Origin: a virus
Virus record (IMG/VR): IMGVR_UViG_3300009082_000017
Span: 96,043-160,042 of that record
Reading direction: 5' to 3' (one strand)
Length of the DNA: 64,000 nt
Shown here: piece by piece, positions 1-64,000 of the stretch
How positions within the stretch are numbered: the stretch's first letter is position 1
Layout: every line of letters starts with the position of its first letter
Notes under the pieces: generated by a model
Database searches by the model: none
Told to the model about the DNA's origin: nothing
Seen by the model: the letters and a program-made list of their open reading frames with translations, nothing else
Made by a program: the position numbers and the translations under genes

Positions 1-106
1 TTGAAAGTACAGGATATAAAACTTCACATAAATTATTTGAAGGCAATCTTATTGCTAGATTGTTTCCTAGATTTTGGATGGATTATTTTGAATAGGAGAA
101 AATAAA

Positions 107-313
107 ATGGAAGTATCTTTTTATGGCATACATGGAAACTCTGGTATGATTGGATTTTCTTTAAATTGGGAAGATCCAAAATTTGGGTTTGGGCAAATTG
201 AGATCAATCAAGGTAATGCAGATGGGAAGATTTTTATTGATTCAGAATCAATGTCGCCAGAATTTGTAAAATCGGTATTGTGTGCGTTGGTTGATAATAG
301 CACCATGAAATAG
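107..313 (+). CDS. hypothetical phage protein
   Basis: AGGAG RBS; ends ...STMK* inside site 304. Confidence 0.75.
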   Translation: MEVSFYGIHGNSGMIGFSLNWEDPKFGFGQIEINQGNADGKIFIDSESMSPEFVKSVLCALVDNSTMK

Positions 314-339
314 CATTTTCATGTGGTTAAAAAGGAGTA

Positions 340-738
340 ATGATGATAGATTTTTGGGATAGCGATTATATAAAAAAATCAAGAAAAGATCATGTGTGTG
401 AATTTTGCCATGGTAAAATCTTGCAAAGTAGTTCGTGTTATCATGAACATGGCAAATATGACGGAGAATTTCAAGATTATTATTTATGTGAAAGATGCAG
501 AGAATTGATTGATAGCCGAGATGAAAGATGGGAATGGTATGATTCTGGAGAGCTTGGAGAATTTCATGAATTATTTATAGATGGCGGTTATATTAAATGC
601 CCCAAATGTGGATCTAATAATTATGATGAAATAGACTATTCTGGAGATGCGCTGTCTTGCACAATTTCTTGTGATAACTGTGAAAACGAATATAAATTAA
701 ATTTATCAGCAGAAAATCTTTTGGGACAAAACAAATGA
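340..738 (+). CDS. zinc-finger hypothetical protein
   Basis: Four CxxC pairs; RBS AAGGAG. Confidence 0.75.
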   Translation: MMIDFWDSDYIKKSRKDHVCEFCHGKILQSSSCYHEHGKYDGEFQDYYLCERCRELIDSRDERWEWYDSGELGEFHELFIDGGYIKCPKCGSNNYDEIDYSGDALSCTISCDNCENEYKLNLSAENLLGQNK

Positions 739-995
739 ACATAAATGAATCTTTTGGTAAAGAGTTTGATGCTTTATCTGTTGAAAGCAATCAATTAATG
801 ACTTACGTGACAGAGATTAGAAATAAAATTAATGATATTCCTCAGATAACAGACTTAAATGTTTGTTTAGAATTAGAAAAAGAATATGGTAATCTTGGAG
901 AATATACTAGGCTTTTAGGAGATACGTTTTTCAAATTATCACAAATGTATCATTATGTTAGACTAGTGAACAAAGTTGCTTTGGACGAACAATAA
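735..995 (+). CDS. hypothetical protein
   Basis: ATGA overlap with upstream gene. Confidence 0.65.
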   Translation: MNINESFGKEFDALSVESNQLMTYVTEIRNKINDIPQITDLNVCLELEKEYGNLGEYTRLLGDTFFKLSQMYHYVRLVNKVALDEQ

Positions 996-996
996 T

Positions 997-1320
997 ATGA
1001 AAATAAATAGACAACAAGTTTTAGATAAATATAACGGTCATTGCGCTTATTGCGGATGTGGAATAACACTAAAGACAATGCAAGTAGATCATAAAAAGTC
1101 AAAAGCATATGGTGGAACAGACGAATACCAAAATCTTATGCCATCATGTAGATTGTGTAATCATTATAAACGAGCCAATAACTTAGAAACGTTTCGAAGA
1201 TATATTATAGAAATGTATAAAAAATTATCAAAGGTTTATATTTTCAGAGTAGCCGAGAAATATGGAATGTTTGTATGGAAAGATTGGGATGGAAAGTTTT
1301 ATTTTGAGAGATTGCCATGA
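997..1320 (+). CDS. HNH endonuclease (zinc-binding)
   Basis: CAYCG...VDH...N...CRLCN motif; ATG at 997 preferred to ORF-track 976. Confidence 0.85.
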   Translation: MKINRQQVLDKYNGHCAYCGCGITLKTMQVDHKKSKAYGGTDEYQNLMPSCRLCNHYKRANNLETFRRYIIEMYKKLSKVYIFRVAEKYGMFVWKDWDGKFYFERLP

Positions 1321-1356
1321 AAGTTATTTTATAATGTTGATAAAAGGATAAAATCT

Positions 1357-2556
1357 TTGATTGTAAATAGAACCGAAAGACATATTATTAAAAACACCGA
1401 TGCTATGTGGAAAATCATAGATCGAAAATCTTTTTTAGCTAAAAATTTGTATAACGAAGCCACATATGCCGTTAGACAGGAATTTTTCGCAACGGGAAGT
1501 TGGATTAGAGACCACGAACTAGATAAATTGTTGCAAAGTAGTGAAAATTATAAACAATTGGGTTCGCAAGCATCACAAAAAACAATTCAACTTGTAGACA
1601 AGAACTTTAAATCATATTTTAAGGGAATTAAAGACTGGTCTAAGAAAAGCGGGAAAGGTTATTTTGGCAAACCATCTCTTCCTAATTACAAAAAGAAAGA
1701 TGGACGCAGTATTGTAATAATTAAAAATATTCAGTGTAGGATACAAAATGGAGAAATTTATTTTTCTTGGAAGCCTTTACGAGAATTTACAGGTATTAAA
1801 ACTAGTATATTAGGAGGATTACAACAAATTCGTTTTGTGCCCATGGGTTCAACTTATGTAATGGAAATTGTTTATCAAATTAAAGTGCCAAAAGTGAAAA
1901 ATTTTACTAATAGAATTATGGGAATAGACCTAGGAGTTAATAATCTTGCAACTATTTCAAACAATATTGGTATTCAACCAATTATTGTTAAGGGTGGGGT
2001 TATTAAGTCTATGAATAGATACTATAATAAAGAGAGAAAGAATATTTCAATAGAGACAGGTATGATTTGGAACAAGAGGATGCGTTTACTAACTGACAAA
2101 CATATGCGAAAGATGGACAGCTATATGCATTTAGTAAGTCGAAGGATTGTGGAATATTGCCAGAAATATGACGTGGGTACTTTGGTAATTGGCTTGACAA
2201 AAGAATGGAAAGATGGTATAAATATTGGACACGTAAATAATCAAAATTTTGTATCAATCCCTCATGAGAAATTGATCCAACAATTGCAATATAAGTGTGA
2301 GAATGTTGGAATTAATTGTGTTGTTACAGAGGAAAAGTTTACATCAGGGACAAGTTTTTTGGATAATGAGCTTCCTACAGAGGATAATTATAATATAAAG
2401 AGAAGAGTCAAAAGAGGAGTATTTAAATCTAATGATGGTATAAAATTGAATTCTGATGTTAATGCGGCATTTCAAATTATTAAAAAAGTATTCCCAGACG
2501 CTTTCAAGCAATGGGATAGAGGTTGTGGTTTACAGCCGGTTGCGCTAGAAATCTAG
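1357..2556 (+). mobile_element. tnpB: TnpB RNA-guided nuclease (IS200/IS605 or IS607 type), no adjacent TnpA
   Basis: RuvC-I GIDLG, RuvC-II with G at the usual E position (VIG) and downstream EEKFTS, RuvC-III SDVNAA; zinc finger absent. Confidence 0.9.
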
Positions 2557-2582
2557 ACAGCAAAGGGATGATTCTATCCCAT
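2511..2582 (+). ncRNA. putative omega-RNA scaffold part of TnpB-1
   Basis: Perfect 10-bp stem ATGGGATAGA (2511-2520)/TCTATCCCAT (2573-2582) enclosing GGTTGT/ACAGCC and CTAGA/TCTAG hairpins; overlaps the tnpB 3' end as omega-RNAs do. Confidence 0.55.
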
Positions 2583-2596
2583 AAATTGATACTTTT

Positions 2597-3055
2597 ATGA
2601 GGCAAACAATGAACAAAGGTTACATAGCAGATCAACAAATCATGGACAAATACAACCACCTCTTATCTTATAAAAAAGATTTAGGCGAAATATCAATACA
2701 ATATCGTAGAACCAATAATGCGTTTTGTCAAAACCTTATTCATAATAATAAAAATGTTGGTAGGATTTATATCTTTGGGCTACAAGAGAAAAACAATAAT
2801 ATCCATGGTTATGTTGCAAGAGTTCATTTGAATCCTAAGTTTAGGGTAAATGGTTATGCAATACAAATGATGTCTGATATTATTAAACATTTTGGAAATT
2901 GTGTTTTACATATTACATCTGCTAGTCCAAACAGAATTGAAGGGCTTACGGATGATAATAGGGAAATTTATAGAGACAAATTATATAAATTTTATGGTAG
3001 GTTTGGGTTTGTGAGAACGAGTGAAGAACATACTGGAATGATAAGGAGAATATGA
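2597..3055 (+). CDS. GNAT-family acetyltransferase
   Basis: VHLNPKFRVNGYA (motif A-like) and LYKFYGRFGF; true start probably the ATG a few codons downstream. Confidence 0.65.
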   Translation: MRQTMNKGYIADQQIMDKYNHLLSYKKDLGEISIQYRRTNNAFCQNLIHNNKNVGRIYIFGLQEKNNNIHGYVARVHLNPKFRVNGYAIQMMSDIIKHFGNCVLHITSASPNRIEGLTDDNREIYRDKLYKFYGRFGFVRTSEEHTGMIRRI

Positions 3056-3309
3056 TGTTATTGGAAACACATTTTACTGTTTCAAAAAATTTACAAGATA
3101 TGCCAGATCATATTGAAAGATTAAAAGAAAATTCAATATTAACATTAAAAGATTTACTTTTTAATTTGATCAAAGATGGTGGTAGATTTGAATTTGGTGA
3201 AGCAATTGAAAAATCACATTATAATGAATATAGTAAAGAAACTCAATATGATTTTTATATTACTTATGAGAATTTAGATATTCATTTGCGTCCGTTGTAT
3301 AAAGAATAG
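3052..3309 (+). CDS. hypothetical protein
   Basis: AAGGAG RBS, overlaps upstream stop. Confidence 0.7.
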   Translation: MMLLETHFTVSKNLQDMPDHIERLKENSILTLKDLLFNLIKDGGRFEFGEAIEKSHYNEYSKETQYDFYITYENLDIHLRPLYKE

Positions 3310-3343
3310 TTTCCATGAAAGAGGGATTTCATGGGGAATTCGC

Positions 3344-3372
3344 TTGACAAAAATACAATAGTGTGATAATAT
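3344..3372 (+). promoter_or_regulatory. sigma70-type promoter
   Basis: TTGACA-17-TAATAT with extended TG. Confidence 0.8.
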
Positions 3373-3404
3373 TATTATATAAAAAAATAAAAAGGAGATA
3401 TAAA

Positions 3405-3608
3405 ATGAGTGGATTAACAGATATTGATGATGGAGCAGTACAATTAAATGATGGTTCATACAGCATTAAACAAGAAGATATTGATAGGGAACATCTAAAA
3501 TATTCTATTTGGAATATTTTAGATAAAGTCATTCCAATTGTTTTTCTTTTATTAGTGGTTATTGTAGGATCATTCTTTTTATCTAATTTATTTGCACACC
3601 CAAAATAA
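3405..3608 (+). CDS. small membrane protein
   Basis: AAGGAG RBS before ATG 3405; C-terminal hydrophobic helix. Confidence 0.7.
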   Translation: MSGLTDIDDGAVQLNDGSYSIKQEDIDREHLKYSIWNILDKVIPIVFLLLVVIVGSFFLSNLFAHPK

Positions 3609-3613
3609 AAATA

Positions 3614-4603
3614 ATGAAAATATTATTAGTTGATGTTGATAGCAAAATACCCAATTTAGCATTAATGAAAATATCAACATATCATAAACAATTGGGCAAT
3701 AATGTTGTCTTAAAGAAAATAGGATTGGATGGGTATCCAAAGAAGAAACATATTGTAGTAGATGCATTCGGGTATGATAACGTTTATGCATCTACGTTGT
3801 TTGTTGCAAATCAAAAATGTTATGAAATAAAAAATTGTAAAAATATTGAAATTGGTGGTACGGGATATGATATTGAGAAAAAACTTCCAATCATTATAGA
3901 TGATCTAGATCCCGATTATTCAATTTATCCTGAAAACGATACAAGTGTAGGGTTTATAACCAGAGGATGTGTTAGGGATTGTTATTTTTGTGTTGTCAGA
4001 AAAAAAGAAGGTTTGATATATAAGTATAGGGATATAAATCAAATTGTCAAACATAAAAAAGTTGATTTCCTAGATAATAATATATTAGCATACAATAAAC
4101 ATTTAGAAATTTTACAAGAATTAATAGATAAAAAAATATATTGTTGGTTTAATTCTGGATTAGATATTAGGCTTATTAATGATAAAAATGCTGAACTATT
4201 ATCTAAACTAAAATATTTAGGAGAATATACTTTTGCTTTTGATCTTATTGAAAATGAAGAAATTATAAATAAAAAATTACAAATATTGAAAAAATATATT
4301 GATAAAGATTGGAAATTAAAATTTGATTTATATGTCAATCCAAAAGATGATATTAGTGATATTTTATTTAGAATAAATTGGTGTAGAAAAAATAAAGTTT
4401 TGCCTTATGTAATGCGAGACAAATCTTGTTGGGAAAGTGAAAATAATGAGTTCTATGTTGATTTGGCGGCTTACTGTAATCAACCAAATATTTTTAAAAA
4501 AATGAGTTGGGAAGAATTTTTAAATAAAAGACATACAAAGCAAGAGCGCATTCAATCAAGTTTAAACTTATGGAGAGAAGGAATAAAAAATGTTCAAATA
4601 TGA
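3614..4603 (+). CDS. radical SAM protein
   Basis: TRGCVRDCYFC (CxxxCxxC), DNN and GLD motifs. Confidence 0.85.
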   Translation: MKILLVDVDSKIPNLALMKISTYHKQLGNNVVLKKIGLDGYPKKKHIVVDAFGYDNVYASTLFVANQKCYEIKNCKNIEIGGTGYDIEKKLPIIIDDLDPDYSIYPENDTSVGFITRGCVRDCYFCVVRKKEGLIYKYRDINQIVKHKKVDFLDNNILAYNKHLEILQELIDKKIYCWFNSGLDIRLINDKNAELLSKLKYLGEYTFAFDLIENEEIINKKLQILKKYIDKDWKLKFDLYVNPKDDISDILFRINWCRKNKVLPYVMRDKSCWESENNEFYVDLAAYCNQPNIFKKMSWEEFLNKRHTKQERIQSSLNLWREGIKNVQI

Positions 4604-4949
4604 TGTTTTTTTAATTTGTCCAGTTCGGAATGCTACTGAAGATCAAAAAGAAAAAATGCAACAATATATAAATGAAATAGAGAATCAAGGAAAAACTATT
4701 TATTATCCCGCCAGAGATACAGATCAAAATGACACTATTGGATTTAGGATTTGTACAGATAATAAAAATGCTATTAAAAATTCTAAAGAAATTCATATTT
4801 TTTGGGACAAAAATAGTACTGGGAGTTTATTTGATTTGGGTATGGCGTTTGCTACTGATAAAAAATTAAAGATTGTGAATTTAGATGATGCGCCTTTGAC
4901 TGAAGGAAAAAGCTTTACAAATATGATTCGTTATTGGAGTGAACAATAA
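4590..4949 (+). CDS. nucleoside 2-deoxyribosyltransferase-like protein
   Basis: VFLICP...YYP...D..AI...STGSLFDLGMAFA pattern. Confidence 0.65.
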   Translation: MFKYDVFLICPVRNATEDQKEKMQQYINEIENQGKTIYYPARDTDQNDTIGFRICTDNKNAIKNSKEIHIFWDKNSTGSLFDLGMAFATDKKLKIVNLDDAPLTEGKSFTNMIRYWSEQ

Positions 4950-4992
4950 TACACCATGAAACACAGATTTCATGAACAAATAAAGGAGTAAA

Positions 4993-5217
4993 ATGTTAAC
5001 AAATATTGTAGGAGACATACATAGACATATGGCATATTTCGGAACAGTTCCGAAATTAGTAATTGGCAAATTTACTTTAGAGACCATAAGAAAAGAATTT
5101 GGCAACTTAATTATTGATGCTGATTTAGATAATCAAAGAGGACAAACTATTGCCGGATGTGAATTTGAAGAAGCCGATTTTTGGTGGGGATATTATTTGA
5201 AAAAGTTTATATCATGA
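4993..5217 (+). CDS. hypothetical protein, single gene between sites 4955 and 5213
   Basis: AAGGAG RBS; stop TGA lies in the left arm of the site. Confidence 0.75.
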   Translation: MLTNIVGDIHRHMAYFGTVPKLVIGKFTLETIRKEFGNLIIDADLDNQRGQTIAGCEFEEADFWWGYYLKKFIS

Positions 5218-5251
5218 AACTTGTATTTCATTAGGGAAGAAAGGATAATTT

Positions 5252-5446
5252 ATGATAGATGCGATTATTGCGATTGTAGTAGGATTGTTGCTTTTATATT
5301 TTGGCATATCATCAATAATATTGTTTATAAAAAATGTTAATAAAAATGATGGAATATGGATTATAGCGAGTGCATTAATTTGTTCCATTGGATTATTTTT
5401 ATTTGGTGGTGGAATTTTACAAATAATAAAAATTATTTTACCATGA
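5252..5446 (+). CDS. two-helix membrane protein, single gene between sites 5213 and 5442
   Basis: Two hydrophobic segments; stop in site. Confidence 0.75.
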   Translation: MIDAIIAIVVGLLLLYFGISSIILFIKNVNKNDGIWIIASALICSIGLFLFGGGILQIIKIILP

Positions 5447-5507
5447 AACTAGAATTTCATGGTGTATTACAAATAAGATAATATTAGTATAGTGTAAGGA
5501 GATAAAT

Positions 5508-6542
5508 TTGGGAATAAACGTACTTTCATGTTTTGATGGAATTTCTGCCGGTCAATTGGCATTACAAAGAGCAGGAATTAAAGTAGACAATTATTTTGCA
5601 TCAGAAATTGACAAATATGCAATTCAAATTACACAGAAGAATTTTCCTAATACTATTCAACTAGGAAGTATTAATGATTATAAAGACTGGGATTTGCCTA
5701 AAATTGATTTGGTTATTGGCGGTAGTCCATGTCAAGGCTTTAGCAATGCAGGGAAAGGATTAAATTTTGAAGACCCAAGAAGCAAATTGTTTTTCACATT
5801 TTCTGATATTATCAAATATTATAACCCTAAATATTTTTTGTTAGAAAATGTAAAAATGAAAAAAGAATGGCAAGATGTTATTAGTGAATATATGGGTGTT
5901 GGCCCTATTGAAATTAATTCATCTTTAGTTTCTGCTCAAAATAGAAAACGCTTATACTGGACAAATATTAATTCTGTTGAAGTCCCCTTGGATAAAAATA
6001 TTTATATTGCAGATATTGCCGAAGAAGATGCAGAGCCTATCATATTACATAATTTATATGGTGGTTTTGGAGAATCAAAACCAAGAGTTTTTACAGAAAA
6101 ATCTCCAACAATAAGAACTGCAAGTGGTAGAGGTCATATTCCAAGCGTTGTTCGTAAAGATATTTATTGGAAAGACGTTCAGGAAACTGATGCCAAAGAT
6201 GTTTTTTATTATACTGATAAATCATTTAATTGGATAAATAAGTCAGAAGAACGAAAAGCAAAATTTAAGATTTATGATAAAAATACTGAAGAAAAAATGC
6301 AAATGGTTGAGGCATCACATTATAAATTGTATAGTAATCAACGTTGTTTTGGCATAAGAGATAAAGGTGGAATTAGGTATATTTCAAATATTGAATGTGA
6401 AAGATTACAAACGTTTCCAGATAATTATACGGAAGGCGTATCCAAAACTCAACGATACAAAGCAATTGGTAATTCCTGGACGGTAGATGTAATTGCTCAT
6501 ATTTTTTCATATTTGCCTGAAAACTGGAAAGTCACCACATAA
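5508..6542 (+). CDS. dcm: DNA (cytosine-5)-methyltransferase
   Basis: SCFDGI, GGSPCQ, LENV, QNRKR, ERLQTFP, IGNSW motifs. Confidence 0.95.
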   Translation: MGINVLSCFDGISAGQLALQRAGIKVDNYFASEIDKYAIQITQKNFPNTIQLGSINDYKDWDLPKIDLVIGGSPCQGFSNAGKGLNFEDPRSKLFFTFSDIIKYYNPKYFLLENVKMKKEWQDVISEYMGVGPIEINSSLVSAQNRKRLYWTNINSVEVPLDKNIYIADIAEEDAEPIILHNLYGGFGESKPRVFTEKSPTIRTASGRGHIPSVVRKDIYWKDVQETDAKDVFYYTDKSFNWINKSEERKAKFKIYDKNTEEKMQMVEASHYKLYSNQRCFGIRDKGGIRYISNIECERLQTFPDNYTEGVSKTQRYKAIGNSWTVDVIAHIFSYLPENWKVTT

Positions 6543-6579
6543 AAGTGTCATTTCATTGGAAATTGATATTGATTTACTC

Positions 6580-6608
6580 TTGACAGATTTATAAAACTGT
6601 GTTATAAA
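6580..6608 (+). promoter_or_regulatory. sigma70-type promoter
   Basis: TTGACA-17-TATAAA, extended TG. Confidence 0.8.
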
Positions 6609-6631
6609 TAAAAGAAAAAAGGAGATTTAAA

Positions 6632-7147
6632 ATGGCCTATAGTAATCCTAATAATATTATTACAAAAGGAAAAGAATTGTCTCATTCATCAGAGAATAAA
6701 ATTGAAGCTATTAATGCTCTTGAAAAAGCATTAAGCACATTAAATGAAACAATAAGAAGTGCTTGTGATCTTGGTATTTTCCCAAAAGTGGAAGTTAGGC
6801 AACAGATGTCCTTTTATGAATCTAATCCCGATTCTATTATGGGAATTATTCATTATCTTTCAGCAGATTCCGTATTTTTAGAATATTTAGAAATGTATGA
6901 TAATGCTCAAGGTTTAGTTGGTATGGCACTTCCTCATGGCGAAACCGCAAAGCATAGACTTTCAATATATGAAAGCTCATATAATGAAAGAAAAGAATTT
7001 TTAGAAAAATCTGAATTAGAAGATAAAAAAGATCAATTATTAAAGTTGGAAGATTGGTGGACAAATACAAAAGATACTTTTGAATCCAGAATGGAAAAAA
7101 CAGAAAAAGATATTATTAAAGAGTCTTGTGTAGAAGTTACCCCATGA
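6632..7147 (+). CDS. hypothetical protein, single gene between sites 6538 and 7143
   Basis: AAGGAG RBS; ends VTP* in site. Confidence 0.8.
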   Translation: MAYSNPNNIITKGKELSHSSENKIEAINALEKALSTLNETIRSACDLGIFPKVEVRQQMSFYESNPDSIMGIIHYLSADSVFLEYLEMYDNAQGLVGMALPHGETAKHRLSIYESSYNERKEFLEKSELEDKKDQLLKLEDWWTNTKDTFESRMEKTEKDIIKESCVEVTP

Positions 7148-7193
7148 AAGATTTGTTTCATGGTATAAAAATTAGATAAGAAGGAGATTAAAC

Positions 7194-7367
7194 ATGCAAA
7201 CAAAGCAAATTATTGGAATTGTTTTGGGAATTTTAATATTGTTGGGATTTTTGTCAATCCCTATTTTTATAGCAGGATGGGTAATAGGTCTTTTATCAGA
7301 TTTAATTATCATTGTAGCTTTAGGAATTATTGTTGTTGTGACGGGTTTAGCTAGTGGCGCATTGTAA
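7194..7367 (+). CDS. 57-aa membrane protein not in ORF track, single gene between sites 7143 and 7378
   Basis: AAGGAG RBS; MQTKQIIGIVLGILILLGFLSIPIFIAGW...; fully hydrophobic. Confidence 0.75.
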   Translation: MQTKQIIGIVLGILILLGFLSIPIFIAGWVIGLLSDLIIIVALGIIVVVTGLASGAL

Positions 7368-7394
7368 TTATTTGTCACATGAAATCAATATTTT

Positions 7395-8258
7395 ATGGTG
7401 CTAAACACCATAGAAAGGATAAATCTATTGAAAGAATTACAACCGGCAATCAAATGGTCAGGAAGTAAACGTCCTATTGCAAAAGAAATTGTAGAATCAT
7501 TTCCAGATAATATTGAAACATATTATGAACCTTTTTGTGGCGGATGTTCTGTACTGTATTATTTATTGAATAGCAATAAACTTGGTGCAAAACGATATGT
7601 TTGTTCAGATATCAATAATGATTTAATAGATTTGTGGAATACAATTAAATCTAATCCAAGTCAAGTTATTAATAATTATTCGAGAATGTGGAATGAGTTA
7701 CAAGTTTTAAGTATTGCAGATCGCAGACAATATTTCTACGATGTTCGAAGTAGATTCAATAAAGAAAAATCACCTTATGACTTTATGTTTATTATGAGAA
7801 CTACAACCAATGGTATGCCTAGATATAATAAATTAGGAGAATTTAATAATTCTTTTCATATTACAAGAGATGGTATTAATCCAAAAGAATTTACAACTAC
7901 GATTGATAAATGGTCTAGTTTATTAAATAATTATGAAGTAGAATTTGTTTGTCAAGATTATATTAATATTGTTTCAGATAGCGAAGATGTGATTTATTTA
8001 GACCCGCCTTATGCTGGGACAAAAGGAATGTATTATGGAGTAATTGATTATAATAAATTATGGGAATGGGTGAAGATTCAAAAAGGATTTGTCGCACTAA
8101 GTTTTGATGGAAGAACCACAAGCACAGAATATTCTGATTTAGTTCCAAAGGATATTTTTAGTAATCATAAATTGATTTGTTCTGGTAATTCTTCATTCAG
8201 AAGGACTATCGGAAAATCAAGATCAGAGTATGTTTATGAAAGTTTATATACCCAATGA
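7395..8258 (+). CDS. Dam-like (D12 class) DNA adenine methyltransferase
   Basis: KWSGSK, YYEPFCGGCSV, YLDPPY; true start probably TTG near 7428 after AAAGGA. Confidence 0.92.
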   Translation: MVLNTIERINLLKELQPAIKWSGSKRPIAKEIVESFPDNIETYYEPFCGGCSVLYYLLNSNKLGAKRYVCSDINNDLIDLWNTIKSNPSQVINNYSRMWNELQVLSIADRRQYFYDVRSRFNKEKSPYDFMFIMRTTTNGMPRYNKLGEFNNSFHITRDGINPKEFTTTIDKWSSLLNNYEVEFVCQDYINIVSDSEDVIYLDPPYAGTKGMYYGVIDYNKLWEWVKIQKGFVALSFDGRTTSTEYSDLVPKDIFSNHKLICSGNSSFRRTIGKSRSEYVYESLYTQ

Positions 8259-8270
8259 AAGAACTATTTC

Positions 8271-8474
8271 ATGGAGAATAAACATTTGAAAACTAAAAAT
8301 TTGGTATATTATTTATTTGGGGCAAATGATCTAGTTTCTTTATGGAAGTTGTTTCTTGCCACTATCTCAATAAAATATTTTTTGCCTAATAGACGATCCA
8401 AAAAAATGTTAAGAGAAAAGATAAAATATCTTAAAATATTAGAAAACATAAATAAGGAGAATAAAAATGAGTAA
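8271..8474 (+). CDS. hypothetical protein
   Basis: ORF track; first ATG is in the right arm of site 8254, true start may be the TTG just downstream. Confidence 0.5.
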   Translation: MENKHLKTKNLVYYLFGANDLVSLWKLFLATISIKYFLPNRRSKKMLREKIKYLKILENINKENKNE

Positions 8475-8655
8475 ATATCTTGTAAATATTATGGTTCCTG
8501 TAACTTTTCAAATTAAAATTGAAGCTGAAAATGAAGATGAAGCGTGGGATATTGCAGAAAAAGAAGGCTATGATCGTATTGATTTTTCTAGTGATGCAAT
8601 TGATGACGATAAGGGTGGCAGTGAAGTATATGATGTAATGCTTGATAGTGATTAA
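8467..8655 (+). CDS. small acidic protein, DpnD/PcfM-like
   Basis: KY.V......IEAENEDEA pattern; AAGGAG RBS. Confidence 0.6.
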   Translation: MSKYLVNIMVPVTFQIKIEAENEDEAWDIAEKEGYDRIDFSSDAIDDDKGGSEVYDVMLDSD

Positions 8656-8694
8656 CCCAATGAAAGGACTCTTTCATGGGAGAAAGGACAAATT

Positions 8695-9069
8695 ATGAAT
8701 AAAAAACAATGGTTTTTGAATATTGAAGGAAGCAAACAAAAGTGGGATATCCCAATCGAGATCAATGAAAAATATCTTTCTGACTACACATCAGATAATC
8801 TCAAAATTCATTATCAATACATCCCTATAAAATTTTCTTTATCTAAAAAATATGTATATGGCATTGATGTTAGAGGCAAGTATAAGCAATGGGGACTCCC
8901 TGTTGAGGCTACACCTAAAGAAGTAGAAGCATGGAGAGAAGATGGTATAGAGATTAATCGAATTATAAATTCTATCCCATCTTGGTGGGTAGATATGGGA
9001 TTCTCTGTTAGGGTTTGGTGCTTTTGGCAGGATGTGTTTAATTTTAATAATCCGTTTGTAAATAAGTAA
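8695..9069 (+). CDS. hypothetical protein with internal duplication
   Basis: KK..F.I.G..QKW.IPIE and KK....I..RG.YKQW.LPVE halves. Confidence 0.7.
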   Translation: MNKKQWFLNIEGSKQKWDIPIEINEKYLSDYTSDNLKIHYQYIPIKFSLSKKYVYGIDVRGKYKQWGLPVEATPKEVEAWREDGIEINRIINSIPSWWVDMGFSVRVWCFWQDVFNFNNPFVNK

Positions 9070-9125
9070 TTATCACAAAACAAACTAATCGTATTATTAA
9101 TTACATTATAGGAGGATTTTTTCTA

Positions 9126-9920
9126 TTGAACAAAAAAATAAAAATTTATAATTTGAAATATTTTTTTATTACCATTTGTTTGTTAATTTTTATATTCTTT
9201 ATTTTTCAAAAACAGTCTAGTGTTGTTGCGGTATTCTCAACTCCTACTTCAATCCCATTCCCAGAAAAGACTCCTATGGTTTTTGATCATTCTGAAATAA
9301 ACAATGATAATTATAAATATAATGGATATTGGGAAGGGAACTATTGGATAAAAGGAGTCCCCTCATATGAAACTCTTATGCTTAGAATGCCAATGGTTGC
9401 CGGTGGTTCGGCAGTTACTTACGATCCTTATTTAATGGAAGTCACTGCAAATAAAGCGGGATTTGATATTGAAAAATATGTTGGAACCGTCGCTGTTTCT
9501 TTTTGGTCAGAAGTGGGGCATGAAGTGTGGATATATCATCCTAATTATGGTTGGGAAGGCCCATTTTTAGTAGTAGATGTGTCTCGACAAATTGATGTTT
9601 ATCGTCAAATTGTATATCAAAATCAAGTTGTTGAATTAGATTTTGAAACAGCAAAAAGATGGGAGATGTGGGAAGTGGTTAATGGAAATAATATTTTGGT
9701 AAATGGCAGGGTTGATGGAGTTATTGTATCAAAAGTTCCACCAGAAAAAGTAAATAGGTATCCTGTTGTACAATTATCAGATTTCTTTTTAGAGAATGTG
9801 AAATATATAACTTCTTATGAAAAAACGCCAGTATATAATCCTCCTAAAAATACGGGGCTACCACTTCCTATCTGGAAAATAGGTGATTATTGGGTAATAT
9901 TCCCAACAGAAAAATATTAA
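9126..9920 (+). CDS. membrane-anchored/secreted protein, possible RlpA-like double-psi barrel
   Basis: N-terminal hydrophobic helix, Pro/Thr linker, G..VWI...GPFLVVD...VELD. Confidence 0.5.
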   Translation: MNKKIKIYNLKYFFITICLLIFIFFIFQKQSSVVAVFSTPTSIPFPEKTPMVFDHSEINNDNYKYNGYWEGNYWIKGVPSYETLMLRMPMVAGGSAVTYDPYLMEVTANKAGFDIEKYVGTVAVSFWSEVGHEVWIYHPNYGWEGPFLVVDVSRQIDVYRQIVYQNQVVELDFETAKRWEMWEVVNGNNILVNGRVDGVIVSKVPPEKVNRYPVVQLSDFFLENVKYITSYEKTPVYNPPKNTGLPLPIWKIGDYWVIFPTEKY

Positions 9921-9930
9921 ATTGTTTATA

Positions 9931-9978
9931 CCACTATATGTGATGGTATAAAAAGTAACGACACACTATATGATGTAT
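9931..9978. promoter_or_regulatory. tandem NrdR-box-like motifs
   Basis: CCACTATATGTGATGG (9931) and ACACTATATGATGTAT (9963), 32 bp apart; resemble acaCwAtATaTwGtgt. Confidence 0.5.
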
Positions 9979-10094
9979 ATATAATTCAACGGAAAATTGT
10001 GAATGGCATATGATTATATATCCAAGTGTAGGATAATTACTTCATGAAATATAACCTTCATGGAAACTAGTTCAAAATTGGTATCAATTTACCC

Positions 10095-10123
10095 TTGACA
10101 AAAATCAAATTATGTGATAGACT
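10095..10123 (+). promoter_or_regulatory. sigma70-type promoter
   Basis: TTGACA-17-TAGACT, extended TG. Confidence 0.8.
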
Positions 10124-10127
10124 TGTA

Positions 10128-10330
10128 TAGTCTTGGTACGCGGATATACTTTTGGAGATGAAGGAGATGGGGTCGCGGTTGGGATTGCTGGGCGACTAAC
10201 CAAAAGAAATTTAGCATAAGATAGAAGCAAAATAAAGTGTATGAATATGCTTCAAAAAATCTTGGTGAGATTAATTATATAATAATATGTATAAGATTCC
10301 TAGAAATAAACTCACAAAATACTAGGATTA
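10128..10330 (+). ncRNA. candidate structured ncRNA or leader
   Basis: No ORF-track gene here; begins at predicted TSS; terminal stem TAGTCTTGGTA/TACTAGGATTA; internal GGTCGC/GCGACT, GAAGCA/TGCTTC, GTGAG/CTCAC. Confidence 0.45.
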
Positions 10331-10358
10331 AAAAAACTTATAAAGGAGAAAAACAAAA

Positions 10359-10652
10359 TTGAAAGATTATAGAAAAACACATAGTAAAATTCGAATCCCC
10401 GCAAAACAAAATAATAACATTATTGTTTCACCTCTATCTACCTCCAAAGAAGAAACTTCTGTCGAAGGCTTAGAACCTAAAATCATTCCCGATAACGGCA
10501 AACGTTTTACAGTTAAATCCAATCAATGGGTTATGGAGAAGTTTCAAAACCAAGACACTCCTACTAGAAAAATTATTGATTTAGGTAAAGATTTGACCTG
10601 GCAGGAAGCCAAGAAAATGAAGAAAGAAAATAAGAATTCGTGGATTATTTAA
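10359..10652 (+). CDS. hypothetical protein
   Basis: AAGGAG RBS, TTG start. Confidence 0.7.
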   Translation: MKDYRKTHSKIRIPAKQNNNIIVSPLSTSKEETSVEGLEPKIIPDNGKRFTVKSNQWVMEKFQNQDTPTRKIIDLGKDLTWQEAKKMKKENKNSWII

Positions 10653-10694
10653 TTCCCCATAAAACGAATATTTCATGTGATAAGAGAGACGTAA

Positions 10695-10868
10695 ATGTGT
10701 TTTAAAAAGAAAAATAATAAATATATGAAATGCCCATTATGTAGAGGGAAAGGTTATACGGGAATTATAATACATGAAAAGTGTCCAAGGTGTGAAGGCG
10801 ATAAAAAAGTATTAAAATCAGAAGACGAATCAAAAACTTGTGGAACTTGTGGTGGAAGATTAGATTGA
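10695..10868 (+). CDS. 57-aa zinc-finger protein (DnaJ-like CxxCxGxG repeats), not in ORF track
   Basis: CPLCRGKG...CPRCEG...CGTCGG; TGATG overlap with next gene. Confidence 0.7.
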   Translation: MCFKKKNNKYMKCPLCRGKGYTGIIIHEKCPRCEGDKKVLKSEDESKTCGTCGGRLD

Positions 10869-11380
10869 TGCGTTATCTCGTACATTTAAAAAATATTTTG
10901 CTTCATAAATATTATGTTTTTTTTGCTTGTTTGAAATTAAAAGTCCCTTTGTATTTAGCAATTTTTCACGATATTTCAAAATTTAAATTATCTGAATTTA
11001 TTCCATATGCTAAATATTATTATAATAAAGACGGATCTCATGCCGATGTAAAAGACAAACACGGTGAATTAGAATACACTAAAGAAGCAAACAATATTAA
11101 AGTGGCGTGGCTATATCATTCTCATACAAACAGGCATCATTGGAACTATTGGATTACTATTAGGTCTGATGGATTAATTTATCCAAATATAATTCCCGAT
11201 AAATATATAAAAGAAATGGTTGCAGATTGGATAGGTGCATCTAAAGCTTATAATCTAAATATTAAGGTTATTGATTGGTATAATAAGGAAAAAGAAAACT
11301 TAATATTACATCAAGATACTAGAACAAAAATAGAAAAAATATTACAAATATTGGAGTATAATGGAAATAATAGAAACTGA
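10868..11380 (+). CDS. HD-like DUF5662-type protein
   Basis: HK..V, HDISK, AWLYH...NRHHW, EMVADW; ATG 10868 preferred. Confidence 0.7.
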   Translation: MRYLVHLKNILLHKYYVFFACLKLKVPLYLAIFHDISKFKLSEFIPYAKYYYNKDGSHADVKDKHGELEYTKEANNIKVAWLYHSHTNRHHWNYWITIRSDGLIYPNIIPDKYIKEMVADWIGASKAYNLNIKVIDWYNKEKENLILHQDTRTKIEKILQILEYNGNNRN

Positions 11381-11903
11381 AATCCCAGAAGTTGTTATTT
11401 TTAATCCCATTATTTATGGAGATAATAGAGGTTTTTTTGCAGAGATATTTGTTTATAAAGAATTTGAAAATAGATGTGGGAATTATTTATTTGTTCAAGA
11501 AAATTATTCAAAATCTATTAAGAATACTTTACGTGGACTTCATTATCAATTACAAAAAGAGCAAGGCAAATTGGTATCTTGTATTAATGGTGAAATATTT
11601 GATGTGGCTGTGGATATTAGAAAAAATTCGCCCACTTATAAAAAATATGTATCTGTTTTATTATCAGATAAAAACAAAAAAATGGTTTGGATTCCACCTG
11701 GATTTGCTCACGGGTTTTTTACTTTAAGCGATATTGCCGAAATAGAATATCGTTGTACAAATTATTATAGCAAAGAAAATGAAAGAGGTATTAGGTGGGA
11801 TGATCCGAGTGTTGGAATTAATTGGCCTATACAAGATGGAGAATTGCCTATATTGTCTGAAAAAGATAGTAAATTAAATTTTATTAATAGTGAGGAGAAT
11901 TGA
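11361..11903 (+). CDS. rmlC: dTDP-4-dehydrorhamnose 3,5-epimerase
   Basis: DNRGFF, TLRGLHYQ, GKLV, DVAVDIR, PPGFAHGF. Confidence 0.95.
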   Translation: MEIIETEIPEVVIFNPIIYGDNRGFFAEIFVYKEFENRCGNYLFVQENYSKSIKNTLRGLHYQLQKEQGKLVSCINGEIFDVAVDIRKNSPTYKKYVSVLLSDKNKKMVWIPPGFAHGFFTLSDIAEIEYRCTNYYSKENERGIRWDDPSVGINWPIQDGELPILSEKDSKLNFINSEEN

Positions 11904-13039
11904 TGCAAAAAGGTAATACGTTGAAAGTTCCAGTTACTGGGCAAGTTACAGGCGATGAAGAAACTGAAGCAATTATAGAAGTTGCAAAATCAAAGCAATA
12001 TGCTCCTAATAAAAAAGTTGAGCAATTTGAGCATGATTTTGCAAAATTTGTTAAAAAAAGATATGGTTTATTTGTAAATAGTGGATCTTCTGCTAATTTA
12101 TTAGCGACAACTGCTTGGGCGAAATATCATGAAAAAGAAACAAAAGCATTGGAATGTACTCTTCCTGCTTTAATGTTTCCTACTACCTTGAATCCCTATC
12201 TCCAAAATAATTTTACTATAAAATTAATAGACGTAGAAGTTGAAACTCTGCAAGCAAAAAGCCCAGAAAAACATGGTGTGCATACATTAGGGAATTATGC
12301 GGATTTGTCAAATATAGAGGACAGTTGTGACGCCATGCTTCCAGGTCATTACAAGGGAGAGATACAAACCTTTTCTTTCTTCCCCGCACATTTTTTGTGT
12401 ACCGGCGAAGGGGGAATGGTCACTACAGATAATCCTGAATTATATAAGTTGATGCGTTCAATTATGCATTGGGGTAAGGATTGCTGGTGCCCTCTTGGTA
12501 GCGACAATACTTGTGGTAAAAGATTTGAACATCAATTTGGAGAAATGCCTTATGGGTATGATCATAAATATATTTATACCAATATTGGATATAATTTAGC
12601 CAATACTGAAATGGCTGCTGCAATGGGAATTGAACAATTGAAAAAACTTCCTTATTTTCTTGAAACTAGAAAAAATAATTTTAAGAAATTATATGAAGGA
12701 TTGTCTAAATTTTCTGATAGCTTTATTCTTCCAAAAACAGTTTTACCAGATACTCCATGGTTTGCATTTCCTATTACCGTCAAAAGAGAATCAAAAATTT
12801 CAAGACGAGATATGGTAGAATTTCTTAATAATGAAGGTGTTGCTTCAAGACCTATCATGGGTGGAAATTTAAAGAGACAACCTGCATATTTAAATATAAA
12901 ATTTAAGTATGGTGGGATATTAGAAAATTCTGATCTCATCACAGATAATTCATTTTATATTGGTTTATGGCATGGATTGTTCGAAGAACAAATTGAATAT
13001 AGTATTAATACTATTGAAAGATTTATGGAAATGCAATGA
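11900..13039 (+). CDS. rfbH: RfbH/DdhC-like PLP/PMP-dependent NDP-4-keto-6-deoxyhexose 3-dehydrase
   Basis: NSGSSAN, EDSCDA, SFFPAH (His in place of Lys), GEGG, DCWC...NTCGKRF...GYDHKY. Confidence 0.85.
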   Translation: MMQKGNTLKVPVTGQVTGDEETEAIIEVAKSKQYAPNKKVEQFEHDFAKFVKKRYGLFVNSGSSANLLATTAWAKYHEKETKALECTLPALMFPTTLNPYLQNNFTIKLIDVEVETLQAKSPEKHGVHTLGNYADLSNIEDSCDAMLPGHYKGEIQTFSFFPAHFLCTGEGGMVTTDNPELYKLMRSIMHWGKDCWCPLGSDNTCGKRFEHQFGEMPYGYDHKYIYTNIGYNLANTEMAAAMGIEQLKKLPYFLETRKNNFKKLYEGLSKFSDSFILPKTVLPDTPWFAFPITVKRESKISRRDMVEFLNNEGVASRPIMGGNLKRQPAYLNIKFKYGGILENSDLITDNSFYIGLWHGLFEEQIEYSINTIERFMEMQ

Positions 13040-13746
13040 AAATATTAGCATTAGGATACGGAAAGTTAGGACAAGAAATTGTTAAACAATCTGGTTGGGA
13101 TTATATTAGCCGAGAAAAAAATAATTTTGATTTCAACAATATAAATTCTTACAATAAATATCTTTACAATTATGACACAATAATAAATTGTATAGCAAAC
13201 ACATATACTTATTCTGACGACAAACAATCAATGATCGATACTAACTTCAAAGCAGTTGTGAACCTAATAGAATTCTCAAATTTGTATAATAAGAAGTTAA
13301 TCCAAATAGGAACGGATTACATTTATGATGGGTCAGTAGAAAATGCTTCAGAAGAAGATATTCCTGTCCATGCAAGAAATTGGTATTCTTATTCAAAACT
13401 TTTAATAGATGGATATATACAAAGCTTTTGTGAAAATTATTTATTAATAAGAACATCGTTCAAGTCCAATCCATTTCCTTATCCAAAAGCAATCACTACG
13501 CAAAAAGGTAATTTTGATTATACAGATAAAATTGTTGAAAAAATAATTAACTTAATAAACAATAATGCAATCGGTGTTTACAATGTTGGACATAATACAC
13601 CATGGACTATTTACGAAATGGCTTTAGAAACAAATAAAGATGTTGTACCTTGTGATGATATTTTAAATGAATCAATGCCTACAAATATTACAATGAATAT
13701 GGAGAAGTATAATGAGTTTATTAGAAATCTTAATACCGGTTTATAA
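13036..13746 (+). CDS. RmlD-like NDP-sugar reductase (SDR)
   Basis: GYGKLG, TDYIY, YSYSK. Confidence 0.8.
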   Translation: MKILALGYGKLGQEIVKQSGWDYISREKNNFDFNNINSYNKYLYNYDTIINCIANTYTYSDDKQSMIDTNFKAVVNLIEFSNLYNKKLIQIGTDYIYDGSVENASEEDIPVHARNWYSYSKLLIDGYIQSFCENYLLIRTSFKSNPFPYPKAITTQKGNFDYTDKIVEKIINLINNNAIGVYNVGHNTPWTIYEMALETNKDVVPCDDILNESMPTNITMNMEKYNEFIRNLNTGL

Positions 13747-14404
13747 TATGCAAGGTAAGGGACTGGAAATGCTTGCATACAGTTTTAAACAACTTAAGTT
13801 GCAGCGTTTTAAAGATTTTAGCGTTCTTATTTCTGATGATTCAGAAGATGAAACAATTAAAACTTATGTAAGTGGGATCAAAGACCTAGAAATAAAATAT
13901 GTAAAAAATGAAGGGATGCATAGTATTGCTGGCAATATGAATAATGCCATTAAAAATGCAACTGGAGAAATTCTTCAAGTAATGTGTCAAGATGATTATT
14001 TTTACAATAAAGATTCTTTACAAAAAATTGTAGATAATTTTGATAGGGGTAAGGGTTGGATGTGTAGTATGTATATGCATACAAAAGACAGGCTAGGGTT
14101 ATTCAATCAACAAATTCCCAAATGGAATCCTAAGATTTGTTTGGATAATACTTTGGGCACACCTTCTTGTTTGTCATTTTTGAACGATAAAGACGTTCCT
14201 TTATTGGATGAAAATTTAAAATGGTATGTTGATTGTGACCATTATTATCGGTTATTCAAAAAATGGGGCGAACCTAAGATTTTGAAAGAATTAATTTTTG
14301 TTCAGTTATTATGGGAAGGACAAACGACTCAAGGAATTACTCAAGAAATTGTTAATACTGAAGTTGCATATATTAATGATAAGTATGTAGGAGAGTTGGG
14401 TTGA
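13712..14404 (+). CDS. GT2-family glycosyltransferase
   Basis: ILIPVYN, SDDS, QDD, GTPS. Confidence 0.85.
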   Translation: MSLLEILIPVYNMQGKGLEMLAYSFKQLKLQRFKDFSVLISDDSEDETIKTYVSGIKDLEIKYVKNEGMHSIAGNMNNAIKNATGEILQVMCQDDYFYNKDSLQKIVDNFDRGKGWMCSMYMHTKDRLGLFNQQIPKWNPKICLDNTLGTPSCLSFLNDKDVPLLDENLKWYVDCDHYYRLFKKWGEPKILKELIFVQLLWEGQTTQGITQEIVNTEVAYINDKYVGELG

Positions 14405-15054
14405 AAAAATATTTAAAAGATGTTACTCTCCTTGCATATGATACTCGCCCAGATAAAATTGAAGGGACTATTTGGGCACTACAAAAATGTTGTGAGGGAT
14501 TAGATTTTTATGAGGTTAAGTTGTTGACAGATATAATGCCTGATAATTTACCTGAAAATATTAAATTGGAATATGCTCCACACATTAATCATATTAATGA
14601 TTTTAATTTGTATATGTTCTTAGAGTTAGGGAAACACATAGATAGTTCACATTGTTTGTATGTACAGGATCATGGGTTTGTTATTTCGCCTCAGATTTGG
14701 CGTGATGAGTGGTTAGAATACGATTATATTGGGGCTGGATGGAATTGGATGCCTGATGCTTATGTTTGTCATGAAACGGGTGAACATGTTCGACAGGGCA
14801 ATGGGGGATTTTCACTTCGCAGTTCTCAAATTTTAAATTTGCCTAAAGAAAAAGGGTGGTATTTGAAAGAAGAACAAGGCTGGAAAAATGAAGATGGACA
14901 AGTGTGTGTTTATTGGCGCAAAGATATGTTAAAAAATGGAATAAAATATGCCCCTATTGAAGTTGCATCTGTTTTTTCTTATGAAAAAGATACCCCAGAG
15001 AATATGAATATTAAAGAATTTTTCGGATATCATAGAAATATGCCTAGGAGATAA
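14401..15054 (+). CDS. DUF5672-like GT-A fold protein
   Basis: YVQDHG, YDYIGA.W, GNGGFSLRS, ED, FGYH. Confidence 0.75.
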   Translation: MKKYLKDVTLLAYDTRPDKIEGTIWALQKCCEGLDFYEVKLLTDIMPDNLPENIKLEYAPHINHINDFNLYMFLELGKHIDSSHCLYVQDHGFVISPQIWRDEWLEYDYIGAGWNWMPDAYVCHETGEHVRQGNGGFSLRSSQILNLPKEKGWYLKEEQGWKNEDGQVCVYWRKDMLKNGIKYAPIEVASVFSYEKDTPENMNIKEFFGYHRNMPRR

Positions 15055-15056
15055 TA

Positions 15057-15713
15057 TTGAATAAACTTTTTATAATTAGTCGATATAATGAAGATTATTC
15101 TTGGATAAAAGAATATACTAAAAATTATCTTATTTATAATAAAGGTGATCTAATTTTAGATGATTCTCACGTTATCAATACCGAAAATATTGGTGGAAAT
15201 CAACGAGACATATCCAAATTTGCTTTTGAAAATTATAATAATTTACCAGATATTATGATATTTATTCAGTCGTTTGTTTGGGATCATTGTAAAAAAGATA
15301 TTTTTGACAACCTAATCCAAAATACAACATTTACCCCTTTGGAATATTATGGAAGTATTCCGGCAAATGGATGGGAACAAAGAGATGAATTTGGAGGGTT
15401 CCTTGAGACGAATAATAATTGGTACATTTCTGCACATAATTCAACTTATAATTTAACTTGCAGATATGAATCTTTTGATCAGTTTATGAATAAATATTTT
15501 GAAGACTACCAACATTTAGATTTTATTCGTTTTGCTCCAGGTTCACAATATATCATTACACCAAAAGAAATTTTACAATATCCAAAAACATTTTGGAAAT
15601 GCTTGATGGAAGAATTGACAACAAAAAATTCAACTGAAGCGCACATCGTAGAAAGAAGTTTATATTATATTCTTAATGGTGATTATAATTTGAGAAAGGA
15701 TTTTTATGGATAA
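15057..15713 (+). CDS. DUF3431-like protein (glycan-locus associated)
   Basis: ISRYNED.SW, IYNK, NIG, NY..LPD, AHIVER. Confidence 0.7.
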   Translation: MNKLFIISRYNEDYSWIKEYTKNYLIYNKGDLILDDSHVINTENIGGNQRDISKFAFENYNNLPDIMIFIQSFVWDHCKKDIFDNLIQNTTFTPLEYYGSIPANGWEQRDEFGGFLETNNNWYISAHNSTYNLTCRYESFDQFMNKYFEDYQHLDFIRFAPGSQYIITPKEILQYPKTFWKCLMEELTTKNSTEAHIVERSLYYILNGDYNLRKDFYG

Positions 15714-16641
15714 TTTTTCACAATACAAACCAGGTTTACATAAATTGGTTCATCATTTAGATCATTTAAAAAAATTACAAAACAGAGAACCATCCTCCCC
15801 TTTACATTTATCTGTTTTCCCTACAAATTTTTGCCAATTAGAATGTCCTTATTGTGGATTTAGAAAAGTAAAAAGAAATAACACAGAATTATCTTTTGAA
15901 GATTTTAGCAAAGCAATTGATGTTTTAGTAAAGTATGGGTTGAAAGCTATGGAACAATCAGGTGGTGGTGATCCTCTTTTATGGTCTCATTTTGATAAGG
16001 CAACAGAATATGCATATAACAAAGGTTTGAAATTATCACTAGTCACTAATGGATTGGAATTAGGTCACATGTCATCAAAAACTTTATCTTTATTTTCTTG
16101 GATACGAGTTTCAATACAATCAGAAGCATATGCAAGAAAAATAGATTTGAGTAAAATTCCAAATAATATAAAAAGAAGTATGTCATTTATTGTTCACGAT
16201 GAAAAATCTTTTAATGAATTGGATAAAATACATGAATTTGCAAAAGAAAAAAATATTCTTATTAGGATTGCACCAAATAGACCTTGCGACAAAAGTTGGG
16301 CAAATAAAGTAAAAGATAAAGCAGAAAATTTAGGACACCCATTTTTGTTTTTTGAAAAATCTAATGAAACTCCTAACGGATGCTACATGGCTTGGATAAG
16401 AGCAGCATTAGATTGGGAAGGTAATTTTCTTCCTTGCCCATCAATTGAATTGACACCAGAATGTGCTGGATATATTCCTGATAATTTTAAATTATGCAAA
16501 GTGTCGGAATTGGAAGAATGGATTTTAAATAACCCTGTACACGATTTAGGACATCGTTGTAAATTCTGCAATTGTGGTAAAGACACAAATGATTTTGTGT
16601 ATGGGATGCTTCAAGATATAGAGGATGTGGATTTTGTATAA
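15706..16641 (+). CDS. radical SAM protein with SPASM/Twitch-like C-terminus
   Basis: CQLECPYC, SGGGDP, LVTNG, C-terminal Cys cluster. Confidence 0.85.
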   Translation: MDNFSQYKPGLHKLVHHLDHLKKLQNREPSSPLHLSVFPTNFCQLECPYCGFRKVKRNNTELSFEDFSKAIDVLVKYGLKAMEQSGGGDPLLWSHFDKATEYAYNKGLKLSLVTNGLELGHMSSKTLSLFSWIRVSIQSEAYARKIDLSKIPNNIKRSMSFIVHDEKSFNELDKIHEFAKEKNILIRIAPNRPCDKSWANKVKDKAENLGHPFLFFEKSNETPNGCYMAWIRAALDWEGNFLPCPSIELTPECAGYIPDNFKLCKVSELEEWILNNPVHDLGHRCKFCNCGKDTNDFVYGMLQDIEDVDFV

Positions 16642-17272
16642 TATTGATGGGAATTTTTTTGATAAAGATTATTTTGAAAATGGGAAACAAACCAATAAAA
16701 GTTTCTATGAAAATTATCATTGGATGCCTCAAAGAAGTTTTAGAGAAGCGTTAGCTTTTATTGACTGTTTGCAACTCAATGAAAATTCTTATGTTCTAGA
16801 AATTGGCTGTGCGAAAGGTTTTCTTATTCGTGCATTAAGAGAATTAGAAATTAAAGTAGATGGTGCAGATATCAGCAATTATGCCTTGTCGTTTGCACCG
16901 GAAGGATGTTGGAATTGCTCGAATGATTCTTCTTGGGATAACCATGCTAATTTTGGATACACAAATATAATTATCAAAGATATGTTGGAACACTTGAATA
17001 AAGAACAATTGGGAATATCTTTAAATAATTTTTCAAAAGTTTCAAATAAAATGATATGTGTTGTTCCAATTGGAAGCAATGGTAAATATCGAATCCCAGA
17101 ATATGAATGTGATCAGAGCCACGTCATACGAGAAAACGAGTCATTCTGGTATTGTTTTTTTGAAATGAATGGTTGGAAAGTTATAAATCATTTTCCACAT
17201 TTAAAAGGGATAAAAGATAATTGGACTCATTATCCTGATGGCAACCATGTTTTTGTATTGGAGTATAAATAA
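16625..17272 (+). CDS. class I SAM-dependent methyltransferase
   Basis: VLEIGCAKG, GADIS, DMLEH. Confidence 0.85.
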   Translation: MWILYNIDGNFFDKDYFENGKQTNKSFYENYHWMPQRSFREALAFIDCLQLNENSYVLEIGCAKGFLIRALRELEIKVDGADISNYALSFAPEGCWNCSNDSSWDNHANFGYTNIIIKDMLEHLNKEQLGISLNNFSKVSNKMICVVPIGSNGKYRIPEYECDQSHVIRENESFWYCFFEMNGWKVINHFPHLKGIKDNWTHYPDGNHVFVLEYK

Positions 17273-18126
17273 TGTTGAGTATTGATTTAACCGGTAACTG
17301 CGGAGACCAAATCCTACGCTACTGTATTTGCAGAAGTGTAGCTGAAAAAAACAATTATAGGTATGGGATAAATTCAATTACTAGTAATGATTATTATAAT
17401 GGAAAAGGACAATTATATTTTTTTAAGGGTATTGATTATGGTGAACCTAACAATACACCCTTTAGTCAATTGCCCCCAAACACAGACAATGTTTGGGAAG
17501 AAAAAAGAGAGTTTTATCAAGGATATAATTTTCATCCTTTCCAACCAGATATTTTTGATGTTACACCTAATACTAAATTGATAGTTTATTGTGGACAAGA
17601 TGCATTCTATCTGGATAAAGAAAAAGTTTCGAAATGGTTAGAGATTAAAGATGAATATGCGGAAGAATCTAAAAGGTTATTAGAAGGATCAGAAATTGAA
17701 TTAAATGAAAATACTTGTGTGATTAATTGTCGTGGTGGAGAATATAAATCAGTTCCATCTTTATTTTTAACACATAATTATTGGGACAAAGCAATTGCTT
17801 TTATGAAACAAAAAAATCCTAACTTTAAATTTATTGTTGTTACGGAAGATCCAGAATTTTATAAAACATTTTTTGATGTACCTGTTTATCATTTTAATAT
17901 TCATACTGATTACTATATTCTTAATAATGCAAAAAATATTATCGCTTCAAATTCTGGGTTTGGAATATTTCCGATTTGGACTAATAAAAATAATCCATAT
18001 GTTATCGCCCCTTATTTATGGGCGAATCATAACTACGGTGAGAATGAGGAGTGGGCAAATTCGAATATGAGAAGTTGGGATTGTTTTAATTTTATGGATA
18101 GGGATGGAGAGTTGTATGACAAATGA
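17272..18126 (+). CDS. GT11 (alpha-1,2-fucosyltransferase-like) glycosyltransferase
   Basis: GNCGDQ, INCRGGEY, VVTED, IASNSGF. Confidence 0.8.
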   Translation: MLSIDLTGNCGDQILRYCICRSVAEKNNYRYGINSITSNDYYNGKGQLYFFKGIDYGEPNNTPFSQLPPNTDNVWEEKREFYQGYNFHPFQPDIFDVTPNTKLIVYCGQDAFYLDKEKVSKWLEIKDEYAEESKRLLEGSEIELNENTCVINCRGGEYKSVPSLFLTHNYWDKAIAFMKQKNPNFKFIVVTEDPEFYKTFFDVPVYHFNIHTDYYILNNAKNIIASNSGFGIFPIWTNKNNPYVIAPYLWANHNYGENEEWANSNMRSWDCFNFMDRDGELYDK

Positions 18127-18144
18127 GTTGCATAAGGGCGGAGT

Positions 18145-18864
18145 ATGTTTATTTATAAAACGACAAACTTAGTTAATGGTAAAATTTATATAGGGCAATC
18201 TCAGCACGACATTAGTTTTGATTATTTAGGTTCTGGAGTATTGTTTACAAAAGCTATAAAAAAATATGGAAAGAAAAATTTTAAAAGAGAAATTTTAGAA
18301 GACGGTATTGTTGATATAAAAACATTAAATGATAGAGAAATTTATTGGATAGAATATTTTCATGCGACGGATATAAATATAGGATATAATATTTCTATAG
18401 GAGGATTCGGTACAATAGATCCTACTGGAAGAGTTGCAAAAAGAATATCTGAAGGAAGAAAAGGGGTTAGGTTATCTGAAGAGTCTAAAAAAATATTATC
18501 AGATGCACATCTTGGAATAAGACAAACAGAAGAAAGTAAAGTGAAAATATCAAAAACATGCAAAGAGAATATAGAAAAATTTGGTCATCCTCAAGCGGGG
18601 ATACCTAAACCTGAAGAATTAAAAGAAATTATGCGGAGAAATTCTCAAGGCAAAATTCGTGGAGGGGCATCCAAATATATAGGTGTTCAAAAAGGAAGAA
18701 GAAAAAAGTGGAAATCCCAAATAGTTTATAAGAAAAAGATTTATTATTTGGGAGAATTTGACGATGAAAAAGATGCGGCAAGAGCATATAATAATAAAGC
18801 ATTAGAGCTTTATGGGACAACCGCTAGATTAAATATTATAGAAGAGGATGAGAATAATGAATAA
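18145..18864 (+). CDS. GIY-YIG homing endonuclease with NUMOD3 repeats and AP2 domain
   Basis: FIYKTTNLVNGKIYIGQ, YLGSG, GYN; SEESK repeats; YLGEF..E..AARAYN. Confidence 0.9.
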   Translation: MFIYKTTNLVNGKIYIGQSQHDISFDYLGSGVLFTKAIKKYGKKNFKREILEDGIVDIKTLNDREIYWIEYFHATDINIGYNISIGGFGTIDPTGRVAKRISEGRKGVRLSEESKKILSDAHLGIRQTEESKVKISKTCKENIEKFGHPQAGIPKPEELKEIMRRNSQGKIRGGASKYIGVQKGRRKKWKSQIVYKKKIYYLGEFDDEKDAARAYNNKALELYGTTARLNIIEEDENNE

Positions 18865-19594
18865 TTTTAAAATTTATTTTAGAATTTCTAGCAAGGGCAA
18901 TCCACTTGGACGCACAGAACTTTCTGGTACTGAATTAGATGGAATTACTAGACAAGATTGTTTTAATAATTTATTAAGAGTTTTTGGTACAGAGAATTTA
19001 ATAGTGATTGCAGATAATGCTGACGATGATGTAATATCATTTTTACAATCTAAAGGAATAAAAAATATTGATAGAACATATTTTGGGAATACTCTTAGTT
19101 TTAGATATATTTTAGATCGAGCAGTTAGTGAATTAGATGAGGATGGCATTGTTTACTTTTTAGAAGATGACTATGCTCACAATTATAATGCCGAAACAAT
19201 AATTAGGGAAGGGCTAGAAATTGGGGATTATGTATCCTTATATGACAGCATGGACAAATACAAAGATACTGATAAAGGAGGATATAATCCCTTTATTCAT
19301 AATGGAGGGGAAGATACGAGAGTGATGATTACAGATACTTGTCATTGGAAAATTACAAATGCTACGACTATGAGTTTTGCTTCAAAAATAAAAACGTTGC
19401 GAGAAGATTATGGTGTAATTACAAAATATTGTCCTAATGGCGCACAGCATCCCATGGATTTTTTGATGTTTAGAGAATTGGTTACGCAAAAAAACAGAAA
19501 ATTAATCAATCCTATCCCTGGATATTCTGCACATATTGGGCTTGAAATGTCACCTTTTGTTCCATGGATTAAATTATTAAAAGGAGAATTATGA
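18848..19594 (+). CDS. GT-A fold glycosyltransferase-like protein
   Basis: YFLEDDY, YVSLYD, STTM-like ATTM; start likely 18857. Confidence 0.7.
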   Translation: MRIMNNFKIYFRISSKGNPLGRTELSGTELDGITRQDCFNNLLRVFGTENLIVIADNADDDVISFLQSKGIKNIDRTYFGNTLSFRYILDRAVSELDEDGIVYFLEDDYAHNYNAETIIREGLEIGDYVSLYDSMDKYKDTDKGGYNPFIHNGGEDTRVMITDTCHWKITNATTMSFASKIKTLREDYGVITKYCPNGAQHPMDFLMFRELVTQKNRKLINPIPGYSAHIGLEMSPFVPWIKLLKGEL

Positions 19595-20214
19595 GTAAAG
19601 ATATTGCTATTGAAGTACTTAAATATTTAGATTTTAATGATGGGGTGTACTTTGACGCAGGCGCGCAAAATGGCGAATTTCAGTCGAACACAGTCATTTT
19701 AGAAAGAGCAAAAAATTGGACAGGTATACTTGTGGAACCATCTCCAAAAGCATATAGTGATTGCTTGAAAAATAGAAGCCAAGAAAAAAATATTATTATT
19801 CATGGAGCATTAGTTTCTGCCGATTATGGTAAACCTACTATTATGGGGGATTTCTTTGGTCATCCTATGAATAGTATTGGTGGTAAAAGATTAAATAATG
19901 CAGGTAATTCTGTTATTGAAGTTCCCGCTTATACTATGAATGAAGTTTTGGAAAAATATAACGTTGATAAAATTGATTTTCTAAGTTTGGATATCGAAGG
20001 GCTAGAATACTGGGTATTGAAAGATTTAAACTTTGATAAATGGGCACCAAAATGGGCATTGATTGAATGGAACGAAGGGGAAGATGAATTATTTCCATTT
20101 ATGAAAAGTAAAGGATATGACTGTGTTGGAAATATTTCTGATTTTAATTTAGTGGACGACCCTCAATGGCCTCAAACACACCAAGACTGGCTCTTCAAAT
20201 TAAAGGATAAATAA
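19591..20214 (+). CDS. FkbM-family methyltransferase
   Basis: DAGAQNG..SNT, WTGILVEP, IDFLSLDIEG. Confidence 0.9.
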   Translation: MSKDIAIEVLKYLDFNDGVYFDAGAQNGEFQSNTVILERAKNWTGILVEPSPKAYSDCLKNRSQEKNIIIHGALVSADYGKPTIMGDFFGHPMNSIGGKRLNNAGNSVIEVPAYTMNEVLEKYNVDKIDFLSLDIEGLEYWVLKDLNFDKWAPKWALIEWNEGEDELFPFMKSKGYDCVGNISDFNLVDDPQWPQTHQDWLFKLKDK

Positions 20215-20218
20215 TATT

Positions 20219-21037
20219 ATGTCAAAAGTCTATGACGTTCAAACAGTCTTTAATGAAATTGATACATGGATGCTCCGTTTCGAGGTCTTGAATGATTCAG
20301 TAGATTATTTTGTAGTTAACGAGGCACCGTTAACTTTTAGTGGCAAACCTAAACCTTTATATTTCTGGGAGAATCGTGATAAGTTTGCAAAATTTTCAAA
20401 CAAAATTATCTACAATGTTTTTGACGAAGAAAAACAAGGTTGGGATCAATGGGATAGGGATAGAGAACATAAAAATGGAGCGATGAAAGCTCTTGAAGGT
20501 GTCGCCAATGATGAAGATATAATTTTCTATTCCGATGCTGACGAAATCTGGAACCCTTCCAATATCAATTTTGATAATTTTAAAGATGACACTTTATATA
20601 TTCTATACCAATCGGTATATTATTACTATCTAAATTGCCTTTGGGAAAATACTGTAGACCCAACTGCCATTTGGAGAGGGAGCCGTTATAGCTCCTATGG
20701 TTTATTAAAAAATCATTCTTTTGATGCTTTTAGAGCATACGATGGGTATTTCTTCCAGAATCAATTATTTAAAAAAGAATATATTAATAAAGGTGGTTGG
20801 CACTTTTCATTCTTAGGAGGCGCTGAGAATATTAAATATAAAATAGATTCTTACGGCCATCAAGAACTTAATGTACCTGTTATTAATGATAATGTTCAAA
20901 ATAATATTGATGCTTTACGAGATCCATTTTTCAGACCAAATTTCAGAATTAGTCCCATTGATATAACTTTAGAGACTCATCCTAAATATTTAGTTGATCA
21001 TTTAAATGAATATAGTAAATATATTTATAAAAGTTAA
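20219..21037 (+). CDS. GT17-family glycosyltransferase
   Basis: FNE.D, VDYFVV.E, TFSGKPK, SDADEI, GGWHFS. Confidence 0.85.
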   Translation: MSKVYDVQTVFNEIDTWMLRFEVLNDSVDYFVVNEAPLTFSGKPKPLYFWENRDKFAKFSNKIIYNVFDEEKQGWDQWDRDREHKNGAMKALEGVANDEDIIFYSDADEIWNPSNINFDNFKDDTLYILYQSVYYYYLNCLWENTVDPTAIWRGSRYSSYGLLKNHSFDAFRAYDGYFFQNQLFKKEYINKGGWHFSFLGGAENIKYKIDSYGHQELNVPVINDNVQNNIDALRDPFFRPNFRISPIDITLETHPKYLVDHLNEYSKYIYKS

Positions 21038-21050
21038 TTTGTTTTAACCC

Positions 21051-21079
21051 TTGACAGATTTTAGTTTATGTGTTATAGT
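21051..21079 (+). promoter_or_regulatory. sigma70-type promoter
   Basis: TTGACA-17-TATAGT, extended TG. Confidence 0.8.
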
Positions 21080-21109
21080 AATAGAAATATATTGGGTTAG
21101 GAGGATAAG

Positions 21110-21745
21110 GTGAAATTAGACCAAATTTTTGAATTAGGATATTTAATCAATTTAAAAGAAAGAGTTGATCGTTGGGAATTATGCGATCATGAGTTCTATA
21201 AAATCAATTATTATCCACAACGATTTGAAGCAATTAAAAATGAAGTAGGTAGAGTTGGATGCTTTCTTAGTCATTTAGAAATATTAAAAAAAGCACAAAG
21301 AGAAAATAAAAATGTTTTAATAATGGAGGATGATGTAGAGTTTGATGAAGATTGCAGACAAGTATTGGAAGCGTCTCTAGACGAACTTTGTGATTTAAAT
21401 TTTGATATGGCTTATTTCGGTGGGAATATTCTCCGTCCATTTTTCCAAGTCACAAAACATTGGGCAAGATTAAGCCATTGCCAATCAACCCATTGTTATA
21501 GTATTCATCGAAATTTTTTATCAACAATTATAAATTTTCTTGAAAATAATTCTACTCAAAAAACAGGATTGGCAATTGATCAATTATATGCAGACTATCT
21601 TATTCCTAATTGTAAAGCTTATATTATTATGCCCATAATCGCAAGACAACGTTCGGATTTTTCAACTATTGAAAATAGAGAAGTAACTTATGATTTGCCG
21701 GTTAAAAGATATTGGCATTATTTGGTGAAAAATGAAAAAGTGTAA
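21110..21745 (+). CDS. GT25-family glycosyltransferase
   Basis: INL..R.DR, RFEA, GCFLSH, LIMEDD. Confidence 0.88.
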   Translation: MKLDQIFELGYLINLKERVDRWELCDHEFYKINYYPQRFEAIKNEVGRVGCFLSHLEILKKAQRENKNVLIMEDDVEFDEDCRQVLEASLDELCDLNFDMAYFGGNILRPFFQVTKHWARLSHCQSTHCYSIHRNFLSTIINFLENNSTQKTGLAIDQLYADYLIPNCKAYIIMPIIARQRSDFSTIENREVTYDLPVKRYWHYLVKNEKV

Positions 21746-22577
21746 AACAATTATATTCTCTCGCAATCGTCCTCTTCAATTAACCTTATGCCTTAAAACA
21801 TTATTAAATCATTGTACGGACATTTTACAACAATCAAACATTACAGTTTTATACAGAAATGATGAGGAATATCGGCAGTCTTTTGACAATTTAATGTTGG
21901 AATTTCCCCAAATATCGTTCAAAAAGGAGGAAAATTTCAAAAAAGACCTGCTTTCTTTGCTACCACATGAAAGCAACATTTCATGGGGTAAAAATGAAGG
22001 TTTTGTCACTTTTGTTGTCGATGATCAGATTTTCACCGAAGATTTTTCAATGAAAGAAGTTATTTCAACACTTGTTGAAAATCAGGATTGTATAGGGTTT
22101 AGTTTACGTCTTGGCAAAAATTGTGTACGATGTTTCCCTTATGATTGTGAGCAAGCAATTCCAAAGACAGAAAAAGTTTCAAAGAATGTTGTAAAATATA
22201 ATTGGCAAGAAGCAGAGTATGACTTCAATTATTGTTTAGAGTTATCTGCAAGCGTTTACAGGGTAAACGACCTTATAGAGATGTTTGAGATTTGCGATTA
22301 TGACTCACCCAACCACCTCGAATCAATTATGAGTTCGTGTTTTTATAAGGACAAACCAAACCTTTTAATGTTTGAAAAATCGGCATCCTTCAGTTATCCG
22401 ATGAATAAGGTTCAAACATCACACCCAAATAGGAGTGGAGATTTCAATCCTGACACTCTTAGATTAATTTATGAAAAGGGTGGAAGATTTGAAAATAAGC
22501 AATTTGATGGTTATATTAGTAATGGAGCACATGAGATTCCAGAAAGTATAAATTTGGTGGACACATATGGCAAATGA
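21732..22577 (+). CDS. GT-A fold glycosyltransferase-like protein
   Basis: IIFSRNRPLQL, FVVDD, FSLRLG, PN.LE. Confidence 0.7.
   Translation: MKKCKTIIFSRNRPLQLTLCLKTLLNHCTDILQQSNITVLYRNDEEYRQSFDNLMLEFPQISFKKEENFKKDLLSLLPHESNISWGKNEGFVTFVVDDQIFTEDFSMKEVISTLVENQDCIGFSLRLGKNCVRCFPYDCEQAIPKTEKVSKNVVKYNWQEAEYDFNYCLELSASVYRVNDLIEMFEICDYDSPNHLESIMSSCFYKDKPNLLMFEKSASFSYPMNKVQTSHPNRSGDFNPDTLRLIYEKGGRFENKQFDGYISNGAHEIPESINLVDTYGK
21966..21985. repeat. perfect 7-6-7 site inside a CDS
   Basis: CATGAAA-GCAACA-TTTCATG, read as PHESNISWG. Confidence 0.85.
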
Positions 22578-23349
22578 TCTAGTAAGTATCTTAACCCCCA
22601 CATACAACCGTCCAGACTGGTTAGTATTAACATTGAAATCATTAATTGCACAAACCTATACTAATTGGGAATGTATCGTGGTAAATGATGCTGGTATGGA
22701 TGTTGGTAATATTATAAAAAATCTTGACGATAATAGAATAAAATATTATACAAACCCCGTTAATTTGGATTTGTCGGGTACGCGCAATGTGGCAACAGAA
22801 AAAGCAACTGGTGATTGGTTTATTATGCTTGACGATGATGATCAACTTTTTCCAGAAGCCATTGAATTTAGATTATGGAGAGCACATAAATTAAATGCAG
22901 AAATAGTTTATTCTAGGGTTTTGCAATGTTATTACGAAAAACGAGATAATGGTTATCAATATATTGGAGAAAAGCTTTATTGGGACAGCATTTATGACCC
23001 AGATTTGATACTTTTGCAAAATGTTAGCCCTTGCAATGGAATAATGTATTCTAGGAAAGCGCAAGAAGTAGGAGGATTGTTTGATACCGAATTAAAAGCA
23101 GGAGAAGATTGGTCGCATTCAATTGCTATGTCAAGACATTATCCGTTTTATGAAACTAAAATTATTGACTGTAGTTGTAGTTTTCGGACAGACAATAACC
23201 AAATGACCGGTAGCCGCAATTTTGCAATAGATCAAGCAAAGATTTATAAAAGATGGCGTTCGACAGCAAAGAACTTATCTTGGGTAGTTGAGAATCAAAA
23301 CAAATCATTATTAGCACGAGGGATTAATCCTTCTGACTTTGGACTATAG
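22567..23349 (+). CDS. GT2-family glycosyltransferase
   Basis: VSILTPTYNR, VVNDA, LDDDD, GED. Confidence 0.9.
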   Translation: MANDLVSILTPTYNRPDWLVLTLKSLIAQTYTNWECIVVNDAGMDVGNIIKNLDDNRIKYYTNPVNLDLSGTRNVATEKATGDWFIMLDDDDQLFPEAIEFRLWRAHKLNAEIVYSRVLQCYYEKRDNGYQYIGEKLYWDSIYDPDLILLQNVSPCNGIMYSRKAQEVGGLFDTELKAGEDWSHSIAMSRHYPFYETKIIDCSCSFRTDNNQMTGSRNFAIDQAKIYKRWRSTAKNLSWVVENQNKSLLARGINPSDFGL

Positions 23350-23360
23350 GAGAGAATAAA

Positions 23361-24473
23361 TTGACCCGTTTCGCAATGTTTTATTCAGACGACATTGGCT
23401 CGTTGAATTGCAGCCTTTATAATATTATTTATCCAGCAAAATATATTAATGAAAAATATCCAGGAATTCATTCTGCTGACACTTTTAATATTAATCAATT
23501 AAATCAATGGACTCCAGAAGTTGTAGAGTCAATTGAAAAAGCAGATTTAGTATTGATTGAAAGAAATTTATTTGGCGATGCACTCATTCGAGAGATGCAA
23601 CTTTTTTTACAAAATAAACCTGTCGCATTAATATGGGATGATTCTTATGAAAATATTTGCGAGGAGAACGCTAGTTTTTCGTTCTGGCACGATAGTCTTG
23701 TTCAACGTCAAAATGAAAAAGGAGTATTAGAAAATATAAAAATATTTCCGCATAATATTACACAACTTCGTAAAGCAGCTAGATTGGCAAAAGCATATAT
23801 TGGGCCATCTAGATTACTTGCAGAAGATTGGAGTAAATATACTGATTCTTATCGCATTTATAATTATTTAGATTTGGAACGTTATCCTGAAGATTCTAAA
23901 CCATTGTTGCCTTTCAATGGAATTACTATTGGTTGGTGTGGATCTCTTTCTCATGTATCATCTTTTACTGAAAGTGGAATTATTCCTGCTTTAACTTATA
24001 TCGGTAGAAAATATGACAATGTTAGAATTATGACAGGTGGAGACAAAAGGATTTATGATAAAATTAATCTTCCGAATACAAGAAAAATATTTTCATCATA
24101 TGTTCCAGATGAACAATGGGCATCGTTACAAAAAAGTGTAGATATTGGTATTGCCCCACTTACGTCATCTTTTGATCGTCGCAGATCACATATCAAAGTA
24201 TTAGAATATATGCTTTTGAAAATTCCATGGATCGCCAGTAATTTTGAAACATATGAGGAATTGGGTGAATATGGGCATCTTATTGAAAATGGGGTTGACA
24301 ATTGGAAGAAGGCTATGAGTGATGCAATTGAAAATATTGATAAGTATCGTGAGTTAGCGAATGGTAAAGCTTATGAGTTTGCCAAAGAACAAACCTATGA
24401 AAAGAATATTGATAAATTGATCGCTGTGTACCAACAGATTATAAGTTCTCCTGATAGAGATGACCCACAATGA
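23361..24473 (+). CDS. GT4-like (GT-B) glycosyltransferase
   Basis: IGWCGS.SH, DIGIAPL, K.LEY...IP.IAS. Confidence 0.8.
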   Translation: MTRFAMFYSDDIGSLNCSLYNIIYPAKYINEKYPGIHSADTFNINQLNQWTPEVVESIEKADLVLIERNLFGDALIREMQLFLQNKPVALIWDDSYENICEENASFSFWHDSLVQRQNEKGVLENIKIFPHNITQLRKAARLAKAYIGPSRLLAEDWSKYTDSYRIYNYLDLERYPEDSKPLLPFNGITIGWCGSLSHVSSFTESGIIPALTYIGRKYDNVRIMTGGDKRIYDKINLPNTRKIFSSYVPDEQWASLQKSVDIGIAPLTSSFDRRRSHIKVLEYMLLKIPWIASNFETYEELGEYGHLIENGVDNWKKAMSDAIENIDKYRELANGKAYEFAKEQTYEKNIDKLIAVYQQIISSPDRDDPQ

Positions 24474-25366
24474 TTGAAAGAATATCTGCAATTTATTCCA
24501 TAAGAAATATTATTACAAATATGAGATATATTGGTGCATCTACAGATATTAAGAAAAGATGGGATAAGCATAAAAGATATTTAAAGCACAACAAACATTG
24601 GAATTTTTTATTTCAAGAAGAATATAATATTTATGGTGAAAACGCATACGAATATACAATTGTTCAATTGCTACCGTCAGACAAAGAATTACTAAAATTT
24701 ATGGAAACATATTGGATTGTGTATTACGATTCTTTTGTTGATTGTGGGAAAGGATATAATTTGACATATGGTTCTCCAAATTTTTGCCCATCAAATACTA
24801 CGAGGGAGAGAAATAGAGAAGCCCAAAAGGGAAAAACAATGTCCGAAGAAACAAAAAAGAAAATATCTGATTTCATGTCCAGCGAAGACAATCCACATTT
24901 AGGAGCAAAAAGAAGTGAAGAAACAAAAAAGAAAATGTCAGATGCCGGAAAAGTAAAAATATTTACAGAAGAACATAAAAAGCATTTATCAGAATCTTTA
25001 TCTGGTGAAAATCATCCGTGGTTTAATAAACATTTACCAGAAGATACAAAAGAGAAAATTGCAGAGGCTCAAAGAGGAGAGAAAAGCCCTAGGTTTAATT
25101 GGCAATACACAGAAGAGGAATTGGACTTAATTTCTAGAGGAAGACAGGGAATAAAAAATAGCGGAGAACATACGAGTACTTATGTTGGAGTTTCTTTTTC
25201 AGATGCAACATGTGAATGGAGATCTTCTATCACTTTTAGAAAACAGGTTTATAATTTAGGCTTTTTTAATGATGAAATAAATGCAGCTAAAGCTTATGAT
25301 AAAAAAGCTATTGAATTATATGGCGAGAATGCTAAAACAAATTTCCCAAAGGAAAATTATAAATGA
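24470..25366 (+). CDS. GIY-YIG homing endonuclease with NUMOD3 repeats and AP2 domain
   Basis: AIYSI.N....YIG, GYN, repeated SEETKKK.S, AAKAYD. Confidence 0.9.
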   Translation: MIERISAIYSIRNIITNMRYIGASTDIKKRWDKHKRYLKHNKHWNFLFQEEYNIYGENAYEYTIVQLLPSDKELLKFMETYWIVYYDSFVDCGKGYNLTYGSPNFCPSNTTRERNREAQKGKTMSEETKKKISDFMSSEDNPHLGAKRSEETKKKMSDAGKVKIFTEEHKKHLSESLSGENHPWFNKHLPEDTKEKIAEAQRGEKSPRFNWQYTEEELDLISRGRQGIKNSGEHTSTYVGVSFSDATCEWRSSITFRKQVYNLGFFNDEINAAKAYDKKAIELYGENAKTNFPKENYK

Positions 25367-25581
25367 ACATCCCCGAAACCCTAACCTATCTCAACACAGA
25401 AATACAACTCAAAAAAGCGAGCCTCAAAAACTCGCTTTTTATTCTATCTATGGTTATTGAAGATACAAACGTTGGAAGTATAGAAGATGTTATTATAAAT
25501 TATTATAATAGTCAAGGAATATCGTGTAAGGTAAAACGATGTAATTTGACAGGTGAATTTGAGATTAGTATTTGGTGGTAA
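25363..25581 (+). CDS. hypothetical protein
   Basis: ATGA overlap with upstream stop. Confidence 0.6.
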   Translation: MNIPETLTYLNTEIQLKKASLKNSLFILSMVIEDTNVGSIEDVIINYYNSQGISCKVKRCNLTGEFEISIWW

Positions 25582-25609
25582 TTTAATGTAACGAGTTTTG
25601 TTTTAACCC

Positions 25610-25638
25610 TTGACAAGATTTATATTTAATGATAAACT
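25610..25638 (+). promoter_or_regulatory. sigma70-type promoter
   Basis: TTGACA-17-TAAACT, extended TG. Confidence 0.8.
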
Positions 25639-25672
25639 TCTTGCACAAATAAGAAAAAAGGAGAATAAAAAA

Positions 25673-26020
25673 ATGACTAGATCAACTCAATACATCGGAC
25701 TAAACAATCTTGCTAGAACCTATATCAAAAACGCTCTTTCTGTCGAAAAATATGAAATGACAGAAGGAATGTTTGACGAAAAAATTATGGGGTGTATTTA
25801 TCATATGCCAGTTCCAGAAGGGCTAAATAAAGAATATATCTTTAAGGAAGTTGTTCAGTTTACTGCGTGGTCTTCTGGCCAGATGATCTTTACTCATTTG
25901 CAAGGTACTCTTATAAAAGAAATTGGTCAAGTCTGCGATATGGGTGAATATTTTTCATGGATGAAAGTCCCTGATAATGATGTGGAATATGATCCTGATT
26001 TGGGTGTTTATAGTTTATAA
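25673..26020 (+). CDS. hypothetical protein
   Basis: AAGGAG RBS before ATG 25673; ORF-track start 25610 is the -35 box. Confidence 0.75.
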   Translation: MTRSTQYIGLNNLARTYIKNALSVEKYEMTEGMFDEKIMGCIYHMPVPEGLNKEYIFKEVVQFTAWSSGQMIFTHLQGTLIKEIGQVCDMGEYFSWMKVPDNDVEYDPDLGVYSL

Positions 26021-26035
26021 GTTATTTAAGAATAT

Positions 26036-27211
26036 TTGAATTTCAAAAGGAAGGAGGAATACATTATATATAAAACGATTTTTGTTCCAGTGAAATGCAA
26101 TAAAAAAGATTTTGAATACATAAAAACTTTAAATAAAATTTCTGCAAATGTGTGGAATTATTGTGTTGAAATAGACAAAGAAAATGGTCAAAAATTAACT
26201 TTATCGCAATTAGAATTTATGACTAAAAATAAATTTCCATTACATGCAAAAGGAATACATCATATTGTTTTTAAATATTTGAATGCAAGGAAGTCAATGT
26301 GGGAAGTTATTAAAAAGAATAAAGACAATGGAAATAAAATAACCTTACCATATAGATTAAAAGAATATATGCCCACTGGTTGGGATTCACAGGCAATACA
26401 TCCAGAATATGACAATAATAAAATTAGGCTTACTTGCATTTTGGGTAGAGGACAAATTGTTTGCAAAGTTAAATCAATACCCAACAATATCGCAGAGATT
26501 GAATTGGTCTATAAAGACGAATATTATTTATCTATCAAATATAAAGAAGAAAATGATACAAATTTAATTCAATCGGATAATATTGCTAGTATTGACCTTG
26601 GAGAAATTCATGCAATTACAAGCATTGACAAATTTGGGAATTGTGTTATAGTTACTAATAGAAAGATTCGTAGTTTAATTAGATTAAAAGATAAAAGACA
26701 AGGCGAATTACAATCTTTAAGATCAAAATGCGTCAAAGGAAGCAAACAATCTAAAAAATATACAAAAGCAATTTATGATATTAAATATGAGTTTGATAAC
26801 AAAATTTTGGATGCGCTTCACAAACAAACAAATTTATACGTCAAATGGTGTAGAAGTCATAAAATTTCGAAAGTTTATTATGGAGATTTAGATACCACTA
26901 CTAGAAACAGCAAAGGCAAGAAAAGTCAAAAAATAAATCATAAATTAAGTATGTGGAGATTTGGTATATTAATTAAACAACTTCAATATAAACTTTTTCA
27001 ATATGGTATTGTAATGGAAGAAATAAGTGAAGCATATACAAGCCAAACTTGCCCAAATTGTGGCAATAGAAAAAAGACGGGAAGTAGAAACTATTCTTGT
27101 AAGTGTGGATACATTCAACACAGAGATATTGTAGGTGCAATAAATATATTGAATTTTAATACAGATACTGATTTAAAAATGTATAAAAACAAGGTATATC
27201 TACAAATCTAG
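26036..27211 (+). mobile_element. tnpB: TnpB RNA-guided nuclease (IS605/IS1341-like), no TnpA
   Basis: SIDLG, YYGDL with downstream SEAYTS, CPNC...CKC zinc finger, HRDIVGA. Confidence 0.9.
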
Positions 27212-27359
27212 AAATAGTGAGTAGTAGAAGTTGACGTTATCAACCTAGTTTAAAGACTGGTGGTTTCTTATTAGAAAAAATTTGGCTATTGCCAAAAATA
27301 ACGGAAGTGTTCTTTTGTTACATAACAAATAAAAAGTAGCAAATATATTATTTGCTCAA
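27212..27359 (+). ncRNA. putative omega-RNA / IS right end of TnpB-2
   Basis: Hairpins TTTGTTA/TAACAAA (27314-27329) and AGCAAATA/TATTTGCT (27338-27356), ending in TCAA (27356-27359), typical of IS200/IS605 right ends. Confidence 0.6.
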
Positions 27360-27377
27360 ATTATTTAAGGAGAAAAT

Positions 27378-29554
27378 ATGAACAACGAATATCAAGACTG
27401 GCGATCCATTCTCAATCCACCTACAAAAGATGGTGAGATTTGGATTTATGCTTATATTTGGGACGACGGATGGTGTATCATTAGAAAATATTATTACATG
27501 TCTGAGGGATTCAAAAAAGGTACGGCAAGATGGATGCCCATTATAGTTCCTCAACCACCTACCGATGTAGATTTTAGTTTATATGAAACCCCATAAAACG
27601 ACTGTTTCATGCGCAAAAAAAGGAAAATAAATGAAAAAATCTAAAAAAGCAAAATTAGTAATCACAGAAAAACAATATACTAAAAAAGAATGTCAACTTA
27701 CTTGCCCACATTGTCATACTGAATTTCATTATATGAATGGATTTGATGAAAATATTTTATTATACAAATGTACTCAATGTGGAAATTCTATTAGACTATA
27801 TGATTAAGGATAAAATAAAATGCCCCTAGATAGAGACCTAGAAGATACTCGTGACGAAGAATCATATCAAAACTATTCTGATGAAAAAGAAGAAGCATTT
27901 TGGGATGAGGTTGATTATGAATATGATAGAATGATGGATGATAAAATGGATAAAGAAAATTGGTGAAAAATATGACTGATCAACCGGCTGATAGTTATTG
28001 TAAAGGATGTAAATTTTTGAAATTAATTTATGAATTGGATGACAGGCAATATTATTTTGGATGTGAAAGCAAAATGACTTGTGATAAAATTAAAGAAAGT
28101 GAAGAAAACAAAAATGGCAGAGAAAACTAACCCTATCTATAAAATTTGTACTTGTTGCCAAACCCCATTCCACTATACTAAAAAATGGAATGACAAAATT
28201 CTCGAACAAGAAGCCATCAAACGATATGGTGATACTGTGGTGAAGCAAGAGGGTGTTGAAATTTGTAAGAAGTGTTGGGATGGGTTGGAGAAACCGGAAG
28301 GAAATAAAAATGATTGATGCTGAAAAATTAAGAATTATTACTAAAGAAGGTAGTATTAAAAAAGAAAAAACAATTTTGGAAAAAATCAATGATTTTATTG
28401 AATATGTAGAAAAAGAAATAAAATATAAAGCGTCAAATGGATTTTATTCTGCAAAAATTGATCCTATTAATTTTGATAAAAATTTAATAGACACAAAAAT
28501 AATCAATGAAATTAGAAAAAAACTAGAAAATTTTGGCTATAAAGTTGAAATGGATTATATTAGTGATGATATTTATATTAGTTGGTATAATTCATGAAAC
28601 CGGTATTTCATGTGGTAAAAAGGATAAAAAATGACAAAAAATAAATGTATATATGAAAAATGGGGTGTATATTTTGCTCAGGGATGTACGGATCAACATA
28701 TATCAGAGCACACTTGTAGTGATTGGTGCATATGCCCAAAATGCGGAAAAGAAATTGAATTTTATGTTGAGCCAGAAGAGTACAGAGAAAAACAACCAGA
28801 AATTTATGAGGATGTAACTAGTGAAAAATGGTTCGCTGAAATAGTTTTTGAAGATGGAGAGCGCATTAAAGCTATTGGGAATTCTAAAATGGATGTTACT
28901 TTGAGATGGAATAGACTGCAAAGAGAATTATTATAACCCCACGAAAGAACCATTTCATGAACTTGATTAAATTGGTATCTTGACAAGTACATCAAAGTAT
29001 GATAAACTTATTAAAATTGAATTTACATTAAGGAGAAAATATTATGAGTAGCAATAAAGGTATGAAAAATTTAGATATTGAAAGTATGAAAGGCGATATT
29101 AATAGTGACGAGAATACAACAAATGCAATAGACGACTTTGAACCAACCGACGCAGAATTACAAGAAATGATGAAAGAACTCCACATCGAAGAAGAAGCAG
29201 AAACCAAGAATAAAATTTTAGAAGACTGGTCGGAAGTGACTTGTATTTCTTGCTTAAAGCCAGTAGACTTAATGAAGGCAGTTTTCATTGATGAAGCACC
29301 TTACCATAAACATTGTGCAGAAGAAGAGTTGCGATATGAAGACTAGTATTACACAAAACGAATACGAATTACTTACTTTTTTAAAATCGCAACAAGATCA
29401 ATTGGAACGTATGTCTAACCGTATGTATTATTATGCAAAGAAACTCTTAGAATTAGAAGATGACAACTGGCTCACAGATTACTTTAATGATACTATTGGT
29501 GTTACGGCGTTTTTGAATCAAGTTGGTATTGATATTGATACGAAAAACCCTTGA
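27378..29554 (+). CDS. run of small hypothetical proteins (27378, 27631 zinc finger, 27820 acidic, ~28113, ~28310, 28631, 29044, ~29336)
   Basis: Tightly packed + strand ORFs, several with RBS; several CxxC motifs. Confidence 0.65.
28980..29008 (+). promoter_or_regulatory. sigma70-type promoter
   Basis: TTGACA-17-TAAACT, extended TG. Confidence 0.8.
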
Positions 29555-29579
29555 CAGATAGCGAATAATGTAGTAAACT
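29551..29579 (+). promoter_or_regulatory. sigma70-type promoter of the tyrosine recombinase
   Basis: TTGACA-17-TAAACT. Confidence 0.8.
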
Positions 29580-29604
29580 TATCTTATAGAAAAGGAGGCA
29601 TCAC

Positions 29605-30555
29605 ATGGTTACTGAAAAAAATAAAAAAGAACTCAAAATAATTGAGAAAAAAGAATTAGATAAATTCTTGCATCGCAAGTCTATTAAGTCTGAGCATACT
29701 AGGAAGTCATACAAAAATTGCATTGGACAATTGTTTGATCATTATAATATTGAAACGATAGAAGATTATCAAAAACTCACATTGTCTAATTTCGAAGATT
29801 ATCTTAATTCTTTACCAATCAAAGATGCCTCGTATAATCAACACCTTCGCTCTCTAAAGGTTTTCTCGTCTTGGTTAAAGAAGCATGATAAAATTCAAGA
29901 AGATATCCTCCAACCAATTAAATTGACTAAGGTAAACGCAGTTACTGGCGATAAAGAATATGATAAGAAAAGACGAGCGAAAGAAAAGTTATATCTTACA
30001 GATAATGAAATTCAAAAAATGATTGCTGTGTCAAAAAATATAAATTCTAAATTAGCTATTGCCCTTATGGGGTATATGGGACTTCGCAGAGAAGAACTTG
30101 TTGGTTTGACTATCACAGATGTTCATGGAGATTTCTTAGGGATTCCAGGGAAAGGCGGTACATACGAAGAAAGAAAAATGCCTCCTGCTGTAAAGTTTTT
30201 GGTAAATGAATATTTGAAAACCAGAAATAATAATTCTGAATATCTTATCGTTTCAAAAGTTGGGCAACATCAAATTACAAATACCAATTCTATTTATGAA
30301 AGGATCAAATCTGCCGGAAGAAAAGCTGGAATTGATGCCGAAAAAATGAAATTAGTTACCCCACATACAATGAGACGAAGTACTGCTTGTAATGCTGTAC
30401 TTAGGGGTGTTCCAAGTACTGTAGTCAAAGAGATGCTTAGGCATCAACGACAAGTTACAACTGATATCTATTTGGAAGCGTTAAAAGGATCTGAGGCAGT
30501 TGATGCAGCTTTTGATTCACAACCAATGCCCGATATGTCAGTTTTGATGGTATAG
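29605..30555 (+). CDS. XerC/D-like tyrosine recombinase
   Basis: SAM-like N-terminus (S..T...Y), GLRREE (R), GKGG (K), PHTMRRS (HxxR), LRH, TTDIY (Y); strong AAGGAGG RBS. Confidence 0.92.
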   Translation: MVTEKNKKELKIIEKKELDKFLHRKSIKSEHTRKSYKNCIGQLFDHYNIETIEDYQKLTLSNFEDYLNSLPIKDASYNQHLRSLKVFSSWLKKHDKIQEDILQPIKLTKVNAVTGDKEYDKKRRAKEKLYLTDNEIQKMIAVSKNINSKLAIALMGYMGLRREELVGLTITDVHGDFLGIPGKGGTYEERKMPPAVKFLVNEYLKTRNNNSEYLIVSKVGQHQITNTNSIYERIKSAGRKAGIDAEKMKLVTPHTMRRSTACNAVLRGVPSTVVKEMLRHQRQVTTDIYLEALKGSEAVDAAFDSQPMPDMSVLMV

Positions 30556-30564
30556 GAGAATAAC

Positions 30565-33500
30565 ATGGAAATCGAATTATCTAAACTAGAATGGGAAAGA
30601 TTTTTAACCTACCATGAAGAAAAATATGGTGAGTATGGATGGTATCCAAATTTAACCGGAGTAAACGTAGTAGATAGAAATACTGGTAAGTTGGTTGGAT
30701 TTCGTCAAAATATTCCAGAGCGATGTTTTATTTTGGAAGAATGGTTAGTGGGGACACCATGGGAAAAATTTGTAAGTGTAACCACGGTTACTAATTAAAA
30801 GGATAAAAAATGAATATTTTTAATATGTTGATAATTCTGTTCCTTGTGTTAATGTTTTTTATTAGTTTGACTATTGATTCAAAATATTATAATAAATCGA
30901 CAGGGGAGTTGCCATAATGACACATGTTACGGTTCATCAACTTACAGCAAGAAATAGTGAGAAAGTTTTCTTAAATGTCGATAATGATGTTTATGGATGT
31001 GTTAGTGTTTGGGGATCTTGTTATCAAAGACGAACATTTTTAATTCAAAAAGATTGTGATTTTTATCTTATGCAATTTGAAAATGATGAGTATTATAAAG
31101 AATGGCAAGAAAGCGAATCTGGTAAATTTTGGAAAGATGCAAGAATAACAGAAATTTTACCAATTATTAAAGATGATTATTACACCATGAAATAGAGATT
31201 TCATTCGGTTGAAGAAAGATAAATTATGAGTAAACCTATTATTACAGAAATTAGTGACGAAGATGGTCTTTATGAAATTAGAGAAGATTATTTGGGTAAA
31301 GAAATTATTCCTTGTAAAGACGTAGAAAAATGGGGGAATAATAGTTTTTTTGGAAATAAATTGAATGGATTTATGTCTGGCCATTTTATAGTGGATGGTA
31401 GAGAAACTTGTTTCTTTGCTGTAAAATATGGAAAGGGAAAATAATATGTCACAACACTACGACTTAATTACAGAAATAAAAAATCTACCCTTTAACATCA
31501 AAAATATTTTTGATTGGTCAAAAGTACTCTGGAATAATTTCGATTGGAGTGGTGATTTTCTTCTTGAAATTATCGAGTATAAATTAAAGAGAATGAAGCA
31601 GTATATGGAAGTTGATACTTTTGTTTGCAAAGAATCGGCTAAAGAAGATATTGACCAGATCAATTCTTGTTTAGAAGCATGTAGAAACTTGATATCAAAT
31701 GATTTTGAAAGTGATTTGGCAATAAAACATTATGATAAATACCCAATTAAATATGAACGTTACGTTGACGAAAAAGGACTTAGGCATACAGTTTGGAAGA
31801 ATATGGGCGAACAAGAAAAAATAGAGTTTGATGAAATGACAAAATTAATTGATGAATATCAAGAAAAATATAAACACCAATTATTCGACACCTTGCGTGA
31901 AAAATATAATTGGTGGGGAGATTAGTATGACACATTGGAATCACCGTGTAGTAAAGAAAGAATATCCTGAAAGTGCAGAGGTGTACACAGAATACTCTAT
32001 TCGAGAAGTCTTCTATAATGATGATGGAACAATCTACGCCTACACCGAAAACCCTATGGAAACTCGTGGAGAATCATTAGATTCGTTGCGAGAATATCTT
32101 ATGAGATGTTTGAAGGCTTTGGATCAGCCTGTTTTGGTAGATGGTGAGGTTGAGTTTAATGATGGTGGTGAAGAATGGAATGAGGAGTTTGGGCCATTCA
32201 ACAGCATGGAAGAATTAATGAAAGCTCTTGAAGCAGAAGATGAAGAAAATGAGGATGAAGATGCAATCGTTTGATACAGGGAAGGATGATGCGAGATACC
32301 GCGAATTACAAAATGCTTGGTCTGATGATAAGATTACTTGGAAGCAATTTCAAAAAGCCGAAGAGTATAAGTTTAGTTTAAATCAATTATTGTTTTGGGA
32401 TAGTTGTAGTTTTTGGGATAAGGTTATGGTTGTGTTTGGTAGAAAAGAATATCCAGATCAAGATATTTATGATACTAGAAGTGTATATTTTCAGGAAAGA
32501 GAAAAAATTATTAGTAAAGTAATAAAATATGGTTATGATAATAATATTCAATTTTCTTTCAAGCAAATGAAAAGTTTTGATCCATTACATGATAGAAATT
32601 ATAAAGAAAATTGGAAAGAGTTTGTGAAACAAAATGAGGTCAAAGATGTCTCATTGGAATCATAGAATTGTTTTAAAAGTTTATCCTTCTGGGGAAGCAG
32701 AATATTCTATTAGGGAAGTACATTATAAAAGTGAGGATGATTCTAATCCAGTATCATATAGCGCAAATCCACAACCTCCTTGTTCTGACACACCAAATGG
32801 ATTGAAATGGTATTTGGAAAAATCATTGGAAGCTTTTGAAAAGCCTACTTTGTTTGAGGGGCAAATTACAGAGTTTGAGAAGAATAAGTTTCAATGAAAC
32901 AGTAGTTTTATGGGGAAGTAAAATATAAAAATAGGAGATGAAAATGAGTAAAGAAAATGAACTAGAAAAAAGAATAGAAATTCTTGAAAAAGAAATTAGT
33001 GATATAAAAGAAAACATGAAGAAAAGAAGTGCATACATTATCACTAGGCTTTCTTGCGGAGTATGGAGACAATATTGGAATGAAAGGGCACAATGTTATT
33101 CTCGTTCTTTCTCTGATGCCACATTCTTTTCGGAAGAAGAAAAGAAAGTATACACTCGTAAATTAATGAGTGGTGAGTGGAGAAAGATTTCTTCGTTTTT
33201 GGATTTTCAATAAAATAATAATTTCATTAGGTTAAATTGGGTGGCAACGGAAAAGGAAAAGGTGAATACATATGGAAAATGTAAAGAATTTTGATAAAAT
33301 GAACGACGCCTTAAATAATATATTTTCAAATGGTAGTCAACCATACCACATTGACTATGAAAGAAGTTATGGCAATTTATTTGGGAATGATATAAAAAGT
33401 GCTGTAAAATTTTATTTGAGATTAGGATCTGAAGTAATGTATCCTAGTGATAAATATGCAGGATTTGTTTTATATCCTCAAGCCCTTAATCCGTTTTTAC

Positions 33501-36050
33501 GAATTATGGAGACTATGGGAGAATCAAGAAATATTATTATTCTTCCTGGTTTTGATCAAGAGACTGGAGACAAGGAATTCCCAAATCGTCCAGCATACTT
33601 AATTATAAAAGTTCCAAATCAAGTAACTTATCCCACAGATATCGCAATGGGAAAAATATAATTAATTAAAGTTAGGTTGCCACCTAATTTAGTCCAATGA
33701 AATGCCCGATTCATGGAAATATATAAAAAATAAAATATTAAACAAGGAGAATATAATGGAAGAGACTGTTACAATTAGTAAGGCTAAATGGAATAAATTA
33801 GTTAATGCAGACATGTTGTTGGGTATTCTACAAGATTATGGTGTAGATAATTGGAGTGGATATTCAGAAGCCATGGAAGAGTATGAAGACGCTTTGAGAG
33901 ATTGCGCTGAAACGGAAGAATAATATGAAAACAAAATGCTATTGTGTTTATTGCCCCAAACATCCATTCTTTGAACGTCAAAAAGAATTTGGACAAATTT
34001 CTGGATGGCACGCAAATATGTATAGCCCTATCCATTTCGACATGACTGCCGGTGCAGATGTTGAATGTCTTGATCCAAAAAGTGATGCTTTCTATGATTT
34101 GGAAGTTGAACCAGAAGATCATGAATTCAAGACATGTGCTTATGGTGACGGTAGTGCCGAAACAGGAACTAGTGGATGTGGTTGGGAAATTGATGCCTAT
34201 TGTGGTAATGAAGAGTATAAGGAGTTAGAGTAAAATGAGTTTATATAGAAAGTTGCCAGTAGAGATTGAAGCATTCAAATGGACAGGAGACCAAGACCAA
34301 ACTGAAGATCCGTTATGGATTGTTAACGCAATCAAAAGAGGAGATGTTTATTTTGTCAATCATAATTCTGGATTGGTTTTTATGAAAATAAAAACTCTTG
34401 AAGGAGAAATGACTGCCGGTCAAGGTGATTATATTATTAAGGGAATTAAAGGCGAATTGTATCCTTGTAAGCCTGATATTTTTGAAAATAGTTATGAGTT
34501 ACTACAAAAATAATTCCATGAAAGCGTCATTTCATTAGGTCTATAAAAATAAAAGGAGAATATAAAAATGGCAAAAAGTATAAAAACACAAATGGAATTA
34601 CTTTACGAAATGTGCGTAGAAATTTATGCTTGTTTGGAGTTAGATAGAGAATGGGAAAGTGCCAATCCCAGTGAAGCGTCTAATGTAGCTGACAGGGTCT
34701 TATGGATATTGGATAAAGAAGACAATGAAAATTTTCGTAAATTAGTACAAATCAAAATGGATGAAATTGATCCAGACTTTGATTATCACGACAAACAACT
34801 ATAGTCAATGAAACTGCCATTTCATTAGAATAAATTAAAATAAAATTAAAAATAAAAAGGAGAAAATATAATGAGTGCTGGAGCGTATAAAAGTGGAAAT
34901 TGGGAAGGAAATTTCAAATTTTCACCAGGAACATTTGAAGAAAAGAAAGACCCAGATGATAATTTAAGATATATGTATAGACAAATCCCGTCTAACTTTA
35001 CTGGAGAAAAAATAATTTATAATGTGAATGGGAATAGAGTCAAGGTTAGTGTAGAAAATGGAAGAGTATATAATTGGAGTTGGGGATAACCCATGAAACA
35101 GATATTTTATGGGGCGTTAAAAGGTAATATATTGCTTGTTATGGTATAAAACAAAGGTTAAAGTGTAAGTTATTACTTATTATAAAAAGGAATAAAATGG
35201 AAAACGAATATAAAGATTATGTAATTGTAATGTGGAATAATGATTCTAAATATAAAGGGCAAACTCAAAATATTGAAACGCAAGGTGAAGCCGAATCTTT
35301 ATTTTCAGAATATTTTAATCAATTTGAAAATATTGAATTAGTAGAGATAAATACCACAAGGACTGTTTTAAAACACAAGTATATGACAATTACCTCATAA
35401 AACGAAAATTTCATGTGAAATAAAATTTATAGAAAGGAGAATAAGAGATGGAAGAGAAAATTGAAGCAAAGAAAAGAAATACTTCTTGGATAGTCACGGC
35501 GACTTCCCCATTGATCAGACCTGGACTAAGTATTAGTATTACGGTTTCTGAAAAATATGTTGTAGAAGAAACTTTAAAACTTATGGATAAGATTAGAGAA
35601 ATTAATACTACCCCATGAAACAAGAGTTTCATTAGAAACTTAAATCTATAGAAAGGATATTATATGTCAAATAAAATTTTACATTTACAAATTCCGATGA
35701 TGGATACAAAAGCACCAGTACGAGATGCTTTTGGGGTATCAGCAGAAGCAGCAAGTAAATTTGTTTCTATGGTAAAAGAAAAGCTTGGAGATGATTGGGT
35801 TGTAGTTATGTCACCCTTTAACCCAACAATTTCTGAAGATGGTCAAACATTTTATAACTTTAAAATGGAACAACTTACAAAAGAAGAATTAGTAAATTTA
35901 ATCAAATAAATTCAAAAAGGAGAACCCTATGACCGACGAACAAATCAAACAAATGAATGAACACAACGAAGCTATGGCAAAATTACGTTCAGAAAAGGCA
36001 AAGCAACCAAAGACACATCGAGAGAAACAGAAGGAACGGAAGCGTCATTA
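30565..36050 (+). CDS. tract of about 20 small hypothetical proteins, many singly bounded by palindromic sites
   Basis: ORFs at 30565, 30917, 31226, ~31446, 31927, ~32261, 32646, 32938, 33272, 33756, 33925, 34235 (conserved phage RK.PVEIEA...TLEG...GDYIIKG..GE.YPCKPDIF type), 34568, 34871, 35197, 35448, 35664. Confidence 0.7.
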
Positions 36051-36090
36051 ATTATTAGTAATATTAATAAAATTGGTATCACTAAAACCC

Positions 36091-36119
36091 TTGACAAATT
36101 TGGGTTTGTGTGGTAGACT
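36091..36119 (+). promoter_or_regulatory. sigma70-type promoter upstream of tRNA
   Basis: TTGACA-17-TAGACT, extended TG. Confidence 0.8.
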
Positions 36120-36189
36120 TAGGTAGCATTGACGAAGGCATAGCTTATCGTCATTAAAGTTTACGGCATCTTGCCAAAAATGCCGAATC

Positions 36190-36263
36190 GTACCCTTAGC
36201 TCAGTTGGTTAGAGCAAGCGGCTCATAACCGCTGGGTCACAGGTTCAAGTCCTGTAGGGTACA
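36190..36263 (+). tRNA. tRNA with CAT anticodon, most likely tRNA-Ile2 (lysidine type); CCA not encoded
   Basis: Cloverleaf: GTACCCT/AGGGTAC, GCTC/GAGC, AGCGG-CTCATAA-CCGCT, ACAGG-TTCAAGT-CCTGT. C4 and C5 in acceptor stem (TilS determinants); no initiator features. Confidence 0.93.
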
Positions 36264-36314
36264 CTAGGGCAATGAGGCAACCTATTTCTTTTATTTCACA
36301 GGAGGTAAATTATT

Positions 36315-36689
36315 ATGTTCCCAACTACTTTTTTCGAAACACTTTCTTTTGATCCACGAGCCTACAGGTTCCATCGTCCAATGCTAGAACGAGAAGGTTA
36401 TTTTACTATTGAAAAAGATGGTAAAATTCTTGTTCTTTTGAATGTATTGGGTGTAGCAAAGGATGACATTTCTGTTGATGTTAAAAACACGTCAGAAAAC
36501 AAAGAATTAATTGTTATTAATGGTACAACAAAAAACGAGGATTTTGATAAAGAATTTAGCATCAATATGTCATTCCTTGTAGGAAAACCCATGGAAACCC
36601 TTGAATGGGATATGGAAAATGGTTTTATGACTATGACTCTTACTTTCAAAGAGCCAGTAAAACCATCAGTCAAGATTATTAGCAAGTAA
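36315..36689 (+). CDS. Hsp20/alpha-crystallin small heat-shock protein
   Basis: V.GV.KDDI.V.V...I.I.G and ENGF pattern; GGAGGT RBS. Confidence 0.75.
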   Translation: MFPTTFFETLSFDPRAYRFHRPMLEREGYFTIEKDGKILVLLNVLGVAKDDISVDVKNTSENKELIVINGTTKNEDFDKEFSINMSFLVGKPMETLEWDMENGFMTMTLTFKEPVKPSVKIISK

Positions 36690-36896
36690 ATTTCTTTCGT
36701 CTCATTGCCCTATTTGGTATCATTATTATAGAATCTAATTAAGGAGGTGAACCATCTACACAACCCAATGAAAGTGTTATTTCATGGTAATTTTAAAAGG
36801 AGTTATATAATATAAAATAAATAAAAAAATAAAAATAAAAAATCTAAAATAAAAATCAAAAAATAAAATTATATAAAAGAAAAGGAAAAAATAAAA

Positions 36897-37949
36897 ATGG
36901 CAAAAACTAAAGGATTAGAACTTCCGCAGCAACGTGGGAATTTTGAGATTAAGGGTATCGTTACTGGCGTATCTAAGGAAAATTTCTATAAGGAAACAAA
37001 GACAAAGACAGGTAAGGATTTTCGTGCCTTGAATTTCGGTGTTACATTTGACAAAAATCAAACATTATTCGTTACTCTTACTGGTATGCCCATGGATAAT
37101 GTTTATTTCTCCAAACGCGGAGAAAAGGGTGAAAAGCCCACCACTATGCCGGTGCCTTGGAAAGATCGTCGCACCTTCAAGAAAGAAGGATTCTCTCTTA
37201 TTGGTGTGAATTGTGGTTTGAAGAAAACCACAAATGACAAAGGTACAGAAGTTAATGATATTCAACATTTAACTCCTTTTGATGCGTGCCAGTATATTTC
37301 TGAAAATCTTCAAGATGGTGTTTCAGTTTATATTCGTGGAAATATTGAATTTTCACATTATGCAAATAAAGAGGGTGAATTACAACATAATTCAAAGTTG
37401 GTTATTACTCAAATCTCATTATGCAAGCCTGTAGATTTCGAAGCGACTGATTTCAAACCTGACGCTCAATTCACTCAACCTTTTGTGTTTATGGGGGTTC
37501 GTAAGGAAGATTCAGTTTTTGTAGCAGAAGGCAAAGTTGTGAATTATGCTACTGTTGAAGATGCAGAATTTATTATCGAAAATGAAAAAATTGCAACCAA
37601 TTTCAAGAAAAATGTCAAGCCATACACTGCTATGAAAACATGGGGCGATATTCGCACTGTAAAAAATACTGAAGTTGTTGAAGAAACTACTTCAGATGAT
37701 GGTTGGGGCGAAAAGAATGCCATGGATCGTGTAACTGGTCAATATCGCAAAACGCTTATTATTATGGGTGCAGACAAAGAGTCTCTTGATCGTGAAACAT
37801 ATACCGAGGCATTACTAGATAAGGCTATTGAAACTATGGCTGCTAACGAAAATGCTAAGAAAGATTTTGGAGAAGGAGAAGAAGATTGGGGCGGAGATAG
37901 CAAGATTAGTGGTGAAAAGAAAGAAGATGATGACGAGGCTTGGAGCTAG
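36897..37949 (+). CDS. putative ssDNA-binding protein (SPbeta YorF-like position)
   Basis: Beta-rich, acidic C-terminal tail ending DDDEAWS; first gene of replication block. Confidence 0.6.
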   Translation: MAKTKGLELPQQRGNFEIKGIVTGVSKENFYKETKTKTGKDFRALNFGVTFDKNQTLFVTLTGMPMDNVYFSKRGEKGEKPTTMPVPWKDRRTFKKEGFSLIGVNCGLKKTTNDKGTEVNDIQHLTPFDACQYISENLQDGVSVYIRGNIEFSHYANKEGELQHNSKLVITQISLCKPVDFEATDFKPDAQFTQPFVFMGVRKEDSVFVAEGKVVNYATVEDAEFIIENEKIATNFKKNVKPYTAMKTWGDIRTVKNTEVVEETTSDDGWGEKNAMDRVTGQYRKTLIIMGADKESLDRETYTEALLDKAIETMAANENAKKDFGEGEEDWGGDSKISGEKKEDDDEAWS

Positions 37950-38128
37950 TTATGAATAAAATTGTAATGAAAATTCAGTCTAAAGAAGACGAGGTGTCAT
38001 CGTCAATCAAAATGAAAGACCATCCTGATGAGGACGAGTTAGATATGATTGTATTGTGTTTTAGGAATTTGCTTGAAAAGGCAGATTATTCGCAATCTCA
38101 AATTGATGGTATTTTGAAGGAGAACTAA
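37940..38128 (+). CDS. hypothetical protein
   Basis: Fills gap in operon. Confidence 0.55.
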   Translation: MELVMNKIVMKIQSKEDEVSSSIKMKDHPDEDELDMIVLCFRNLLEKADYSQSQIDGILKEN

Positions 38129-38131
38129 CAT

Positions 38132-39205
38132 ATGAAATATGCAAAGAACGTACTTAAGGTTGACATTTCAAATTTTAGACATTACTGGCGTGGAATCCCT
38201 AAAATTGGAAAGACAACGCTTTTCAGGGACTTACTCGTAGAAAGTTATGGTGATACAAAATTTGGATTGTTGTTATCTCCAGGAAATGAAACGGGCTATA
38301 AGGCGCTTAGTGATATCGTTGCTCACGAAACTCCAACATGGGAAGACTTTGTAGAAACTGTTGACGATCTTGTTGAGAATAAAGAAGACAATGAATTTAA
38401 GCTTGTAGCAATTGACACTGTAGACGAATTAGTTTCAATCGCCTCAGACAAGGTTCTCAAGGTTCATTTTGCACGTAAAAATGAAAAGGCTTTTACTCTT
38501 AATGCTGCATTGGGCGGTTTTGGGCAAGGGCATATTATGGTTCAAGATTTGATTAATGATCAAATTCGTAGACTTGAACTTGCTGGTTACGGACTTGTTT
38601 TTATTAGTCATACTAAGATTAAAGAAATCAAGGGCAAAACCGAAGAGGATACTTATAGTCAATTGACTTCTAATATGGAAAGTCGATTTGATAAGATCTT
38701 CGCTGACAAGGCTGATGTGATTGCAACCTTTATGACTGTTAAAAACGTTAAAGATAATAAGCTTGAAGGTACTTCTCGCTATATTTTCTTCCGTAATGAT
38801 GGTTTCGTTGATGCTGGATCTCGTTTCAATAATATGCCAGAAAAGGTTGAAATGTCTGCGAAGAATTATCTTGAAGCATTCAACCAAGGCGTAATTTCTT
38901 CTTTTGGGAAGCCTGTTGATCAAAAGGAGATTGAAAGATTACGCAAGGAAGAAATCGCCAAACGTGATGCAGATGCCGCAAAGTATGTTGCAAAAGCAAA
39001 GACGGGAAGTGTTGAGAATGCCGATAGTCTTAAGTCTGCGGAAGACTACATTAATTTGATTGATAAAGAGATTGCTTCATTGGACAAAGAGGGCAAGCGT
39101 CAAAAACAGGAAGAACTCAAAGAACATAATGTTCCTACCAAATACAAGGAACTTACTGACATTGAAGTTCTCAAGACCATTTTAAAGGTTGTTTCAAGCA
39201 AGTAG
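38132..39205 (+). CDS. AAA_24/Sak4-like ATPase
   Basis: GIPKIGKTT, IDTVD, GGFGQG, FISH. Confidence 0.8.
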   Translation: MKYAKNVLKVDISNFRHYWRGIPKIGKTTLFRDLLVESYGDTKFGLLLSPGNETGYKALSDIVAHETPTWEDFVETVDDLVENKEDNEFKLVAIDTVDELVSIASDKVLKVHFARKNEKAFTLNAALGGFGQGHIMVQDLINDQIRRLELAGYGLVFISHTKIKEIKGKTEEDTYSQLTSNMESRFDKIFADKADVIATFMTVKNVKDNKLEGTSRYIFFRNDGFVDAGSRFNNMPEKVEMSAKNYLEAFNQGVISSFGKPVDQKEIERLRKEEIAKRDADAAKYVAKAKTGSVENADSLKSAEDYINLIDKEIASLDKEGKRQKQEELKEHNVPTKYKELTDIEVLKTILKVVSSK

Positions 39206-39229
39206 TGTTATAGGATTATTGTTATAAAA

Positions 39230-39265
39230 AATGGGTAGGGCATATAAAGGTTTGTCCTACCCATT
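39230..39265 (+). terminator. stem-loop after SSB/ATPase genes
   Basis: AATGGGTAGGGCA/TGTCCTACCCATT 13-bp stem; weak U tract on +, A run upstream. Confidence 0.6.
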
Positions 39266-39302
39266 ATTGTAAAGGAATTAAAGGAACAAAAGAGAGTTAA
39301 TT

Positions 39303-39935
39303 ATGGAAATAAAAACAACTCGAAAATGTAAAAAATGTAAAAACCTAATCGTCCTAGAAATGGATAAATTTGTTCCTTTCAATAAAGATGATTATTATCA
39401 TTATGATTGTTTTATAGAACACATGAATAGTAAAAGTAAAAAATTATCGCAAGAGGAAATATCAAAAATGATTACAGAATCACAAGAAAAAAATCGTGAT
39501 AAAGTGAAAAATATCATTGACAAGAACCATCTCTTTGCGTATGTTGTAAGACGATATGAATTAACCTATAAACCCAAACACTTCTTCATTAAATTTGAAG
39601 AAATTTTTAATGGTCATTATAAAAATATAACCGAACCCATTTCTCCAGGTGATTTATTAGATATGTGGATAAGGAAAGAAGGTTATTTGGATAGAACTAA
39701 TCAATGGAAGGTTGGCAAAGGCGAAGGGATGGAAGGTTTGAATAGGATGTTTTATGATATTTCAGTGCTTTTAAGCAAGTATAGTAGTTATAAGAAGTGG
39801 AAAGAAATGCAAGAAGTAAATACTCGCACCAAAGAAAATATTATTGAAGAAAATAAATTAAAAATAGATTATATGAAAATATATAATACAAATAAAGAAA
39901 AAAATAACATAGAAAATATACTTGAGGAGATTTAA
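39303..39935 (+). CDS. zinc-binding replication-block protein (YorH-like position)
   Basis: CKKC...H..C; directly upstream of helicase. Confidence 0.6.
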   Translation: MEIKTTRKCKKCKNLIVLEMDKFVPFNKDDYYHYDCFIEHMNSKSKKLSQEEISKMITESQEKNRDKVKNIIDKNHLFAYVVRRYELTYKPKHFFIKFEEIFNGHYKNITEPISPGDLLDMWIRKEGYLDRTNQWKVGKGEGMEGLNRMFYDISVLLSKYSSYKKWKEMQEVNTRTKENIIEENKLKIDYMKIYNTNKEKNNIENILEEI

Positions 39936-39937
39936 AT

Positions 39938-41485
39938 TTGAGTGACATCGAAGAAAGAATCAAGAATGTACCTAATGAGATTTTGGTGATAGGTTCAATT
40001 TATAAGCAACCAGAATTACTTGTAGAATATGCTTTTTATATAAAAAGTAAGTACGACATAAGCGACCCCTCGTGTAAATTTTTTTACGATCATGCTGAAA
40101 TTATTTTTAAGAAAATGCCTGATGCGTTCAACAATCAATCAAACATTGATTTATACATGATGGAAGATAAAGAAAGATTCGAAACGTATAAAAAATATGG
40201 TGGTTGGAAAACTGTTGAAGAATGGATGAAATTAGCATCTGTTGATGATTTTAAAAATTACTTTGATACAATGAAGAAATTTTCATTGTGCCGCGAGTAT
40301 CATAGGAACGGGTACGCTATTGAGAAAATTTTAGATCACTCAAAATTCAATATTTTCTCACCAGAGGATATTTATCGCCTGATCAGAACTCGCGTAGACA
40401 AAGTACGCACAGTGATTATGAAAGATAACGATATAGAAATTTTGAACGAGAACATGTCAAGTGTCATTATGAACTGTCTTGATAACCCCGACATGGGACT
40501 TCCTTTGCAGTACCCTCTCGTAACCGATATGCTTAGGGGCATTAGGCTAAAACAAGCAATGTGTGTTGGTATGCTTAGTAATGCTGGCAAATCACGTTTT
40601 ATGTTTACAATCATTGCATATATTGCGCTTATATTGAAGAAAAAAGTTTTTATTCTTCTTAACGAGATGAGCATTTCTGAGATGCGATATTGTCTTCTTG
40701 TCACAATTTTAAACAATGAATGCTTTCAAAAATTAACTGGTGTTAAAATTGAAAAAAAAGAGAAGGAAATCACACTTGGTTTATTTAAGTCAGAAGATGG
40801 GGAATTTATTTATCGAAAAAGAGACGAAAACGGAAATAATATAGAATCTTTGGAAGATTTTGAAGAAAGATTAATGGTTGAGTCTGTTGAATATAGAAAA
40901 GTTATGAAAGTGGCAAAATGGATTGAAAAAGAAACCGAAGGATTGATTTATGCAAAAGATGTTTCTATGGCATATGATGATAAGAGTTTAAATTTTGAAA
41001 TTACTAAAGCACATATGACCAATTCAATTGATTATTTTTTCTATGATACTTTAAAGAATGATACAAATGCTCTTGGTGAGTGGGCAAGCTTAATTGCCAC
41101 AACTACTAAATTAAAAGAATTGGCAAATCAACTAAATATTTATATTTATGGCAGTATTCAGCTTACACCAGATGCCCATATGATGCAACCCATGGAATTA
41201 AATTCTATGACGATAGCTGCCTCAAAAGGAATTAAAAATATTCTTGATACTTTATTCTTATGTAAAGAAATTGAATCTAAGGATTTTCACAAATATTATT
41301 ATATTAATTATGAATCTAATAATGGGGATTGGGGAGAGGAATGTCAAAGAAGTTTGGATTTGAACAAAAGATATTATTGTTTTGTAACGGACAAACTTCG
41401 TAGTGGTGCAAAGAAAAACTTGCTCTTTAGTCTTGACCTCAATCTCAATAAATGGTCGGAGGACGGGGAATTATTTAGGAAATAA
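39938..41485 (+). CDS. DnaB-like replicative helicase
   Basis: GMLSNAGKS Walker A, NEM, YDTLK, SIQL, K.RSG. Confidence 0.88.
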   Translation: MSDIEERIKNVPNEILVIGSIYKQPELLVEYAFYIKSKYDISDPSCKFFYDHAEIIFKKMPDAFNNQSNIDLYMMEDKERFETYKKYGGWKTVEEWMKLASVDDFKNYFDTMKKFSLCREYHRNGYAIEKILDHSKFNIFSPEDIYRLIRTRVDKVRTVIMKDNDIEILNENMSSVIMNCLDNPDMGLPLQYPLVTDMLRGIRLKQAMCVGMLSNAGKSRFMFTIIAYIALILKKKVFILLNEMSISEMRYCLLVTILNNECFQKLTGVKIEKKEKEITLGLFKSEDGEFIYRKRDENGNNIESLEDFEERLMVESVEYRKVMKVAKWIEKETEGLIYAKDVSMAYDDKSLNFEITKAHMTNSIDYFFYDTLKNDTNALGEWASLIATTTKLKELANQLNIYIYGSIQLTPDAHMMQPMELNSMTIAASKGIKNILDTLFLCKEIESKDFHKYYYINYESNNGDWGEECQRSLDLNKRYYCFVTDKLRSGAKKNLLFSLDLNLNKWSEDGELFRK

Positions 41486-41487
41486 TT

Positions 41488-42236
41488 ATGACAAATAAAA
41501 TACCTCATAATTTTAAAGATTTAACTGGAATGACTTTTGGAAATTTAACTGTTATAAGAGAAAATGGTAGAGATAAAAATAAAGGAGTTATTTGGGAATG
41601 TCAATGTTCTTGTGAAAATAAAACAATAGAAAATATAAGAAGTTCATATTTGATACGAGGAAAGACAATTGGTTGCAAGGATTGTATGAAAAAACATGTG
41701 GCGAAATTAATTGGTGACGCACATAAAAAATATAATAAATATAATTTATCTGGCGAATATGGAATAGGATATGTGGACGATGGTAGAGAATTTTATTTTG
41801 ATAAAGAAGATTTTCATTTAATAGAAAAACATTATTGGAATATAGATCCTCATGGATATACATATACCAATAATCCCGATAGTAAAAATGGATATTTACA
41901 TCAAATAATACTAAATATTCCAAAAGGTTTTGTTGCAGATCATATAAATAGAAATAAATTAGATAATAGAAAAAATAATCTACGTATTTGTAAGAATGGA
42001 GACAACGCAAAAATTCAAATTTATCTAAAAATAATAAATCTGGGATAATTGGAATTTCTTGGGATTTAAAAAATAACAAATGGACATCTCGGATTACCAT
42101 AAATAGAAAAGGAATTAATCTTGGAAGATTTGATGACTTTGAAGAAGCAATTAAGGCAAGACTAAAGGCAGAAAAATTTTATTTTGGCGAATTCGCCCCA
42201 CAACAACATTTGTACGAGCAATATGGTATAATATAA
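41488..42236 (+). pseudogene. HNH-AP2 homing endonuclease, frameshifted
   Basis: Frame breaks at A5 run 42009-42013; the alternative frame continues NSNLSKNNKSGIIG...AIKARLKAE...QQHLYEQYGII* (stop 42236), matching two intact paralogs. Confidence 0.88.
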
Positions 42237-42281
42237 TAATACACAAAAACAATAACCCTATAGAAAGGACACCCAACAACC

Positions 42282-43298
42282 ATGGATTCATATCAACTTA
42301 AAGAATATATCATTGAAAATAATAAAGTAGAATTTATTCTACAAGAGTTGGGTTGTCAACATATAAAACTACACTCTGGTTATTGGACTTGTGGTAATCC
42401 ACCTCCTTCTGATAATCCTCAAGCAATAACCCTATACAATAACGAATTTTTAAATGTTGTAAATTATACTAAAGACATGGGAGAAAGAACTGACATTTTT
42501 TCTCTTATTGGATTTATAAATCAATGTAATTTCTTTGAGTCGATGTTGTGGTGTTGTAATGTGTTAGGTTTAGATTATTATCATGAGCCGACATTAGAGT
42601 TACCTGAGAGTCTTAGGATTACAAAGATGTTGATGAAGATGAAAATTAATGATGAGGAAGAGGATGATACACCTATTAGGGTTTTGGATAAGAACATTTT
42701 AAAATATTACAAAACTCCCTGCGTAAACGATATGTTTTTAAAGGATGGAATAAGCTATGACTGTCAGAAGGAATTTTTAATAGGTTACGACGAAGAAAGT
42801 AATAGGCTAACGATTCCGATATTTGATGAAATAAATTCACTCGTCTCGATTAAAGCAAGACTATTCAAAGAAGAACTTTCTGAATATGACCAAAAATATA
42901 TTTATCTTTATAAATGCCCTAGAAATAAAATACTTTTTGGTCTAAATAAAACACATGATTATATTAAGGAAAGTGGTAAAATCTTTGTTGGAGAATCAGA
43001 GAAGAGCGTTTTACAATTATGGTCTTATGGGGTTAAGAATAGTGTAGGGATAGGCGGGAAAAAGATTGGTAAGCGCCAGATAGACATGCTTTCACGTCTT
43101 AATGCTAAGATTTGTTTTGCGTTTGATAAAGACGTGACTCAGAAAGAATTGGAAGAAAAAGCAAATATGTTTGTAGATGGAATTCCTATTTATGCTATTA
43201 TTGATACAGATGGGATTTTGGGGGAGAAGGAATCGCCTATGGATAATAAAAGCAAGTGGGAAATTTTGAGTAAGAATAATGTTTATAAAATTAAATAA
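42282..43298 (+). CDS. dnaG: DNA primase (TOPRIM)
   Basis: RLTIPI, KYIY, LFGLN, VGESEKSV, FAFDKD. Confidence 0.85.
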   Translation: MDSYQLKEYIIENNKVEFILQELGCQHIKLHSGYWTCGNPPPSDNPQAITLYNNEFLNVVNYTKDMGERTDIFSLIGFINQCNFFESMLWCCNVLGLDYYHEPTLELPESLRITKMLMKMKINDEEEDDTPIRVLDKNILKYYKTPCVNDMFLKDGISYDCQKEFLIGYDEESNRLTIPIFDEINSLVSIKARLFKEELSEYDQKYIYLYKCPRNKILFGLNKTHDYIKESGKIFVGESEKSVLQLWSYGVKNSVGIGGKKIGKRQIDMLSRLNAKICFAFDKDVTQKELEEKANMFVDGIPIYAIIDTDGILGEKESPMDNKSKWEILSKNNVYKIK

Positions 43299-43316
43299 TA
43301 GAATGGAAAATAATAA

Positions 43317-45053
43317 ATGAAATATAAATTAATTGAAAATAATATAAATTTTAGTAATGATAATAGTTACAATTTGGTTGATAGAATCCTAATAAATAGA
43401 GGGGTATCTGAACCAAAGCACTATTTAAAAACCACAGATGCCGACTTATATCCATATCAACTTTTAGATAATATGGATGAAGCGGTAAAATGCCTATTGA
43501 CACATATTGAAAACAATGATAATATTTGTATTCTGGTCGATTGTGACGGAGATGGCGTTTGCTCGGCAGCAATGCTATATCAATATTTGAAAGAAGCTTT
43601 TCCATCTATTCATTTACAATATACTATGCAAGATGGGAAACAACATGGACTTAGTGATAAAACAAAATTGCCAGAAAATATTCAATTACTTTTGACACCG
43701 GATGCATCCACAAATGATGTCAAACCCTGTAAAAAATTAAAAGAAAATGGTGTTGATGTAGTTTCATTAGACCATCACATTAAAAACGTCGAGAATCCTT
43801 ATGCTATTATTGTAAATCCATATTGTAGCAAAAACTATCCTAATTTTAATCTTTCTGGAGGAGCAGTAACTTATAAGTTTTTACAGGCGCTTGATTCAGA
43901 GTTGTGGGGTGATAATGCCAATAAATATTTAGATTTGGTTGCATTGTCCTTAATCTCAGATTCTATGGATTTGCGTGAAAAAGAATGCCGTAGATTGGTA
44001 GAATTAGGTCTTTCTAATATTAAAAATAAAGCATTTTTGTCAATTATTAATAAACAAAATTATTCTATTGGTGGAGACGTTAATATTATCAACGTGATGT
44101 TTTATATAACGCCATTGATTAATAGCACAATTCGCGCAGGAGAAATGGAAGATAAAAAGAATCTCTTCGAAGCCTTTTGCCAAATTGATCAAGATTTTGA
44201 CTATACTAAGAATAGTAAAACTGAAACCGTCAAAGAAGATATTTATACAAGAGTAGCAAGAGTCGCTACAAATTTACGTGCAAAACAAAATCGTGAGATT
44301 GATAAAGGACTAGAAATTATTAATCAAGATATTGAAAAATATAATCGAAATAATAATAAGGTTTTATTTGCAAATTGTAATGGATTGGATAGCAATTACG
44401 TGGGGCTTGTAGCGATGAAGCTCGCATCACAATATTCCAAACCCTGTATCCTTATCCATGAATCAGAAAGAAGTGCAGATTATTATACTGGTTCTATGAG
44501 AAATTATAATAATAGCCCTATTGAAAACTTCAAACAATTTATTGAAGAGACGAAATTATTTGATTTCGTACAAGGGCATATGGGAGCCAGTGGGGTCGGT
44601 CTGAAAAAACAAAATATCAAAAAAGCAATTGATTTTATGAATGAAAAATTGAAAGATGTTGATTTTGATAAATTTTATAGAGTTGATTTTATTATGTCTC
44701 CAGAAGAAATTACTCTTGATTTTGTGCAAGAATTAGATAAATTAAAGGGTATTTGGTGTGGTACAATTGAAGAACCTTGTATTTTGGTTAAGGGTGTTAG
44801 GGTTAATACTAATGATATTGAGTTGATGGGTAAGGAACAAGACAGTTTCAAATTTAGATTAAATGAGGATGGAGTCCAATGTATGGGATTTAAGAGAAAT
44901 ACAGACGACCCTATACTTAAACTAAAAGAAGAAGAACCATTAGGGACATGGATAGAATTAGAAGCTGTTGTGAAAGTAAACATGAACTCATTCAACCAAA
45001 TTCTTTCACCGCAATCAGTCATTCAGGATTATAATTTGATTAAAAAAGGATAA
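43317..45053 (+). CDS. recJ: RecJ ssDNA exonuclease
   Basis: DCDGDG, QHG, LDHH, LSGGAV, SD.M, GSMR, QGH. Confidence 0.92.
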   Translation: MKYKLIENNINFSNDNSYNLVDRILINRGVSEPKHYLKTTDADLYPYQLLDNMDEAVKCLLTHIENNDNICILVDCDGDGVCSAAMLYQYLKEAFPSIHLQYTMQDGKQHGLSDKTKLPENIQLLLTPDASTNDVKPCKKLKENGVDVVSLDHHIKNVENPYAIIVNPYCSKNYPNFNLSGGAVTYKFLQALDSELWGDNANKYLDLVALSLISDSMDLREKECRRLVELGLSNIKNKAFLSIINKQNYSIGGDVNIINVMFYITPLINSTIRAGEMEDKKNLFEAFCQIDQDFDYTKNSKTETVKEDIYTRVARVATNLRAKQNREIDKGLEIINQDIEKYNRNNNKVLFANCNGLDSNYVGLVAMKLASQYSKPCILIHESERSADYYTGSMRNYNNSPIENFKQFIEETKLFDFVQGHMGASGVGLKKQNIKKAIDFMNEKLKDVDFDKFYRVDFIMSPEEITLDFVQELDKLKGIWCGTIEEPCILVKGVRVNTNDIELMGKEQDSFKFRLNEDGVQCMGFKRNTDDPILKLKEEEPLGTWIELEAVVKVNMNSFNQILSPQSVIQDYNLIKKG

Positions 45054-45056
45054 TAT

Positions 45057-48000
45057 ATGACTTATACCGCATTACATAACCATAGCATGTACAGCCTCTT
45101 GGATGCCTTTTCAACCCCAAGAGACTATTTAGAACGTGCAAAAGAAATAGGATTAAAAGGATTTGGAATACATGAGCATGGCAATGAGTATTCTTGGATT
45201 TATTATGCGGAAATCCAAAAAGAATATCCAGAGATACGTCTTTTGTATGGGGTTGAAGCGTATGAGGCTTTTGACATTAATATAAAGGATAAAGATAGTA
45301 AATATTTTCATTTACTTCTAACTTGTATTAATGAAAAATCTCGTATAGCCTTAAACGAAATTGTTTCAAAATCAAATTTAGAAGGATTTTATTATCGTCC
45401 TAGAGTTGATTTGAATATGTTAAAACCATATGGAGACCTATTTATTGTATCTACCGCGTGTTTAGCTTCCAAAATTTCAAGAGAACAAGACTATCAAAAA
45501 TGTATTGAATATATTGAAGAATACAAATCTATATTCCCACATTTTTATCTTGAAATAATGCCTCATAATACTCCTGATCAAATTGAATATAACCAAAAAC
45601 TTATTCAATTATCAAAAGACACCAATACTGATTTTATTATTACTTGTGATAGCCATTCAGCCACAAAAGAAGATTTGTACTATCAAGGTCGATTAGTACA
45701 AATTGCTCGTGATGAAGAAACAATGACAGAAGTTTATCAAGATTGTTATTTAATGAGTGATTATGAAATTCATGAAATTTTGGATTCACAAATTGGTGTT
45801 GATAATGTAAATTTAGGGTTATTAAATACTAATAAAATACTTGATATTGCCGAAGATGTAAAGATGCCTTTTCAATCATCAAAACTTCCTCACTATCCGT
45901 TACCAGAAGGTATTGATACCAATGAAGAATATTTAAAAGAACTTGCTTATGAAGGTTGGTCGAAAAGAAATTTTAATAAACTTTCTGAAGAAGAACAAAA
46001 TATACGAAAAGAACGTATCGAATATGAATTAAAAATGATTCATCAAATGGATTTTGATGGGTATTTTTTGATTGTATGGGATTTTATTAATTGGTCTAAA
46101 TCAAATGGAGTGTACGTCGGCCCAGGTCGTGGTTCTGCCGGTGGCTCAATTGTTTGCTATCTTCTTGGAATTAGTGAACTTGATCCAATTAAATATAATT
46201 TGATTTTTGAACGCTTTATAAATCCTGAAAGAATTTCGGAACCTGATGTTGATCTAGATTTTGACAATCGGGAAAAAGTTGTTCAATATATTACTGAGAA
46301 ATATGGTGAAGATAAAGTTTTTCAAATTATTAATTTTAGCTATATTACTCCATTATTAGCGATTAAAGATGTTGCTCGTACATTGGGAATACCATATTTA
46401 ATATCAGAGCAAATCTCCAAAAAATTTACTTATGAAACTTTTGATGAATGTATTGAAAATAATAAAGATCTATTAGATAAATATTCAGAATATACAGATT
46501 TGTTTAAAATAGCGTCAAAATTATCAGGGAAAGTTCGTCATGCTTCCGTACATGCAGGTGGTGTTGGAATTGTTGATACCAATGTTTATAACTTCATGGG
46601 TATGAAATTAGGAGCAAAAGGTGAACATGTAATTCAAGTAGATAAAAAGAAAGCCGAAGATATTGGGATTATTAAATTTGATATTCTTGGCGTTTCTACA
46701 TTATCTGTTATTAAAGACATTCTTGAAGAAACCAAAATAGATCCATGGGAAATTGACCCAAACAACGATATATTTTTATCTGATGAAAAGATGTATGATA
46801 TTTTGAGAAGTGCGAATACTAATGGTGTCTTTCAAGTAGAATCTCAAGGTATGAAAGATTTATTAGTACGCCTTGAACCAGATAATATTAATGACATAAG
46901 TGCAGTTTTAGCACTTTATCGCCCAGATTCCATGGAGTTCTTGGACGATTACATTAAATACAAACATAATCCTTCTGAAATAGATGTTTGGCATGATGAT
47001 ATGTTACCTATTGTAAAAGATACTTATGGCTGTATAATTTACCAAGAGGAATTGATGGCTCTTGTTAGGAAATTTGGGGGCAGGACAATGGGTGGTGCCG
47101 ATCTTTTCAGGAAGGCCATCGGTAAGAAAGATATAAAATTAGTTAAAAAAGAAGCAAAGAAACTAGAAGAAGAAATTATTAATAATGGGTATGGCAAACA
47201 ATTGGCGAAAAAAATTAGTGAATATTTGTCCTCTAAAGGATCATATATGTTCAACAAATCGCATTCGGAACTTTATGGTATTTTAACCCTACAAACTGCC
47301 TATCTCAAAGCCCATTACCCTGTATATTTTTTTAAGGCTCTTTTCAACCAAAACAAAAATGATTATGGAACTTTAAATAAATACATCATTGACGCACAAA
47401 AAATGAATGTAGAAATTGTAACCCCAAACATAAATGACTCTGATAGGAACTTCTCTGTTAAAGATAATAAAATTATTTTTGGACTTGAAGCTATTAAAGG
47501 AATCGGCGGTAAACTTGTTGACACAATTATTGAAGAAAAAACCAATAATGGTAAATTCCTAAATTTAAAAGATTTTGTCATACGAACCCAACCATCAATT
47601 TCACAAATTGTTGCATTAGTAAAATCAGGTGCAGTTCCTTGCAAAAATAAATATGAATATTTGGTAAACTATGCAGAATCATTAATAGAATCAAAAGAAT
47701 ATTCACCTGTAAAATCATTACCATCTACTTCAATTTTGAAAGAAAAATATAATTTGAACCTCGATAAAATATCTGACAAAGAAGAAAAACTATCTAGATA
47801 TAATAACGTCCGAAAAGTAGAATATAATAAGCAACAAATTCAAAAAAGAAATAAGTTCATTCAAGAGTTTCAAGAAAAATATTTGCAAAATAAGGAGTTG
47901 TGGGAATTTGAAACACTATCTATATTCTTGAAAGATAATCCTTTCGAAAATGCTTACAAATATATTGCCCCAATTGAAGATTGCAGTGATAATGGTAAGT

Positions 48001-48257
48001 GTGTGGTGATAGGTGTTATTTCAGATATTACCAAAAAGAAAGATCATCATGGGAAACAATTTGCTTTTGTGAATTTATATTCTCCATTTGGACTTTTGGA
48101 TATTACTGTTTGGCATACACAATTAAATGAGTTTGCAGACCTTATAAAGAAGGGACAACAGATCGCTGTGTTGTGCAAGAAAAATGATGAGAGATTGATT
48201 GCCGAATCCTTTAAAACATACGACAAATGGTTGGAAGATAGAAAACTTAAAAAATAA
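45057..48257 (+). CDS. dnaE: DNA polymerase III alpha subunit
   Basis: LHNHS.YSLLD PHP domain, GPGRGSAGGS, PDVDLD, KFDILG, FNKSHS. Confidence 0.97.
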   Translation: MTYTALHNHSMYSLLDAFSTPRDYLERAKEIGLKGFGIHEHGNEYSWIYYAEIQKEYPEIRLLYGVEAYEAFDINIKDKDSKYFHLLLTCINEKSRIALNEIVSKSNLEGFYYRPRVDLNMLKPYGDLFIVSTACLASKISREQDYQKCIEYIEEYKSIFPHFYLEIMPHNTPDQIEYNQKLIQLSKDTNTDFIITCDSHSATKEDLYYQGRLVQIARDEETMTEVYQDCYLMSDYEIHEILDSQIGVDNVNLGLLNTNKILDIAEDVKMPFQSSKLPHYPLPEGIDTNEEYLKELAYEGWSKRNFNKLSEEEQNIRKERIEYELKMIHQMDFDGYFLIVWDFINWSKSNGVYVGPGRGSAGGSIVCYLLGISELDPIKYNLIFERFINPERISEPDVDLDFDNREKVVQYITEKYGEDKVFQIINFSYITPLLAIKDVARTLGIPYLISEQISKKFTYETFDECIENNKDLLDKYSEYTDLFKIASKLSGKVRHASVHAGGVGIVDTNVYNFMGMKLGAKGEHVIQVDKKKAEDIGIIKFDILGVSTLSVIKDILEETKIDPWEIDPNNDIFLSDEKMYDILRSANTNGVFQVESQGMKDLLVRLEPDNINDISAVLALYRPDSMEFLDDYIKYKHNPSEIDVWHDDMLPIVKDTYGCIIYQEELMALVRKFGGRTMGGADLFRKAIGKKDIKLVKKEAKKLEEEIINNGYGKQLAKKISEYLSSKGSYMFNKSHSELYGILTLQTAYLKAHYPVYFFKALFNQNKNDYGTLNKYIIDAQKMNVEIVTPNINDSDRNFSVKDNKIIFGLEAIKGIGGKLVDTIIEEKTNNGKFLNLKDFVIRTQPSISQIVALVKSGAVPCKNKYEYLVNYAESLIESKEYSPVKSLPSTSILKEKYNLNLDKISDKEEKLSRYNNVRKVEYNKQQIQKRNKFIQEFQEKYLQNKELWEFETLSIFLKDNPFENAYKYIAPIEDCSDNGKCVVIGVISDITKKKDHHGKQFAFVNLYSPFGLLDITVWHTQLNEFADLIKKGQQIAVLCKKNDERLIAESFKTYDKWLEDRKLKK

Positions 48258-48289
48258 AAATAAATATAAAACATATTACCACATATCCC

Positions 48290-48318
48290 TTGACAGATTA
48301 CAAGATATGTGGTAATAT
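48290..48318 (+). promoter_or_regulatory. sigma70-type promoter
   Basis: TTGACA-17-TAATAT, extended TG. Confidence 0.75.
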
Positions 48319-48355
48319 AAATAGATATAAAAAACTAAACCAAAAGGACAAAAAC

Positions 48356-50578
48356 TTGGACACTACAACAATCTACGAATTCAAAATAACTCCAATTGTA
48401 GAACTCTATTACAACGAAGACAATTTTTACGGAGTCTACAAATTTCGAACGCTAGATTCATATCTCCCAGAAATTAAGCAAACCGAAGCTTATGACTTTG
48501 ACTCAAATAAAACAGAGATGAAGTTTGAAGGAATGCTTGCTGGCCGTACCCAAAGATTGAATATGGGTACGGAGTATGAGGTTAAGGCAAAATTAGAGTT
48601 TTCAAAAAAATATAAAAATTATAATTATGTTCCCATTTCTGTCACTCAGCCGATGCCAAAAAGTCTTGATGATCAGAAAAAATTCCTTCAGTCTGTTTGT
48701 ACACCTTTGCAAGCAGAAACACTTTTAGAACAATACCCTGATGTTGTTCAAATGATTGTGGATGGTAGAGAAGGAGAAATTGATTTAGGTAAGACGAAGG
48801 GGATTAAGGAAATTACTTTTGAGAATATTAAGAGTAAGGTGTTGGATAATTATGCGATTTCGGACATCCTTAGTCTTTTGGTTCCGCTTGGGATCTCCTT
48901 CTCAAAAATTAGGAAGTTGTTAGGCGGTGAACCTAACCCTACTATATTGAAGGAAAAGATTTTGGATGATCCTTATTTATTGAGTGACATTCCTGGAATT
49001 TCATTTAAGGTAGTAGACGGTATCGCAGTTGGGATGAATCCTGAATTTAGGACTTCAAAAAAGAGAATTATTTCTTTTATCAAAAATCATTTAAGAGAAG
49101 TTGGTGAAAGCGATGGGCATACTTTTATTTATAAAAATGAGTTGTCTGAAAAGATAAATAATACTATTTCTGAATGTGAAGAATTGTTTGAAGAGGTTTT
49201 GTCTGAGCAAGAAGAATATGAAACATTTTTACATATTGAAGGAGATAAGATTGGTTTAAATTATTGTTGGTATGTCGAAAAAGAAATTTATAGAATCCTA
49301 AAAGAGATAAATGATAGCGAACCAATTGTATTAACGCAAGAAGAAATTGATAATGGAATTTCAAATGCTGAGAAAGAATTGGGATTTAATTATACCGAAG
49401 AACAACGAGAAATTTTAATAAATTGTACCAAATCAAATCTTACTTTAATTACAGGAAAGGCAGGTACAGGGAAGACAAGTCTCACAAGAGGACTATTAAA
49501 TATTTATAAAAATCATTCTATGGTTTGTGTGGCATTATCAGCAAAGGCTGCAAAGAGAATAAATGAGATCACGGGATTCGCCAGCAGTACAATCCACCGA
49601 GCCTTGGGAGCGAAGGGACTTAATTCCTTTGTTTACAATAAAGATTTCAGAATGCCATATGAAGTAAACTTAGTAGAAGAAATGTCGATGACGAATAATT
49701 CTTTGTTTTATGATTTTATTTCCGCAATGAGGATTGGTTCTAAACTTATTCTATGCGGAGATCCATTTCAAATTCCAGCGATAGGAGCAGGAGCGGTTTT
49801 TTCGGATATACTTGAAAAAGATATTTTTGATGTAAATAAACTTACAAAAATATTAAGGCAAAGCGAGGATTCTGGAATTGTTGTAGATGCAAATAAAATT
49901 AGAGACGGAATATCGCCCATCAAAACACCCTCATTTAAAGAAGCTCACGGATTGAACGGAGATATGGTTTTTATGTTCCGTAGTGATAGGGATGAGTTGA
50001 ATAGAATTGCTATTGAAACATATTTAAAAACAATCAAAGATGTTGGTATAGATAATTGTTATATTTTGACTACGAGACGAGAAGGATGTGTTAATAGTAG
50101 TCGTGAAATTAGTAAAAAAATACAAGATATTTTGATTGGCGATGATGTAGCAATGATGAAATATGGAGATAATAAAACATTCAAATTGGGTGCAAGGGTA
50201 ATCCACACCTTCAATGATTACGATACTCAAACTTTTAATGGCGATATGGGAACAATTACAAGTTTTGGTAAGGACGAAGGTGGAGATTTCTTAGAAGTTA
50301 CTTACCCTGAAAAAACTACAACATATTATAAAGGAGATTTAAAGAAATTAGAATTGTCTTATTGCCTCAGCACACACCGATTCCAGGGGAGTGAATCCAA
50401 AGTAATTATAGGGATCATTGATAATAATGGCTTTCTTTTATTATCACGTCCTATGCTCTACACACTCATCACGCGCGGGAAAGAAAGAGTTTTATTGCTT
50501 GCAGAGCCATTTGCATATAACCAAGCATTGAAAGAAGAAAATGCTGGTATAAGAAAAACATGGATGAAAGGATTTTAA
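48356..50578 (+). CDS. recD2: RecD2-like SF1B helicase
   Basis: GKAGTGKT, TIHR, GD..Q, ILRQ, FNGD.G, H..QGSE, YT.ITR; TTG 48356 after AAAGGA preferred because 48290 is the -35 box. Confidence 0.92.
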   Translation: MDTTTIYEFKITPIVELYYNEDNFYGVYKFRTLDSYLPEIKQTEAYDFDSNKTEMKFEGMLAGRTQRLNMGTEYEVKAKLEFSKKYKNYNYVPISVTQPMPKSLDDQKKFLQSVCTPLQAETLLEQYPDVVQMIVDGREGEIDLGKTKGIKEITFENIKSKVLDNYAISDILSLLVPLGISFSKIRKLLGGEPNPTILKEKILDDPYLLSDIPGISFKVVDGIAVGMNPEFRTSKKRIISFIKNHLREVGESDGHTFIYKNELSEKINNTISECEELFEEVLSEQEEYETFLHIEGDKIGLNYCWYVEKEIYRILKEINDSEPIVLTQEEIDNGISNAEKELGFNYTEEQREILINCTKSNLTLITGKAGTGKTSLTRGLLNIYKNHSMVCVALSAKAAKRINEITGFASSTIHRALGAKGLNSFVYNKDFRMPYEVNLVEEMSMTNNSLFYDFISAMRIGSKLILCGDPFQIPAIGAGAVFSDILEKDIFDVNKLTKILRQSEDSGIVVDANKIRDGISPIKTPSFKEAHGLNGDMVFMFRSDRDELNRIAIETYLKTIKDVGIDNCYILTTRREGCVNSSREISKKIQDILIGDDVAMMKYGDNKTFKLGARVIHTFNDYDTQTFNGDMGTITSFGKDEGGDFLEVTYPEKTTTYYKGDLKKLELSYCLSTHRFQGSESKVIIGIIDNNGFLLLSRPMLYTLITRGKERVLLLAEPFAYNQALKEENAGIRKTWMKGF

Positions 50579-50579
50579 A

Positions 50580-51314
50580 TTGTCTTTAATAGATTTGACT
50601 GGAAAAAGATTTGGAATGTTGGTAGTTCTTCATAGGACTGAAAGACCAGAAGGGGTAAAAACTGGAACATTTTGGTTGTGTCAATGTGATTGTAAAAGTG
50701 ATCCGGTGGCCGTAAGAGCAGGAAATATAAAAAAACAACATTCTTGTGGGTGTTATAGAAATTTAATGGCTTCTACGCGACAAAAGAAATATAATGAATA
50801 TAATTTGTCTGGAGAATACGGAATAGGTTATACCCTAAAAGGTGAAGAATTTTATTTTGATTTAGAAGATTATGATAAAATCAAAGACTATTGTTGGTAT
50901 ATGCATCAAGATAATTATTTATCAACAAATATTCCAGGATATTATCATCCAAGATTAGAAGTATTAATGCACAGAATGATTCTCGGATTAGAAGATCCAT
51001 CTATTCAAGTTGATCATATTGATAGACACAGAAATGATAATAGAAAATTTAATTTAAGAATCGCTTCTCCTAAACAAAATTCTAGAAACAGAACTAGACC
51101 AAGTAATAATTCTAGCGGAGTAATGGGAGTTTGTTGGTCTGATAGAAGTGGAAAATATAGAGCATATATAACATATAATCATAGATGGATTACTTTAGGA
51201 GAATTTGGTGATATGGAAGATGCAATAAAAGCTAGATTAAAAGCTGAGTTGGAATATTTTGGATTAGAATTTTCTTCACAACGTCATCTATTTAAAGAAT
51301 ACGGAATAATTTAG
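50580..51314 (+). CDS. HNH-AP2 homing endonuclease
   Basis: DLTGKRFG, WLCQCDC, SCGC, HR...VDH...N...N, AP2 C-terminus. Confidence 0.9.
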   Translation: MSLIDLTGKRFGMLVVLHRTERPEGVKTGTFWLCQCDCKSDPVAVRAGNIKKQHSCGCYRNLMASTRQKKYNEYNLSGEYGIGYTLKGEEFYFDLEDYDKIKDYCWYMHQDNYLSTNIPGYYHPRLEVLMHRMILGLEDPSIQVDHIDRHRNDNRKFNLRIASPKQNSRNRTRPSNNSSGVMGVCWSDRSGKYRAYITYNHRWITLGEFGDMEDAIKARLKAELEYFGLEFSSQRHLFKEYGII

Positions 51315-51328
51315 TCAAAGGAGACCCT

Positions 51329-51529
51329 ATGCCCGAATACCAATACCGATGTACCTTATGTTCCACCAAATTTTCTATCTTTCGTCCAATGTCAGAATCA
51401 TGGGAAGTTTATTGTCCAAAATGTAGGAGTGAACACTTGGAAAGAATTTTCTTTGCTACACCTGCTGTCTTTAATGGAAAAGGTTTTTATAAAACTGATA
51501 ATAGAATACCCTTGACAGACGACGAATAA
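51329..51529 (+). CDS. FmdB-family zinc ribbon protein
   Basis: MPEYQYRC..C...CPKC.S...F.GKGFY.TD. Confidence 0.85.
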   Translation: MPEYQYRCTLCSTKFSIFRPMSESWEVYCPKCRSEHLERIFFATPAVFNGKGFYKTDNRIPLTDDE

Positions 51530-51540
51530 TAACTTATTAT
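51512..51540 (+). promoter_or_regulatory. sigma70-type promoter
   Basis: TTGACA-17-TATTAT. Confidence 0.6.
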
Positions 51541-51694
51541 ATAAAATAAGGAGATAATTATGAATGTAAACGAAATCACTAAAAAACAATGGTTTTTGAT
51601 TGTGGGCTTGCTGTTTTTAGCATCAATTTTAGCTAATTAACCCCCACAAAGTGGTATTTTCATTGGATGGCACAAAAAATAAAAAGGAGATAAA

Positions 51695-54600
51695 ATGAAA
51701 TTGTCAGAATTAATAAAAGAAAATATAAAAGAAAATTTCAATAAAATAGTAAATAGCGATAATATTGAAGAATATGTAAAACATTTAAGTCATGAGTTTA
51801 TTTCCAATTATACTTTGGATGAACTCTCAGAAATGTTCACAGCTTCAATTTATAATAAAAAAATTAATCAGTTTTTAATGAAATGAAGTTTTCATGGGGT
51901 TGAGAAAGGATAATTATGTTTACACAAAAAATGTATAAAGCCTTACGTCGAGATAATCAAGGAAAAGAAAACATTATTACAGATCTATTAAATGAAATTG
52001 ATAGACTAAATAAAGAATTGCACCCAATATGTAATTGTGAAAGATGCACTGGAATAAAAGATTATTATTTAGAAAGCGAAGATGATAATCCCAGTTTTTC
52101 AATGCATTAAATATATTACCATGAAATAAATGTTTCATGGACTAGAAAGGTAAAAATGGAAAGACATCATGTGTATTGTACTTGCTGCATTTATGGAAAT
52201 AAATTAATAAATAGTCTTTATAAAAAAGATAGACCAGACGACCCTATTGAAGCGTCTCCCCTGATTTGTAGAAATTGTTATCCTTGGAATTTAGAAGATA
52301 GCAGATCCTCAGATTTGAGAAAAAATTATAAAGAATCTTTGTCTGGATGGTGGTGGCTTACAAAACAAGAAATAAAAGATTGGTTTATGTATACACTTTA
52401 CAAAATTTGTAAAATACAAAAAGGAAAAGAATGAACGCAATAATTACGGTAAAATTTAAATTATTAAATTTATGCAACCCTGAAGATTTAGAAAGTATGG
52501 GGATGACTTTTGAAGAAATGGTTAGAAACCTAATTTCAGAAGAGGGTATTTTTGGTTTAGTAGAAGATGGTGGAGAAATTATTAGCGTTGAATCAATTGA
52601 GTCTATTTAAGAAAGGTGATATATGATAACTGAAGAAAACTACACGGTTTGCCGAAGAAAAGAAAATTCCGTAGAAATAAAAGATTTCGAAAACTTTGAA
52701 GACGCTTATAATCATTTTAAAAAAGATAAAGATAAATATTTATCAGGGTATATTGAACATTCATACAAAGTTACAGAAACATTTTTTGATTTTAATAAAA
52801 CAAAATATCCTCCACGAGATCAAGTGGAAGATATGGTAAATAATACATAGGAGAAAATGATCAATGAGAAACAAGAAAATAAGCCTGAAATATAAAGGGA
52901 TGCAACATTTAGTAAAAGATTTGGATTATTTAGTAGAATTAGGATTTGCAGAATTTGTCCCAGATCCAAAAACCGGCGAGTATGGGTATAGATTTAAAGA
53001 GGATGGGGTTAAATTGTTGGCTAACATGAACCAGGAAGAAAAAATTTCCCAATGAAATTGAAGTTTCATGGGGATTTGGGTATTGACAAGATAAAGAAAG
53101 TATGATATAAATAATCTAGGAGATTATAAAAATGGAAGATAAATCAACTGTCAAACTTAGAACTGAGAAATTGAATATTATTGATGCTAATGAAAAATAT
53201 AGAAAAGAAAATTATACAGACGTTACATTAAAAGATATTTCTATTATTATGCATAGAGCTTGTGGACAAGGAGTGATTCATAATTTAGCATATGAATTAT
53301 CTAATATTTTGCAAATAGATTCCGAATCTATGTTGTATGCTTTAGATGTTGTTCGAGACAAATATATAAATATTAGCAATCAAGATGCCTTAAATATGTT
53401 TTTTGGTAGTAAAGAACATTTCCCCGCTTGGTGTTTTCATTCGGATATTGAAAGGAAAAAACTAGTTTTACAAAGACGATTAGAACGCTTGAATGAAATG
53501 GAGATTTTATGAAAAATCCAATTATATATTATGGTGACGACGGTTGTTTATGGCTTTGTTTTCGAAATGAAAACAAGCAAATTAATTTATGTTTAGAAAA
53601 TGAAGGCATAGAATCTAGTTGGAATTATGTTGGCAAAAATCCAACAGAAGCAGAATGTTATACTTTAGATTCTCATCTTGCCGAAAGACTACGAGAGTTT
53701 TATGAGGATTATAGAGAAACGGAAGAAGGATAAAAATGCAAAAACTTTTTATGATTCGAGACATTGTTACTGGTGAATATTTCGATGATGATTACAATGA
53801 ATGGGGTGATTACGAAAACGCTAGTCTTTATGAAAAGATTGGCGAACAATACTACTCTGGAGCAACAGGCGAAATGGAATTGCCAGAAGATTCAGAATGG
53901 GTAGAATATGTTCTTCCCCATGAAAGCGCAATTTTATTGGATCAAGATGAAAAAATTTAGAGGCGTATTTGCCGAAGACAGAAATTGGTTTACTGACTTA
54001 ATTTATAATTTATTTGGTGGTCTTGTAAATAGATTATTATTTAAATTACCTTATTCTGAAACAGGACGAAAAATTATGATTTGGTTTGTTCAACATGATC
54101 CAGAAGAATATTCGGGTAGCTAAAGGAGATAAAATGAATATAAAAAGAAAACTAAGTTATGCCCATAATATAAAAATATTTGATAAAAATAACCCAAATA
54201 TCAAAATATTAAATACAGATGAATCCATAATTACATTGTTTAAAAACAACGATGTTCCCATTGAATATTGCGAAACACCTGAAAAGAATGAAGTCATCGG
54301 TTTTATTTCAAAAGTTGGTGAATTTATTGGAAGTGAATTGTTTGGAGACGTTACTTTTTGGGGAGAAAACTATTCTACATACGAACTTAAAAATTATTGT
54401 GTAGAAGTTGATTTTGAAGAAGCTGGAGAAGGTGAGTGTTGGGTTAGCAGAATTGTTTGTGTAGAATTCCAACCACATAAAACTATTATTTCATGAGGTA
54501 AAACAATGGAAACATTTAAAGACCAACAAGGCAGTATTTTTTATGCTTCTGACAGAGATGACTTAATACAAATAATTCAGAAATTATTAATTTATATATC

Positions 54601-55023
54601 TGATGTTTGTGAAAGCTATGGTAATGAATATGAGGCACTAGAAAAAGAAATCATAAAATTAGGAATACCATTGCCTAATAAAACGACCATTTCATTAGAG
54701 GAGTAAAAATGAGAGAATATACAGCAGTCAAAGTAGATAAATTAGTAGAGGCAAAAGTTACTTGCAATAAATGTGGCATGATTTATGATAATGAAACATT
54801 TGATCCAGAAATGCCACAAGGATATGAAGAATGGCAATGGGACACCATTCATGCTTTTAAAGTAGATTTTGGGTATGGCTCTTCCCATGATATGGAAAGA
54901 TGGAAATTTGATTTGTGTGAAAATTGCATTGAAGAATTAGTGGATTCATTTAAAATTAAAGCACAAAAACTTGGTACCGATCCATTTGGTGAAGAATTAT
55001 CTATTCAAGAAAATAATCAATAA
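51695..55023 (+). CDS. tract of about 14 small hypothetical proteins
   Basis: ORFs at 51695, 51916, 52156, 52431, 52623, 52864, 53132, 53509, 53736, ~53947, ~54134, 54506, 54709, most with RBS. Confidence 0.7.
53083..53111 (+). promoter_or_regulatory. sigma70-type promoter
   Basis: TTGACA-17-TATAAA, extended TG. Confidence 0.8.
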
Positions 55024-55048
55024 AACATATATTCCATGGAGGTAAATA

Positions 55049-55822
55049 TTGAGATTAAACGATGATATAGTTATTAAACAATGTGATTGTATGGATATAA
55101 TGCAAAGAATTCCAGACAATTATGTTGATATGATTTTATGCGATTTACCTTTTGAAAAAACTGGTGCAAAATGGGATATTATTATACCTTTAGATAAATT
55201 ATGGGTTCAATATAATAGAATTATAAAAAAAGATGGTGCAATAGTTTTGTTCGGAGTAGAACCATTCACATCAATGCTAATAATGAGCAATTTAAATAAT
55301 TATAGATATAAATGGACATGGGGAAAAGAACAAGGTGGTAATTTTCAATTAGCAAAACTTCAGCCATTAAATGTACTAGAGGATATTTGTGTGTTCTCTC
55401 TTTCAAAAACTGCTAATGGCGCAAAAGAAAATATGAGATATTTCCCAATTATGACGAAAAGAGATAAGCCAACAAAATCAGGTGGCAATCCTTCTGTAAG
55501 TGATATTTTGCATAAAAATAATATGGTGGCATTACATAAGATATATGAAGAAAGTTATCCAAAAAATATTTTGCGTTTTAATAAAGATCATAGTTCGAAA
55601 AGATTGCATCCGACTCAAAAACCGGTTGAATTATTAGAATATCTGATAAAAACATATACAAAAGAAAAAGAAGTTATTTTAGATAATACTATGGGTGTGG
55701 CATCAACAGGAGTTGCTTGTATAAACACAAATCGCAAGTTTATTGGGTATGAATTAGATGAAAAATATTTTGAAATTGGTAAAAACCGACTTTTAGAATG
55801 TTTAGTAGAAAAATCGAAATAG
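55049..55822 (+). CDS. N4/N6 DNA methyltransferase (beta class)
   Basis: DMILCDLPF, HPTQKP, LDNTMGVAST (glycine motif slightly deviant), FIGYE. Confidence 0.9.
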   Translation: MRLNDDIVIKQCDCMDIMQRIPDNYVDMILCDLPFEKTGAKWDIIIPLDKLWVQYNRIIKKDGAIVLFGVEPFTSMLIMSNLNNYRYKWTWGKEQGGNFQLAKLQPLNVLEDICVFSLSKTANGAKENMRYFPIMTKRDKPTKSGGNPSVSDILHKNNMVALHKIYEESYPKNILRFNKDHSSKRLHPTQKPVELLEYLIKTYTKEKEVILDNTMGVASTGVACINTNRKFIGYELDEKYFEIGKNRLLECLVEKSK

Positions 55823-55904
55823 AAACATATATCAAAAATAATAACTATTTTTAAGATTTACCCCATGAAATGCAAATTTCATTGATTTAATCGAAAGGAG
55901 GATA

Positions 55905-58294
55905 ATGACCACACCAAAAGAAGCATTAGAATTCTCCAAAGAAAAAGCAACAACCGAATTATTACAATTTATAGTTTCTGCTTCCAAAGGATATGAATAC
56001 GTTAATAAACAAAAACTAAGAGAAATTATAGATTGGATAACTTTGGCATCTTGTTTAGAAGGCCAAGTTATGATAAGCGAAAACCTACCTAAAAAAGAAT
56101 AGAGGCATACTATGGCACGAGGGATTCACAGCAATACCCACATTACCAAATTGTTTTACATCCTTAGAAGAAAAGGAATATCTGATGGATTAAAACATTA
56201 TTGTGTACTTGAATTACGTCACTGGCAGGAAATAACCACAGATGAAGCTTATAAATATTTAGGATTAGATTATAATAACCTAGAAGAACAATTTAATAAT
56301 ATTACAAAATCAAAGGAGAAATAATAAAAATGACAGACGAAGGAAAGAAATTACAGCAAGAACAAATCCAAAGAAGTTATGATTTATTGAAAGAGGAAGG
56401 CGTTGTAACGAGTAAAGATTCTGCGTTATATTGGATTTTTGAAATTGCACAAAATTATGATACTGCTGAAACAATTGGAGAACATCGCGCGGTAATTGAT
56501 GAGCTTGCAGCATATGCATTACTTGGGAAAGAATGTGTTGAATAAAACTAATTTTACCAGAAACCTTGACAAATTTACATTTCTGTGGTAAACTTATTTT
56601 ATAATTATAGGAGCGCACATTGGGCAATATATGTTTTTATTGCAATAAAGAAATTACTGAAAAAGACACATGTTGGTTTGAACCAATAGATGGGTCTTAC
56701 CCCACAAAATATGGTAATATCCCTTTTCATAAAGAAAAATGTTATCGAACTATAAAAGATATTTTCCAATATTTAGAAGAAAATAAAGAAAGAGTTTTTG
56801 ATTTTATTGCAAATGGATCTAAACAAATTGTAGAAAATAAGGCAAAACAAATAAAAGAAACTATTGAAGAACAACCTAAAACAAAAGAAAATAAAATCAA
56901 AAAAACTAAAAAAATTAAAACTAAAAAAACTAAAAGGAAATAGTAAAATGGGAAAATACGATGTAAAAATAACCAACCAATTAAAAGAAGGTGATAAAGT
57001 AAAAATTGATATTGAAAAATATCGTTGGCAAAGAGAACAAGGATCTCTCACTGATACTTTTTGGCAATTTTTGGAAGACAATAAAGAAACTATTTTTACA
57101 CTTTTCGCAAGAAATAAATATGGAATTATGTGGGGAATAGAAGAGGATACAAGATGGTCTTTATATGGTGATTTTTTGATTAAGATTGACTAATGGAGAT
57201 TAATATGGCATACTGGGTGTATTGGACAATATTTTCTGTATTAGCTTTTTGTGTGGCTGGGATTATTATTAAGTTTTTGTGGGATATTTTACAAGAACTT
57301 AAATTCTTAAATAAAAATCCCAAAGAAGGCAATTGTCCTCATGGGTATAGTGATTGGGATGCGTGTCAAGTTTGTAGTTCTGAAAAGAAATACTTTTAAT
57401 TACAATAAGAAATTAATTTCATGGAATGAGTGAGGATAAGATGTGACATTTTCTAATTCTGGAGCCATATGTTCTGCAAGTTATATAAGTTGGGGCGATA
57501 CTTGGCTTAATTACGATCATACTATTGTTTCTAGAAAAGAATAAAAAGAAAAACATTTCTGTGAATATTGCGGATCATATAGTGAGTCAGTTTATAGAGA
57601 AGGAACTTGTGGCGCATGTGGCGCTCCATTTGGGAAATCACAACATAAGACAAAGACTTATCCTGATCGTTCTTGTGGATGGGTATATGCACCATAAAAC
57701 GATAATTTCATGGGAATAAAATAGAAAGGATAAATAAAAATGCATGTAAATCTTATTTATAAAGAAAACGATTTTCAAACATTAGCAGAATTATTCTTGA
57801 AACATAGAACTGTTAATGAATTCATTGAAGAAGCTATACATAGTCCAATTAGATCATTTGATGGGAGTAATAGAATTGATATGAATACTGCTATTACTGT
57901 GTGGCAGTCGTTTAAGGCGTTGGAGAATGTTATGGATAAGGTTGAAGCGTAATGAGAGATTATCCTTTTTATGTTTATTTGCACACAAATGGCGAATTAA
58001 TTACCAAGAACCCTTGGGTTGTAGATTCTATGGGCGCTAGTGAATATTTTGATAGCAGTTTTGTTGTAAAATATTGGCTTGTTAAAAACGACGAAGAACT
58101 TGAAGGCGTAAAAAAACAAGCTGTTAAATTAATAAAATGAATATTTCACTAGGAGAAAAATGATTAAATTATTAAAACAATTATTTTGTGCTTTAATTTA
58201 TGCTCACGATTTTGAAAAATATTCTGGTAGTGAATATGCAAAATGTGAAAGATGCGGATATATCACATCAGTATATTATAGAGAAAATGTTTAA
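55905..58294 (+). CDS. tract of small hypothetical proteins
   Basis: ORFs at 55905, 56112, 56330, 56620, ~56948, 57193, 57740, 57952, 58160. Confidence 0.65.
56566..56594 (+). promoter_or_regulatory. sigma70-type promoter
   Basis: TTGACA-17-TAAACT, extended TG. Confidence 0.8.
57443..57697 (+). pseudogene. zinc-ribbon gene with premature stop, between sites 57404 and 57693
   Basis: GTG 57443; in-frame TAA 57542-57544; continues CEYCG...CGACGAP...YAP* with stop in the site arm. Confidence 0.6.
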
Positions 58295-58322
58295 TAAAAT
58301 AGATAATTCATGGAGATAGAAT

Positions 58323-59000
58323 TTGTATAAAATATACAATCAAGATAATACAAAAGTCTGTAGTTTACCAAAAGTAGATTTAGTATATGCAGATATGATC
58401 TATGAAAATGAAGACCTTTCATGGATTTATGATTTTTTCGATTTGCTTAAACCTAATGGAATTTTTATCGTTCAAACAGATTTTCATACAAATTATTTAG
58501 TGAGAGATGCCCTTGAGAATATACGTCAAGCAACATTTGTAAACCATTTGGTTCAAAAGAATGAATGGGGAAACCACCCAAAAAATAAATTTCATCAATG
58601 CTATGACGACATTATAGTTTTCTGCAATGGTAAAGATTGGAAATTTTATCCAGAAAGAATTCAAGTAGACAAGGTTACAAAAAATAAAGGATTAAATCCT
58701 TCAGGTAGACAAACCAAACAAGCAACAGCATGGATAGACGATATTTGTCTAACTACAACATCAAAAGAAAGAATCAAAAAAGAAGATGGGCATTTAATTA
58801 GATGGCAGAAGCCCTTAAGATTATTTGATAGGATTGTTGCGCCTTTTACTGACGAAAAAGATTTAATATTTGATCCGTTTATGGGTAGTGGTAGTTTGGG
58901 CGAATGGTCAATCAAAAATAATAGAAATTATATTGGTATAGAATACGATGAGGTTGTTTTCGGATTAGCGAAACAAAGATTAGATAAGCTTACCCAATGA
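58323..59000 (+). CDS. N4/N6 DNA methyltransferase (beta class)
   Basis: DLVYADMIY (motif IV variant), WQKP, DPFMGSGS, YIGIE. Confidence 0.88.
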   Translation: MYKIYNQDNTKVCSLPKVDLVYADMIYENEDLSWIYDFFDLLKPNGIFIVQTDFHTNYLVRDALENIRQATFVNHLVQKNEWGNHPKNKFHQCYDDIIVFCNGKDWKFYPERIQVDKVTKNKGLNPSGRQTKQATAWIDDICLTTTSKERIKKEDGHLIRWQKPLRLFDRIVAPFTDEKDLIFDPFMGSGSLGEWSIKNNRNYIGIEYDEVVFGLAKQRLDKLTQ

Positions 59001-59082
59001 AAATCACTTTCATGCGAACATCAAATTCTCGTAAACTATACGATTAACACGAATTACAAAATTACAAAGAAGGGAGGTTCCC

Positions 59083-59682
59083 ATGGAGATCTTAAATAGA
59101 AATGAAATAAGTGAATTAGTAGACATGTATAGTATTAAAGATACCGTTGATACTTTTATATCAAAAACTATCAATAAATTTCCACTTACTGAAGACGAAT
59201 TAAAATTAACATTTCAAATTATTGACCGTTGTTTTATTAGATGGTATATTGACTAAAAGACTAAAAAATCAAAATGACAAAATATTTTCATGGACTAACA
59301 ATAGAAGAGAAATGTGATATCTATAACAATAGAATCCCATGGTATAAAACTGCTAAAAAATATCCTCAACCTGAGTGGTGTTTACATCAAAATGCAATCT
59401 GTGGTTTATTTGGATGTGATGAATTATGGGAAGGATTAATCGAAGGAAAGAAAGATTGTTATAGTTGTAAGTGGTGTGAAGGAGGAGAATATTATGAGTA
59501 AGAGTGAATTTAAGAAATTAGTTGAGATGGAAGTTTTAGGGTTTATTGATTTTGTTAATGATAGAGGTTATTTTTTACAAAATAATGAAGATGAGAATAG
59601 TAGAATTACTTATGTAATTCTACAAAAATTGTTACAAGAATATTTAAGTAAAGGCGAAGGAGAATCCGAAATTGAATGTTAA
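59083..59682 (+). CDS. three small hypothetical proteins (59083, 59274, ~59494)
   Basis: Packed + strand ORFs. Confidence 0.6.
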
Positions 59683-60226
59683 ATTATTATCTGAACATGG
59701 TTATGAAGAAGCCGCACTTGGCTTCTCTTTAAGTTATAACACTAGCATTGAAAGAGCAAAAGAAATTTTACCCAAATATGCTTGGGGAAAATCTGGAGAA
59801 ACAAAATTTCTAGAAAGTATTTATATTTGGTTGGATGTTACCGCCCCTAGATATTGGTGGCAAGAAGCTGATACTTATAGGTTGACTACAAAACAAAGCG
59901 CTTCAACAATGCATACATTAATGAAAGCAAAACTATCAGAAGAAAATTTTGAAGAAAGTATTTATACAGAATTTGTAGGATTCCAAAATTATTTAGATTT
60001 CTTAAATGGATTAATTGAACATAAAGAAATTCCAATAGATAATATTAAATGCTTATTGCCAGAAGGATTTCTCCAACGTAGAATTTGGGTAATAAACTAT
60101 AGAGTGTTACAAAATGTTTATAACCAAAGGAAAAATCATCGACTCCCACAATGGCATTACTTCTTTGATGAAATTTTCAAAGACTTACAACATCCTGAAT
60201 TTATCAAACCACCGGAGACAAAATGA
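59672..60226 (+). CDS. ThyX-fold (Thy1-like) protein
   Basis: APRYWWQE.DTYR...S.STMH, LP.GFLQ.R...NYR.L.N...QR..HRLPQW; lies in nucleotide-metabolism block. Confidence 0.65.
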   Translation: MNVKLLSEHGYEEAALGFSLSYNTSIERAKEILPKYAWGKSGETKFLESIYIWLDVTAPRYWWQEADTYRLTTKQSASTMHTLMKAKLSEENFEESIYTEFVGFQNYLDFLNGLIEHKEIPIDNIKCLLPEGFLQRRIWVINYRVLQNVYNQRKNHRLPQWHYFFDEIFKDLQHPEFIKPPETK

Positions 60227-60628
60227 CACCAGATGAAGAAACTGATTTGGCAGAAAAATTAGTTCGACTAGTTTCACAATGTATGGAAGAAAAACACATC
60301 GCAAAGGAGAACTTAACTATTGATAATTTTTTAAATTGGGTCGTAGATAAGGCAAATAAATCTATTAAAAGAAAGAAGAAAAAAGATGAAATCCAAAACA
60401 TTAATATTTCTGTATAACCCCGAAACTAAAGAATACGTTGAATCACTATCCAATGAATGTGACATTTCATGGTGCGATAGTTGGGTTGAGGCGATGGATT
60501 TTAGTGATATGTTTATTGTTAAGAGGTGGGTGAGAAGGTTAGGATTAGAGAATAAGTTTAGGGATTTGGGGTTAAAGTTGAAGTGGAAGAGAGTGTTAGT
60601 ATTTGATGGAGTTAGGGGTGTGGTATGA
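60223..60628 (+). CDS. two small hypothetical proteins (60223, 60386)
   Basis: Overlapping start/stop with neighbours. Confidence 0.55.
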
Positions 60629-61155
60629 TAATAGCGTTTGATTACGATATGGTCACGAGCGACACCATGGAATCTTGGTTGAGGATGTATAACAAAGATT
60701 TTAACGACAATCTTACAGTAGATAAAATTACGTCATGGGGAATCCAAGACTTTGTTAAGTCTGAAGCACGAGATGCCATTTTAGAATATGTAAATCGTCC
60801 AGAAGTATTTGAAAAATCAAAACCAATTTGCGGATCAGCACATGCTCTTTCTTATTTGAAATCACAAGGATATCGTATAATTTTTATATCTGTAAATAAT
60901 CCAGATAACGTAAAAAATAGATGGCTTAAGAAATATGGCTTTATAGAAAGTGATGATGATGTTGTAATCGCAACAGATAAGTCCCTCATAAAGTGCCAGT
61001 TTTTAGTTGACGATAATCCTAAAAATTTATTAAATATTGATGGTATTGGTATTTTATTTACCCAACCACACAATAAAAATATTGATTGGTTTCCAAGGGC
61101 GAATAATTGGCAAGAGGTTATTGGTATTATTGAGGGATGGTCTATAAATGAATAA
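60625..61155 (+). CDS. 5'(3')-deoxyribonucleotidase (HAD, NT5C-like)
   Basis: FDYDMV, K..WL, DKSLI, LVDDNP.N, P.N..RANNW. Confidence 0.88.
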   Translation: MIIAFDYDMVTSDTMESWLRMYNKDFNDNLTVDKITSWGIQDFVKSEARDAILEYVNRPEVFEKSKPICGSAHALSYLKSQGYRIIFISVNNPDNVKNRWLKKYGFIESDDDVVIATDKSLIKCQFLVDDNPKNLLNIDGIGILFTQPHNKNIDWFPRANNWQEVIGIIEGWSINE

Positions 61156-61879
61156 AGGAACTATTGATCTTAAAGGTCAACGTTTTGGTAGATTATTAGT
61201 TTTAGAACGATGTGAAAATAATTATTATGGAAGAACTTGCTGGCTTTGCAAATGTGACTGTGATGGCAAAATTGTAAAGATCACAACAAAATCTTTAAGA
61301 AACGGAGATACCCAGTCATGCGGCTGTCTCAATAAAGAACGTTTGTTTGAAAGTATAAAAAAATATAATACTTATGATCTAACTGGAGAATTTGGAGTTG
61401 GATATGACCATAAAGGAGATTCTTTCTTATTCGACAAAGAAGATTATGATAAAATAAAAAAATATTGTTGGATTGTGGCGGAGGAGTATGTAAAGGCATA
61501 TTCTATGGGAGATTTTTCTCATAAAATGATATATTTACATCGTCTAATTATGGGCATAGATGACAAAAATATAAAAATTGATCATGACAACAAAACACCA
61601 TCAGATAACAGAAAAAACAATTTAAGAATTGCAACTGACACACAAAATTTACAAAATTGTTCATTATCCATAAGAAATTCTAGCGGAGTAATTGGTGTTG
61701 ACTGGATGAAAAGTAGATGTAAATATAGGGCTAGAATTCAAGTGAATGGAGAAGGTATTCATTTGGGTGTTTTTAATAAAATAGAAAATGCTATTACTGC
61801 AAGACTTAAAGCAGAAAAAGAATATTTTAAAGAATTTGCTCCTCAAAAACATTTGTTCGAAGAATATGGAGTGATATAA
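61148..61879 (+). CDS. HNH-AP2 homing endonuclease
   Basis: Paralog of 50580 and 41488. Confidence 0.9.
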   Translation: MNKGTIDLKGQRFGRLLVLERCENNYYGRTCWLCKCDCDGKIVKITTKSLRNGDTQSCGCLNKERLFESIKKYNTYDLTGEFGVGYDHKGDSFLFDKEDYDKIKKYCWIVAEEYVKAYSMGDFSHKMIYLHRLIMGIDDKNIKIDHDNKTPSDNRKNNLRIATDTQNLQNCSLSIRNSSGVIGVDWMKSRCKYRARIQVNGEGIHLGVFNKIENAITARLKAEKEYFKEFAPQKHLFEEYGVI

Positions 61880-61882
61880 TAT

Positions 61883-62413
61883 ATGAAAGTTATACTTGTA
61901 TCTGGAAAAGCACAAAATGGAAAAGACTCCGTTGGGCAAATATTAAAAGAAAAGTTACAAGGAAGAACATTGATTCTTCACAATGCTGACTATTTAAAAT
62001 ATATAGCGAAAGAATATCTTGGATGGAACGGTATAAAAGATGAAAAATCTAGAACTCTGTTACAGAGACTTGGAACAGAAAGAGTAAGGGAAGAATTAAA
62101 ACATCCTTTATTTTGGGTTGAAAGAAGTTGCGATATTATTGATATATTATCAAACGACTTTGACTATTTCATAATTTGTGATTGCCGGTTCCGAAATGAA
62201 ATTTATCTTCCCCAAGCAAGATTCCCAGATAAAGTAATATCCATTAGAGTAGAAAGACTACATTTTGATAATGGATTAAGTGCAGAACAAAAACAACATT
62301 CGTCAGAAATTGATTTAGATCACTTCAAATTTGATTATAAAATTAAATCAGAAAGCGGAATAGATAATTTAAAAATAGAAGTAAATCGTATTGTACCATT
62401 TTTAGAAAAATAA
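61883..62413 (+). CDS. deoxynucleoside monophosphate kinase
   Basis: SGKAQNGKD, R.LLQ.LGTE, D.RF.NE, H.SE. Confidence 0.88.
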   Translation: MKVILVSGKAQNGKDSVGQILKEKLQGRTLILHNADYLKYIAKEYLGWNGIKDEKSRTLLQRLGTERVREELKHPLFWVERSCDIIDILSNDFDYFIICDCRFRNEIYLPQARFPDKVISIRVERLHFDNGLSAEQKQHSSEIDLDHFKFDYKIKSESGIDNLKIEVNRIVPFLEK

Positions 62414-62434
62414 ATTTATAGAAGGAGGTAGACG

Positions 62435-64000
62435 TTGACAGAAACATTTCCAAATGTAAGAAAATTATCAAAAACAGCAGAAAATATTTTAAAACAAAGA
62501 TACTATAATAAAGATGTGGGTGAAAGTTCATGGGAAGAATTGGTAGACAGGGTAATTAATAATGTAATCCCTGATAGTAAAAATAAAGAATTATCAAGAG
62601 AAATGATTTTAAATACATACTTTGTGCCCAACTCTCCTTGTTTGGTTAACGCTGGCAAAAGAGGTGCAGGATTAAGTGCTTGCTATGTAGTTGATTTCCC
62701 AGATACAATTGAGGGTATTTTTAAAACAAAACTTGATTTTGCTCTTATTGCTAGAAAAGGTGGTGGATGTGGAACTAGTCTAACTAAAATTAGACCAGAA
62801 GGGAATTCTGTAGCAGGTAGTACTCATGGATATGCTGGTGGCCCAATTAGATTCGCAGATACCATTTCACATGACGCAGAAGCTATGACTCAGGCAGGAT
62901 TCCGTAGCATGGCAATTATGTTTACCATTTCCGTATATCATCCAGATGTTATAAAATTCATTAATGCCAAACATGGTGAAAATGAAGAGGCTGAAGAAAA
63001 ACGTATTTCTAATGCCAATATGTCTGTAGTAGTTGATGATAAGTTTATGAATGCAGTAAAAAATGGAGAAAAATTCTGGACGGAATTTGATGGAGTAAAA
63101 TATCAAGAATATGACGCACGAACAGTATATGATTTAATTATTGATGGTGCATGGAGAAATGGAGAACCAGCTTTTCTTTTTAAAGGAGCGATAGATAAAT
63201 CTCCATATAATGAAGTTGGACAAGAAATATTTGGAACAAATCCGTGTTCTAGGTGATAGTTTGGATCACGTTAAAAATTCGGTGAATTGCTGGAAATCCC
63301 AAGTGGACAATCAGCAGCCAAGCACGATAAATAGCATAAAAGTATCGTGAAGGTTCAGAGACTAGATGGTGAGAAGCTTAATCAATAATCCGTCAAATAG
63401 CGCCGAAAACTCTAAATGAGTTATGATATAGTCCGACACTCTTAGCAATAAGAGATTACAGATTGGAACAACCACTTCCTCCTAATGGAGTCTGCAATTT
63501 AGGTTCGTTGGATATAAGTAAATTTCTAAATAAAAATAAAGAAATTGATTGGGATAAATTAGATCTTGCAACAAGACTGGCTGTTGAATTCTTAGATAAT
63601 GTTATTGACAAAACCACATATCCAACGAAAGAAATCGAAAAATGGAGTTTTGACAATAGACCTATTGGCCCAGGAATAATGGGATATGCAGATTATCTTT
63701 TAATGACTCAAACCGCCTATGGTTCTGAAAAAGCCATTGAAGAATTAGAAAAAATACTTGATTTTATTTATAATATTGCCTTAGACGAATCAGAAAAACG
63801 CGGTAAAGAATTAGGTATTCCAGCCGAATGTTCTAAGTTGTTTAAGCCTCGCAGAAACATTACTATTATAACGATTGCTCCAACAGGAACAATAAGTTTA
63901 ATTGCGGGATGTTCATCAGGAATCGAGCCAGTGTTTTCTGAGATTACAATCAGAAATGATAAAACTGGTAGCTATACATTTGAAAACAACTTAGCGGGAA
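62435..64000 (+). CDS. nrdJ: class II (B12-dependent) ribonucleotide reductase; exon 1 62435-63250, exon 2 63466 to window end (partial)
   Basis: PNSP.L.NAG, SAC, GGG.G, NANMSV; spliced TNPCS|EQPLPPNGVCNLGS; later RPIG.G.MG, TIAPTGTIS...SSGIEP. Confidence 0.92.
63251..63465 (+). ncRNA. group I self-splicing intron, 215 nt, no ORF
   Basis: P AATTGCTGGAAA (63285), Q AATCAGCAGC (63309), R GTTCAGAGACTA (63353), S ATGATATAGTCC (63423); P3 TTCGGTG/CGCCGAA; 5' exon ends in T pairing with IGS GGATCAC; terminal G; removal restores the frame. Confidence 0.95.

Follow-up and report, generated by a model that had tools for sequence, protein, structure and literature searches.

Palindromic sites with private six-base centres as candidate recombination joints in a large phage genome

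The phage record IMGVR_UViG_3300009082_000017 (160,042 bp; labelled G000 in our comparisons) carries a short palindrome in many copies, together with genes for two tyrosine recombinases, a Sak4-like protein and an SSB-like protein. Within the window, the 64,000-nt stretch of the record that we analysed, the pattern (C/A)AT(G/A)AAA-N6-TTT(C/T)AT(G/T) has 32 exact matches. The expectation is 0.12, based on 100 dinucleotide-preserving shuffles of the window that contained at most 1 match each. Across the whole record the same IUPAC pattern matches exactly 77 times. Allowing up to one mismatch among the 12 core bases yields 37 copies in the window and 94 genome-wide. Adding the copy with a 5-bp spacer and four or five further degenerate copies that are plausible, the count of about 44 in the original prediction was fair for a tally made by eye. 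A candidate at 59274 coincides with the start codon of an ORF and is probably a chance match.

The sites are built from two symmetric half-sites of about 10 bp each, or 11 bp when the first spacer base, itself biased, is included. The main arm is ATGAAA with C-rich outer flanks, and a minor form is ATAAAA. Perfect cores number 43 at a spacing of N6 and only 0-1 at each of N2-N5 and N7-N10, in line with the earlier statement that the spacer is 6 bp in all but one copy. The C-rich left and G-rich right flanks described previously are borne out by the composition of the copies. Dyad symmetry in the sequence logo reaches ±4 bp outside the core and takes in the outermost base at each end of the spacer. 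The spacer has no consensus except that A is avoided as the first base and T as the last. Mismatches between the arms are uncompensated, as had been noted: the pair at -1/+18 is CG in 34 copies, AG in 28, CT in 23 and AT in 6. Watson-Crick pairs at this position number 40, compared with 49 expected, and the variable pairs show no covariation. Given the dyad-symmetric logo and the absent covariation, we interpret the palindrome as a site on double-stranded DNA where a paired protein binds, not as a hairpin; the fixed spacing adds support to the dimeric protein suggested at the outset.

In the plus-strand region, 74 of 81 sites lie outside gene bodies, although gene bodies make up 81% of that region, and in 18 cases the upstream gene ends at a stop codon (TGA or TAA) within the left arm. 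The replication block is free of sites (none between 36768 and 51878 of the window) and the glycosyltransferase block contains a single one, at 21967, both as originally read. A TTGACA promoter occurs within 60 bp downstream of only 9 of the 94 sites, and a T-run follows only 10. As RNA, the 26-nt site has a mean folding energy of -4.5 kcal/mol, and the sites have no match among Rfam families.

Table 1. Positions of the palindromic sites and associated genes in the window. G001 is a 143-kb relative; the other compared genomes include G004, L027, L031, L032 and L034.
Feature	Position	Strand	Remarks
Site, spacer TAGCAT	304..323	.	exact match; region absent from the G001 contig
Site, spacer GAGGGA	3314..3333	.	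exact match; TTGACA promoter next
Site, spacer CACAGA	4955..4974	.	exact match
Site, spacer CTTGTA	5213..5232	.	exact match; left-arm TGA terminates ORF 4993-5217
Site, spacer CTAGAA	5442..5461	.	exact match; left-arm TGA terminates ORF 5252-5446
Site, spacer GTGTCA	6538..6557	.	exact match; left-arm TAA terminates Dcm-like gene 5508-6542
Site, spacer GATTTG	7143..7162	.	exact; identical spacer, syntenic in G001; following slot unrelated, 217 vs 463 bp
Site, spacer TCAATA	7378..7397	.	exact; identical spacer in G001; following slot 858 vs 198 bp, zero similarity
Site, spacer GAACTA	8254..8273	.	exact; identical spacer in G001; following slot unrelated
Site, spacer GGACTC	8659..8678	.	exact; identical spacer in G001
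Site, spacer TATAAC	10043..10062	.	one arm mismatch; G001 partner differs at 1 spacer base
Site, spacer CGAATA	10658..10677	.	exact; G001 partner differs at 1 spacer base
Site, spacer GCAACA	21966..21985	.	exact; in frame within ORF 21732-22577; identical spacer in 5 genomes, flanks homologous on both sides
Site, spacer CGACTG	27592..27611	.	exact; identical spacer in 5 genomes; 10/10 pairs without homology in either flank
Site, spacer CCGGTA	28593..28612	.	exact; identical spacer in L031, L032, L034, plus a degenerate G001 copy
Site, spacer GAACCA	28940..28959	.	one arm mismatch; identical spacer in G001
316-aa Xer-like tyrosine recombinase, candidate enzyme	29605..30555	+	PF00589, E 3.5e-21
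Site, spacer TAGAGA	31186..31205	.	exact; identical spacer in G001, L032, L027
Site, spacer CAGTAG	32893..32912	.	exact match
Site, spacer TAATAA	33209..33228	.	exact; identical spacer in L031
Site, spacer TGCCCG	33696..33715	.	one arm mismatch; identical spacer in G001, G004, L032; 5/6 pairs without homology in either flank
Site, spacer GCGTCA	34517..34536	.	exact; identical spacer in G001; following slot unrelated
Site, spacer CTGCCA	34807..34826	.	exact; identical spacer in G001; following slot unrelated
Site, spacer CAGATA	35092..35111	.	exact; identical spacer in G001, L034
Site, spacer CGAAAA	35396..35415	.	exact; identical spacer in G001, L034
Site, spacer CAAGAG	35614..35633	.	exact; identical spacer in G001, L034
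Site, spacer GTGTTA	36767..36786	.	exact; last before the replication block; G001 partner differs at 2 spacer bases
SSB-like protein	36897..37949		adjoins Sak4-like gene
AAA_24 (Sak4-like) protein	38132..39205		adjoins SSB-like gene
Site, spacer TGAAGT	51877..51896	.	exact; first after the replication block; identical spacer in G001; homology in right flank, none in left
Site, spacer TAAATG	52120..52139	.	exact; identical spacer in G001
Site, spacer TTGAAG	53051..53070	.	exact; identical spacer in G001; TTGACA promoter next
Site, spacer TGGAGA	53492..53511	.	exact; identical spacer in G001; following slot unrelated
Site, spacer GCGCAA	53919..53938	.	exact; identical spacer in G001, G004
Site, spacer CTATTA	54476..54495	.	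exact; identical spacer in G001; following slot unrelated
Site, spacer CGACCA	54677..54696	.	exact; identical spacer in G001
Site, spacer TGCAAA	55864..55883	.	exact; identical spacer in G001
Site, spacer CGATAA	57693..57712	.	exact; G001 partner differs at 1 spacer base
Sole 5-bp-spacer copy	58996..59014	.	arms perfect, flanks C/G-rich
Site, spacer GTGACA	60452..60471	.	one arm mismatch; identical spacer in G001; flanks homologous on both sides

The 316-aa protein named in the original prediction as a tyrosine recombinase is indeed intact and Xer-like. Its best NCBIfam model is of the XerA type (125.5 bits, under the cut-off of 220), and it matches PDB entries 4a8e and 5hxy. The enzyme is conserved in all relatives found, with R161, H254, R257, H280 and Y289 invariant among them. 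We found no clear counterpart of it in Bacillus phage SPbeta, which counts against this enzyme, and it has no similarity to MrpR. A second recombinase, a 344-aa protein encoded in the tail module, is homologous to SPbeta YomM (E 8e-21) and is at least as good a candidate. Both proteins retain the R, HxxR, H or W, and Y residues; the placement of the lysine is uncertain. In tyrosine-recombinase core sites such as dif, lox and FRT, inverted arms of about 11-13 bp stand around a sequence-free centre of fixed length, 6-8 bp, and the cognate enzyme has the R-K-H-R-H/W-Y set. The phage sites and the encoded recombinases show these features, and either of the two enzymes may act on the sites.

The centres are private. 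No two spacers in the genome are identical and none is the reverse complement of another, compared with 2.7 and 2.75 such pairs expected, which upholds the earlier claim that all spacers differ; pairs one base apart are also depleted (27 versus 39.9 expected, P = 0.02). What is new beyond that first reading is that these spacers, unique within a genome, are conserved in order across relatives. Among 55 colinear site pairs of G000 and G001, the spacer is identical in 46 and one base off in 4. Per-position identity is 0.93-0.98 in the spacer, 0.62-0.85 at degenerate arm positions and 0.3-0.5 beyond ±5 bp, and in most pairs the DNA outside about 5 bp on each side is unrelated. Around 12 slots between sites with identical spacers differ in length between these genomes and have no blastn or tblastx similarity. 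Around the recombinase gene, the same spacers follow one another in the same order in six genomes, and 55 of 78 same-spacer pairs lack homology in both 250-bp flanks. That unique spacers are kept between relatives constitutes the strongest argument for a role in recombination.

These comparisons support the view that the sites are places where related phages differ in gene content. The proposal that they are recombination sites for gain and loss of gene cassettes stands in part: the gene content of relatives differs at the sites, but these are not the sole breakpoints. The ends of G000/G001 alignments are as enriched at gene junctions without a site as they are at sites. The further suggestion that cassettes are reordered does not hold, as the order of sites, read by their spacers, is constant across the six genomes. 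Homologous genes are found in different slots in different genomes, and at some sites the leader to the right is conserved along with the site for 20-45 bp. Outer-arm differences show no association with whether the neighbouring flank has lost homology (2.6 versus 2.6 out of 7 positions; P = 0.28 in a paired test).

Dyads of the same kind occur in the cultured Bacillus phages SPbeta and phi3T. The SPbeta genome contains 34 perfect TAAAA-N6-TTTTA dyads, and 0-3 at other spacings. For 23 of the 34, the same spacer occurs at the matching place in phi3T. Of those 23, 11 have an unrelated flank on at least one side, and there the run of 100% identity ends, at base resolution, at the edge of the dyad. 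High-identity breakpoints between the two phages lie within 25 bp of a dyad in 7 of 45 cases compared with 0.7 expected, an enrichment of about 10-fold; only 16-22% of breakpoints are at dyads. Breakpoints in these cultured relatives do fall at site edges, but the sites are hot spots and other breakpoints exist.

The sites in G000, with (A)TRAAA-type arms, private 6-bp centres, intergenic positions and centres kept in order, are a variant of the SPbeta dyad. The two share architecture, 6-bp spacing, intergenic position and private centres kept between relatives, and the minor ATAAAA arm includes the SPbeta core. The layout is also alike, with a YomM-like recombinase in the tail module and a YorL-like polymerase. 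Unlike in SPbeta, the main arm is ATGAAA with C-rich outer flanks, and the phages are distant (24-26% identity in the YomM-like recombinase and YorL-like polymerase). We found no published description of the SPbeta/phi3T-type dyads in the papers searched, nor of the sites in G000.

We propose, with confidence evenly balanced, that the sites serve as recombination joints with individual addresses, on which one of the phage's two intact tyrosine recombinases acts. The inverted half-sites (Y-C-C-M-ATGAAA) flanking the 6-bp centre would be bound by a dimer of a phage protein, most likely the 316-aa Xer-like or the 344-aa YomM-like enzyme. Strand exchange, with cleavage within the centre, would require the two centres to be identical, as it does at lox, FRT and dif sites. 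Because each joint's centre is private, a joint would recombine solely with its own counterpart in a related phage, whether co-infecting or resident. Two crossovers at joints would exchange whatever stands between them; gene order would be preserved and deletions and inversions within the genome avoided. The left arm would give a stop codon and the short leader after the site a ribosome-binding site, allowing any incoming gene to be expressed. Beyond this genome, we consider it a genuine possibility, if tentative, that SPbeta-type phages, including the distant member G000, practise a natural form of heterospecific-site cassette exchange, with one recombinase, about 90 sites and private centres conserved population-wide. 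Shared arms and private conserved centres would let co-infecting relatives swap genes slot by slot with gene order kept. Against the proposal, conservation of the centres would need selection on exchangeability and not on the immediate fitness of the individual phage.

Counter to strict centre matching, cassettes occur in different slots. Moreover, a crossover in the centre predicts that outer-arm differences track the loss of flank homology, which was not seen. The different slots, together with the many breakpoints off the sites, favour another explanation, unlikely in our view although by no means negligible: that the sites are short-homology recombination hot spots of a phage annealing system (Sak4-like, SSB, exonuclease), with no site-specific recombinase involved. 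The substrate would be the identical stretch of 18-26 bp that two phages have at a joint in common, made up of the arms, the private centre and in some cases the leader, and the palindromic arms would serve another protein, for example in replication nicking or pausing. The neighbouring Sak4-like and SSB-like genes are consistent with this, as is the naming of YorG in the SPbeta record as a Sak4-like annealing protein. Crossover intervals can be placed only inside the identical core, and the leaders co-conserved at some sites offer more substrate there for ordinary homologous recombination. Short homology leaves unexplained why the spacing is strictly 6 bp, why the dyad symmetry extends over 10 bp in each arm and why repeated centres are avoided. 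Most sites, furthermore, have about 18 bp of identity with unrelated DNA directly leftward, which is short for annealing-type recombination.

It is rather improbable that the sites serve instead as docking places where a dimer with a regulatory or architectural role binds, for example a silencer, a roadblock, a nucleoid organiser or a repressor with a recombinase fold like MrpR. That they overlap with swap points would in that case be a side effect of their standing at gene boundaries. Such a role would suit a symmetric double-stranded site that follows a stop codon and precedes the next ribosome-binding site, and breakpoints are equally enriched at junctions without sites. There is also a precedent in MrpR, a protein with the fold of a tyrosine recombinase that is no longer catalytic and binds a repeated SPbeta element (PMC10516654). 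Yet a regulator provides no reason for centres to be kept so closely while degenerate arm positions and flanks are near saturation, or for centres not to repeat within a genome. The MrpR element, which we recovered from its ten reported targets, is another motif that covers the -10 region of promoters and is not a dyad; promoters seldom follow the sites, and both G000 recombinases keep their catalytic residues. We regard as very improbable that the palindromes are RNA hairpins acting as terminators, processing sites or messenger stabilisers. In favour of hairpins, the sites are intergenic and on the transcribed strand, their core arms are always complementary and the mean folding energy is -4.5 kcal/mol. 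Against this, covariation is absent, with A-G and C-U oppositions as common as C-G at the closing position. Motif, flanks and spacer edges are symmetric and thus have no orientation relative to transcription; T-runs are rare, Rfam matches absent, and conserved private loops would be unexplained.

The origin of mosaic phage genomes is an old open question, with conserved linkers on one side and random illegitimate joins followed by selection on the other. Here, a family of large phages has a defined and countable linker, whose private conserved centre points to a specific mechanism. If addressed recombination at these joints is true, it would be the "linker" mechanism that has long been put forward to explain modular evolution in phages. 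The idea is directly testable, as SPbeta and phi3T have sites of this kind and both are open to genetic manipulation. Should one enzyme truly tell about 90 centres apart, the sites would be a ready-made orthogonal set of recombination sites for genome engineering.

Like our proposal, integrons combine a tyrosine recombinase with gene cassettes bounded by recombination sites. The label "integron-like" in the original prediction is nevertheless not sustained, as the phage lacks an IntI-type integrase (integron-integrase models score 40.8 and 19.2 bits, compared with cut-offs of 265 and 435), attC-type folded sites, attI and a single-promoter array. Integron attC sites are long, imperfect, variable in length and defined by structure, and recombine as folded single strands, whereas the phage sites are short, fixed in length and defined by sequence. 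In heterospecific lox/FRT cassette exchange, engineered with Cre and Flp, sites have common arms and different centres, only like centres recombine, and what lies between two unlike sites is exchanged with everything else left in place. That is a laboratory design with 2-3 site variants, whereas the proposed phage system would be natural and have about 90.

The PeSLs of T4-type phages are likewise repeated intergenic motifs in variable regions where relatives differ by indels and replacements, but they consist of a promoter and a terminator stem-loop and recombine by homology between copies (PMC2839356, PMC4122927). Identity with PeSLs is rejected given the scarcity of TTGACA and T-runs, the weak stem, the lack of selection for pairing and the private centres. 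SPBRE, the operator of the SPbeta master repressor MrpR (YopR), likewise recurs between genes in an SPbeta-type phage and is bound by a protein that has the fold of a tyrosine recombinase (PMC10516654). It is present in about 10 copies in promoters, and MrpR is without the catalytic residues that both G000 enzymes keep. The 15-bp motif common to the ten MrpR-bound promoters differs in sequence, covers the -10 region and has no dyad arranged about a free centre, and we reject this identity too. The pdif/dif modules of Acinetobacter plasmids, which use XerC/XerD, share with the phage many core sites that bound variable accessory modules, and inverted arms around a 6-bp centre (PMC6449649, PMC13141974). 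In pdif, two unlike, host-dif-like arms serve two host enzymes, whereas the phage arms have the same composition on both sides, which suggests one protein. In the phage, by contrast, the candidate enzymes are phage-encoded, about 90 sites are distributed on the phage genome, and the centres are private and conserved in order between relatives.

The palindromes of the form (C/A)AT(G/A)AAA-N6-TTT(C/T)AT(G/T) (hereafter sites, with the N6 as their centre) are probably preferred joints at which related phages exchange genes. The recurrence is real: exact matches number 32 in the window, where 0.12 would be expected, and 77 in the whole genome. If a single mismatch among the 12 core bases is tolerated, the totals rise to 37 for the window and 94 for the genome, and the 37 come near the roughly 44 originally counted by eye once a copy whose spacer is 5 bp long and some degenerate ones are added. 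Other parts of the original prediction also held. Spacing is fixed, with 43 perfect cores at N6 and 0-1 at each other spacing from 2 to 10. Sites lie between genes, in that 74 of the 81 copies in the plus-strand region fall outside gene bodies, which make up 81% of that region, and the replication block has none in a genome scan at up to one core mismatch. The stop codon of the upstream gene is supplied by the left-arm TGA or TAA in 18 cases, and the next start codon is mostly 15-35 bp past the site. One site, at 21966-21985, is in frame within an ORF for 281 aa in the glycosyltransferase block; five genomes have this site with an unchanged centre and homology on either side, and it may mark a fused gene pair.

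The prediction of a DNA site rather than a hairpin is borne out by the symmetry. The two halves of the logo mirror each other, with Y-C-C-(C/A) outside each arm and a first spacer base that is 'not A' matched by a last that is 'not T'. The two arms vary independently: at the core-flanking position the pairs are CG 34, AG 28, CT 23 and AT 6, so that Watson-Crick pairs number 40 against 49 expected by chance, and the three outer positions behave alike. Compensation is expected of a selected stem but not of two half-sites read by a dimeric protein, and the sites are accordingly double-stranded DNA sites. A structured RNA is rejected on the same lack of compensating pairs and on the weak fold of the 26-nt site. 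An intrinsic terminator fares no better, given this fold and a T-run after just 10 of the 94 copies. Sites have no orientation relative to transcription, a TTGACA promoter follows just 9 of the 94, and an Rfam scan gave no match at the sites.

The phage contig (160,042 bp, 32% G+C, the window being bases 96043-160042) has minus-strand genes in its first 51 kb and plus-strand genes in the remainder. A relative's contig bridges the junction of its two ends, and hence the record holds the complete genome in permuted form. Judged from its gene content, the layout is that of the Bacillus phage SPbeta type, with a YomM-like tyrosine recombinase in the tail module, a YorL homologue of the DnaE polymerase type (24% identity, E 3e-60) and a phage-encoded Sak4-like AAA_24 protein. 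A DNA search of the phage collection found no close relative, and searching bacterial genomes via the recombinase found none; another assembly of this phage (L039) matches it at 100% identity across 17 kb and hence offers no variants. Relatives were located via the 316-aa recombinase, so that the 20 kb surrounding its gene could be compared in six genomes, at 70-80% identity in alignable parts.

Centres are private within a genome and shared between genomes. In the phage there are no identical pairs of centres (2.7 expected from column shuffles) and no reverse-complement pairs (2.75 expected), and pairs one base apart number 27, fewer than the 39.9 expected (P = 0.02). A 143-kb relative has 74 exact sites, and the colinear chain of the two genomes contains 55 site pairs, in which the centre is identical in 46 and one base different in 4. 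Position by position, identity reaches 0.93-0.98 across the spacer and 0.62-0.85 at degenerate arm positions, falling to background (0.3-0.5) from 5 bp beyond the site. As alignable genes of these two phages are just 65-93% identical, a neutral 6-mer would usually have changed. Across the six genomes there is one common ordered series of centres, from which individual sites are present or absent. Among their same-centre pairs, 55 of 78 lack detectable homology in either 250-bp flank, and the centre CGACTG occurs in five genomes with flanks unrelated in all ten pairs. Variant centres occur (for example, TAGAGA and TAGAGG), and every one of them is seen in at least two genomes. The same core also marks 12 sites in 6.9 kb of a more distantly related contig, which encodes a recombinase with 46% identity.

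What lies between sites turns over, as predicted. About 12 slots (the DNA between two sites) whose bounding sites have the same centres in the phage and its 143-kb relative differ in length and have no blastn or tblastx similarity, as in 217 versus 463 bp or 858 versus 198 bp. The replication module forms one slot, of 15.1 kb in the phage and 7.7 kb in the relative, with 2-6% similarity; two centre bases of its left-hand site differ from the relative's partner. In the phage, this site-free slot (window 36787-51876) holds SSB-like, AAA_24, primase-like and DnaE genes. The 143-kb relative has a different module, with a DnaE 27% identical, and another relative (L034) has one with Prim-Pol, DnaB and an intein-bearing polymerase; a third (G004) has the phage's own module at 78-80% DNA identity. 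The slot of the Dam-type gene corresponds to an unrelated 198 bp in the 143-kb relative.

At 70-80% identity breakpoints cannot be read to the base in this clade, so we turned to the cultured phages SPbeta and phi3T, which are nearly identical in shared DNA. In SPbeta, perfect TAAAA-N6-TTTTA dyads number 34, against 0-3 at other spacings; the minor arm form of the phage's sites (ATAAAA) includes their core. They are not annotated as a class in GenBank record NC_001884. For 23 of the 34, phi3T has the same centre at the matching place. At SPbeta positions 86886, 92753, 113664 and 131162, identity to phi3T is 100% through the dyad to its far edge and then random; at 69424, 88400, 116415, 117535 and 118470 the match is the dyad and a few adjacent bases only. 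Ends of high-identity segments fall within 25 bp of a perfect dyad in 7 of 45 cases (0.7 expected); if the dyad may carry up to one mismatch, the same distance takes in 10 of the 45 (1.7 expected). From this excess the dyads are strong hot spots for exchange, yet they explain only about one fifth of breakpoints.

We give roughly even chances to the sites being recombinase sites whose centre must match between partners. This one idea covers the symmetric arms, the fixed spacing, centres private within and shared across genomes, and breakpoints at site edges; centre matching would confine exchange to the same joint in related genomes. Alternatively, short-homology recombination may act at the same joints, which we regard as doubtful, or the sites may serve for the docking of a protein, recombination there being secondary, which seems less probable still. 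Counting against the recombinase reading, and leaving room for these alternatives, many breakpoints occur away from sites, homologous genes are found in different slots of different genomes, outer-arm differences tested for joint travel with the replaced flank gave no signal, and leaders next to some sites are co-conserved. Alignment ends between the phage and its 143-kb relative show no preference for site-bearing over site-less junctions.

If the sites are recombinase sites, the phage encodes two candidate enzymes between which we cannot choose. The 316-aa recombinase is found in every relative detected and has no clear counterpart among SPbeta proteins, a comparison that leaves its identification as YopP or MrpR unsupported. 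The 344-aa recombinase is likewise intact, keeping R, HxxR, W and Y, and SPbeta shares it in the form of the homologous YomM (E 8e-21); a site at position 17009 of the whole phage is just upstream of its gene. No serine recombinase was found in the phage.

Coordinates of genes and elements in the phage (window positions, unless marked G000 for the whole phage)
Feature	Position	Strand	Remarks
Xer-like tyrosine recombinase, 316 aa	29605-30555		simple type, all catalytic residues present
YomM-like tyrosine recombinase, 344 aa	G000 15909-16943 (L041:1429-2463), outside window	minus	within tail module
Dcm-type DNA methyltransferase gene	5508-6542		single-gene unit between two sites
Dam-type DNA methyltransferase gene	7395-8258		single-gene unit between two sites
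TnpB-like genes, two	1357-2556 and 26036-27211		OrfB_IS605 and Cas12f1-like TNB, without tnpA
GIY-YIG/NUMOD3 homing-endonuclease-type gene	24470-25366		in glycosyltransferase block; Pfam on identical contig L039
tRNA-Met (CAT)	36190-36264		just ahead of last site before replication block
Group I intron	63171-63455		Rfam RF00028, 81.5 bits; between ORFs 62435-63256 and 63463-63999

Other elements accompany some sites. Within about 165 bp of one TnpB-like gene comes a gene that ends on a site, and relatives have TnpB genes in other slots. Outside the window, at 49400-63600 of the whole phage, GAAC-N4-GTTC boxes flank several sites, as with ATAGAACAtcTGTTC immediately left of the site at 55485. 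These boxes have the form of the Gram-positive LexA (Cheo) box, a hint that the first early genes may be under SOS control. At 64520-64830, likewise beyond the window, a motif, TAACAG or AACAGAAAGGA, is repeated after sites, just before ribosome-binding sites.

Comparison with known elements narrows the identity of the sites. Restriction sites and host-regulator boxes (cre, Rex and CRP-type) have the wrong spacing or half-site and leave the conserved centres unexplained. SPBRE, the repeated element of SPbeta, is bound at about ten promoter sites detected by ChAP-seq by the repressor MrpR (YopR), which has a tyrosine-recombinase fold but has lost catalysis (PMC10516654). The motif shared by the ten reported MrpR target promoters (L042-L044, SPbeta NC_001884) is close to CAAATAATATGTATATAAT and covers the -10 region; it bears no relation to the TAAAA-N6-TTTTA dyads, and SPBRE is therefore rejected as the identity of the sites. 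A survey of SPbeta relatives makes no mention of palindromes, and a literature search for phage counterparts of pdif modules or boundary sequences found none. Tested for membership, the sites belong neither to integrons nor to PeSLs, and the 'integron-like' label of the original prediction is given up on that ground. The closest described systems are the PeSLs of T4-type phages and the dif modules of Acinetobacter plasmids.

Follow-up and report, generated by a model that had tools for sequence, protein, structure and literature searches.

A palindromic site at the gene junctions of an uncultured phage often supplies the stop codons and last residues of unrelated genes

Gene junctions of a 160-kb uncultured phage genome (G000) carry about 100 copies of a palindromic site, whose left arm frequently provides unrelated genes with their stop codon and final two amino acids. 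The site is probably a crossover joint for the exchange of accessory-gene cassettes among related phages, with the Xer-like tyrosine recombinase encoded at 29605-30555 as the candidate enzyme and with gene ends compacted onto the joints. Coordinates below refer to the window, the whole stretch of 64,000 nucleotides that was analyzed.

The site has the 20-nt consensus [C/A]AT[G/A]AAA-N6-TTT[C/T]AT[G/T], and flanking positions frequently lengthen its arms to ACCCCATGAAA and TTTCATGGGGT, giving 28 nt in an 11-6-11 arrangement. These are the two inverted ~11-bp arms and the 6-bp central region required of a simple Xer/dif-type core site. With the centre fixed at 6 nt and no more than two mismatches allowed, we counted 92 sites genome-wide, compared with 3.4 expected from Markov shuffles, and the centre is exactly 6 nt in 92 of 108 site matches. 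The sites are scattered across more than 100 kb rather than gathered in one array, and their arm variants are strand-symmetric. All 92 centres are distinct (0 duplicates), which is not significant alone because only about 1 to 3 duplicates would be expected anyway. Scanning IMG/VR with the exact 7-6-7 pattern returned mostly single chance matches, the only site-rich records being G003, G006, and G007. Positions 1 to 50000 of SPBc2 contain just 5 TAAAA-N6-TTTTA sites, and the stem_loops annotated there are mostly ordinary terminators.

The features of the window are listed below, with a slash marking the arm boundary within a protein end.

304..323, no strand: site CATGAAA-TAGCAT-TTTCATG; ORF 107-313 ends ..TMK, with TAG as the first centre codon
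1316..1322, no strand: left half-site only (CCATGAAA); HNH ORF 976-1320 ends ..LP on the half-site TGA
1357-2556: tnpB gene, 3' of the half-site at 1316..1322
2580..2599, no strand: degenerate site CATAAAT-TGATAC-TTTTATG, directly past the tnpB stop
5213..5232, no strand: site; ORF 4993-5217 ends ..IS on the arm TGA
5442..5461, no strand: site; ORF 5252-5446 ends ..LP on the arm TGA
6538..6557, no strand: site with arm variant CATAAAA; C5 DNA methyltransferase 5508-6542 ends ..WKV/TT on the arm TAA
7143..7162, no strand: site with centre GATTTG (common to G003 position 4); ORF 6632-7147 ends ..TP
8254..8273, no strand: site; Dam methyltransferase 7395-8258 ends ..ESLY/TQ on the arm TGA; ORF 8271-8474 has its first start at the right-arm ATG (8271)
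27592..27611, no strand: site with centre CGACTG; ORF 27378-27596 ends ..TP on TAA
28593..28612, no strand: site; ORF 28253-28597 ends ..NS on the arm TGA
29605..30555, plus strand: tyrosine recombinase of 316 aa, Xer-like, with the residues R, HxxR, H, and Y
31186..31205, no strand: site; ORF 30917-31195 ends ..TMK, with TAG in the centre
32893..32912, no strand: site; ORF 32634-32897 ends ..FQ on the arm TGA
33209..33228, no strand: degenerate site; ORF 32938-33213 ends ..FQ on TAA
35396..35415, no strand: site; ORF 35197-35400 ends ..TS on TAA
35614..35633, no strand: site; ORF 35448-35618 ends ..TP on TGA
51877..51896, no strand: site with centre TGAAGT; ORF 51695-51886 ends ..LMK, with TGA in the centre
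53051..53070, no strand: site; ORF 52864-53055 ends ..SQ, and its same-address ortholog in G003 ends ..TP
53492..53511, no strand: site with Shine-Dalgarno-like centre TGGAGA; ORF 53132-53512 reads through, with TGA at +18; the right-arm ATG at 53509 starts ORF 53509-53733
53919..53938, no strand: site; ORF 53736-53960 reads through (..PHESAILLDQDEKI, then stop)
54476..54495, no strand: site; ORF 54086-54496 reads through (..EFQ/PHKTIIS, then stop); relatives end ..EFQPKPLLESVPNEI
54677..54696, no strand: degenerate site; ORF 54506-54706 reads through (..PNKTTISLEE, then stop)
55019..55038, no strand: degenerate site; ORF 54709-55023 ends ..NQ on TAA
58996..59014, no strand: site with a 5-nt centre; N4/N6 DNA methyltransferase 58323-59000 ends ..DKL/TQ

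An earlier note on this DNA had described 21 gene ends at the site, and all 21 read back as it gave them. The left-arm stop, counted at +2 from the first arm base, follows a proline at 1320, 5446, 7147, 27596, and 35618, a glutamine at 8258, 32897, 33213, 53055, 55023, and 59000, a serine at 5217, 28597, and 35400, and a threonine at 6542. Three further ends (313, 31195, and 51886) finish in MK with the first codon of the 6-nt centre as the stop, and three genes read through into the tails PHKTIIS (54496), PNKTTISLEE (54706), and ..AILLDQDEKI (53960). Among these ends, 1320 lies on a left half-site only, with the tnpB gene adjoining; 3 mismatches are present in each of the sites at 33209, 54677, and 55019, and the site at 58996 has a 5-nt centre. 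The half-site at 1316 and the degenerate site at 2580 bracket the tnpB unit.

Gene ends crowd the site throughout four related phage records. Considering ORFs of at least 45 aa and a range of -10 to about +50, a stop falls between 10 nt upstream of the site and a point within or just past it at 173 of 226 sites. Among these 173 stops, 54 lie at +2 and are the left-arm TGA or TAA, 8 lie at -1, 15 fall inside the 6-nt centre, and 73 lie 5 to 10 nt upstream, abutting the 11-nt arm; 22 genes read through. Genes in the frame of the arm stop enter the arm far more often than those in the other two frames (63/80 versus 36/108; odds ratio 7.4, p = 7e-10). TGA is the stop codon of 27 of 42 arm-ending genes (64%) compared with 105 of 615 others (17%; p = 1e-10), the last residue is P, Q, S, or T in 36/42 (86%) versus 97/615 (16%; p = 3e-21), and the penultimate residue is T in 23/42 versus 30/615. 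On the site's opposite side, 18 ORFs begin on the right-arm ATG, 9 of them with a Shine-Dalgarno-like centre (odds ratio 13.9, p = 6e-6).

Genes read this one sequence in each of the three frames, elsewhere it is intergenic, and frame usage is nearly uniform (80, 56, and 52), indicating that the constraint is on the DNA and not on the protein, as the earlier note had held. At 30 addresses shared between relatives but preceded by unrelated genes, the frame agrees in 11, about the one-in-three chance level.

A constraint of this kind could also act on RNA. The site might be the 3'-end hairpin of each early message, serving as a terminator, processing site, or stabilizer, with stop overlap arising from compactness and recombination as a short-homology by-product, as in the PeSLs of T4-type phages. 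The sites do lie at transcription-sense 3' gene ends just ahead of the next Shine-Dalgarno sequence, the consensus is able to fold as an 11-bp stem, and PeSLs join a stem-loop with cassette shuffling (PMC2839356). However, pairing is not conserved. Among 224 sites, arm position 4 shows 58 A.C mismatches, 35 G.U pairs, and 0 compensatory A-T pairs, so that a mid-stem A.C mismatch is present in 26% of sites and is commoner than the G.U alternative. Arm position 1 (C-G 85, A.G 62, C.T 56, A-T 9) is broken in 58%, and a full 11-bp stem is possible in only 5 of the 224. Compensatory changes are seen at 0 sites, and an RNA hairpin is unlikely because the arm variants are strand-symmetric and never compensatory. 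Further, no T-run follows the site, the downstream consensus being G/A-rich; a terminator scan of positions 27000 to 37000 called no site; and Rfam matches in the window comprise a tRNA and a group I intron only, with none to the site. Unlike PeSLs, the element contains no internal promoter (no -35/-10 pair), and promoter-like repeats (ACCCTTGACA...) stand apart from the sites at about 6 places in the window. We rejected the hairpin or terminator reading on the non-compensatory variation and the missing T-run; the G+C-rich hairpin and T-run of intrinsic terminators are not features of this site. Its sequence is conserved and its structure is not, and the constraint acts on double-stranded DNA.

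To account for the shared gene ends, the earlier note had offered two possibilities, that genes were joined to the site during capture or that they were compacted against an indispensable site, and had called for alignment with homologs. In four proteins homology stops at the 11-nt arm boundary, as in Dam (..ESLY/TQ), the C5 methylase (..WKV/TT), and the N4/N6 methylase (..DKL/TQ). Homologs outside the clade end differently, and three Dam homologs in site-less viral contigs have other tails. No truncated conserved domains were found, all three methyltransferases having complete ones, and Dam ends at the position used by 81 of 120 homologs, with arm sequence replacing just its final two codons (IK or IS to TQ). 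The small protein encoded at 54086-54496, by comparison, has lost 8 native residues to the site, its native tail being replaced. Joining at arbitrary points during capture is not the pattern of the three methyltransferases, and this small protein is the one case with a replaced tail. Of the two possibilities, compaction against an indispensable site is the better fit. The junction would then be inherited along with the gene: paralogs of the N4/N6 methyltransferase lie at four different addresses, and every one of them ends ..TP in the arm.

Comparison with relatives shows conserved centres between exchanged genes. G000 and G003 share 42 identical collinear centres, compared with about 0.2 expected, while the flanks, compared without gaps, drop to an identity of about 0.3 within 10 nt. 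The cassettes between shared centres vary in length and frequently have no tblastx match; the same 6-nt centres recur in the same order beside unrelated genes in any frame. At the address of site 27592..27611, for example, an unrelated gene of G003 reads through to +30. Homology can also begin and end within the sites themselves. A 670-bp cassette is 92% identical in G000 and G003, with homology starting and stopping inside flanking sites whose centres differ; two more breakpoints fall inside sites. At 51877..51896, homology to G003 starts inside the site. Nine homologous cassettes sit between different centres, an arrangement that a recombinase requiring identical centres would not readily allow. 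The breakpoint of one cassette is at the outer arm edge and not in the centre, which short-homology recombination could also produce. In the blastn comparison of G000 with G003, only 6 of 132 HSP ends are found 10 nt or less from a site, where 3.6 would be expected at random. HSP ends are thus not enriched at sites overall, and because they mainly track divergence, this comparison offers no general support.

These comparisons bear on two other explanations. The first, which we consider quite improbable, is that the site binds a non-recombining protein, such as a repressor or genome organizer, and that gene ends overlap it from compaction alone. Conserved half-sites around a free centre are typical of dimeric DNA binders, and proteins of the tyrosine-recombinase fold can be pure repressors: MrpR of SPbeta, which has this fold, binds the SPBRE repeat, a promoter operator of about 10 copies (PMC10516654). 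Yet SPBRE occupies about 10 promoters whereas our site occurs in about 100 copies at gene 3' ends, and the recombinase of the window retains its catalytic residues and has no match to MrpR in the PDB at E<=0.001; on these grounds the MrpR/SPBRE idea was set aside. Binding alone also leaves unexplained both the identical collinear centres with replaced flanks and the cassette homology that ends inside sites.

REP and IS200-IS605 hairpins are imperfect hairpins mobilized by a Y1 (TnpA/RAYT) transposase. The second explanation, that the sites are targets or by-products of tnpB (IS605-type) elements, spread with them, and meet gene ends through insertion beside stops, draws on the tnpB gene at 1357-2556 lying between the left half-site at 1316 and the degenerate full site at 2580. 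It is very improbable: tnpB copies are few compared with about 100 sites, site position and centre are stable between relatives, and the proteins scanned include tnpB genes only, with no Y1 transposase seen. These data are consistent with sites that tnpB exploits and did not create.

The candidate enzyme for the sites is the Xer-like recombinase at 29605-30555. Xer-family tyrosine recombinases have the catalytic set R-K-HxxR-H/W-Y, of which R, HxxR, H, and Y were recognized in this protein. Orthologs are present in G003 and G006, so that recombinase and site co-occur in three related records. Its best profile matches are Xer models, yet these fall below all curated cutoffs, and it scores 40.8 bits against an integron-integrase model with a cutoff of 265. 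Relatives in cultured phages are only distant matches (24 to 30% identity), and close patterns found relatives in IMG/VR in G003 only. Recombination would be catalyzed at the site, presumably by this protein.

The site is an element of double-stranded DNA, two inverted arms of 7 to 11 nt around a free 6-nt centre. Because it would be required at nearly every accessory junction of a tightly packed genome, gene ends would be pressed against both its sides. A gene in the frame ..ACC-C(C/A)A-TGA uses the arm TGA or TAA and thereby gains a C-terminal T-P or T-Q encoded by the site. Genes in either of the remaining frames usually stop on a codon abutting the arm; less often they stop within the centre or continue across the site into a short tail that it encodes. 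A Shine-Dalgarno sequence directly follows the right arm downstream, and at some junctions the centre is itself the Shine-Dalgarno sequence, with the right-arm ATG as the start codon.

More tentatively, large SPbeta-like phages may run a pdif-like cassette exchange, with a single Xer-like recombinase, about 100 palindromic 11-6-11 joints, 6-nt centres serving as addresses, and arms doubling as stop and C-terminal codons, the centres and right arms doubling at some junctions as Shine-Dalgarno and start. If so, the same 28 bp carry overprinted coding, translation, and recombination signals. Should the sites be recombination joints, the phages of this group would possess a means of their own for swapping accessory genes in register; at least four orphan DNA methyltransferases, likely anti-restriction genes, are among the accessory genes here. 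The stop and start overlap reveals the strength of the site's conservation in comparison with protein ends, and annotators should be aware that the last residues of arm-ending proteins are dictated by DNA and not by protein function. Site-coded T-P or T-Q ends together with a TGA excess provide a signature with which to search for such systems.

Among known systems, PeSLs of T4-type phages are elements of about 100 bp that combine a sigma-70 promoter with a G+C-rich terminator hairpin and recombine homologously (PMC2839356, PMC4122927). Like them, the present site recurs among the small accessory genes that a large phage carries, is placed between the upstream stop and the next Shine-Dalgarno sequence, and marks cassette shuffling. 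It differs in its length of 20 to 28 bp, its copy-specific centre, its lack of a promoter, and its unconserved pairing.

Integron cassettes carry attC at their 3' end, and their stop codons often overlap it. attC is an imperfect palindrome of 57 to 141 bp with R''-L''...L'-R' boxes, an R' core GTTRRRY, and extrahelical bases; the structure of its folded single (bottom) strand is conserved while the sequence varies. The earlier note's comparison with integrons holds as an analogy of function: single-gene cassettes lie in one orientation, a 3' site overlaps the stop, and a tyrosine recombinase gene is present. Identity with attC fails, as the phage site is 20 to 28 bp, is conserved in sequence, lacks GTTRRRY, and comes with no attI or Pc platform and a recombinase without a significant IntI match. 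We rejected that assignment on size and boxes, on structure conservation, and on IntI-attI-Pc context. The surprise of the gene-end overlap is moderate, because gene ends overlapping a recombination-type site have this precedent.

The pdif/dif modules of Acinetobacter Rep_3 plasmids (XerC/XerD) have an 11-6-11 layout and many copies bounding accessory-gene modules, which are replaced between relatives at sites sharing a 6-bp spacer (PMC13141974, PMC6449649). The phage site shares this layout, the high copy number, and the bounding of modules. Its 42 identical collinear centres with swapped neighbours would fit exchange between sites with identical spacers, against which stand the nine homologous cassettes between different centres. 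Recombination at the phage site is inferred, and its arm sequence is unrelated to that of pdif. In contrast to pdif, both arms are a single palindromic sequence, which therefore implies a single recombinase and gives no orientation from the arms, and the sites, about 100 of them, are carried by a phage and have stops and some starts built into them.

Copies of the junction palindrome were sought across the whole IMG/VR phage record (G000; 160,042 bp, 31.8% G+C, from a freshwater sediment metagenome) with the pattern CATGAAA-N6-TTTCATG, allowing at most two mismatches, and first-order Markov shuffles served as the control. Counting only centres of exactly 6 nt, the genome has 92 copies versus 3.4 in the shuffles; copies with 5- or 7-nt centres occur at chance level. 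The half-site consensus is [C/A]AT[G/A]AAA, and in about half of the copies the flanks lengthen the arms to ACCCCATGAAA and TTTCATGGGGT, giving an 11-6-11 layout. All 92 centres are distinct; because chance predicts only one to three duplicates, this uniqueness is weak evidence by itself.

The earlier note held that unrelated genes end inside this site in all three frames, and every gene-end coordinate behind that claim proved correct on read-back. Four of the sites involved fall below the scan threshold (33209, 54677 and 55019, with three mismatches; 58996, with a 5-nt centre), and at 1316 only the left half-site is present. Sites of G000 were pooled with those of three related phage records, G003 (143 kb; collinear with G000 but circularly permuted), G006 (38.5 kb) and G007 (55.8 kb), for a set of 226. 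At each site the stop is that of the final coding-strand ORF of 45 or more codons, and its position was counted from the first arm base.

Stop positions in the pooled set of sites
Stop is the left-arm TGA or TAA (+2): 54 sites
Stop is a TAA that includes the first two arm bases (-1): 8 sites
Stop in the centre (+7 or +10): 15 sites
Gene reads through the site, stop at +18 to +52: 22 sites
Stop 5-10 nt upstream, abutting the 11-nt arm or overlapping it by one or two bases: 73 sites
Site within a long gene: 5 sites

Relative to the site, genes fall almost evenly into the three frames (80, 56 and 52; p = 0.026). The difference lies in how genes behave within a frame: of the 80 in the arm-stop frame, 63 extend into the arm, versus only 36 of 108 extending into the site in the other two (odds ratio 7.4, p = 7e-10). 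Arm-ending genes also stand apart from all others in their use of TGA (27/42 versus 105/615), in a last residue of P, Q, S or T (36/42 versus 97/615) and in a penultimate T (23/42 versus 30/615); their stop identity and last residues are set by the site. The overlap of gene ends with the site is real and statistically strong, and it stands under any DNA-level role, whatever the exchange mechanism.

Two sites lie in frame inside longer ORFs (21966-21985 in ORF 21732-22577; 60452-60471 in ORF 60386-60628), each with the same centre kept in G003. The tnpB gene at 1357-2556 has a left half-site on one side (1316-1322) and a degenerate full site on the other (2580-2599), and the HNH gene upstream of it (976-1320) stops on the orphan arm; the tnpB unit looks as if it sits between the left arm and the centre of one junction.

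Four proteins were compared with their homologs.

7395-8258: Dam methyltransferase
5508-6542: C5 methyltransferase
58323-59000: N4/N6 methyltransferase
54086-54496: 136-aa protein

In all four, conservation gives out where the 11-nt arm begins, in line with the prediction of the earlier note. Exactly two residues past a conserved ESLY is where 81 of 120 Dam homologs end, with IK or IS as the usual last residues; the protein here and its closest relatives end in TQ or TT, the codons ACC-CAA-TGA being the arm. On unrelated viral contigs, three Dam homologs have no downstream site and end in ESLYIKSNIK, ESLYKNYE and ESLYMKEIGNAQN. The C5 methyltransferase ends in LPENWKV plus TT, and the homolog tail most like it in LPEDWKV; the N4/N6 methyltransferase ends in RLDKL plus TQ, two to four residues past the last conserved helix, like its homologs. 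Nothing functional is missing from these three enzymes: the arm has taken the place of the stop and of no more than two variable codons, which favours compaction onto the site over fusion at an arbitrary point. The 136-aa protein ends in VCVEFQ plus PHKTIIS, and five relatives continue instead with EFQPKPLLESVPNEI; this fourth case shows that a junction is also able to shift and strip off a native tail. The ends of the relatives themselves (PNEI, PNKI and PNETTIS) appear to read like a site in the same frame. Of the two origins proposed for such gene ends, compaction onto an indispensable site is thus the better supported, the arm then being inherited within the gene's cassette, and joining at arbitrary points fares worse. 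At its N terminus the listed Dam ORF exceeds all 119 homologs by ~12 codons (window 7395-7430), and its true start is probably near 7431.

RNA pairing was considered as the conserved feature and rejected: the arms are able to pair, yet across 224 oriented sites the pairing is not conserved. Arm position 4 gives 128 G-C pairs, 58 A.C mismatches and 35 G.U pairs, with 0 compensatory A-T pairs versus 9 expected under independence, and position 1 gives 85 C-G pairs, 62 A.G mismatches and 56 C.T mismatches, with 9 A-T pairs versus 21 expected. A full 11-bp stem is possible in only 5 sites. The site has no T-run on its 3' side, is not called by a terminator scan and has no match in Rfam. Arm variants are mirror-symmetric between the two strands, and this non-compensatory, strand-symmetric variation, together with the lack of a T-run, upholds the view that the constraint is on the DNA. 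The pattern is that expected of a dimeric protein, which would read two half-sites on duplex DNA.

Most downstream genes begin 15-28 nt past the right arm. At 18 junctions in the four records (window 8271 and 53509, and 16 more), the first start codon that the downstream ORF offers is the right-arm ATG, the mirror image of the arm stops. Nine of these 18 have a Shine-Dalgarno-like centre (GGAGAA, TGGAGA, CGAGGA and similar; odds ratio 13.9, p = 6e-6), so that the centre would double as a ribosome-binding site.

Between G000 and G003, 42 identical centres recur in collinear arrangement, versus ~0.2 expected by chance (from 92 x 88 pairs and the window allowed for collinearity). Ungapped identity at shared sites is ~1 over 20 nt, 0.5-0.7 for five to ten bases on each side and ~0.3, the background, beyond. 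Segments between shared centres vary in length (for example, 553 versus 2144 nt and 856 versus 196 nt), and 14 of the 36 compared have no tblastx match. Where a shared address has unrelated upstream genes (30 cases), the frame agrees in 11, as often as chance predicts, indicating that the same site ends different genes in different frames; the stop at centre CGACTG is at +2 in G000 and +30 in G003, and at TGGAGA and CTATTA it is at +18 in G000 and +2 in G003.

Three junctions are readable at the nucleotide level between these records. Homology of a 670-bp cassette (G000 64755-65445 versus G003 124966-125657; 92% identity) extends from the right arm of the upstream site to the left arm of the downstream site, with differing centres (CATCTA/TTTCCA versus GAACGA/CATCTA) and unrelated outer flanks. 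At window 51877, homology starts inside the site and runs as far as the left arm of the following site, which has a different centre; at G000 74852, it stops with the right arm. Paralogs of the N4/N6 methyltransferase (40-56% identity) occupy four addresses in three records and all end in TP on the arm stop, so the gene-arm junction is old and travels with the gene. In the cassettes aligned for the 670-bp comparison, the word TAACAG lies between the right arm and the Shine-Dalgarno sequence (G000 64780-64790 and 65470-65480, outside the window).

Ends of blastn HSPs show no overall enrichment at sites, one breakpoint lies at the outer arm edge and not the centre, and nine homologous cassettes lie between differing centres, which calls for tolerance of unlike centres or another route. 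Because of these results, the exchange may instead proceed by short-homology recombination, as proposed for PeSLs (PMC2839356).

The window covers bases 96043-160042 of G000. Its products include replication proteins (DnaE, RecD-like and RecJ-like), enzymes of sugar modification, three DNA methyltransferases, several HNH endonucleases and one tyrosine recombinase, and it carries two tnpB genes. From 0 to ~50 kb the minus strand carries the genes, and the plus strand carries them beyond. Three paralogous ORFs among the replication genes (repeat families D1, D7 and D10; 41488-42048, 50580-51314 and 61148-61879) are probably homing-endonuclease-like genes. A second repeat family, AAATTG..TTTACCCTTGACA-N17-TA(G/A)ACT, corresponds to sigma-70-like promoters with a conserved upstream block; by analogy, these could be operator-bearing early promoters of the phage, with a role comparable to that of SPBRE of SPbeta.

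Further features of the window
6560-6590: sigma-70-like repeat
10075-10135: sigma-70-like repeat
21026-21081: sigma-70-like repeat
29547-29591: sigma-70-like repeat
36066-36131: sigma-70-like repeat
56541-56606: sigma-70-like repeat
36190-36263 (+): tRNA gene (Rfam, 70.8 bits), with a strong promoter-like repeat upstream at 36087-36131
63171-63455 (+): group I intron (Rfam RF00028, 81.5 bits, full model), just before or within ORF 63463-63999, which leaves the window end
29605-30555: tyrosine recombinase, 316 aa, closest to XerA, XerC and XerD, below every curated cutoff

The recombinase keeps R, HxxR, H and Y, lacks an arm-binding domain and is conserved in G003 (76% identity) and G006 (49%), where its gene occupies the matching map position. 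With the site read as a crossover joint where related phages swap accessory-gene cassettes, we infer only that this protein is a candidate enzyme for it. The comparison with attC drawn in the earlier note is apt as a functional analogy and not as family membership. The closest described system is that of the pdif/dif modules of Acinetobacter plasmids, in which 11-6-11 sites occur many per replicon and modules are replaced between spacer-sharing sites (PMC13141974).

Follow-up and report, generated by a model that had tools for sequence, protein, structure and literature searches.

DNA methyltransferase genes as probable exchangeable cargo between palindromic gene-boundary sites in a 160-kb phage genome

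The accessory regions of phage genomes are known to be mosaic, and a clean mechanism for swapping single genes has been documented for few groups. In engineered recombinase-mediated cassette exchange, heterospecific lox or FRT sites have common arms, and the spacer decides which sites pair. A natural precedent is provided by the PeSL (promoter-early stem-loop) cassettes of T4-type phages (Arbiol et al. 2010, PMC2839356; Comeau et al. 2014, PMC4122927), which are blocks of approximately 100 bp that combine a sigma-70-like promoter with a G/C-rich terminator hairpin. Excised mini-circles with one open reading frame and one chimeric motif are a further mark of these cassettes. Integron cassettes and attC arrays are also carried by phages, with DNA methyltransferases (MTases) among their cargo (Qi et al. 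2023, PMC9892861), and R''-L''...L'-R' boxes with a GTTRRRY core are the criterion for attC (PMC9892861). The dif site has 11-bp arms with a 6-bp spacer and is described as a specific site at the replication terminus (PMC2958812).

We analyzed a stretch of 64,000 nucleotides of phage DNA, henceforth the window, from a 160-kb genome (G000; 160,042 bases) across which gene boundaries are marked by the palindrome CCATGAAA-N6-TTTCATGG. The full block, (CC)CCATGAAA-N6-TTTCATGG(GG), is 22–28 bp long, and a position table reveals, in each of the arms that flank the 6-base centre, eight strongly and two to three weakly conserved positions. The genome contains 93 sites that match at least 13 of the 16 arm letters, where approximately one is expected and shuffles give 0–4, and the window contains 21 perfect ATGAAA-N6-TTTCAT cores against 0.64 expected; matches to exactly 13 letters number 23 (0.7 by chance) and to exactly 12 letters 19 (9.8 by chance). 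The arms are the same at all sites and the centre differs from site to site, all centres being distinct (93/93 in G000, and 71/71). Colliding centres, that is, duplicated, reverse-complementary or palindromic ones, are absent from both G000 (0 vs. 7.1 expected; P 0.0006) and a related 143-kb contig, G001 (0 vs. 4.9 expected; P 0.004). The sites lie after the stop codon of one gene and before the ribosome-binding site of the next, which follows at 15–35 bases, and in 25 of 82 sites the stop codon of the upstream gene is inside the site. The palindrome family is, thus, real and sits at gene junctions. The strong sites form hairpins of −9.5 to −10.8 kcal/mol, which the degenerate ones lack. Pairing covariation was not found at the variable arm positions (CG 37, CT 26, AG 25, AT 4; GC 57, AC 22, GT 14, AT 0). 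Promoter-like sites are near the shuffle background (82 vs. 71.1 and 66 vs. 58.6), and TTGACA follows few sites. Terminator calls at sites do not exceed those in shuffles, with no T-run and a single terminator-like site on the minus strand, and an Rfam search gave no family match at the sites.

The likeness to PeSLs lies in tens of repeated intergenic motifs in hyperplastic regions rich in small unknown genes, in the placement of the motif after the stop codon of one gene and ahead of the following ribosome-binding site, and in indels and replacements between close relatives that end at the motifs, as was found here too. The present site is, however, an A/T-rich palindrome of 22–28 bp whose arms are fixed and whose 6-bp centre is unique and conserved, with no promoter or T-run above background; judged by promoter calls against shuffles, the motif does not contain the sigma-70-like early promoter that is a criterion for PeSLs. 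The phage is unrelated to the T4-type phages and has a DnaE-type polymerase, and turnover is far heavier, with 19 of 35 slots lacking homology. With phage attC arrays, the sites share single open reading frames (ORFs) each trailed by a recombination-type palindrome, as well as the same anti-restriction rationale, whereas attC boxes, attC length and extrahelical design are absent and the recombinase is Xer-like, not IntI. The likeness to Xer/dif consists of inverted arms of approximately 11 bp around a 6-bp spacer and of an Xer-like recombinase encoded by the same genome; unlike dif, there are 93 gene-boundary sites, each with its own centre. As with the engineered heterospecific lox/FRT sites, the arms are common and cargo between two different spacers is exchanged with order kept, and the centre may likewise decide which sites pair.

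Pfam confirmed four DNA MTase genes in the window (PF00145, PF02086, and PF01555 twice), all scoring above the curated cut-offs (165.1, 128.8, 84.2, and 89.7 bits). By searching the whole 160,042-base genome with PF00145, PF02086, and PF01555 we found a fifth MTase (PF01555, 102.5 bits) at genome positions 86797–87582, outside the window. The window MTases and the sites around them are as follows (positions in the window).

5441..5462, no strand assigned: site upstream of the C5 MTase, CCATGAAA-CTAGAA-TTTCATGG, 16/16, folding at −10.8 kcal/mol
5508..6542, plus strand: C5 cytosine DNA methyltransferase, 344 aa, PF00145 (E 3.7e-48), TIGR00675 dcm, a single-gene unit
6537..6558, no strand assigned: degenerate site downstream of the C5 MTase, 13/16, centre GTGTCA, no hairpin fold
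6632..7147, plus strand: ORF between the C5 and Dam slots, 171 aa, itself a single-gene unit
7142..7163, no strand assigned: perfect site, centre GATTTG, identical in G001 bases 3–24
7377..7398, no strand assigned: site upstream of Dam, 14/16, centre TCAATA, same centre at G001 base 484
7395..8258, plus strand: Dam-family N6-adenine MTase (Dam/D12), PF02086 (4e-37), TIGR00571, DPPY at residue 203
8253..8274, no strand assigned: site downstream of Dam, 15/16, centre GAACTA
55018..55039, no strand assigned: degenerate site upstream of the third MTase, 13/16, centre CATATA, no fold
55049..55822, plus strand: third MTase, N6/N4 beta-class, PF01555 (1.7e-23), motif IV DLPF, motif I region MGVAS
55863..55884, no strand assigned: site downstream of the third MTase, 15/16, centre TGCAAA, same centre at G001 56130
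58292..58313, no strand assigned: doubtful site upstream of the fourth MTase, 12/16, no G001 counterpart
58323..59000, plus strand: fourth MTase, N6/N4, PF01555 (3.6e-25), DMIY in the motif IV column, motif I FMGSG
58995..59015, no strand assigned: site downstream of the fourth MTase, 14/16, 5-base centre; the G001 site at 58973 is longer by one base

All but one of the eight flanking sites are significant, the exception being that upstream of the fourth MTase, which is about equally likely to be real or due to chance because the 12/16 class numbers 19 observed against 9.8 by chance; four of the eight are degenerate and without a hairpin fold. The left arm of site 5441–5462 contains the stop codon of ORF 5252–5446, and the right arm of site 55018–55039 continues into a GGAGG ribosome-binding site. 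Dam may start at ATG 7395, inside the site arm, or, downstream of a GAAAGGA ribosome-binding site, at a TTG near 7428. The stop codons of the C5 MTase (TAA, site 6537–6558), Dam (TGA, site 8253–8274), and the fourth MTase (TGA, site 58995–59015) fall within the left arm of the site that follows the gene, and site 55863–55884 starts 40 bases past the stop codon of the third MTase; such stop codons are not special to MTases because 25 of 82 sites generally contain the upstream stop. The 171-aa ORF has no Pfam or PHROG match and no usable Atlas match.

A preliminary description of the window, whose site coordinates equal the present ones plus one base, had presented all four MTases as single-gene units between two sites, and this observation is partly confirmed. 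The families and seven of the flanking sites stand, as do the three stop codons in downstream arms with MTase 55049–55822 as the exception. The site upstream of the fourth MTase is doubtful (12/16, absent from G001), and "all four" is valid for the window only because the fifth MTase lies upstream in the genome. The enrichment of MTases among single-gene units depends on the site threshold: at threshold 13, the single-gene units include four of five MTases but, within the site-rich regions, 26 of 176 genes overall (hypergeometric P 0.0017); when the threshold is lowered to 12 and centres may have 5–7 bases, all five MTases are included (P 0.0003); and at threshold 14 one of five is, which is not significant. 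Among the four MTases of G001, tallied over the 63,782 of its 143,090 bases that were compared, and the one of a further relative, G002, a site is present at the 3' end in 5/5 and at both ends in 4/5.

The preliminary description had also called the motifs of the two beta-class enzymes deviant; the canonical forms are (D/N/S)PP(Y/F/W) for motif IV and FxGxG for motif I. The third MTase does have DLPF with GVAS, and the fourth has DMIY; DLPY is, however, usual in this clade (four of seven aligned enzymes), and DLPF, which differs from it by Y to F, aligns to the DPPY of CcrM. In agreement with the earlier remark that no cognate restriction enzyme is evident, Pfam and PHROGs detected no restriction-enzyme domain in the window, although restriction enzymes are often missed by profiles, and the nuclease domains present are only HNH and GIY-YIG homing types and TnpB. 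From family membership and the finding of no nuclease domain we infer a putative anti-restriction role and orphan status. HNH_3 genes adjoin the fifth MTase and the G001 ortholog of the fourth. As in orphan phage MTases, C5, Dam-type, and N6/N4 enzymes occur with no nuclease partner detected; unlike the usual orphans, they number five in this one genome, occupy their own slots, and form a set that varies between close relatives, and motif IV shows DLPY, DLPF, or DMIY in place of DPPY.

Only two relatives cover any MTase slot, the C5 and fifth-MTase slots lying outside their coverage. At threshold 12, G000 and G001 share 39 centres, all collinear, and at threshold 13 they share 32 against 3.9 in shuffles (maximum 11). 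Of the 35 slots compared, 19 have no detectable homology, 16 are partially homologous, and none is mostly homologous. Site-anchored identity is approximately 1.0 in the core and falls to random (0.28) from 15 bases upstream and approximately 50 bases downstream, homology breaking within a few bases of the sites or at a short leader after the site. Between related phages, sites and centres, therefore, persist in order and the intervening DNA is replaced. In the Dam slot, the same pair of sites encloses an unrelated 63-codon ORF in G001, and the downstream site (8253–8274) has 28 bases in common with G001 at base 700, with unrelated flanks on both sides. A further slot contains an MTase in the relative:

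34806..35112, plus strand: slot between centres CTGCCA and CAGATA, with a 72-codon ORF (34871–35089) in G000 and a 251-aa N6/N4 MTase in G001

In G002 an MTase lies upstream of the recombinase gene, a position without an MTase in G000 and G001, the C5 MTase of G001 is 34% identical to that of the window and differently located, and the third MTase is 57% identical to a G001 MTase from a different slot, with divergence in the middle of the gene. The closest match of every N6/N4 MTase is an MTase in a non-syntenic slot of another genome, and only the fourth has the status of a fixed ortholog (89–90% identical in G001). One cassette follows centre CATCTA in G000 and precedes it in G001, switching sides, so that crossovers are not limited to one point, and the centres that flank cassette B, left and right, are not the same in the two genomes. 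MTases are, thus, gained, lost, moved, and swapped between slots, with breaks at the site or the following leader.

Because relatives have other genes or other MTases between the same marks, the MTases behave as exchangeable cargo, and they probably occupy small slots, found genome-wide, whose content is exchanged by recombination between sites. Conserved site blocks of co-infecting relatives would recombine, and the content of the slot would be replaced. The MTases would methylate the phage DNA and blunt host restriction; a changeable MTase set would, therefore, be useful as hosts change. The preliminary interpretation, an interchangeable anti-restriction kit, is partly supported. The Dam slot, the CTGCCA/CAGATA slot, the G002 MTase, and the C5 MTase differ among relatives, and for most MTases neither contrary outcome, fixation across relatives or exchange with breakpoints away from the sites, was observed, the fourth being fixed. 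A kit special to MTases is contradicted by the 19 of 35 slots, of any content, that lack homology between the two phages; MTases are cargo like other genes here. Few of the cargo genes can be assigned clearly to a family, and the MTases belong to these few, which suggests that at least part of the gene traffic may serve escape from host restriction. Two phages that have 39 ordered boundary marks in common carry unrelated DNA in over half of the intervals, and since the marks are explicit, can be counted, and bear their own bar codes, the sequence itself is a direct record of exchange. The single public run containing this DNA consists of stored contigs and shows no variants.

If the palindromes were expression punctuation only, serving as the operator of a phage regulator or as an RNA hairpin that acts in processing, stability, or translational coupling, with no role in exchange, MTases would seem boxed in only through the high density of sites around clustered small accessory genes. 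We consider this unlikely. The sites do lie against stop codons and 15–35 bases ahead of ribosome-binding sites, the hairpins of strong ones reach −9.5 to −10.8 kcal/mol, their maintenance would be accounted for by a primary regulatory role, and some genes must be flanked on both sides by chance because 66 of 176 gene junctions bear a site. A common regulator or hairpin, however, gives no reason for site-specific centres to be kept between phages, covariation, an excess of terminators or promoters over shuffles, and Rfam matches are lacking at the sites, the two genomes lose homology at the sites in one slot after another, and MTases are flanked on both sides beyond the prediction from junction density. 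A phage-carried integron or attC array (CALIN) with the MTases as its cassettes is very improbable, even though each ORF is followed closely by a palindromic site that often contains its stop codon, a tyrosine recombinase is present, and phage attC arrays with MTase cargo are on record (PMC9892861). The consensus is a simple palindrome of 22–28 bp without GTTRRRY/RYYYAAC boxes, so the attC reading is contradicted on the defining features of boxes, size, and palindrome; integron-integrase models score far below their cut-offs (TIGR02249 40.8 bits vs. 265; NF011946 19.2 vs. 435), and centres are not tied to the upstream gene, unlike in attC. Many intergenic copies and three TnpB/OrfB_IS605-like genes would suit REP/MITE-type repeats spread by a transposase, with MTases merely lying between insertions, but the Y1 transposase (TnpA/RAYT, HUH; PF01797) was found in 0 of 5 records, copy-and-paste spread would not yield centres that all differ (93/93, 71/71), and the same sites recur in the same order in relatives, making this explanation hardly credible.

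Exchange between sites may be driven in more than one way, and the genome encodes a candidate site-specific enzyme:

29605..30555, plus strand: Xer-like tyrosine recombinase, 316 aa, PF00589, with XerA (NF040815) as the best NCBIfam match

It is 76% identical in G001 and 49% identical in G002, and it keeps its place in all three genomes; a second tyrosine recombinase is encoded in both G000 and G001. A dimer might bind both arms and exchange strands across the 6-bp centre, a possibility that we hold only tentatively. With no two centres alike, recombination would be confined to equivalent sites of two co-infecting genomes, and slots between two different centres would be swapped with gene order kept, as in engineered recombinase-mediated cassette exchange. 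The shape of the sites, inverted arms of approximately 10–11 bp around a 6-bp spacer, is that of the Xer core site, the XerA match, the conserved position of the gene and the second recombinase fit, arm positions without covariation suit reading of half-sites by a protein better than a hairpin, and the centres are collision-free (0 vs. 7.1; 0 vs. 4.9) and conserved between genomes. Strict spacer matching, however, cannot shift genes between slots, yet related MTases occupy four different slots, and both flanking centres of cassette B differ between the two genomes. The recombinase is below every curated cut-off (XerA 125.5 bits, E 2.6e-36, cut-off 220; XerC 77.4; XerD 66.5) and may simply serve lysogeny, and the nearest sites are approximately 650 bases from its gene on either side. 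Ordinary recombination, with selection removing deletions, inversions, and perfect palindromes, would likewise leave the centres collision-free. In distant site-less relatives a tyrosine recombinase is absent or distant, a comparison confounded by relatedness and incomplete contigs.

PeSL-type short-homology recombination through the phage's own recombination genes, among which are AAA_24/Sak4-like, RecJ-like, and ExoV/Dda-like proteins, is, in our view, slightly more likely as the engine than the Xer-like recombinase. Against the short-homology reading, a shared block of 22–28 bp is short for homologous recombination, and the model leaves unexplained that centres are approximately 98% conserved per base (calculated from 39 exact vs. 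approximately four near matches) compared with 88–93% identity in shared cassettes and approximately 80% in replication genes; the MTase enrichment is lost at the strict threshold (1/5 at 14/16 or more), and four of the eight flanking sites are degenerate. Were the Xer-like recombinase the driver, it would represent a new use of a tyrosine recombinase with a natural set of mutually exclusive sites. In such a natural form of recombinase-mediated cassette exchange, which remains a doubtful prospect, the phage's own Xer-like recombinase would read the arms of some ninety dif-shaped sites with private 6-bp centres, allowing high-frequency slot-by-slot reassortment with no deletions or loss of order. 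If it is not the driver, PeSL-type shuffling would extend to an unrelated phage lineage and a much smaller motif.

The other methyltransferase-like genes of the window are one of FkbM type and PHROG-only matches within a sugar gene cluster.

The phage genome that contains the window (G000) is a single virus record of 160,042 bases rated 100% complete, of which the window is the final 64 kb; the end of the record overlaps its own start, the GC content is 0.32, and the plus strand carries nearly all window genes. A megablast search of the annotated phage collection returned no close relative of this phage, and its DnaE-type polymerase is at most 35% identical to proteins of annotated phages.

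Features of the phage (window coordinates unless marked genome)
5508–6542, C5 DNA methyltransferase (MTase)
7395–8258, Dam MTase
55049–55822, third MTase (N6/N4)
58323–59000, fourth MTase (N6/N4)
Genome 86797–87582, fifth N6/N4 MTase, from a family search of the whole genome
11361–24473, sugar/glycosyltransferase cluster, 13 kb, almost site-free
29605–30555, Xer-like tyrosine recombinase
41488–42048, 50580–51314, and 61148–61879, homing-endonuclease differences from locus L001
Window, replication and recombination genes: DnaE-type polymerase, primase, DnaB-like helicase, RecJ-like, ExoV/Dda-like, and AAA_24/Sak4-like proteins
Window, other genes: split ribonucleotide reductase, many HNH and GIY-YIG homing endonucleases, two TnpB-like genes

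Each site is an exact or degenerate copy of CCATGAAA-N6-TTTCATGG, with 16 scored arm letters around a 6-base centre, and weak conservation extends the arms to approximately 10–11 bases (CC before, GG or GA after). Copies that match at least 13 of the 16 letters number 93 in the genome compared with 0–4 in shuffles, and perfect ATGAAA-N6-TTTCAT cores number 21 in the window where 0.64 are expected; 23 copies match exactly 13 letters (0.7 in block shuffles) and 19 match exactly 12 (9.8). In most cases the upstream stop codon overlaps the site or lies at most 6 bases before it, and the next start codon, preceded by a GGAG-type ribosome-binding site, follows 15–35 bases past the site. All 93 centres are distinct, none is palindromic or the reverse complement of another, and collisions are lacking both in G000 (0 vs. 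7.1 expected, P = 0.0006) and in the related contig G001 (0 vs. 4.9, P = 0.004). Perfect sites can fold at −9.5 to −10.8 kcal/mol, and the degenerate MTase-flanking sites 6537, 55018, 58292, and 58995 fold no better than shuffles. T-runs after the sites are absent, promoter-like and terminator-like calls are at background level, and Rfam has no match at the sites, its only matches in the window being one tRNA and one group I intron. Outside the window, at genome 55400–63700, a TAGAACA / TATAACAGAA motif recurs next to the sites, on one side or on both, and possibly represents a different class of promoter.

Scanning IMG/VR for the perfect site identified one 143-kb contig with many sites (G001, rated 78% complete) and three more contigs (G002–G004), possibly fragments of a second relative; these two relatives carry the comparative argument. 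An 81-kb IMG/VR contig (G005; L032 and L255) is more distant and has eight perfect cores, one with the centre GAGGGA that is also found at window site 3313, and its genes seemingly lie on the opposite strand. IMG/VR scans with the radical SAM gene and with gene 9126–9920 gave no additional relative. With the Dam and C5 proteins as queries, 84 loci were obtained (at most 59% identity for Dam and at most 70% in the best segment for C5), none of which has more than one site. The matches listed from a metagenome scan that used the centre of site 7142 as its anchor were chance matches that include no locus with two separate sites. The site is absent from the 19 loci of distant relatives collected via gene 59672–60226, and six distant loci examined (L002, L003, L011, L013, L014, and L055, the last from the Dam scan) have no other repeated palindromes. 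The sole public DNA run containing this DNA, as contigs and possibly from the source sample, yielded no variant and no credible joint, and the listing of runs includes no RNA run with this sequence. The unrelated, low-GC IMG/VR contig L030 (8.8 kb examined) has four to five copies of a different palindrome of the TTAATGT-N6-ACATTAA type, and further viral lineages may likewise have repeated or bar-coded palindromes.

We compared the relatives over 63,782 bases of G001 and 27,889 bases of G002 using plus-strand ORFs only. At a threshold of 13 arm letters, G000 and G001 have 32 centres in common compared with 3.9 in shuffles (maximum 11); at a threshold of 12 (63 G000 sites and 80 G001 sites) there are 39, collinear within four segments, and by our reading about four further pairs are near matches, one or two letters or a one-base shift apart. 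When the sequences are anchored on the 32 common sites, identity is approximately 1.0 in the core, 0.5–0.8 in the outer arm letters, about 0.45–0.5 over some 30 bases on the downstream side, and at the random level (0.28) everywhere else. None of the 35 intervals between consecutive common sites is mostly homologous: 19 are without tblastx similarity and 16 are partially similar. The second relative has 5 of 28 centres in common with G000 and likewise 5 of 28 with G001. Insertions specific to G001 carry new sites of their own; therefore, sites also come and go with their cargo. Arm variants judged by eye were uninformative, being identical at about 4 of 10 sites with a homologous upstream flank and at about 10 of 21 without one. 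This genome comparison shows replaceable units whose ends are marked by the sites, and MTases belong to what has been replaced.

The preliminary description recognized four MTases in the window, with which Pfam agrees; as a statement about all MTases it holds for the window but not for the whole genome, in which a fifth was found. Of the eight flanking sites that it assigned, seven score 13–16; the one preceding the fourth MTase reaches 12 of 16 and is therefore doubtful. Its view of MTases as single-gene units is borne out for four of five at threshold 13 but depends on the threshold, five of five being flanked on both sides at a looser one and one of five at a stricter one. Sites occur at 66 of 176 junctions across the site-rich regions; genes with a site at both ends number 26 of 176 compared with four of five among the MTases (P = 0.0017, based on crude mechanical ORF calls and region borders drawn after seeing the site distribution), and the 19 genes of at least 200 aa include five single-gene units, four of which are MTases. 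Three of the four window MTases do have their stop codon in the left arm of the next site, as had been noted; an upstream stop codon lies inside the site at 25 of 82 sites overall, and this placement is thus common. In agreement with the earlier reading, no nuclease partner was detected within the window, which hints weakly at orphan status; family membership and established knowledge of solitary phage MTases suggest an anti-restriction role. A family of HNH_3 proteins of about 180 aa recurs beside MTase genes (genome 82258–82791 and 87888–88421; G001 57750–58301), with one gene downstream of the fifth MTase and another directly upstream of, and overlapping, the G001 ortholog of the fourth. 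An Atlas search with the 171-aa ORF neighbouring the MTase slots gave no usable match.

The proposal that the MTases are interchangeable is upheld by the Dam, third, and C5 enzymes and by the extra enzymes of G001 and G002, all of which vary, but not by the fourth, which is fixed. The slot between centres TCAATA and GAACTA encodes Dam in the window and a 63-codon ORF in G001, and alignment is confined to the sites and a few bases beside them. Conversely, G001 has an extra N6/N4 MTase (33753–34508) between centres CTGCCA and CAGATA, where the window has a 72-codon ORF. This enzyme is the nearest relative of the window's third MTase (57% identity) despite occupying a different slot, and nucleotide similarity between the two begins just past one site and stops just short of the next, interrupted by a replaced middle of the gene. 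The differing middle comprises window 55344–55604 and G001 34049–34287, the N- and C-terminal parts having 70–77% nucleotide identity, which is how a swapped target-recognition region would appear. The syntenic G001 counterpart of the third MTase is only 46% identical to it and is closest (58%) to a G002 MTase encoded upstream of the G002 recombinase gene, where neither G000 nor G001 has an MTase. The slots of the C5 and fifth MTases lie beyond the G001 contig; G001 encodes a C5 enzyme at a different location that is 34% identical to that of the window. The fourth MTase is the sole one with a plain ortholog in G001 (89–90% identity); there, a small ORF and an HNH_3 gene belong to the same unit, and the MTase lacks an upstream site.

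Exchange probably happens at the sites themselves. As its engine we infer, leaning only slightly, recombination at short homologies that would use the phage's own recombination genes, for which the promoter-early stem-loop (PeSL) cassettes of T4-type phages, as outlined in PMC2839356, are a precedent. The conserved block extends at some sites through the leader to the ribosome-binding site. One cassette lies after centre CATCTA in G000 and before it in G001, which strict spacer matching would forbid, and we counted this for short-homology recombination. The somewhat less favoured possibility is that the Xer-like recombinase drives exchange. The site has the dif layout, as that is described in PMC2958812, and the recombinase has kept its position in each of the three lineages covering that region. 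The arms are also free of hairpin covariation, the two variable pairs being CG 37, CT 26, AG 25, AT 4 and GC 57, AC 22, GT 14, AT 0, and the centres are conserved better than anything surrounding them (about 98% per base by our own arithmetic, compared with 88–93% identity for shared cassettes and about 80% for replication genes). The sites are thus like a Xer site in form, but here they occupy 93 places. A second tyrosine recombinase is common to G000 (genome 15981–16529, minus strand, outside the window) and G001 (78282–78824).

Although the mode of shuffling is like that of PeSLs, the present sites lack the promoter that a PeSL requires and are therefore not PeSLs. The array is not an integron because attC boxes and an IntI-type integrase are lacking, and it is not a REP/RAYT system because no Y1 transposase was found in the genome. 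MTase cargo in phage-borne cassette arrays is reported in PMC9892861 for true attC arrays. A limited word search of the literature found no account of similar bar-coded palindromes in any phage, and one may exist in print.

The sugar cluster at 11361–24473 encodes a dTDP-sugar epimerase, a DegT aminotransferase, an RmlD-like protein, about eight glycosyltransferases, an FkbM methyltransferase, and a radical SAM protein; it is interrupted by two GIY-YIG/NUMOD homing endonuclease genes and could serve glycosylation of DNA or of a surface structure. The group I intron (window 63171–63455; RF00028, 81.5 bits) splits the gene for the large subunit of ribonucleotide reductase (ORFs 62435–63256 and 63463–end), and the replication module has the tRNA gene (36190–36263, 70.8 bits) at its edge. 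Directly after a site, a 73-aa ORF (33702–33923) matches the T7 gp5.9 RecBCD-inhibitor family (PF25708, E = 4.8e-14) and is another counter-defence gene. Three TnpB/OrfB_IS605-like genes are present (window 1357–2556 and 26036–27211; genome 69265–70575), and G002 has a copy at a different place. The replication modules of G000 and G002 (L001) are 80% identical, yet their homing-endonuclease genes differ in number and place.

Follow-up and report, generated by a model that had tools for sequence, protein, structure and literature searches.

A Xer/YopP-like tyrosine recombinase among the gene-junction palindromes of a large SPbeta-type phage

Integrons combine a tyrosine recombinase (IntI) with arrays of gene-bounding sites (attI, attC), and lox variants with different spacers, which recombine only with a like partner, are used for cassette exchange. 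We know of no natural array of heterospecific sites. Xer recombinases (archaeal XerA; XerC/XerD, XerH and XerS) serve one site per replicon, in which a 6-bp centre is flanked by inverted arms; XerS and XerH adjoin their site. On Acinetobacter plasmids, many Xer-type sites flank accessory modules in varied contexts (pdif/dif modules), alternating in orientation and relying on the host XerC/XerD (PMC6449649). The hyperplastic regions of T4-type phages contain PeSL (promoter/stem-loop) cassettes, conserved intergenic elements of short length that mark gene swaps between related phages and recombine with one another by homologous recombination (PMC2839356, PMC4122927). Finally, SPbeta is known to encode a recombinase-fold protein that reads a repeated intergenic element: MrpR/YopR, whose catalytic residues are lost, binds SPBRE at ~10 promoter sites and represses lytic genes (PMC10516654).

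Here we examine rec1, a tyrosine recombinase gene of a 160,042-bp SPbeta-type phage genome, which lies in a window (the whole stretch of DNA that was analysed) of 64,000 nt. The original prediction described a stand-alone enzyme in the middle of a site array and proposed it as a candidate cassette integrase. An intact Xer-type enzyme and sites with Xer geometry were both borne out by our analysis; the assignment of rec1 as the enzyme of these sites was not. Like the Xer recombinases, among which it finds its best sequence and fold matches, rec1 has two domains and a full R-K-H-R-H-Y set, but no site adjoins it, and ~90 sites are present instead of one per replicon.

The rec1 gene and its neighbourhood

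The rec1 product (Table 1) is a member of the tyrosine recombinase superfamily, with a PF00589 match over residues 130–292 (3.5e-21, 76.2 bits against a Pfam cut-off of 27.1) and the complete catalytic set that had been claimed for it, all six residues being invariant in 23 homologues down to 32% identity. A weak SAM-like N-domain match in Pfam covers residues 27–94, and PHROG integrase families also match. The AlphaFold2 model (pLDDT 88) comprises a helical core-binding domain (~16–93), a linker and a catalytic domain (~117–304), with neither an extra N-terminal arm-binding domain nor, after the beta-hairpin and before the following helix, an IntI-type insertion, both absences having been foreseen. 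The best solved-structure matches are XerA, the lambda Int core, IntI4, XerH and Cre; XerA 4a8e matches at 3.9e-18 and the NCBIfam XerA model at 2.6e-36. Nevertheless, rec1 belongs to none of the XerA, XerC or XerD equivalogs, scoring far under each NCBIfam cut-off (125.5 versus 220, 77.4 versus 335 and 66.5 versus 330, respectively), and the integron-integrase model TIGR02249 gives 40.8 bits against a cut-off of 265.

The gene has its own promoter and a strong ribosome-binding site, as originally described, and these signals are kept in relatives: an exact TTGACA, a −10-like box and a GGAG-type ribosome-binding site precede the gene in 11 of 11 relatives examined, which range from 35% to 80% in protein identity. 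By tblastx and gene tables, rec1 sits within a conserved four-gene block that occupies a fixed slot in relatives. No Pfam family was found for the three small ORFs of Table 1, and no repressor or excisionase family match among the ORFs flanking rec1, in agreement with the original prediction. Likewise, a duplicated tRNA end was not seen beside rec1, the genome's single tRNA gene lying 5.6 kb away, and no att-like repeat, dif-like unique site or conserved palindrome was found in or beside the block. No relatives were found in 185,579 bacterial and archaeal species genomes, and a tblastn search of rec1 against 50,697 phage records returned only generic integrases below 30% identity. Taken alone, rec1 looks like any Xer-like recombinase of a phage; what makes it interesting is where it lies.

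Table 1. Features of the rec1 locus and the second recombinase gene (window positions, except where genome is stated)
Feature	Position	Strand	Description
rec1 ORF	29605–30555	+	316 aa, two-domain Xer/YopP-like tyrosine recombinase; R161, K183, H254, R257, H280, Y289
rec1 promoter, sigma-A/sigma-70-type	29551–29579	+	TTGACA 29551–29556, 17 nt, TAAACT 29574–29579; consensus scan
rec1 ribosome-binding site	29591–29598	+	AAAGGAGG, 6 nt before ATG; read from sequence; conserved in relatives
Two small ORFs travelling with rec1 in relatives	29044–29346, 29288–29554 (span 29044–29554)	+	tblastx synteny with L001, L020, L021
77-aa ORF	30565–30798	+	Conserved directly downstream of rec1 in relatives; tblastx, gene tables of relatives
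Array of 35 CATGAAA-N6-TTTCATG sites (≤2 mismatches)	304–60471		At gene junctions
Junction palindrome, centre GAACCA	28940–28959		Nearest upstream of rec1, 645 bp; same centre, syntenic place in G002/L001
Second TTGACA-17-TAAACT promoter	28980–29008		After the GAACCA-centred palindrome
Junction palindrome, centre TAGAGA	31186–31205		Nearest downstream of rec1, 630 bp; same centre in L021, G002
rec2	15909–16943 (genome)	−	YomM-like tyrosine recombinase, 344 aa; outside the window; adjoins a RuvC-like gene and a tape-measure gene

The junction palindromes

The palindrome array reported in the original prediction is real. With up to 3 mismatches, CATGAAA-N6-TTTCATG gives 45 matches against 13.7 expected, a number that 0 of 100 shuffles reach; with up to 2 mismatches there are 35 sites in the window and 92 in the 160-kb genome. 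The sites are dyads of 20–26 bp with arms of 7–10 bp, and in geometry they match Xer core sites, with inverted arms and a centre fixed at 6 bp. The left arm of difH, AGTTATGAAAA, ends in ATGAAAA, and the palindrome arms likewise end in ATGAAA (PMC5357621). Pattern scans of IMG/VR for the site returned, among the matches listed, mostly single chance matches.

Base-pair covariation is absent from the arms, both at pair 1 (C-G 34, C·T 27, A·G 24, A-T 6) and at pair 4 (G-C 44, G·T 15, A·C 20, A-T 1), and the palindromes behave like duplex dyad protein-binding sites, not hairpins, as judged from these pair counts. An RNA or single-stranded DNA hairpin was rejected, as stem positions vary without compensatory change and their association is negative. 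An intrinsic-terminator reading was also rejected: the sites have no T-tracts, and a terminator scan did not pick them up. Integrons differ in this respect, no folded attC-type sites being present here, as well as in their integrase, whose model rec1 fails and whose insertion it lacks.

All spacers differ, as had been noted: the 6-bp centres in the 160-kb genome are all unique and non-palindromic, and no two are reverse complements of each other. Centres that are identical, reverse-complementary or palindromic occur 0, 1, 0 and 0 times in G000 (the 160-kb genome under study, in cross-genome counts), G002, G003 and G009, against 8.1, 9.0, 3.4 and 3.7 expected. Identical pairs alone, in one genome, are only marginally depleted (0 versus 2.8 expected, P 0.06); uniqueness becomes significant once the count also takes in palindromic and reverse-complement centres as well as three independent genomes. 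Further, G000 and its 143-kb relative G002 share 43–50 identical centres in collinear order, against 3–4 by chance, with only ~3 one-base variants and arms that differ at 9%. This conservation by position overturns the earlier supposition that the enzyme must tolerate spacer mismatch: if the centres are position-specific addresses, they would be matched in co-infecting genomes, and no such tolerance would be needed.

In 21 of 43 same-centre pairs between G000 and G002, about half, flank homology is absent and the genes to the left and to the right are unrelated. Where one flank is homologous, arm differences, counted by eye, show no concentration on the side that was replaced (6 left versus 4 right), so that these counts do not separate site-specific from short-homology recombination. 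Overall, the palindromes look like "addressed" crossover sites and bear the statistical marks of recombination sites. Unlike the pdif modules, they are phage-borne, with symmetric arms and unique, position-conserved centres. Unlike the PeSL cassettes, which are longer promoter–terminator units, they have arms of only 7–10 bp and centres that all differ, and exchange seems limited to sites with a common address.

Distribution of rec1, rec2 and the sites

The original prediction named genomes holding the motif without the gene, or the gene without the motif, as evidence against rec1, and this is largely what was found. Exact ATRAAA-N6-TTTYAT sites number 63 in G009, 24 in Geobacillus virus E3, 21 in Tsamsa and 14 in SPbeta (0–1 in controls), and no rec1 orthologue was detectable in any of these four. 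A rec1 profile found no match in G009, G007 or G008; against the G009 recombinase, rec1 gave no significant BLASTP match and an hhalign probability of 74%. Conversely, L041 carries a rec1 homologue (41% identical, same synteny) and zero sites, within a contig of only 8.4 kb. Gene and sites do occur together in three of the four dense-array lineages: the G000 clade, L043, where the sites have variant ATAAAA arms, and G003, where the rec1 profile matches at E 2.5e-30 inside the array region. G001 (55.8 kb) spans neither recombinase region. Because genomes whose rec1/YopP-like enzymes cannot be linked to one another by BLAST nevertheless have the same arm sequence, a DNA specificity shared by these enzymes is unlikely. 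The idea that an extra recombinase marks array genomes was discarded, as G006–G008 and G010, in which sites are sparse, also hold two or three tyrosine recombinases.

Position likewise gives rec1 no site of its own. In eight genomes, the nearest upstream site lies 645–1832 bp away (812–1832 bp in the seven relatives) and the nearest downstream site 205–1126 bp away, so the site-beside-gene arrangement of the XerS/difSL and XerH/difH modules is not seen. Nothing ties the palindromes to rec1 in particular, and the link is weak.

Within the window rec1 does stand alone; in the 160-kb genome it does not, as rec1 and rec2 (Table 1) are the only two tyrosine recombinases. Homologues of rec2 are common to every site-bearing genome checked, including G009, E3, Tsamsa and SPbeta; BLAST detects them in G002, G003 and G006–G010 and, among cultured phages of the SPbeta/Tsamsa/E3/949 group, in 128 records. 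Of 9 metagenomic genomes, 7 (G000, G003, G006, G007, G008 and G010, plus G009 with 1 mismatch) have a site 60–92 bp upstream of the rec2-like start, and some of the genomes with this adjacency hold only 8–11 sites in all. The adjacency is absent in E3 and Tsamsa. Lactococcus phages of the 949 type have rec2 and lack the sites, and in P1048, a phage of Lactococcus, a rec2-like gene is accompanied by 2 sites only. Since rec2 belongs to the core genes, common ancestry alone may explain why it co-occurs with the sites. Comparative data of this kind make rec2 at least as good a candidate as rec1 for the palindromes, and on distribution and position rec1 is the weaker of the two candidate enzymes.

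Candidate roles of rec1

In our preferred reading, to which we give a probability of roughly 0.45, rec1 is a competent, simple recombinase of the Xer/YopP kind that belongs to one clade and probably does not serve as the conserved reader of the palindromes. Judging from its sequence and model, the protein would be a catalytically competent, two-domain, Cre/XerA-style tyrosine recombinase of this broad kind, with a conserved host-type promoter presumably driving its own transcription, and the four-gene block that includes it would have been inherited vertically in one clade of large SPbeta-superfamily phages (~140–165 kb). It may act as a dimer or tetramer, with a separate short inverted-repeat core site as its target, in some accessory function confined to its clade, for instance the resolution or rearrangement of phage DNA. 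The junction sites would then be barcoded crossover points common to the whole SPbeta superfamily, with the YomM-like rec2 as their better-correlated candidate enzyme. A described counterpart is YopP of SPbeta, a product of the yopMNOPQR operon with the annotation site-specific integrase, which matches the rec1 profile with 97.4% probability (E 9.6e-12, 240 columns). Like rec1 it is a tyrosine recombinase of the early region, and the SPbeta-type phage that encodes it uses a different (serine) enzyme for integration; as identity is only ~20%, orthology is not established.

That rec1, alone or together with rec2, is instead the recombinase of the palindromes in its clade seems to us unlikely, and we are similarly doubtful that it catalyses, with or without the YomM-like enzyme, spacer-addressed recombination at ~90 heterospecific sites. 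On this account a rec1 dimer would bind the inverted ATRAAA arms and cleave at the edges of the 6-bp centre, strand exchange would be completed only with a same-centre partner, and the sites would permit in-register swaps of gene blocks between genomes in co-infection but no deletion or inversion within a single genome. The form of the sites would suit such an enzyme, given their duplex dyads, Xer geometry and difH-like arms, as would the depletion of repeated, inverse and palindromic centres and the collinearity of G000 with G002. So would the gene itself, which has its own promoter, lies inside the accessory region, is one of only two candidates in the genome and has family members in three dense-array lineages; nor was another target found in or beside its block, or a second abundant palindrome family in the 160-kb genome. 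Yet the sites of G009, E3, Tsamsa and SPbeta exist without a rec1 orthologue, the arms persist across BLAST-unrelated enzymes, L041 has no site in its 8.4 kb, no site adjoins rec1, and rec2 correlates better with the sites in both position and phyletic distribution.

An ordinary integrase or a dimer/multimer resolvase, serving a temperate or plasmid-like lifestyle at one unique att- or dif-like site, would be consistent with the PHROG 'integrase' matches and the Xer fold, and the original prediction had cautioned that such genes are frequent in large phages. We consider it quite unlikely, as the gene has no such site nearby and differs from lambda-type integrases in lacking an arm-binding domain, an att-like repeat, repressor or excisionase neighbours and any relative in the species genomes searched; the tRNA gene is distant, with no duplicated end beside rec1. 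Very unlikely, in our view, is a DNA-binding regulator that keeps the recombinase fold, like MrpR/YopR of SPbeta, even though Foldseek matches of rec1 include MrpR, YopR and SroF, homologues P0027 and P0030 give weak or faint PF22823 (MrpR_C_cat) matches, and MrpR is documented to bind SPBRE (PMC10516654). MrpR is without crucial catalytic residues (PMC10516654), whereas rec1 keeps all six, and the two are not significantly similar: aligned by hhalign to YopR of SPbeta, the rec1 profile reaches a probability of 11% (E 0.0028), far from its result for the neighbouring, enzyme-like YopP. The absence of a second abundant palindrome family in the genome also argues against a regulator. Two palindromes are annotated around the SPbeta yop operon, one upstream of yopM (a promoter region with an MrpR peak) and one after yopR; both differ in sequence from the junction sites, and an identity of SPBRE with the junction site was rejected. 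In our preferred reading, rec1 is thus neither a lysogeny integrase, an integron integrase nor an MrpR-type dead-recombinase repressor.

The junction sites show properties that heterospecific recombination sites would be expected to have: they are duplex dyads, the centre is always 6 bp, no centre is repeated, inverted or palindromic, and their order is kept while the genes change. Were recombination spacer-addressed, co-infecting phages would swap gene blocks in register, and a phage's own genome would never be deleted or inverted. If a phage recombinase does read these sites, they would represent a new, safe way for viruses to shuffle accessory genes and would offer a ready-made toolbox of orthogonal sites.

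The recombinase rec1 and its phage

The window comprises bases 96043–160042 of one phage record 160,042 bp long (G000), which has 32% G+C, ends that overlap each other and nearly all genes on one strand. It carries genes for a DnaE-type polymerase, for proteins resembling RecJ and Dda and for a primase, as well as a glycosyltransferase block and several TnpB genes; the TnpB genes in the window have no tnpA near them, and TnpB genes sit at different positions in relatives. The phage has no close cultured relative (DNA polymerase identity 33% or less), and subsequent comparisons assign it to the large siphophages of the broad SPbeta/Tsamsa/E3 group.

Coordinates of features in the window, the genome and related loci
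Feature	Coordinates	Strand	Remarks
rec1	window 29605–30555	+	316 aa; matches PF00589 and PHROG integrase families
rec2	genome 15909–16943 (outside window); locus L031 1429–2463	−	344 aa; YomM-like tyrosine recombinase
RuvC-like gene	L031 2535–3002		Adjoins rec2
TnpB genes	window 1357–2556 and 26036–27211		OrfB_IS605 / Cas12f-like TNB
TnpB in relatives	L024 230–1459; end of L021		Examples
Glycosyltransferase/aminotransferase/methyltransferase-like block	window 11300–25400		Junction palindromes nearly absent inside
tRNA-Met	window 36190–36264		Single gene; 93% nucleotide identity to relative L001
N6/N4 DNA methyltransferase gene	window 55049–55822; L001 16861–17630		70–77% nucleotide identity
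Palindromes followed by promoter	window 3314–3390, 10043–10100, 28940–29008, 53051–53100		Near-consensus TTGACA-17-TAnnnT within 10–30 bp
GAGTGG-centred sites	G002 39824 and 122083		Right arm damaged (TATCATG) at 39824

The tyrosine recombinase gene in the window, rec1, held up as originally described, with a complete catalytic set and its own promoter and ribosome-binding site (RBS). Residues R161, K183, H254, R257, H280 and Y289 do not vary among 23 homologues with identities as low as 32%. Upstream lie a TTGACA-17-TAAACT promoter and the RBS AAAGGAGG, and a promoter and RBS of like architecture precede the gene in 11 of 11 relatives examined. The closest solved proteins are archaeal XerA and XerD by sequence, and XerA, the lambda Int core, IntI4, XerH and Cre by fold (predicted model, pLDDT 88). 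This model, a helical core-binding domain followed by a linker and a catalytic domain, bears out the originally noted absence of an arm-binding domain and of an IntI-type insertion. XerA is also the nearest NCBIfam model, yet every equivalog cut-off is missed by far.

Relatives of rec1 comprise about 24 metagenomic proteins at 46–80% identity, with outgroups down to 35–41%. Wherever DNA is available, the neighbourhood is constant: the glycosyltransferase block, two small open reading frames (ORFs), rec1 and a 75–80-aa ORF; the glycosyltransferase-rich block of the window is likewise kept upstream of rec1 in relatives. A lysogeny integrase is unlikely, because no relative of rec1 was found in bacteria or archaea among 185,579 species (one genome each) and because, as also noted originally, no repressor, excisionase or att-like repeat was found near it.

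Junction palindromes as putative duplex protein sites

The palindrome array is real: the window contains 45 copies of CATGAAA-N6-TTTCATG with up to three mismatches, versus 13.7 expected, and the genome 92 with up to two. Its symmetry continues into the flanks (a-CCC ... GGG-t). The palindromes are placed after a stop codon and ahead of the following RBS, and a TTGACA promoter follows some, so that some junction sites double as transcription-unit boundaries. No compensatory change was seen at the two variable stem positions (pair 1: C-G 34, C·T 27, A·G 24, A-T 6; pair 4: G-C 44, G·T 15, A·C 20, A-T 1). The palindromes thus behave like duplex protein sites whose half-sites degenerate independently, as in operators and recombinase core sites and unlike RNA hairpins. 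The first base of the centre, the 6-bp N6, is rarely A (2/92) and the last rarely T (6/92; positions 8 and 13 of the 20-mer), which defines the boundary between arm and centre sharply; the same avoidance is seen in G002, a 143-kb relative, and in G003 and G009.

Exact copies of the core ATRAAA-N6-TTTYAT also occur in the distant complete phages G003 (43) and G009 (63), against about 1 in shuffles, and in the cultured phages Geobacillus virus E3 (24), Tsamsa (21) and SPbeta (14). An 8.2-kb metagenome contig with a rec1 homologue at 35% identity, L043, carries a dense array of the variant ATAAAA-N6-TTTTAT, in which 10 exact copies sit at gene junctions, the left arm often overlapped by a stop codon.

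Candidate readers of the junction sites

The original prediction cast rec1 as the enzyme of the palindrome array, a role that neither distribution nor position supports and that we consider unlikely. Genes of the rec1 family accompany three dense-array lineages, including L043 and G003; in G003 a rec1 profile match (E 2.5e-30) lies inside the array region. No rec1 orthologue is detectable in the site-bearing G009, E3, Tsamsa and SPbeta, and contig L041, whose homologue is 41% identical and lies in equivalent synteny, has no site in 8.4 kb. The recurrence of the same core sites in distant metagenomic and cultured phages also argues against rec1, which never adjoins a site, and the genome holds a second tyrosine recombinase, rec2. 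This gene also adjoins an ORF for a tape-measure N terminus. Homologues of rec2 occur in 128 cultured phage records and can be detected by BLAST in all the site-bearing genomes examined; only six proteins, rec2 among them, are common to G000, G003 and G009. In seven of nine metagenomic genomes (G000, G003, G006, G007, G008 and G010, plus G009 with one mismatch), some with only 8–11 sites in total, a junction site lies 60–92 bp upstream of the start codon of the rec2-like gene, an adjacency that recalls the XerS/difSL and XerH/difH modules (PMC5357621).

Estimated separately, rec2 is a tentative candidate for the enzyme of the junction sites. Because rec2 belongs to the core genes, its co-occurrence with them may be mere ancestry; a rec2-like gene is present in Lactococcus phage P1048, which has only 2 sites, E3 and Tsamsa lack the adjacency, and sparse-site genomes carry additional recombinases too. 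There is a real prospect that neither phage recombinase reads the sites, which would then fall to an Xer enzyme of the host, to some other phage protein or to recombination by short homology, for which PeSLs offer a parallel (PMC2839356, PMC4122927). For rec1 itself, we favour an active accessory recombinase with a target other than the junction sites (probability roughly 0.45). Classical integrase or resolvase function seems doubtful, more so than action on the junction sites, and a regulatory role is improbable. The SPbeta protein nearest to rec1 is YopP, by a profile-level match only, and similarity to MrpR/YopR is not significant.

Address-like behaviour of the centres

All 92 centres in G000 differ. 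Centres identical to another, reverse complementary to another or palindromic number 0 versus 8.1 expected in G000 (P 0.0003), 1 versus 9.0 in G002 (P 0.0017), 0 versus 3.4 in G003 (P 0.033) and 0 versus 3.7 in G009 (P 0.021). Internal complementarity is depleted in G000 (64 versus 84) and G002 (65 versus 83), more weakly in G003 and not in G009. The sole centre repeated within one genome is GAGTGG, in G002.

Centres are identical and collinear at 43 of 88 sites between G002 and G000, versus 3.0 by chance, and 21 of these 43 pairs have no protein-level similarity in either 400-bp flank. Looser site sets give 50 identical centres and only about 3 collinear pairs whose centres differ by one base, with arms differing at 9.1% of positions. 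GCAACA, CGACTG and TGCCCG are among the centres still present in a relative with a rec1 of only 49% identity. Among ten junctions with homology on both flanks, the centre has changed at half, so an unchanged centre is a feature of gene-replaced junctions. The methyltransferase gene shared with L001 stands between different addresses (CTGCCA/CAGATA there, CATATA/TGCAAA in the window), reflecting either a slot-to-slot gene move or paralogues.

The centre patterns fit recombination that would require a matched centre, whether site-specific or through very short homology. The original prediction had the enzyme tolerating spacer mismatch; such tolerance is unnecessary, and the worry over mismatched spacers is removed by this fit.
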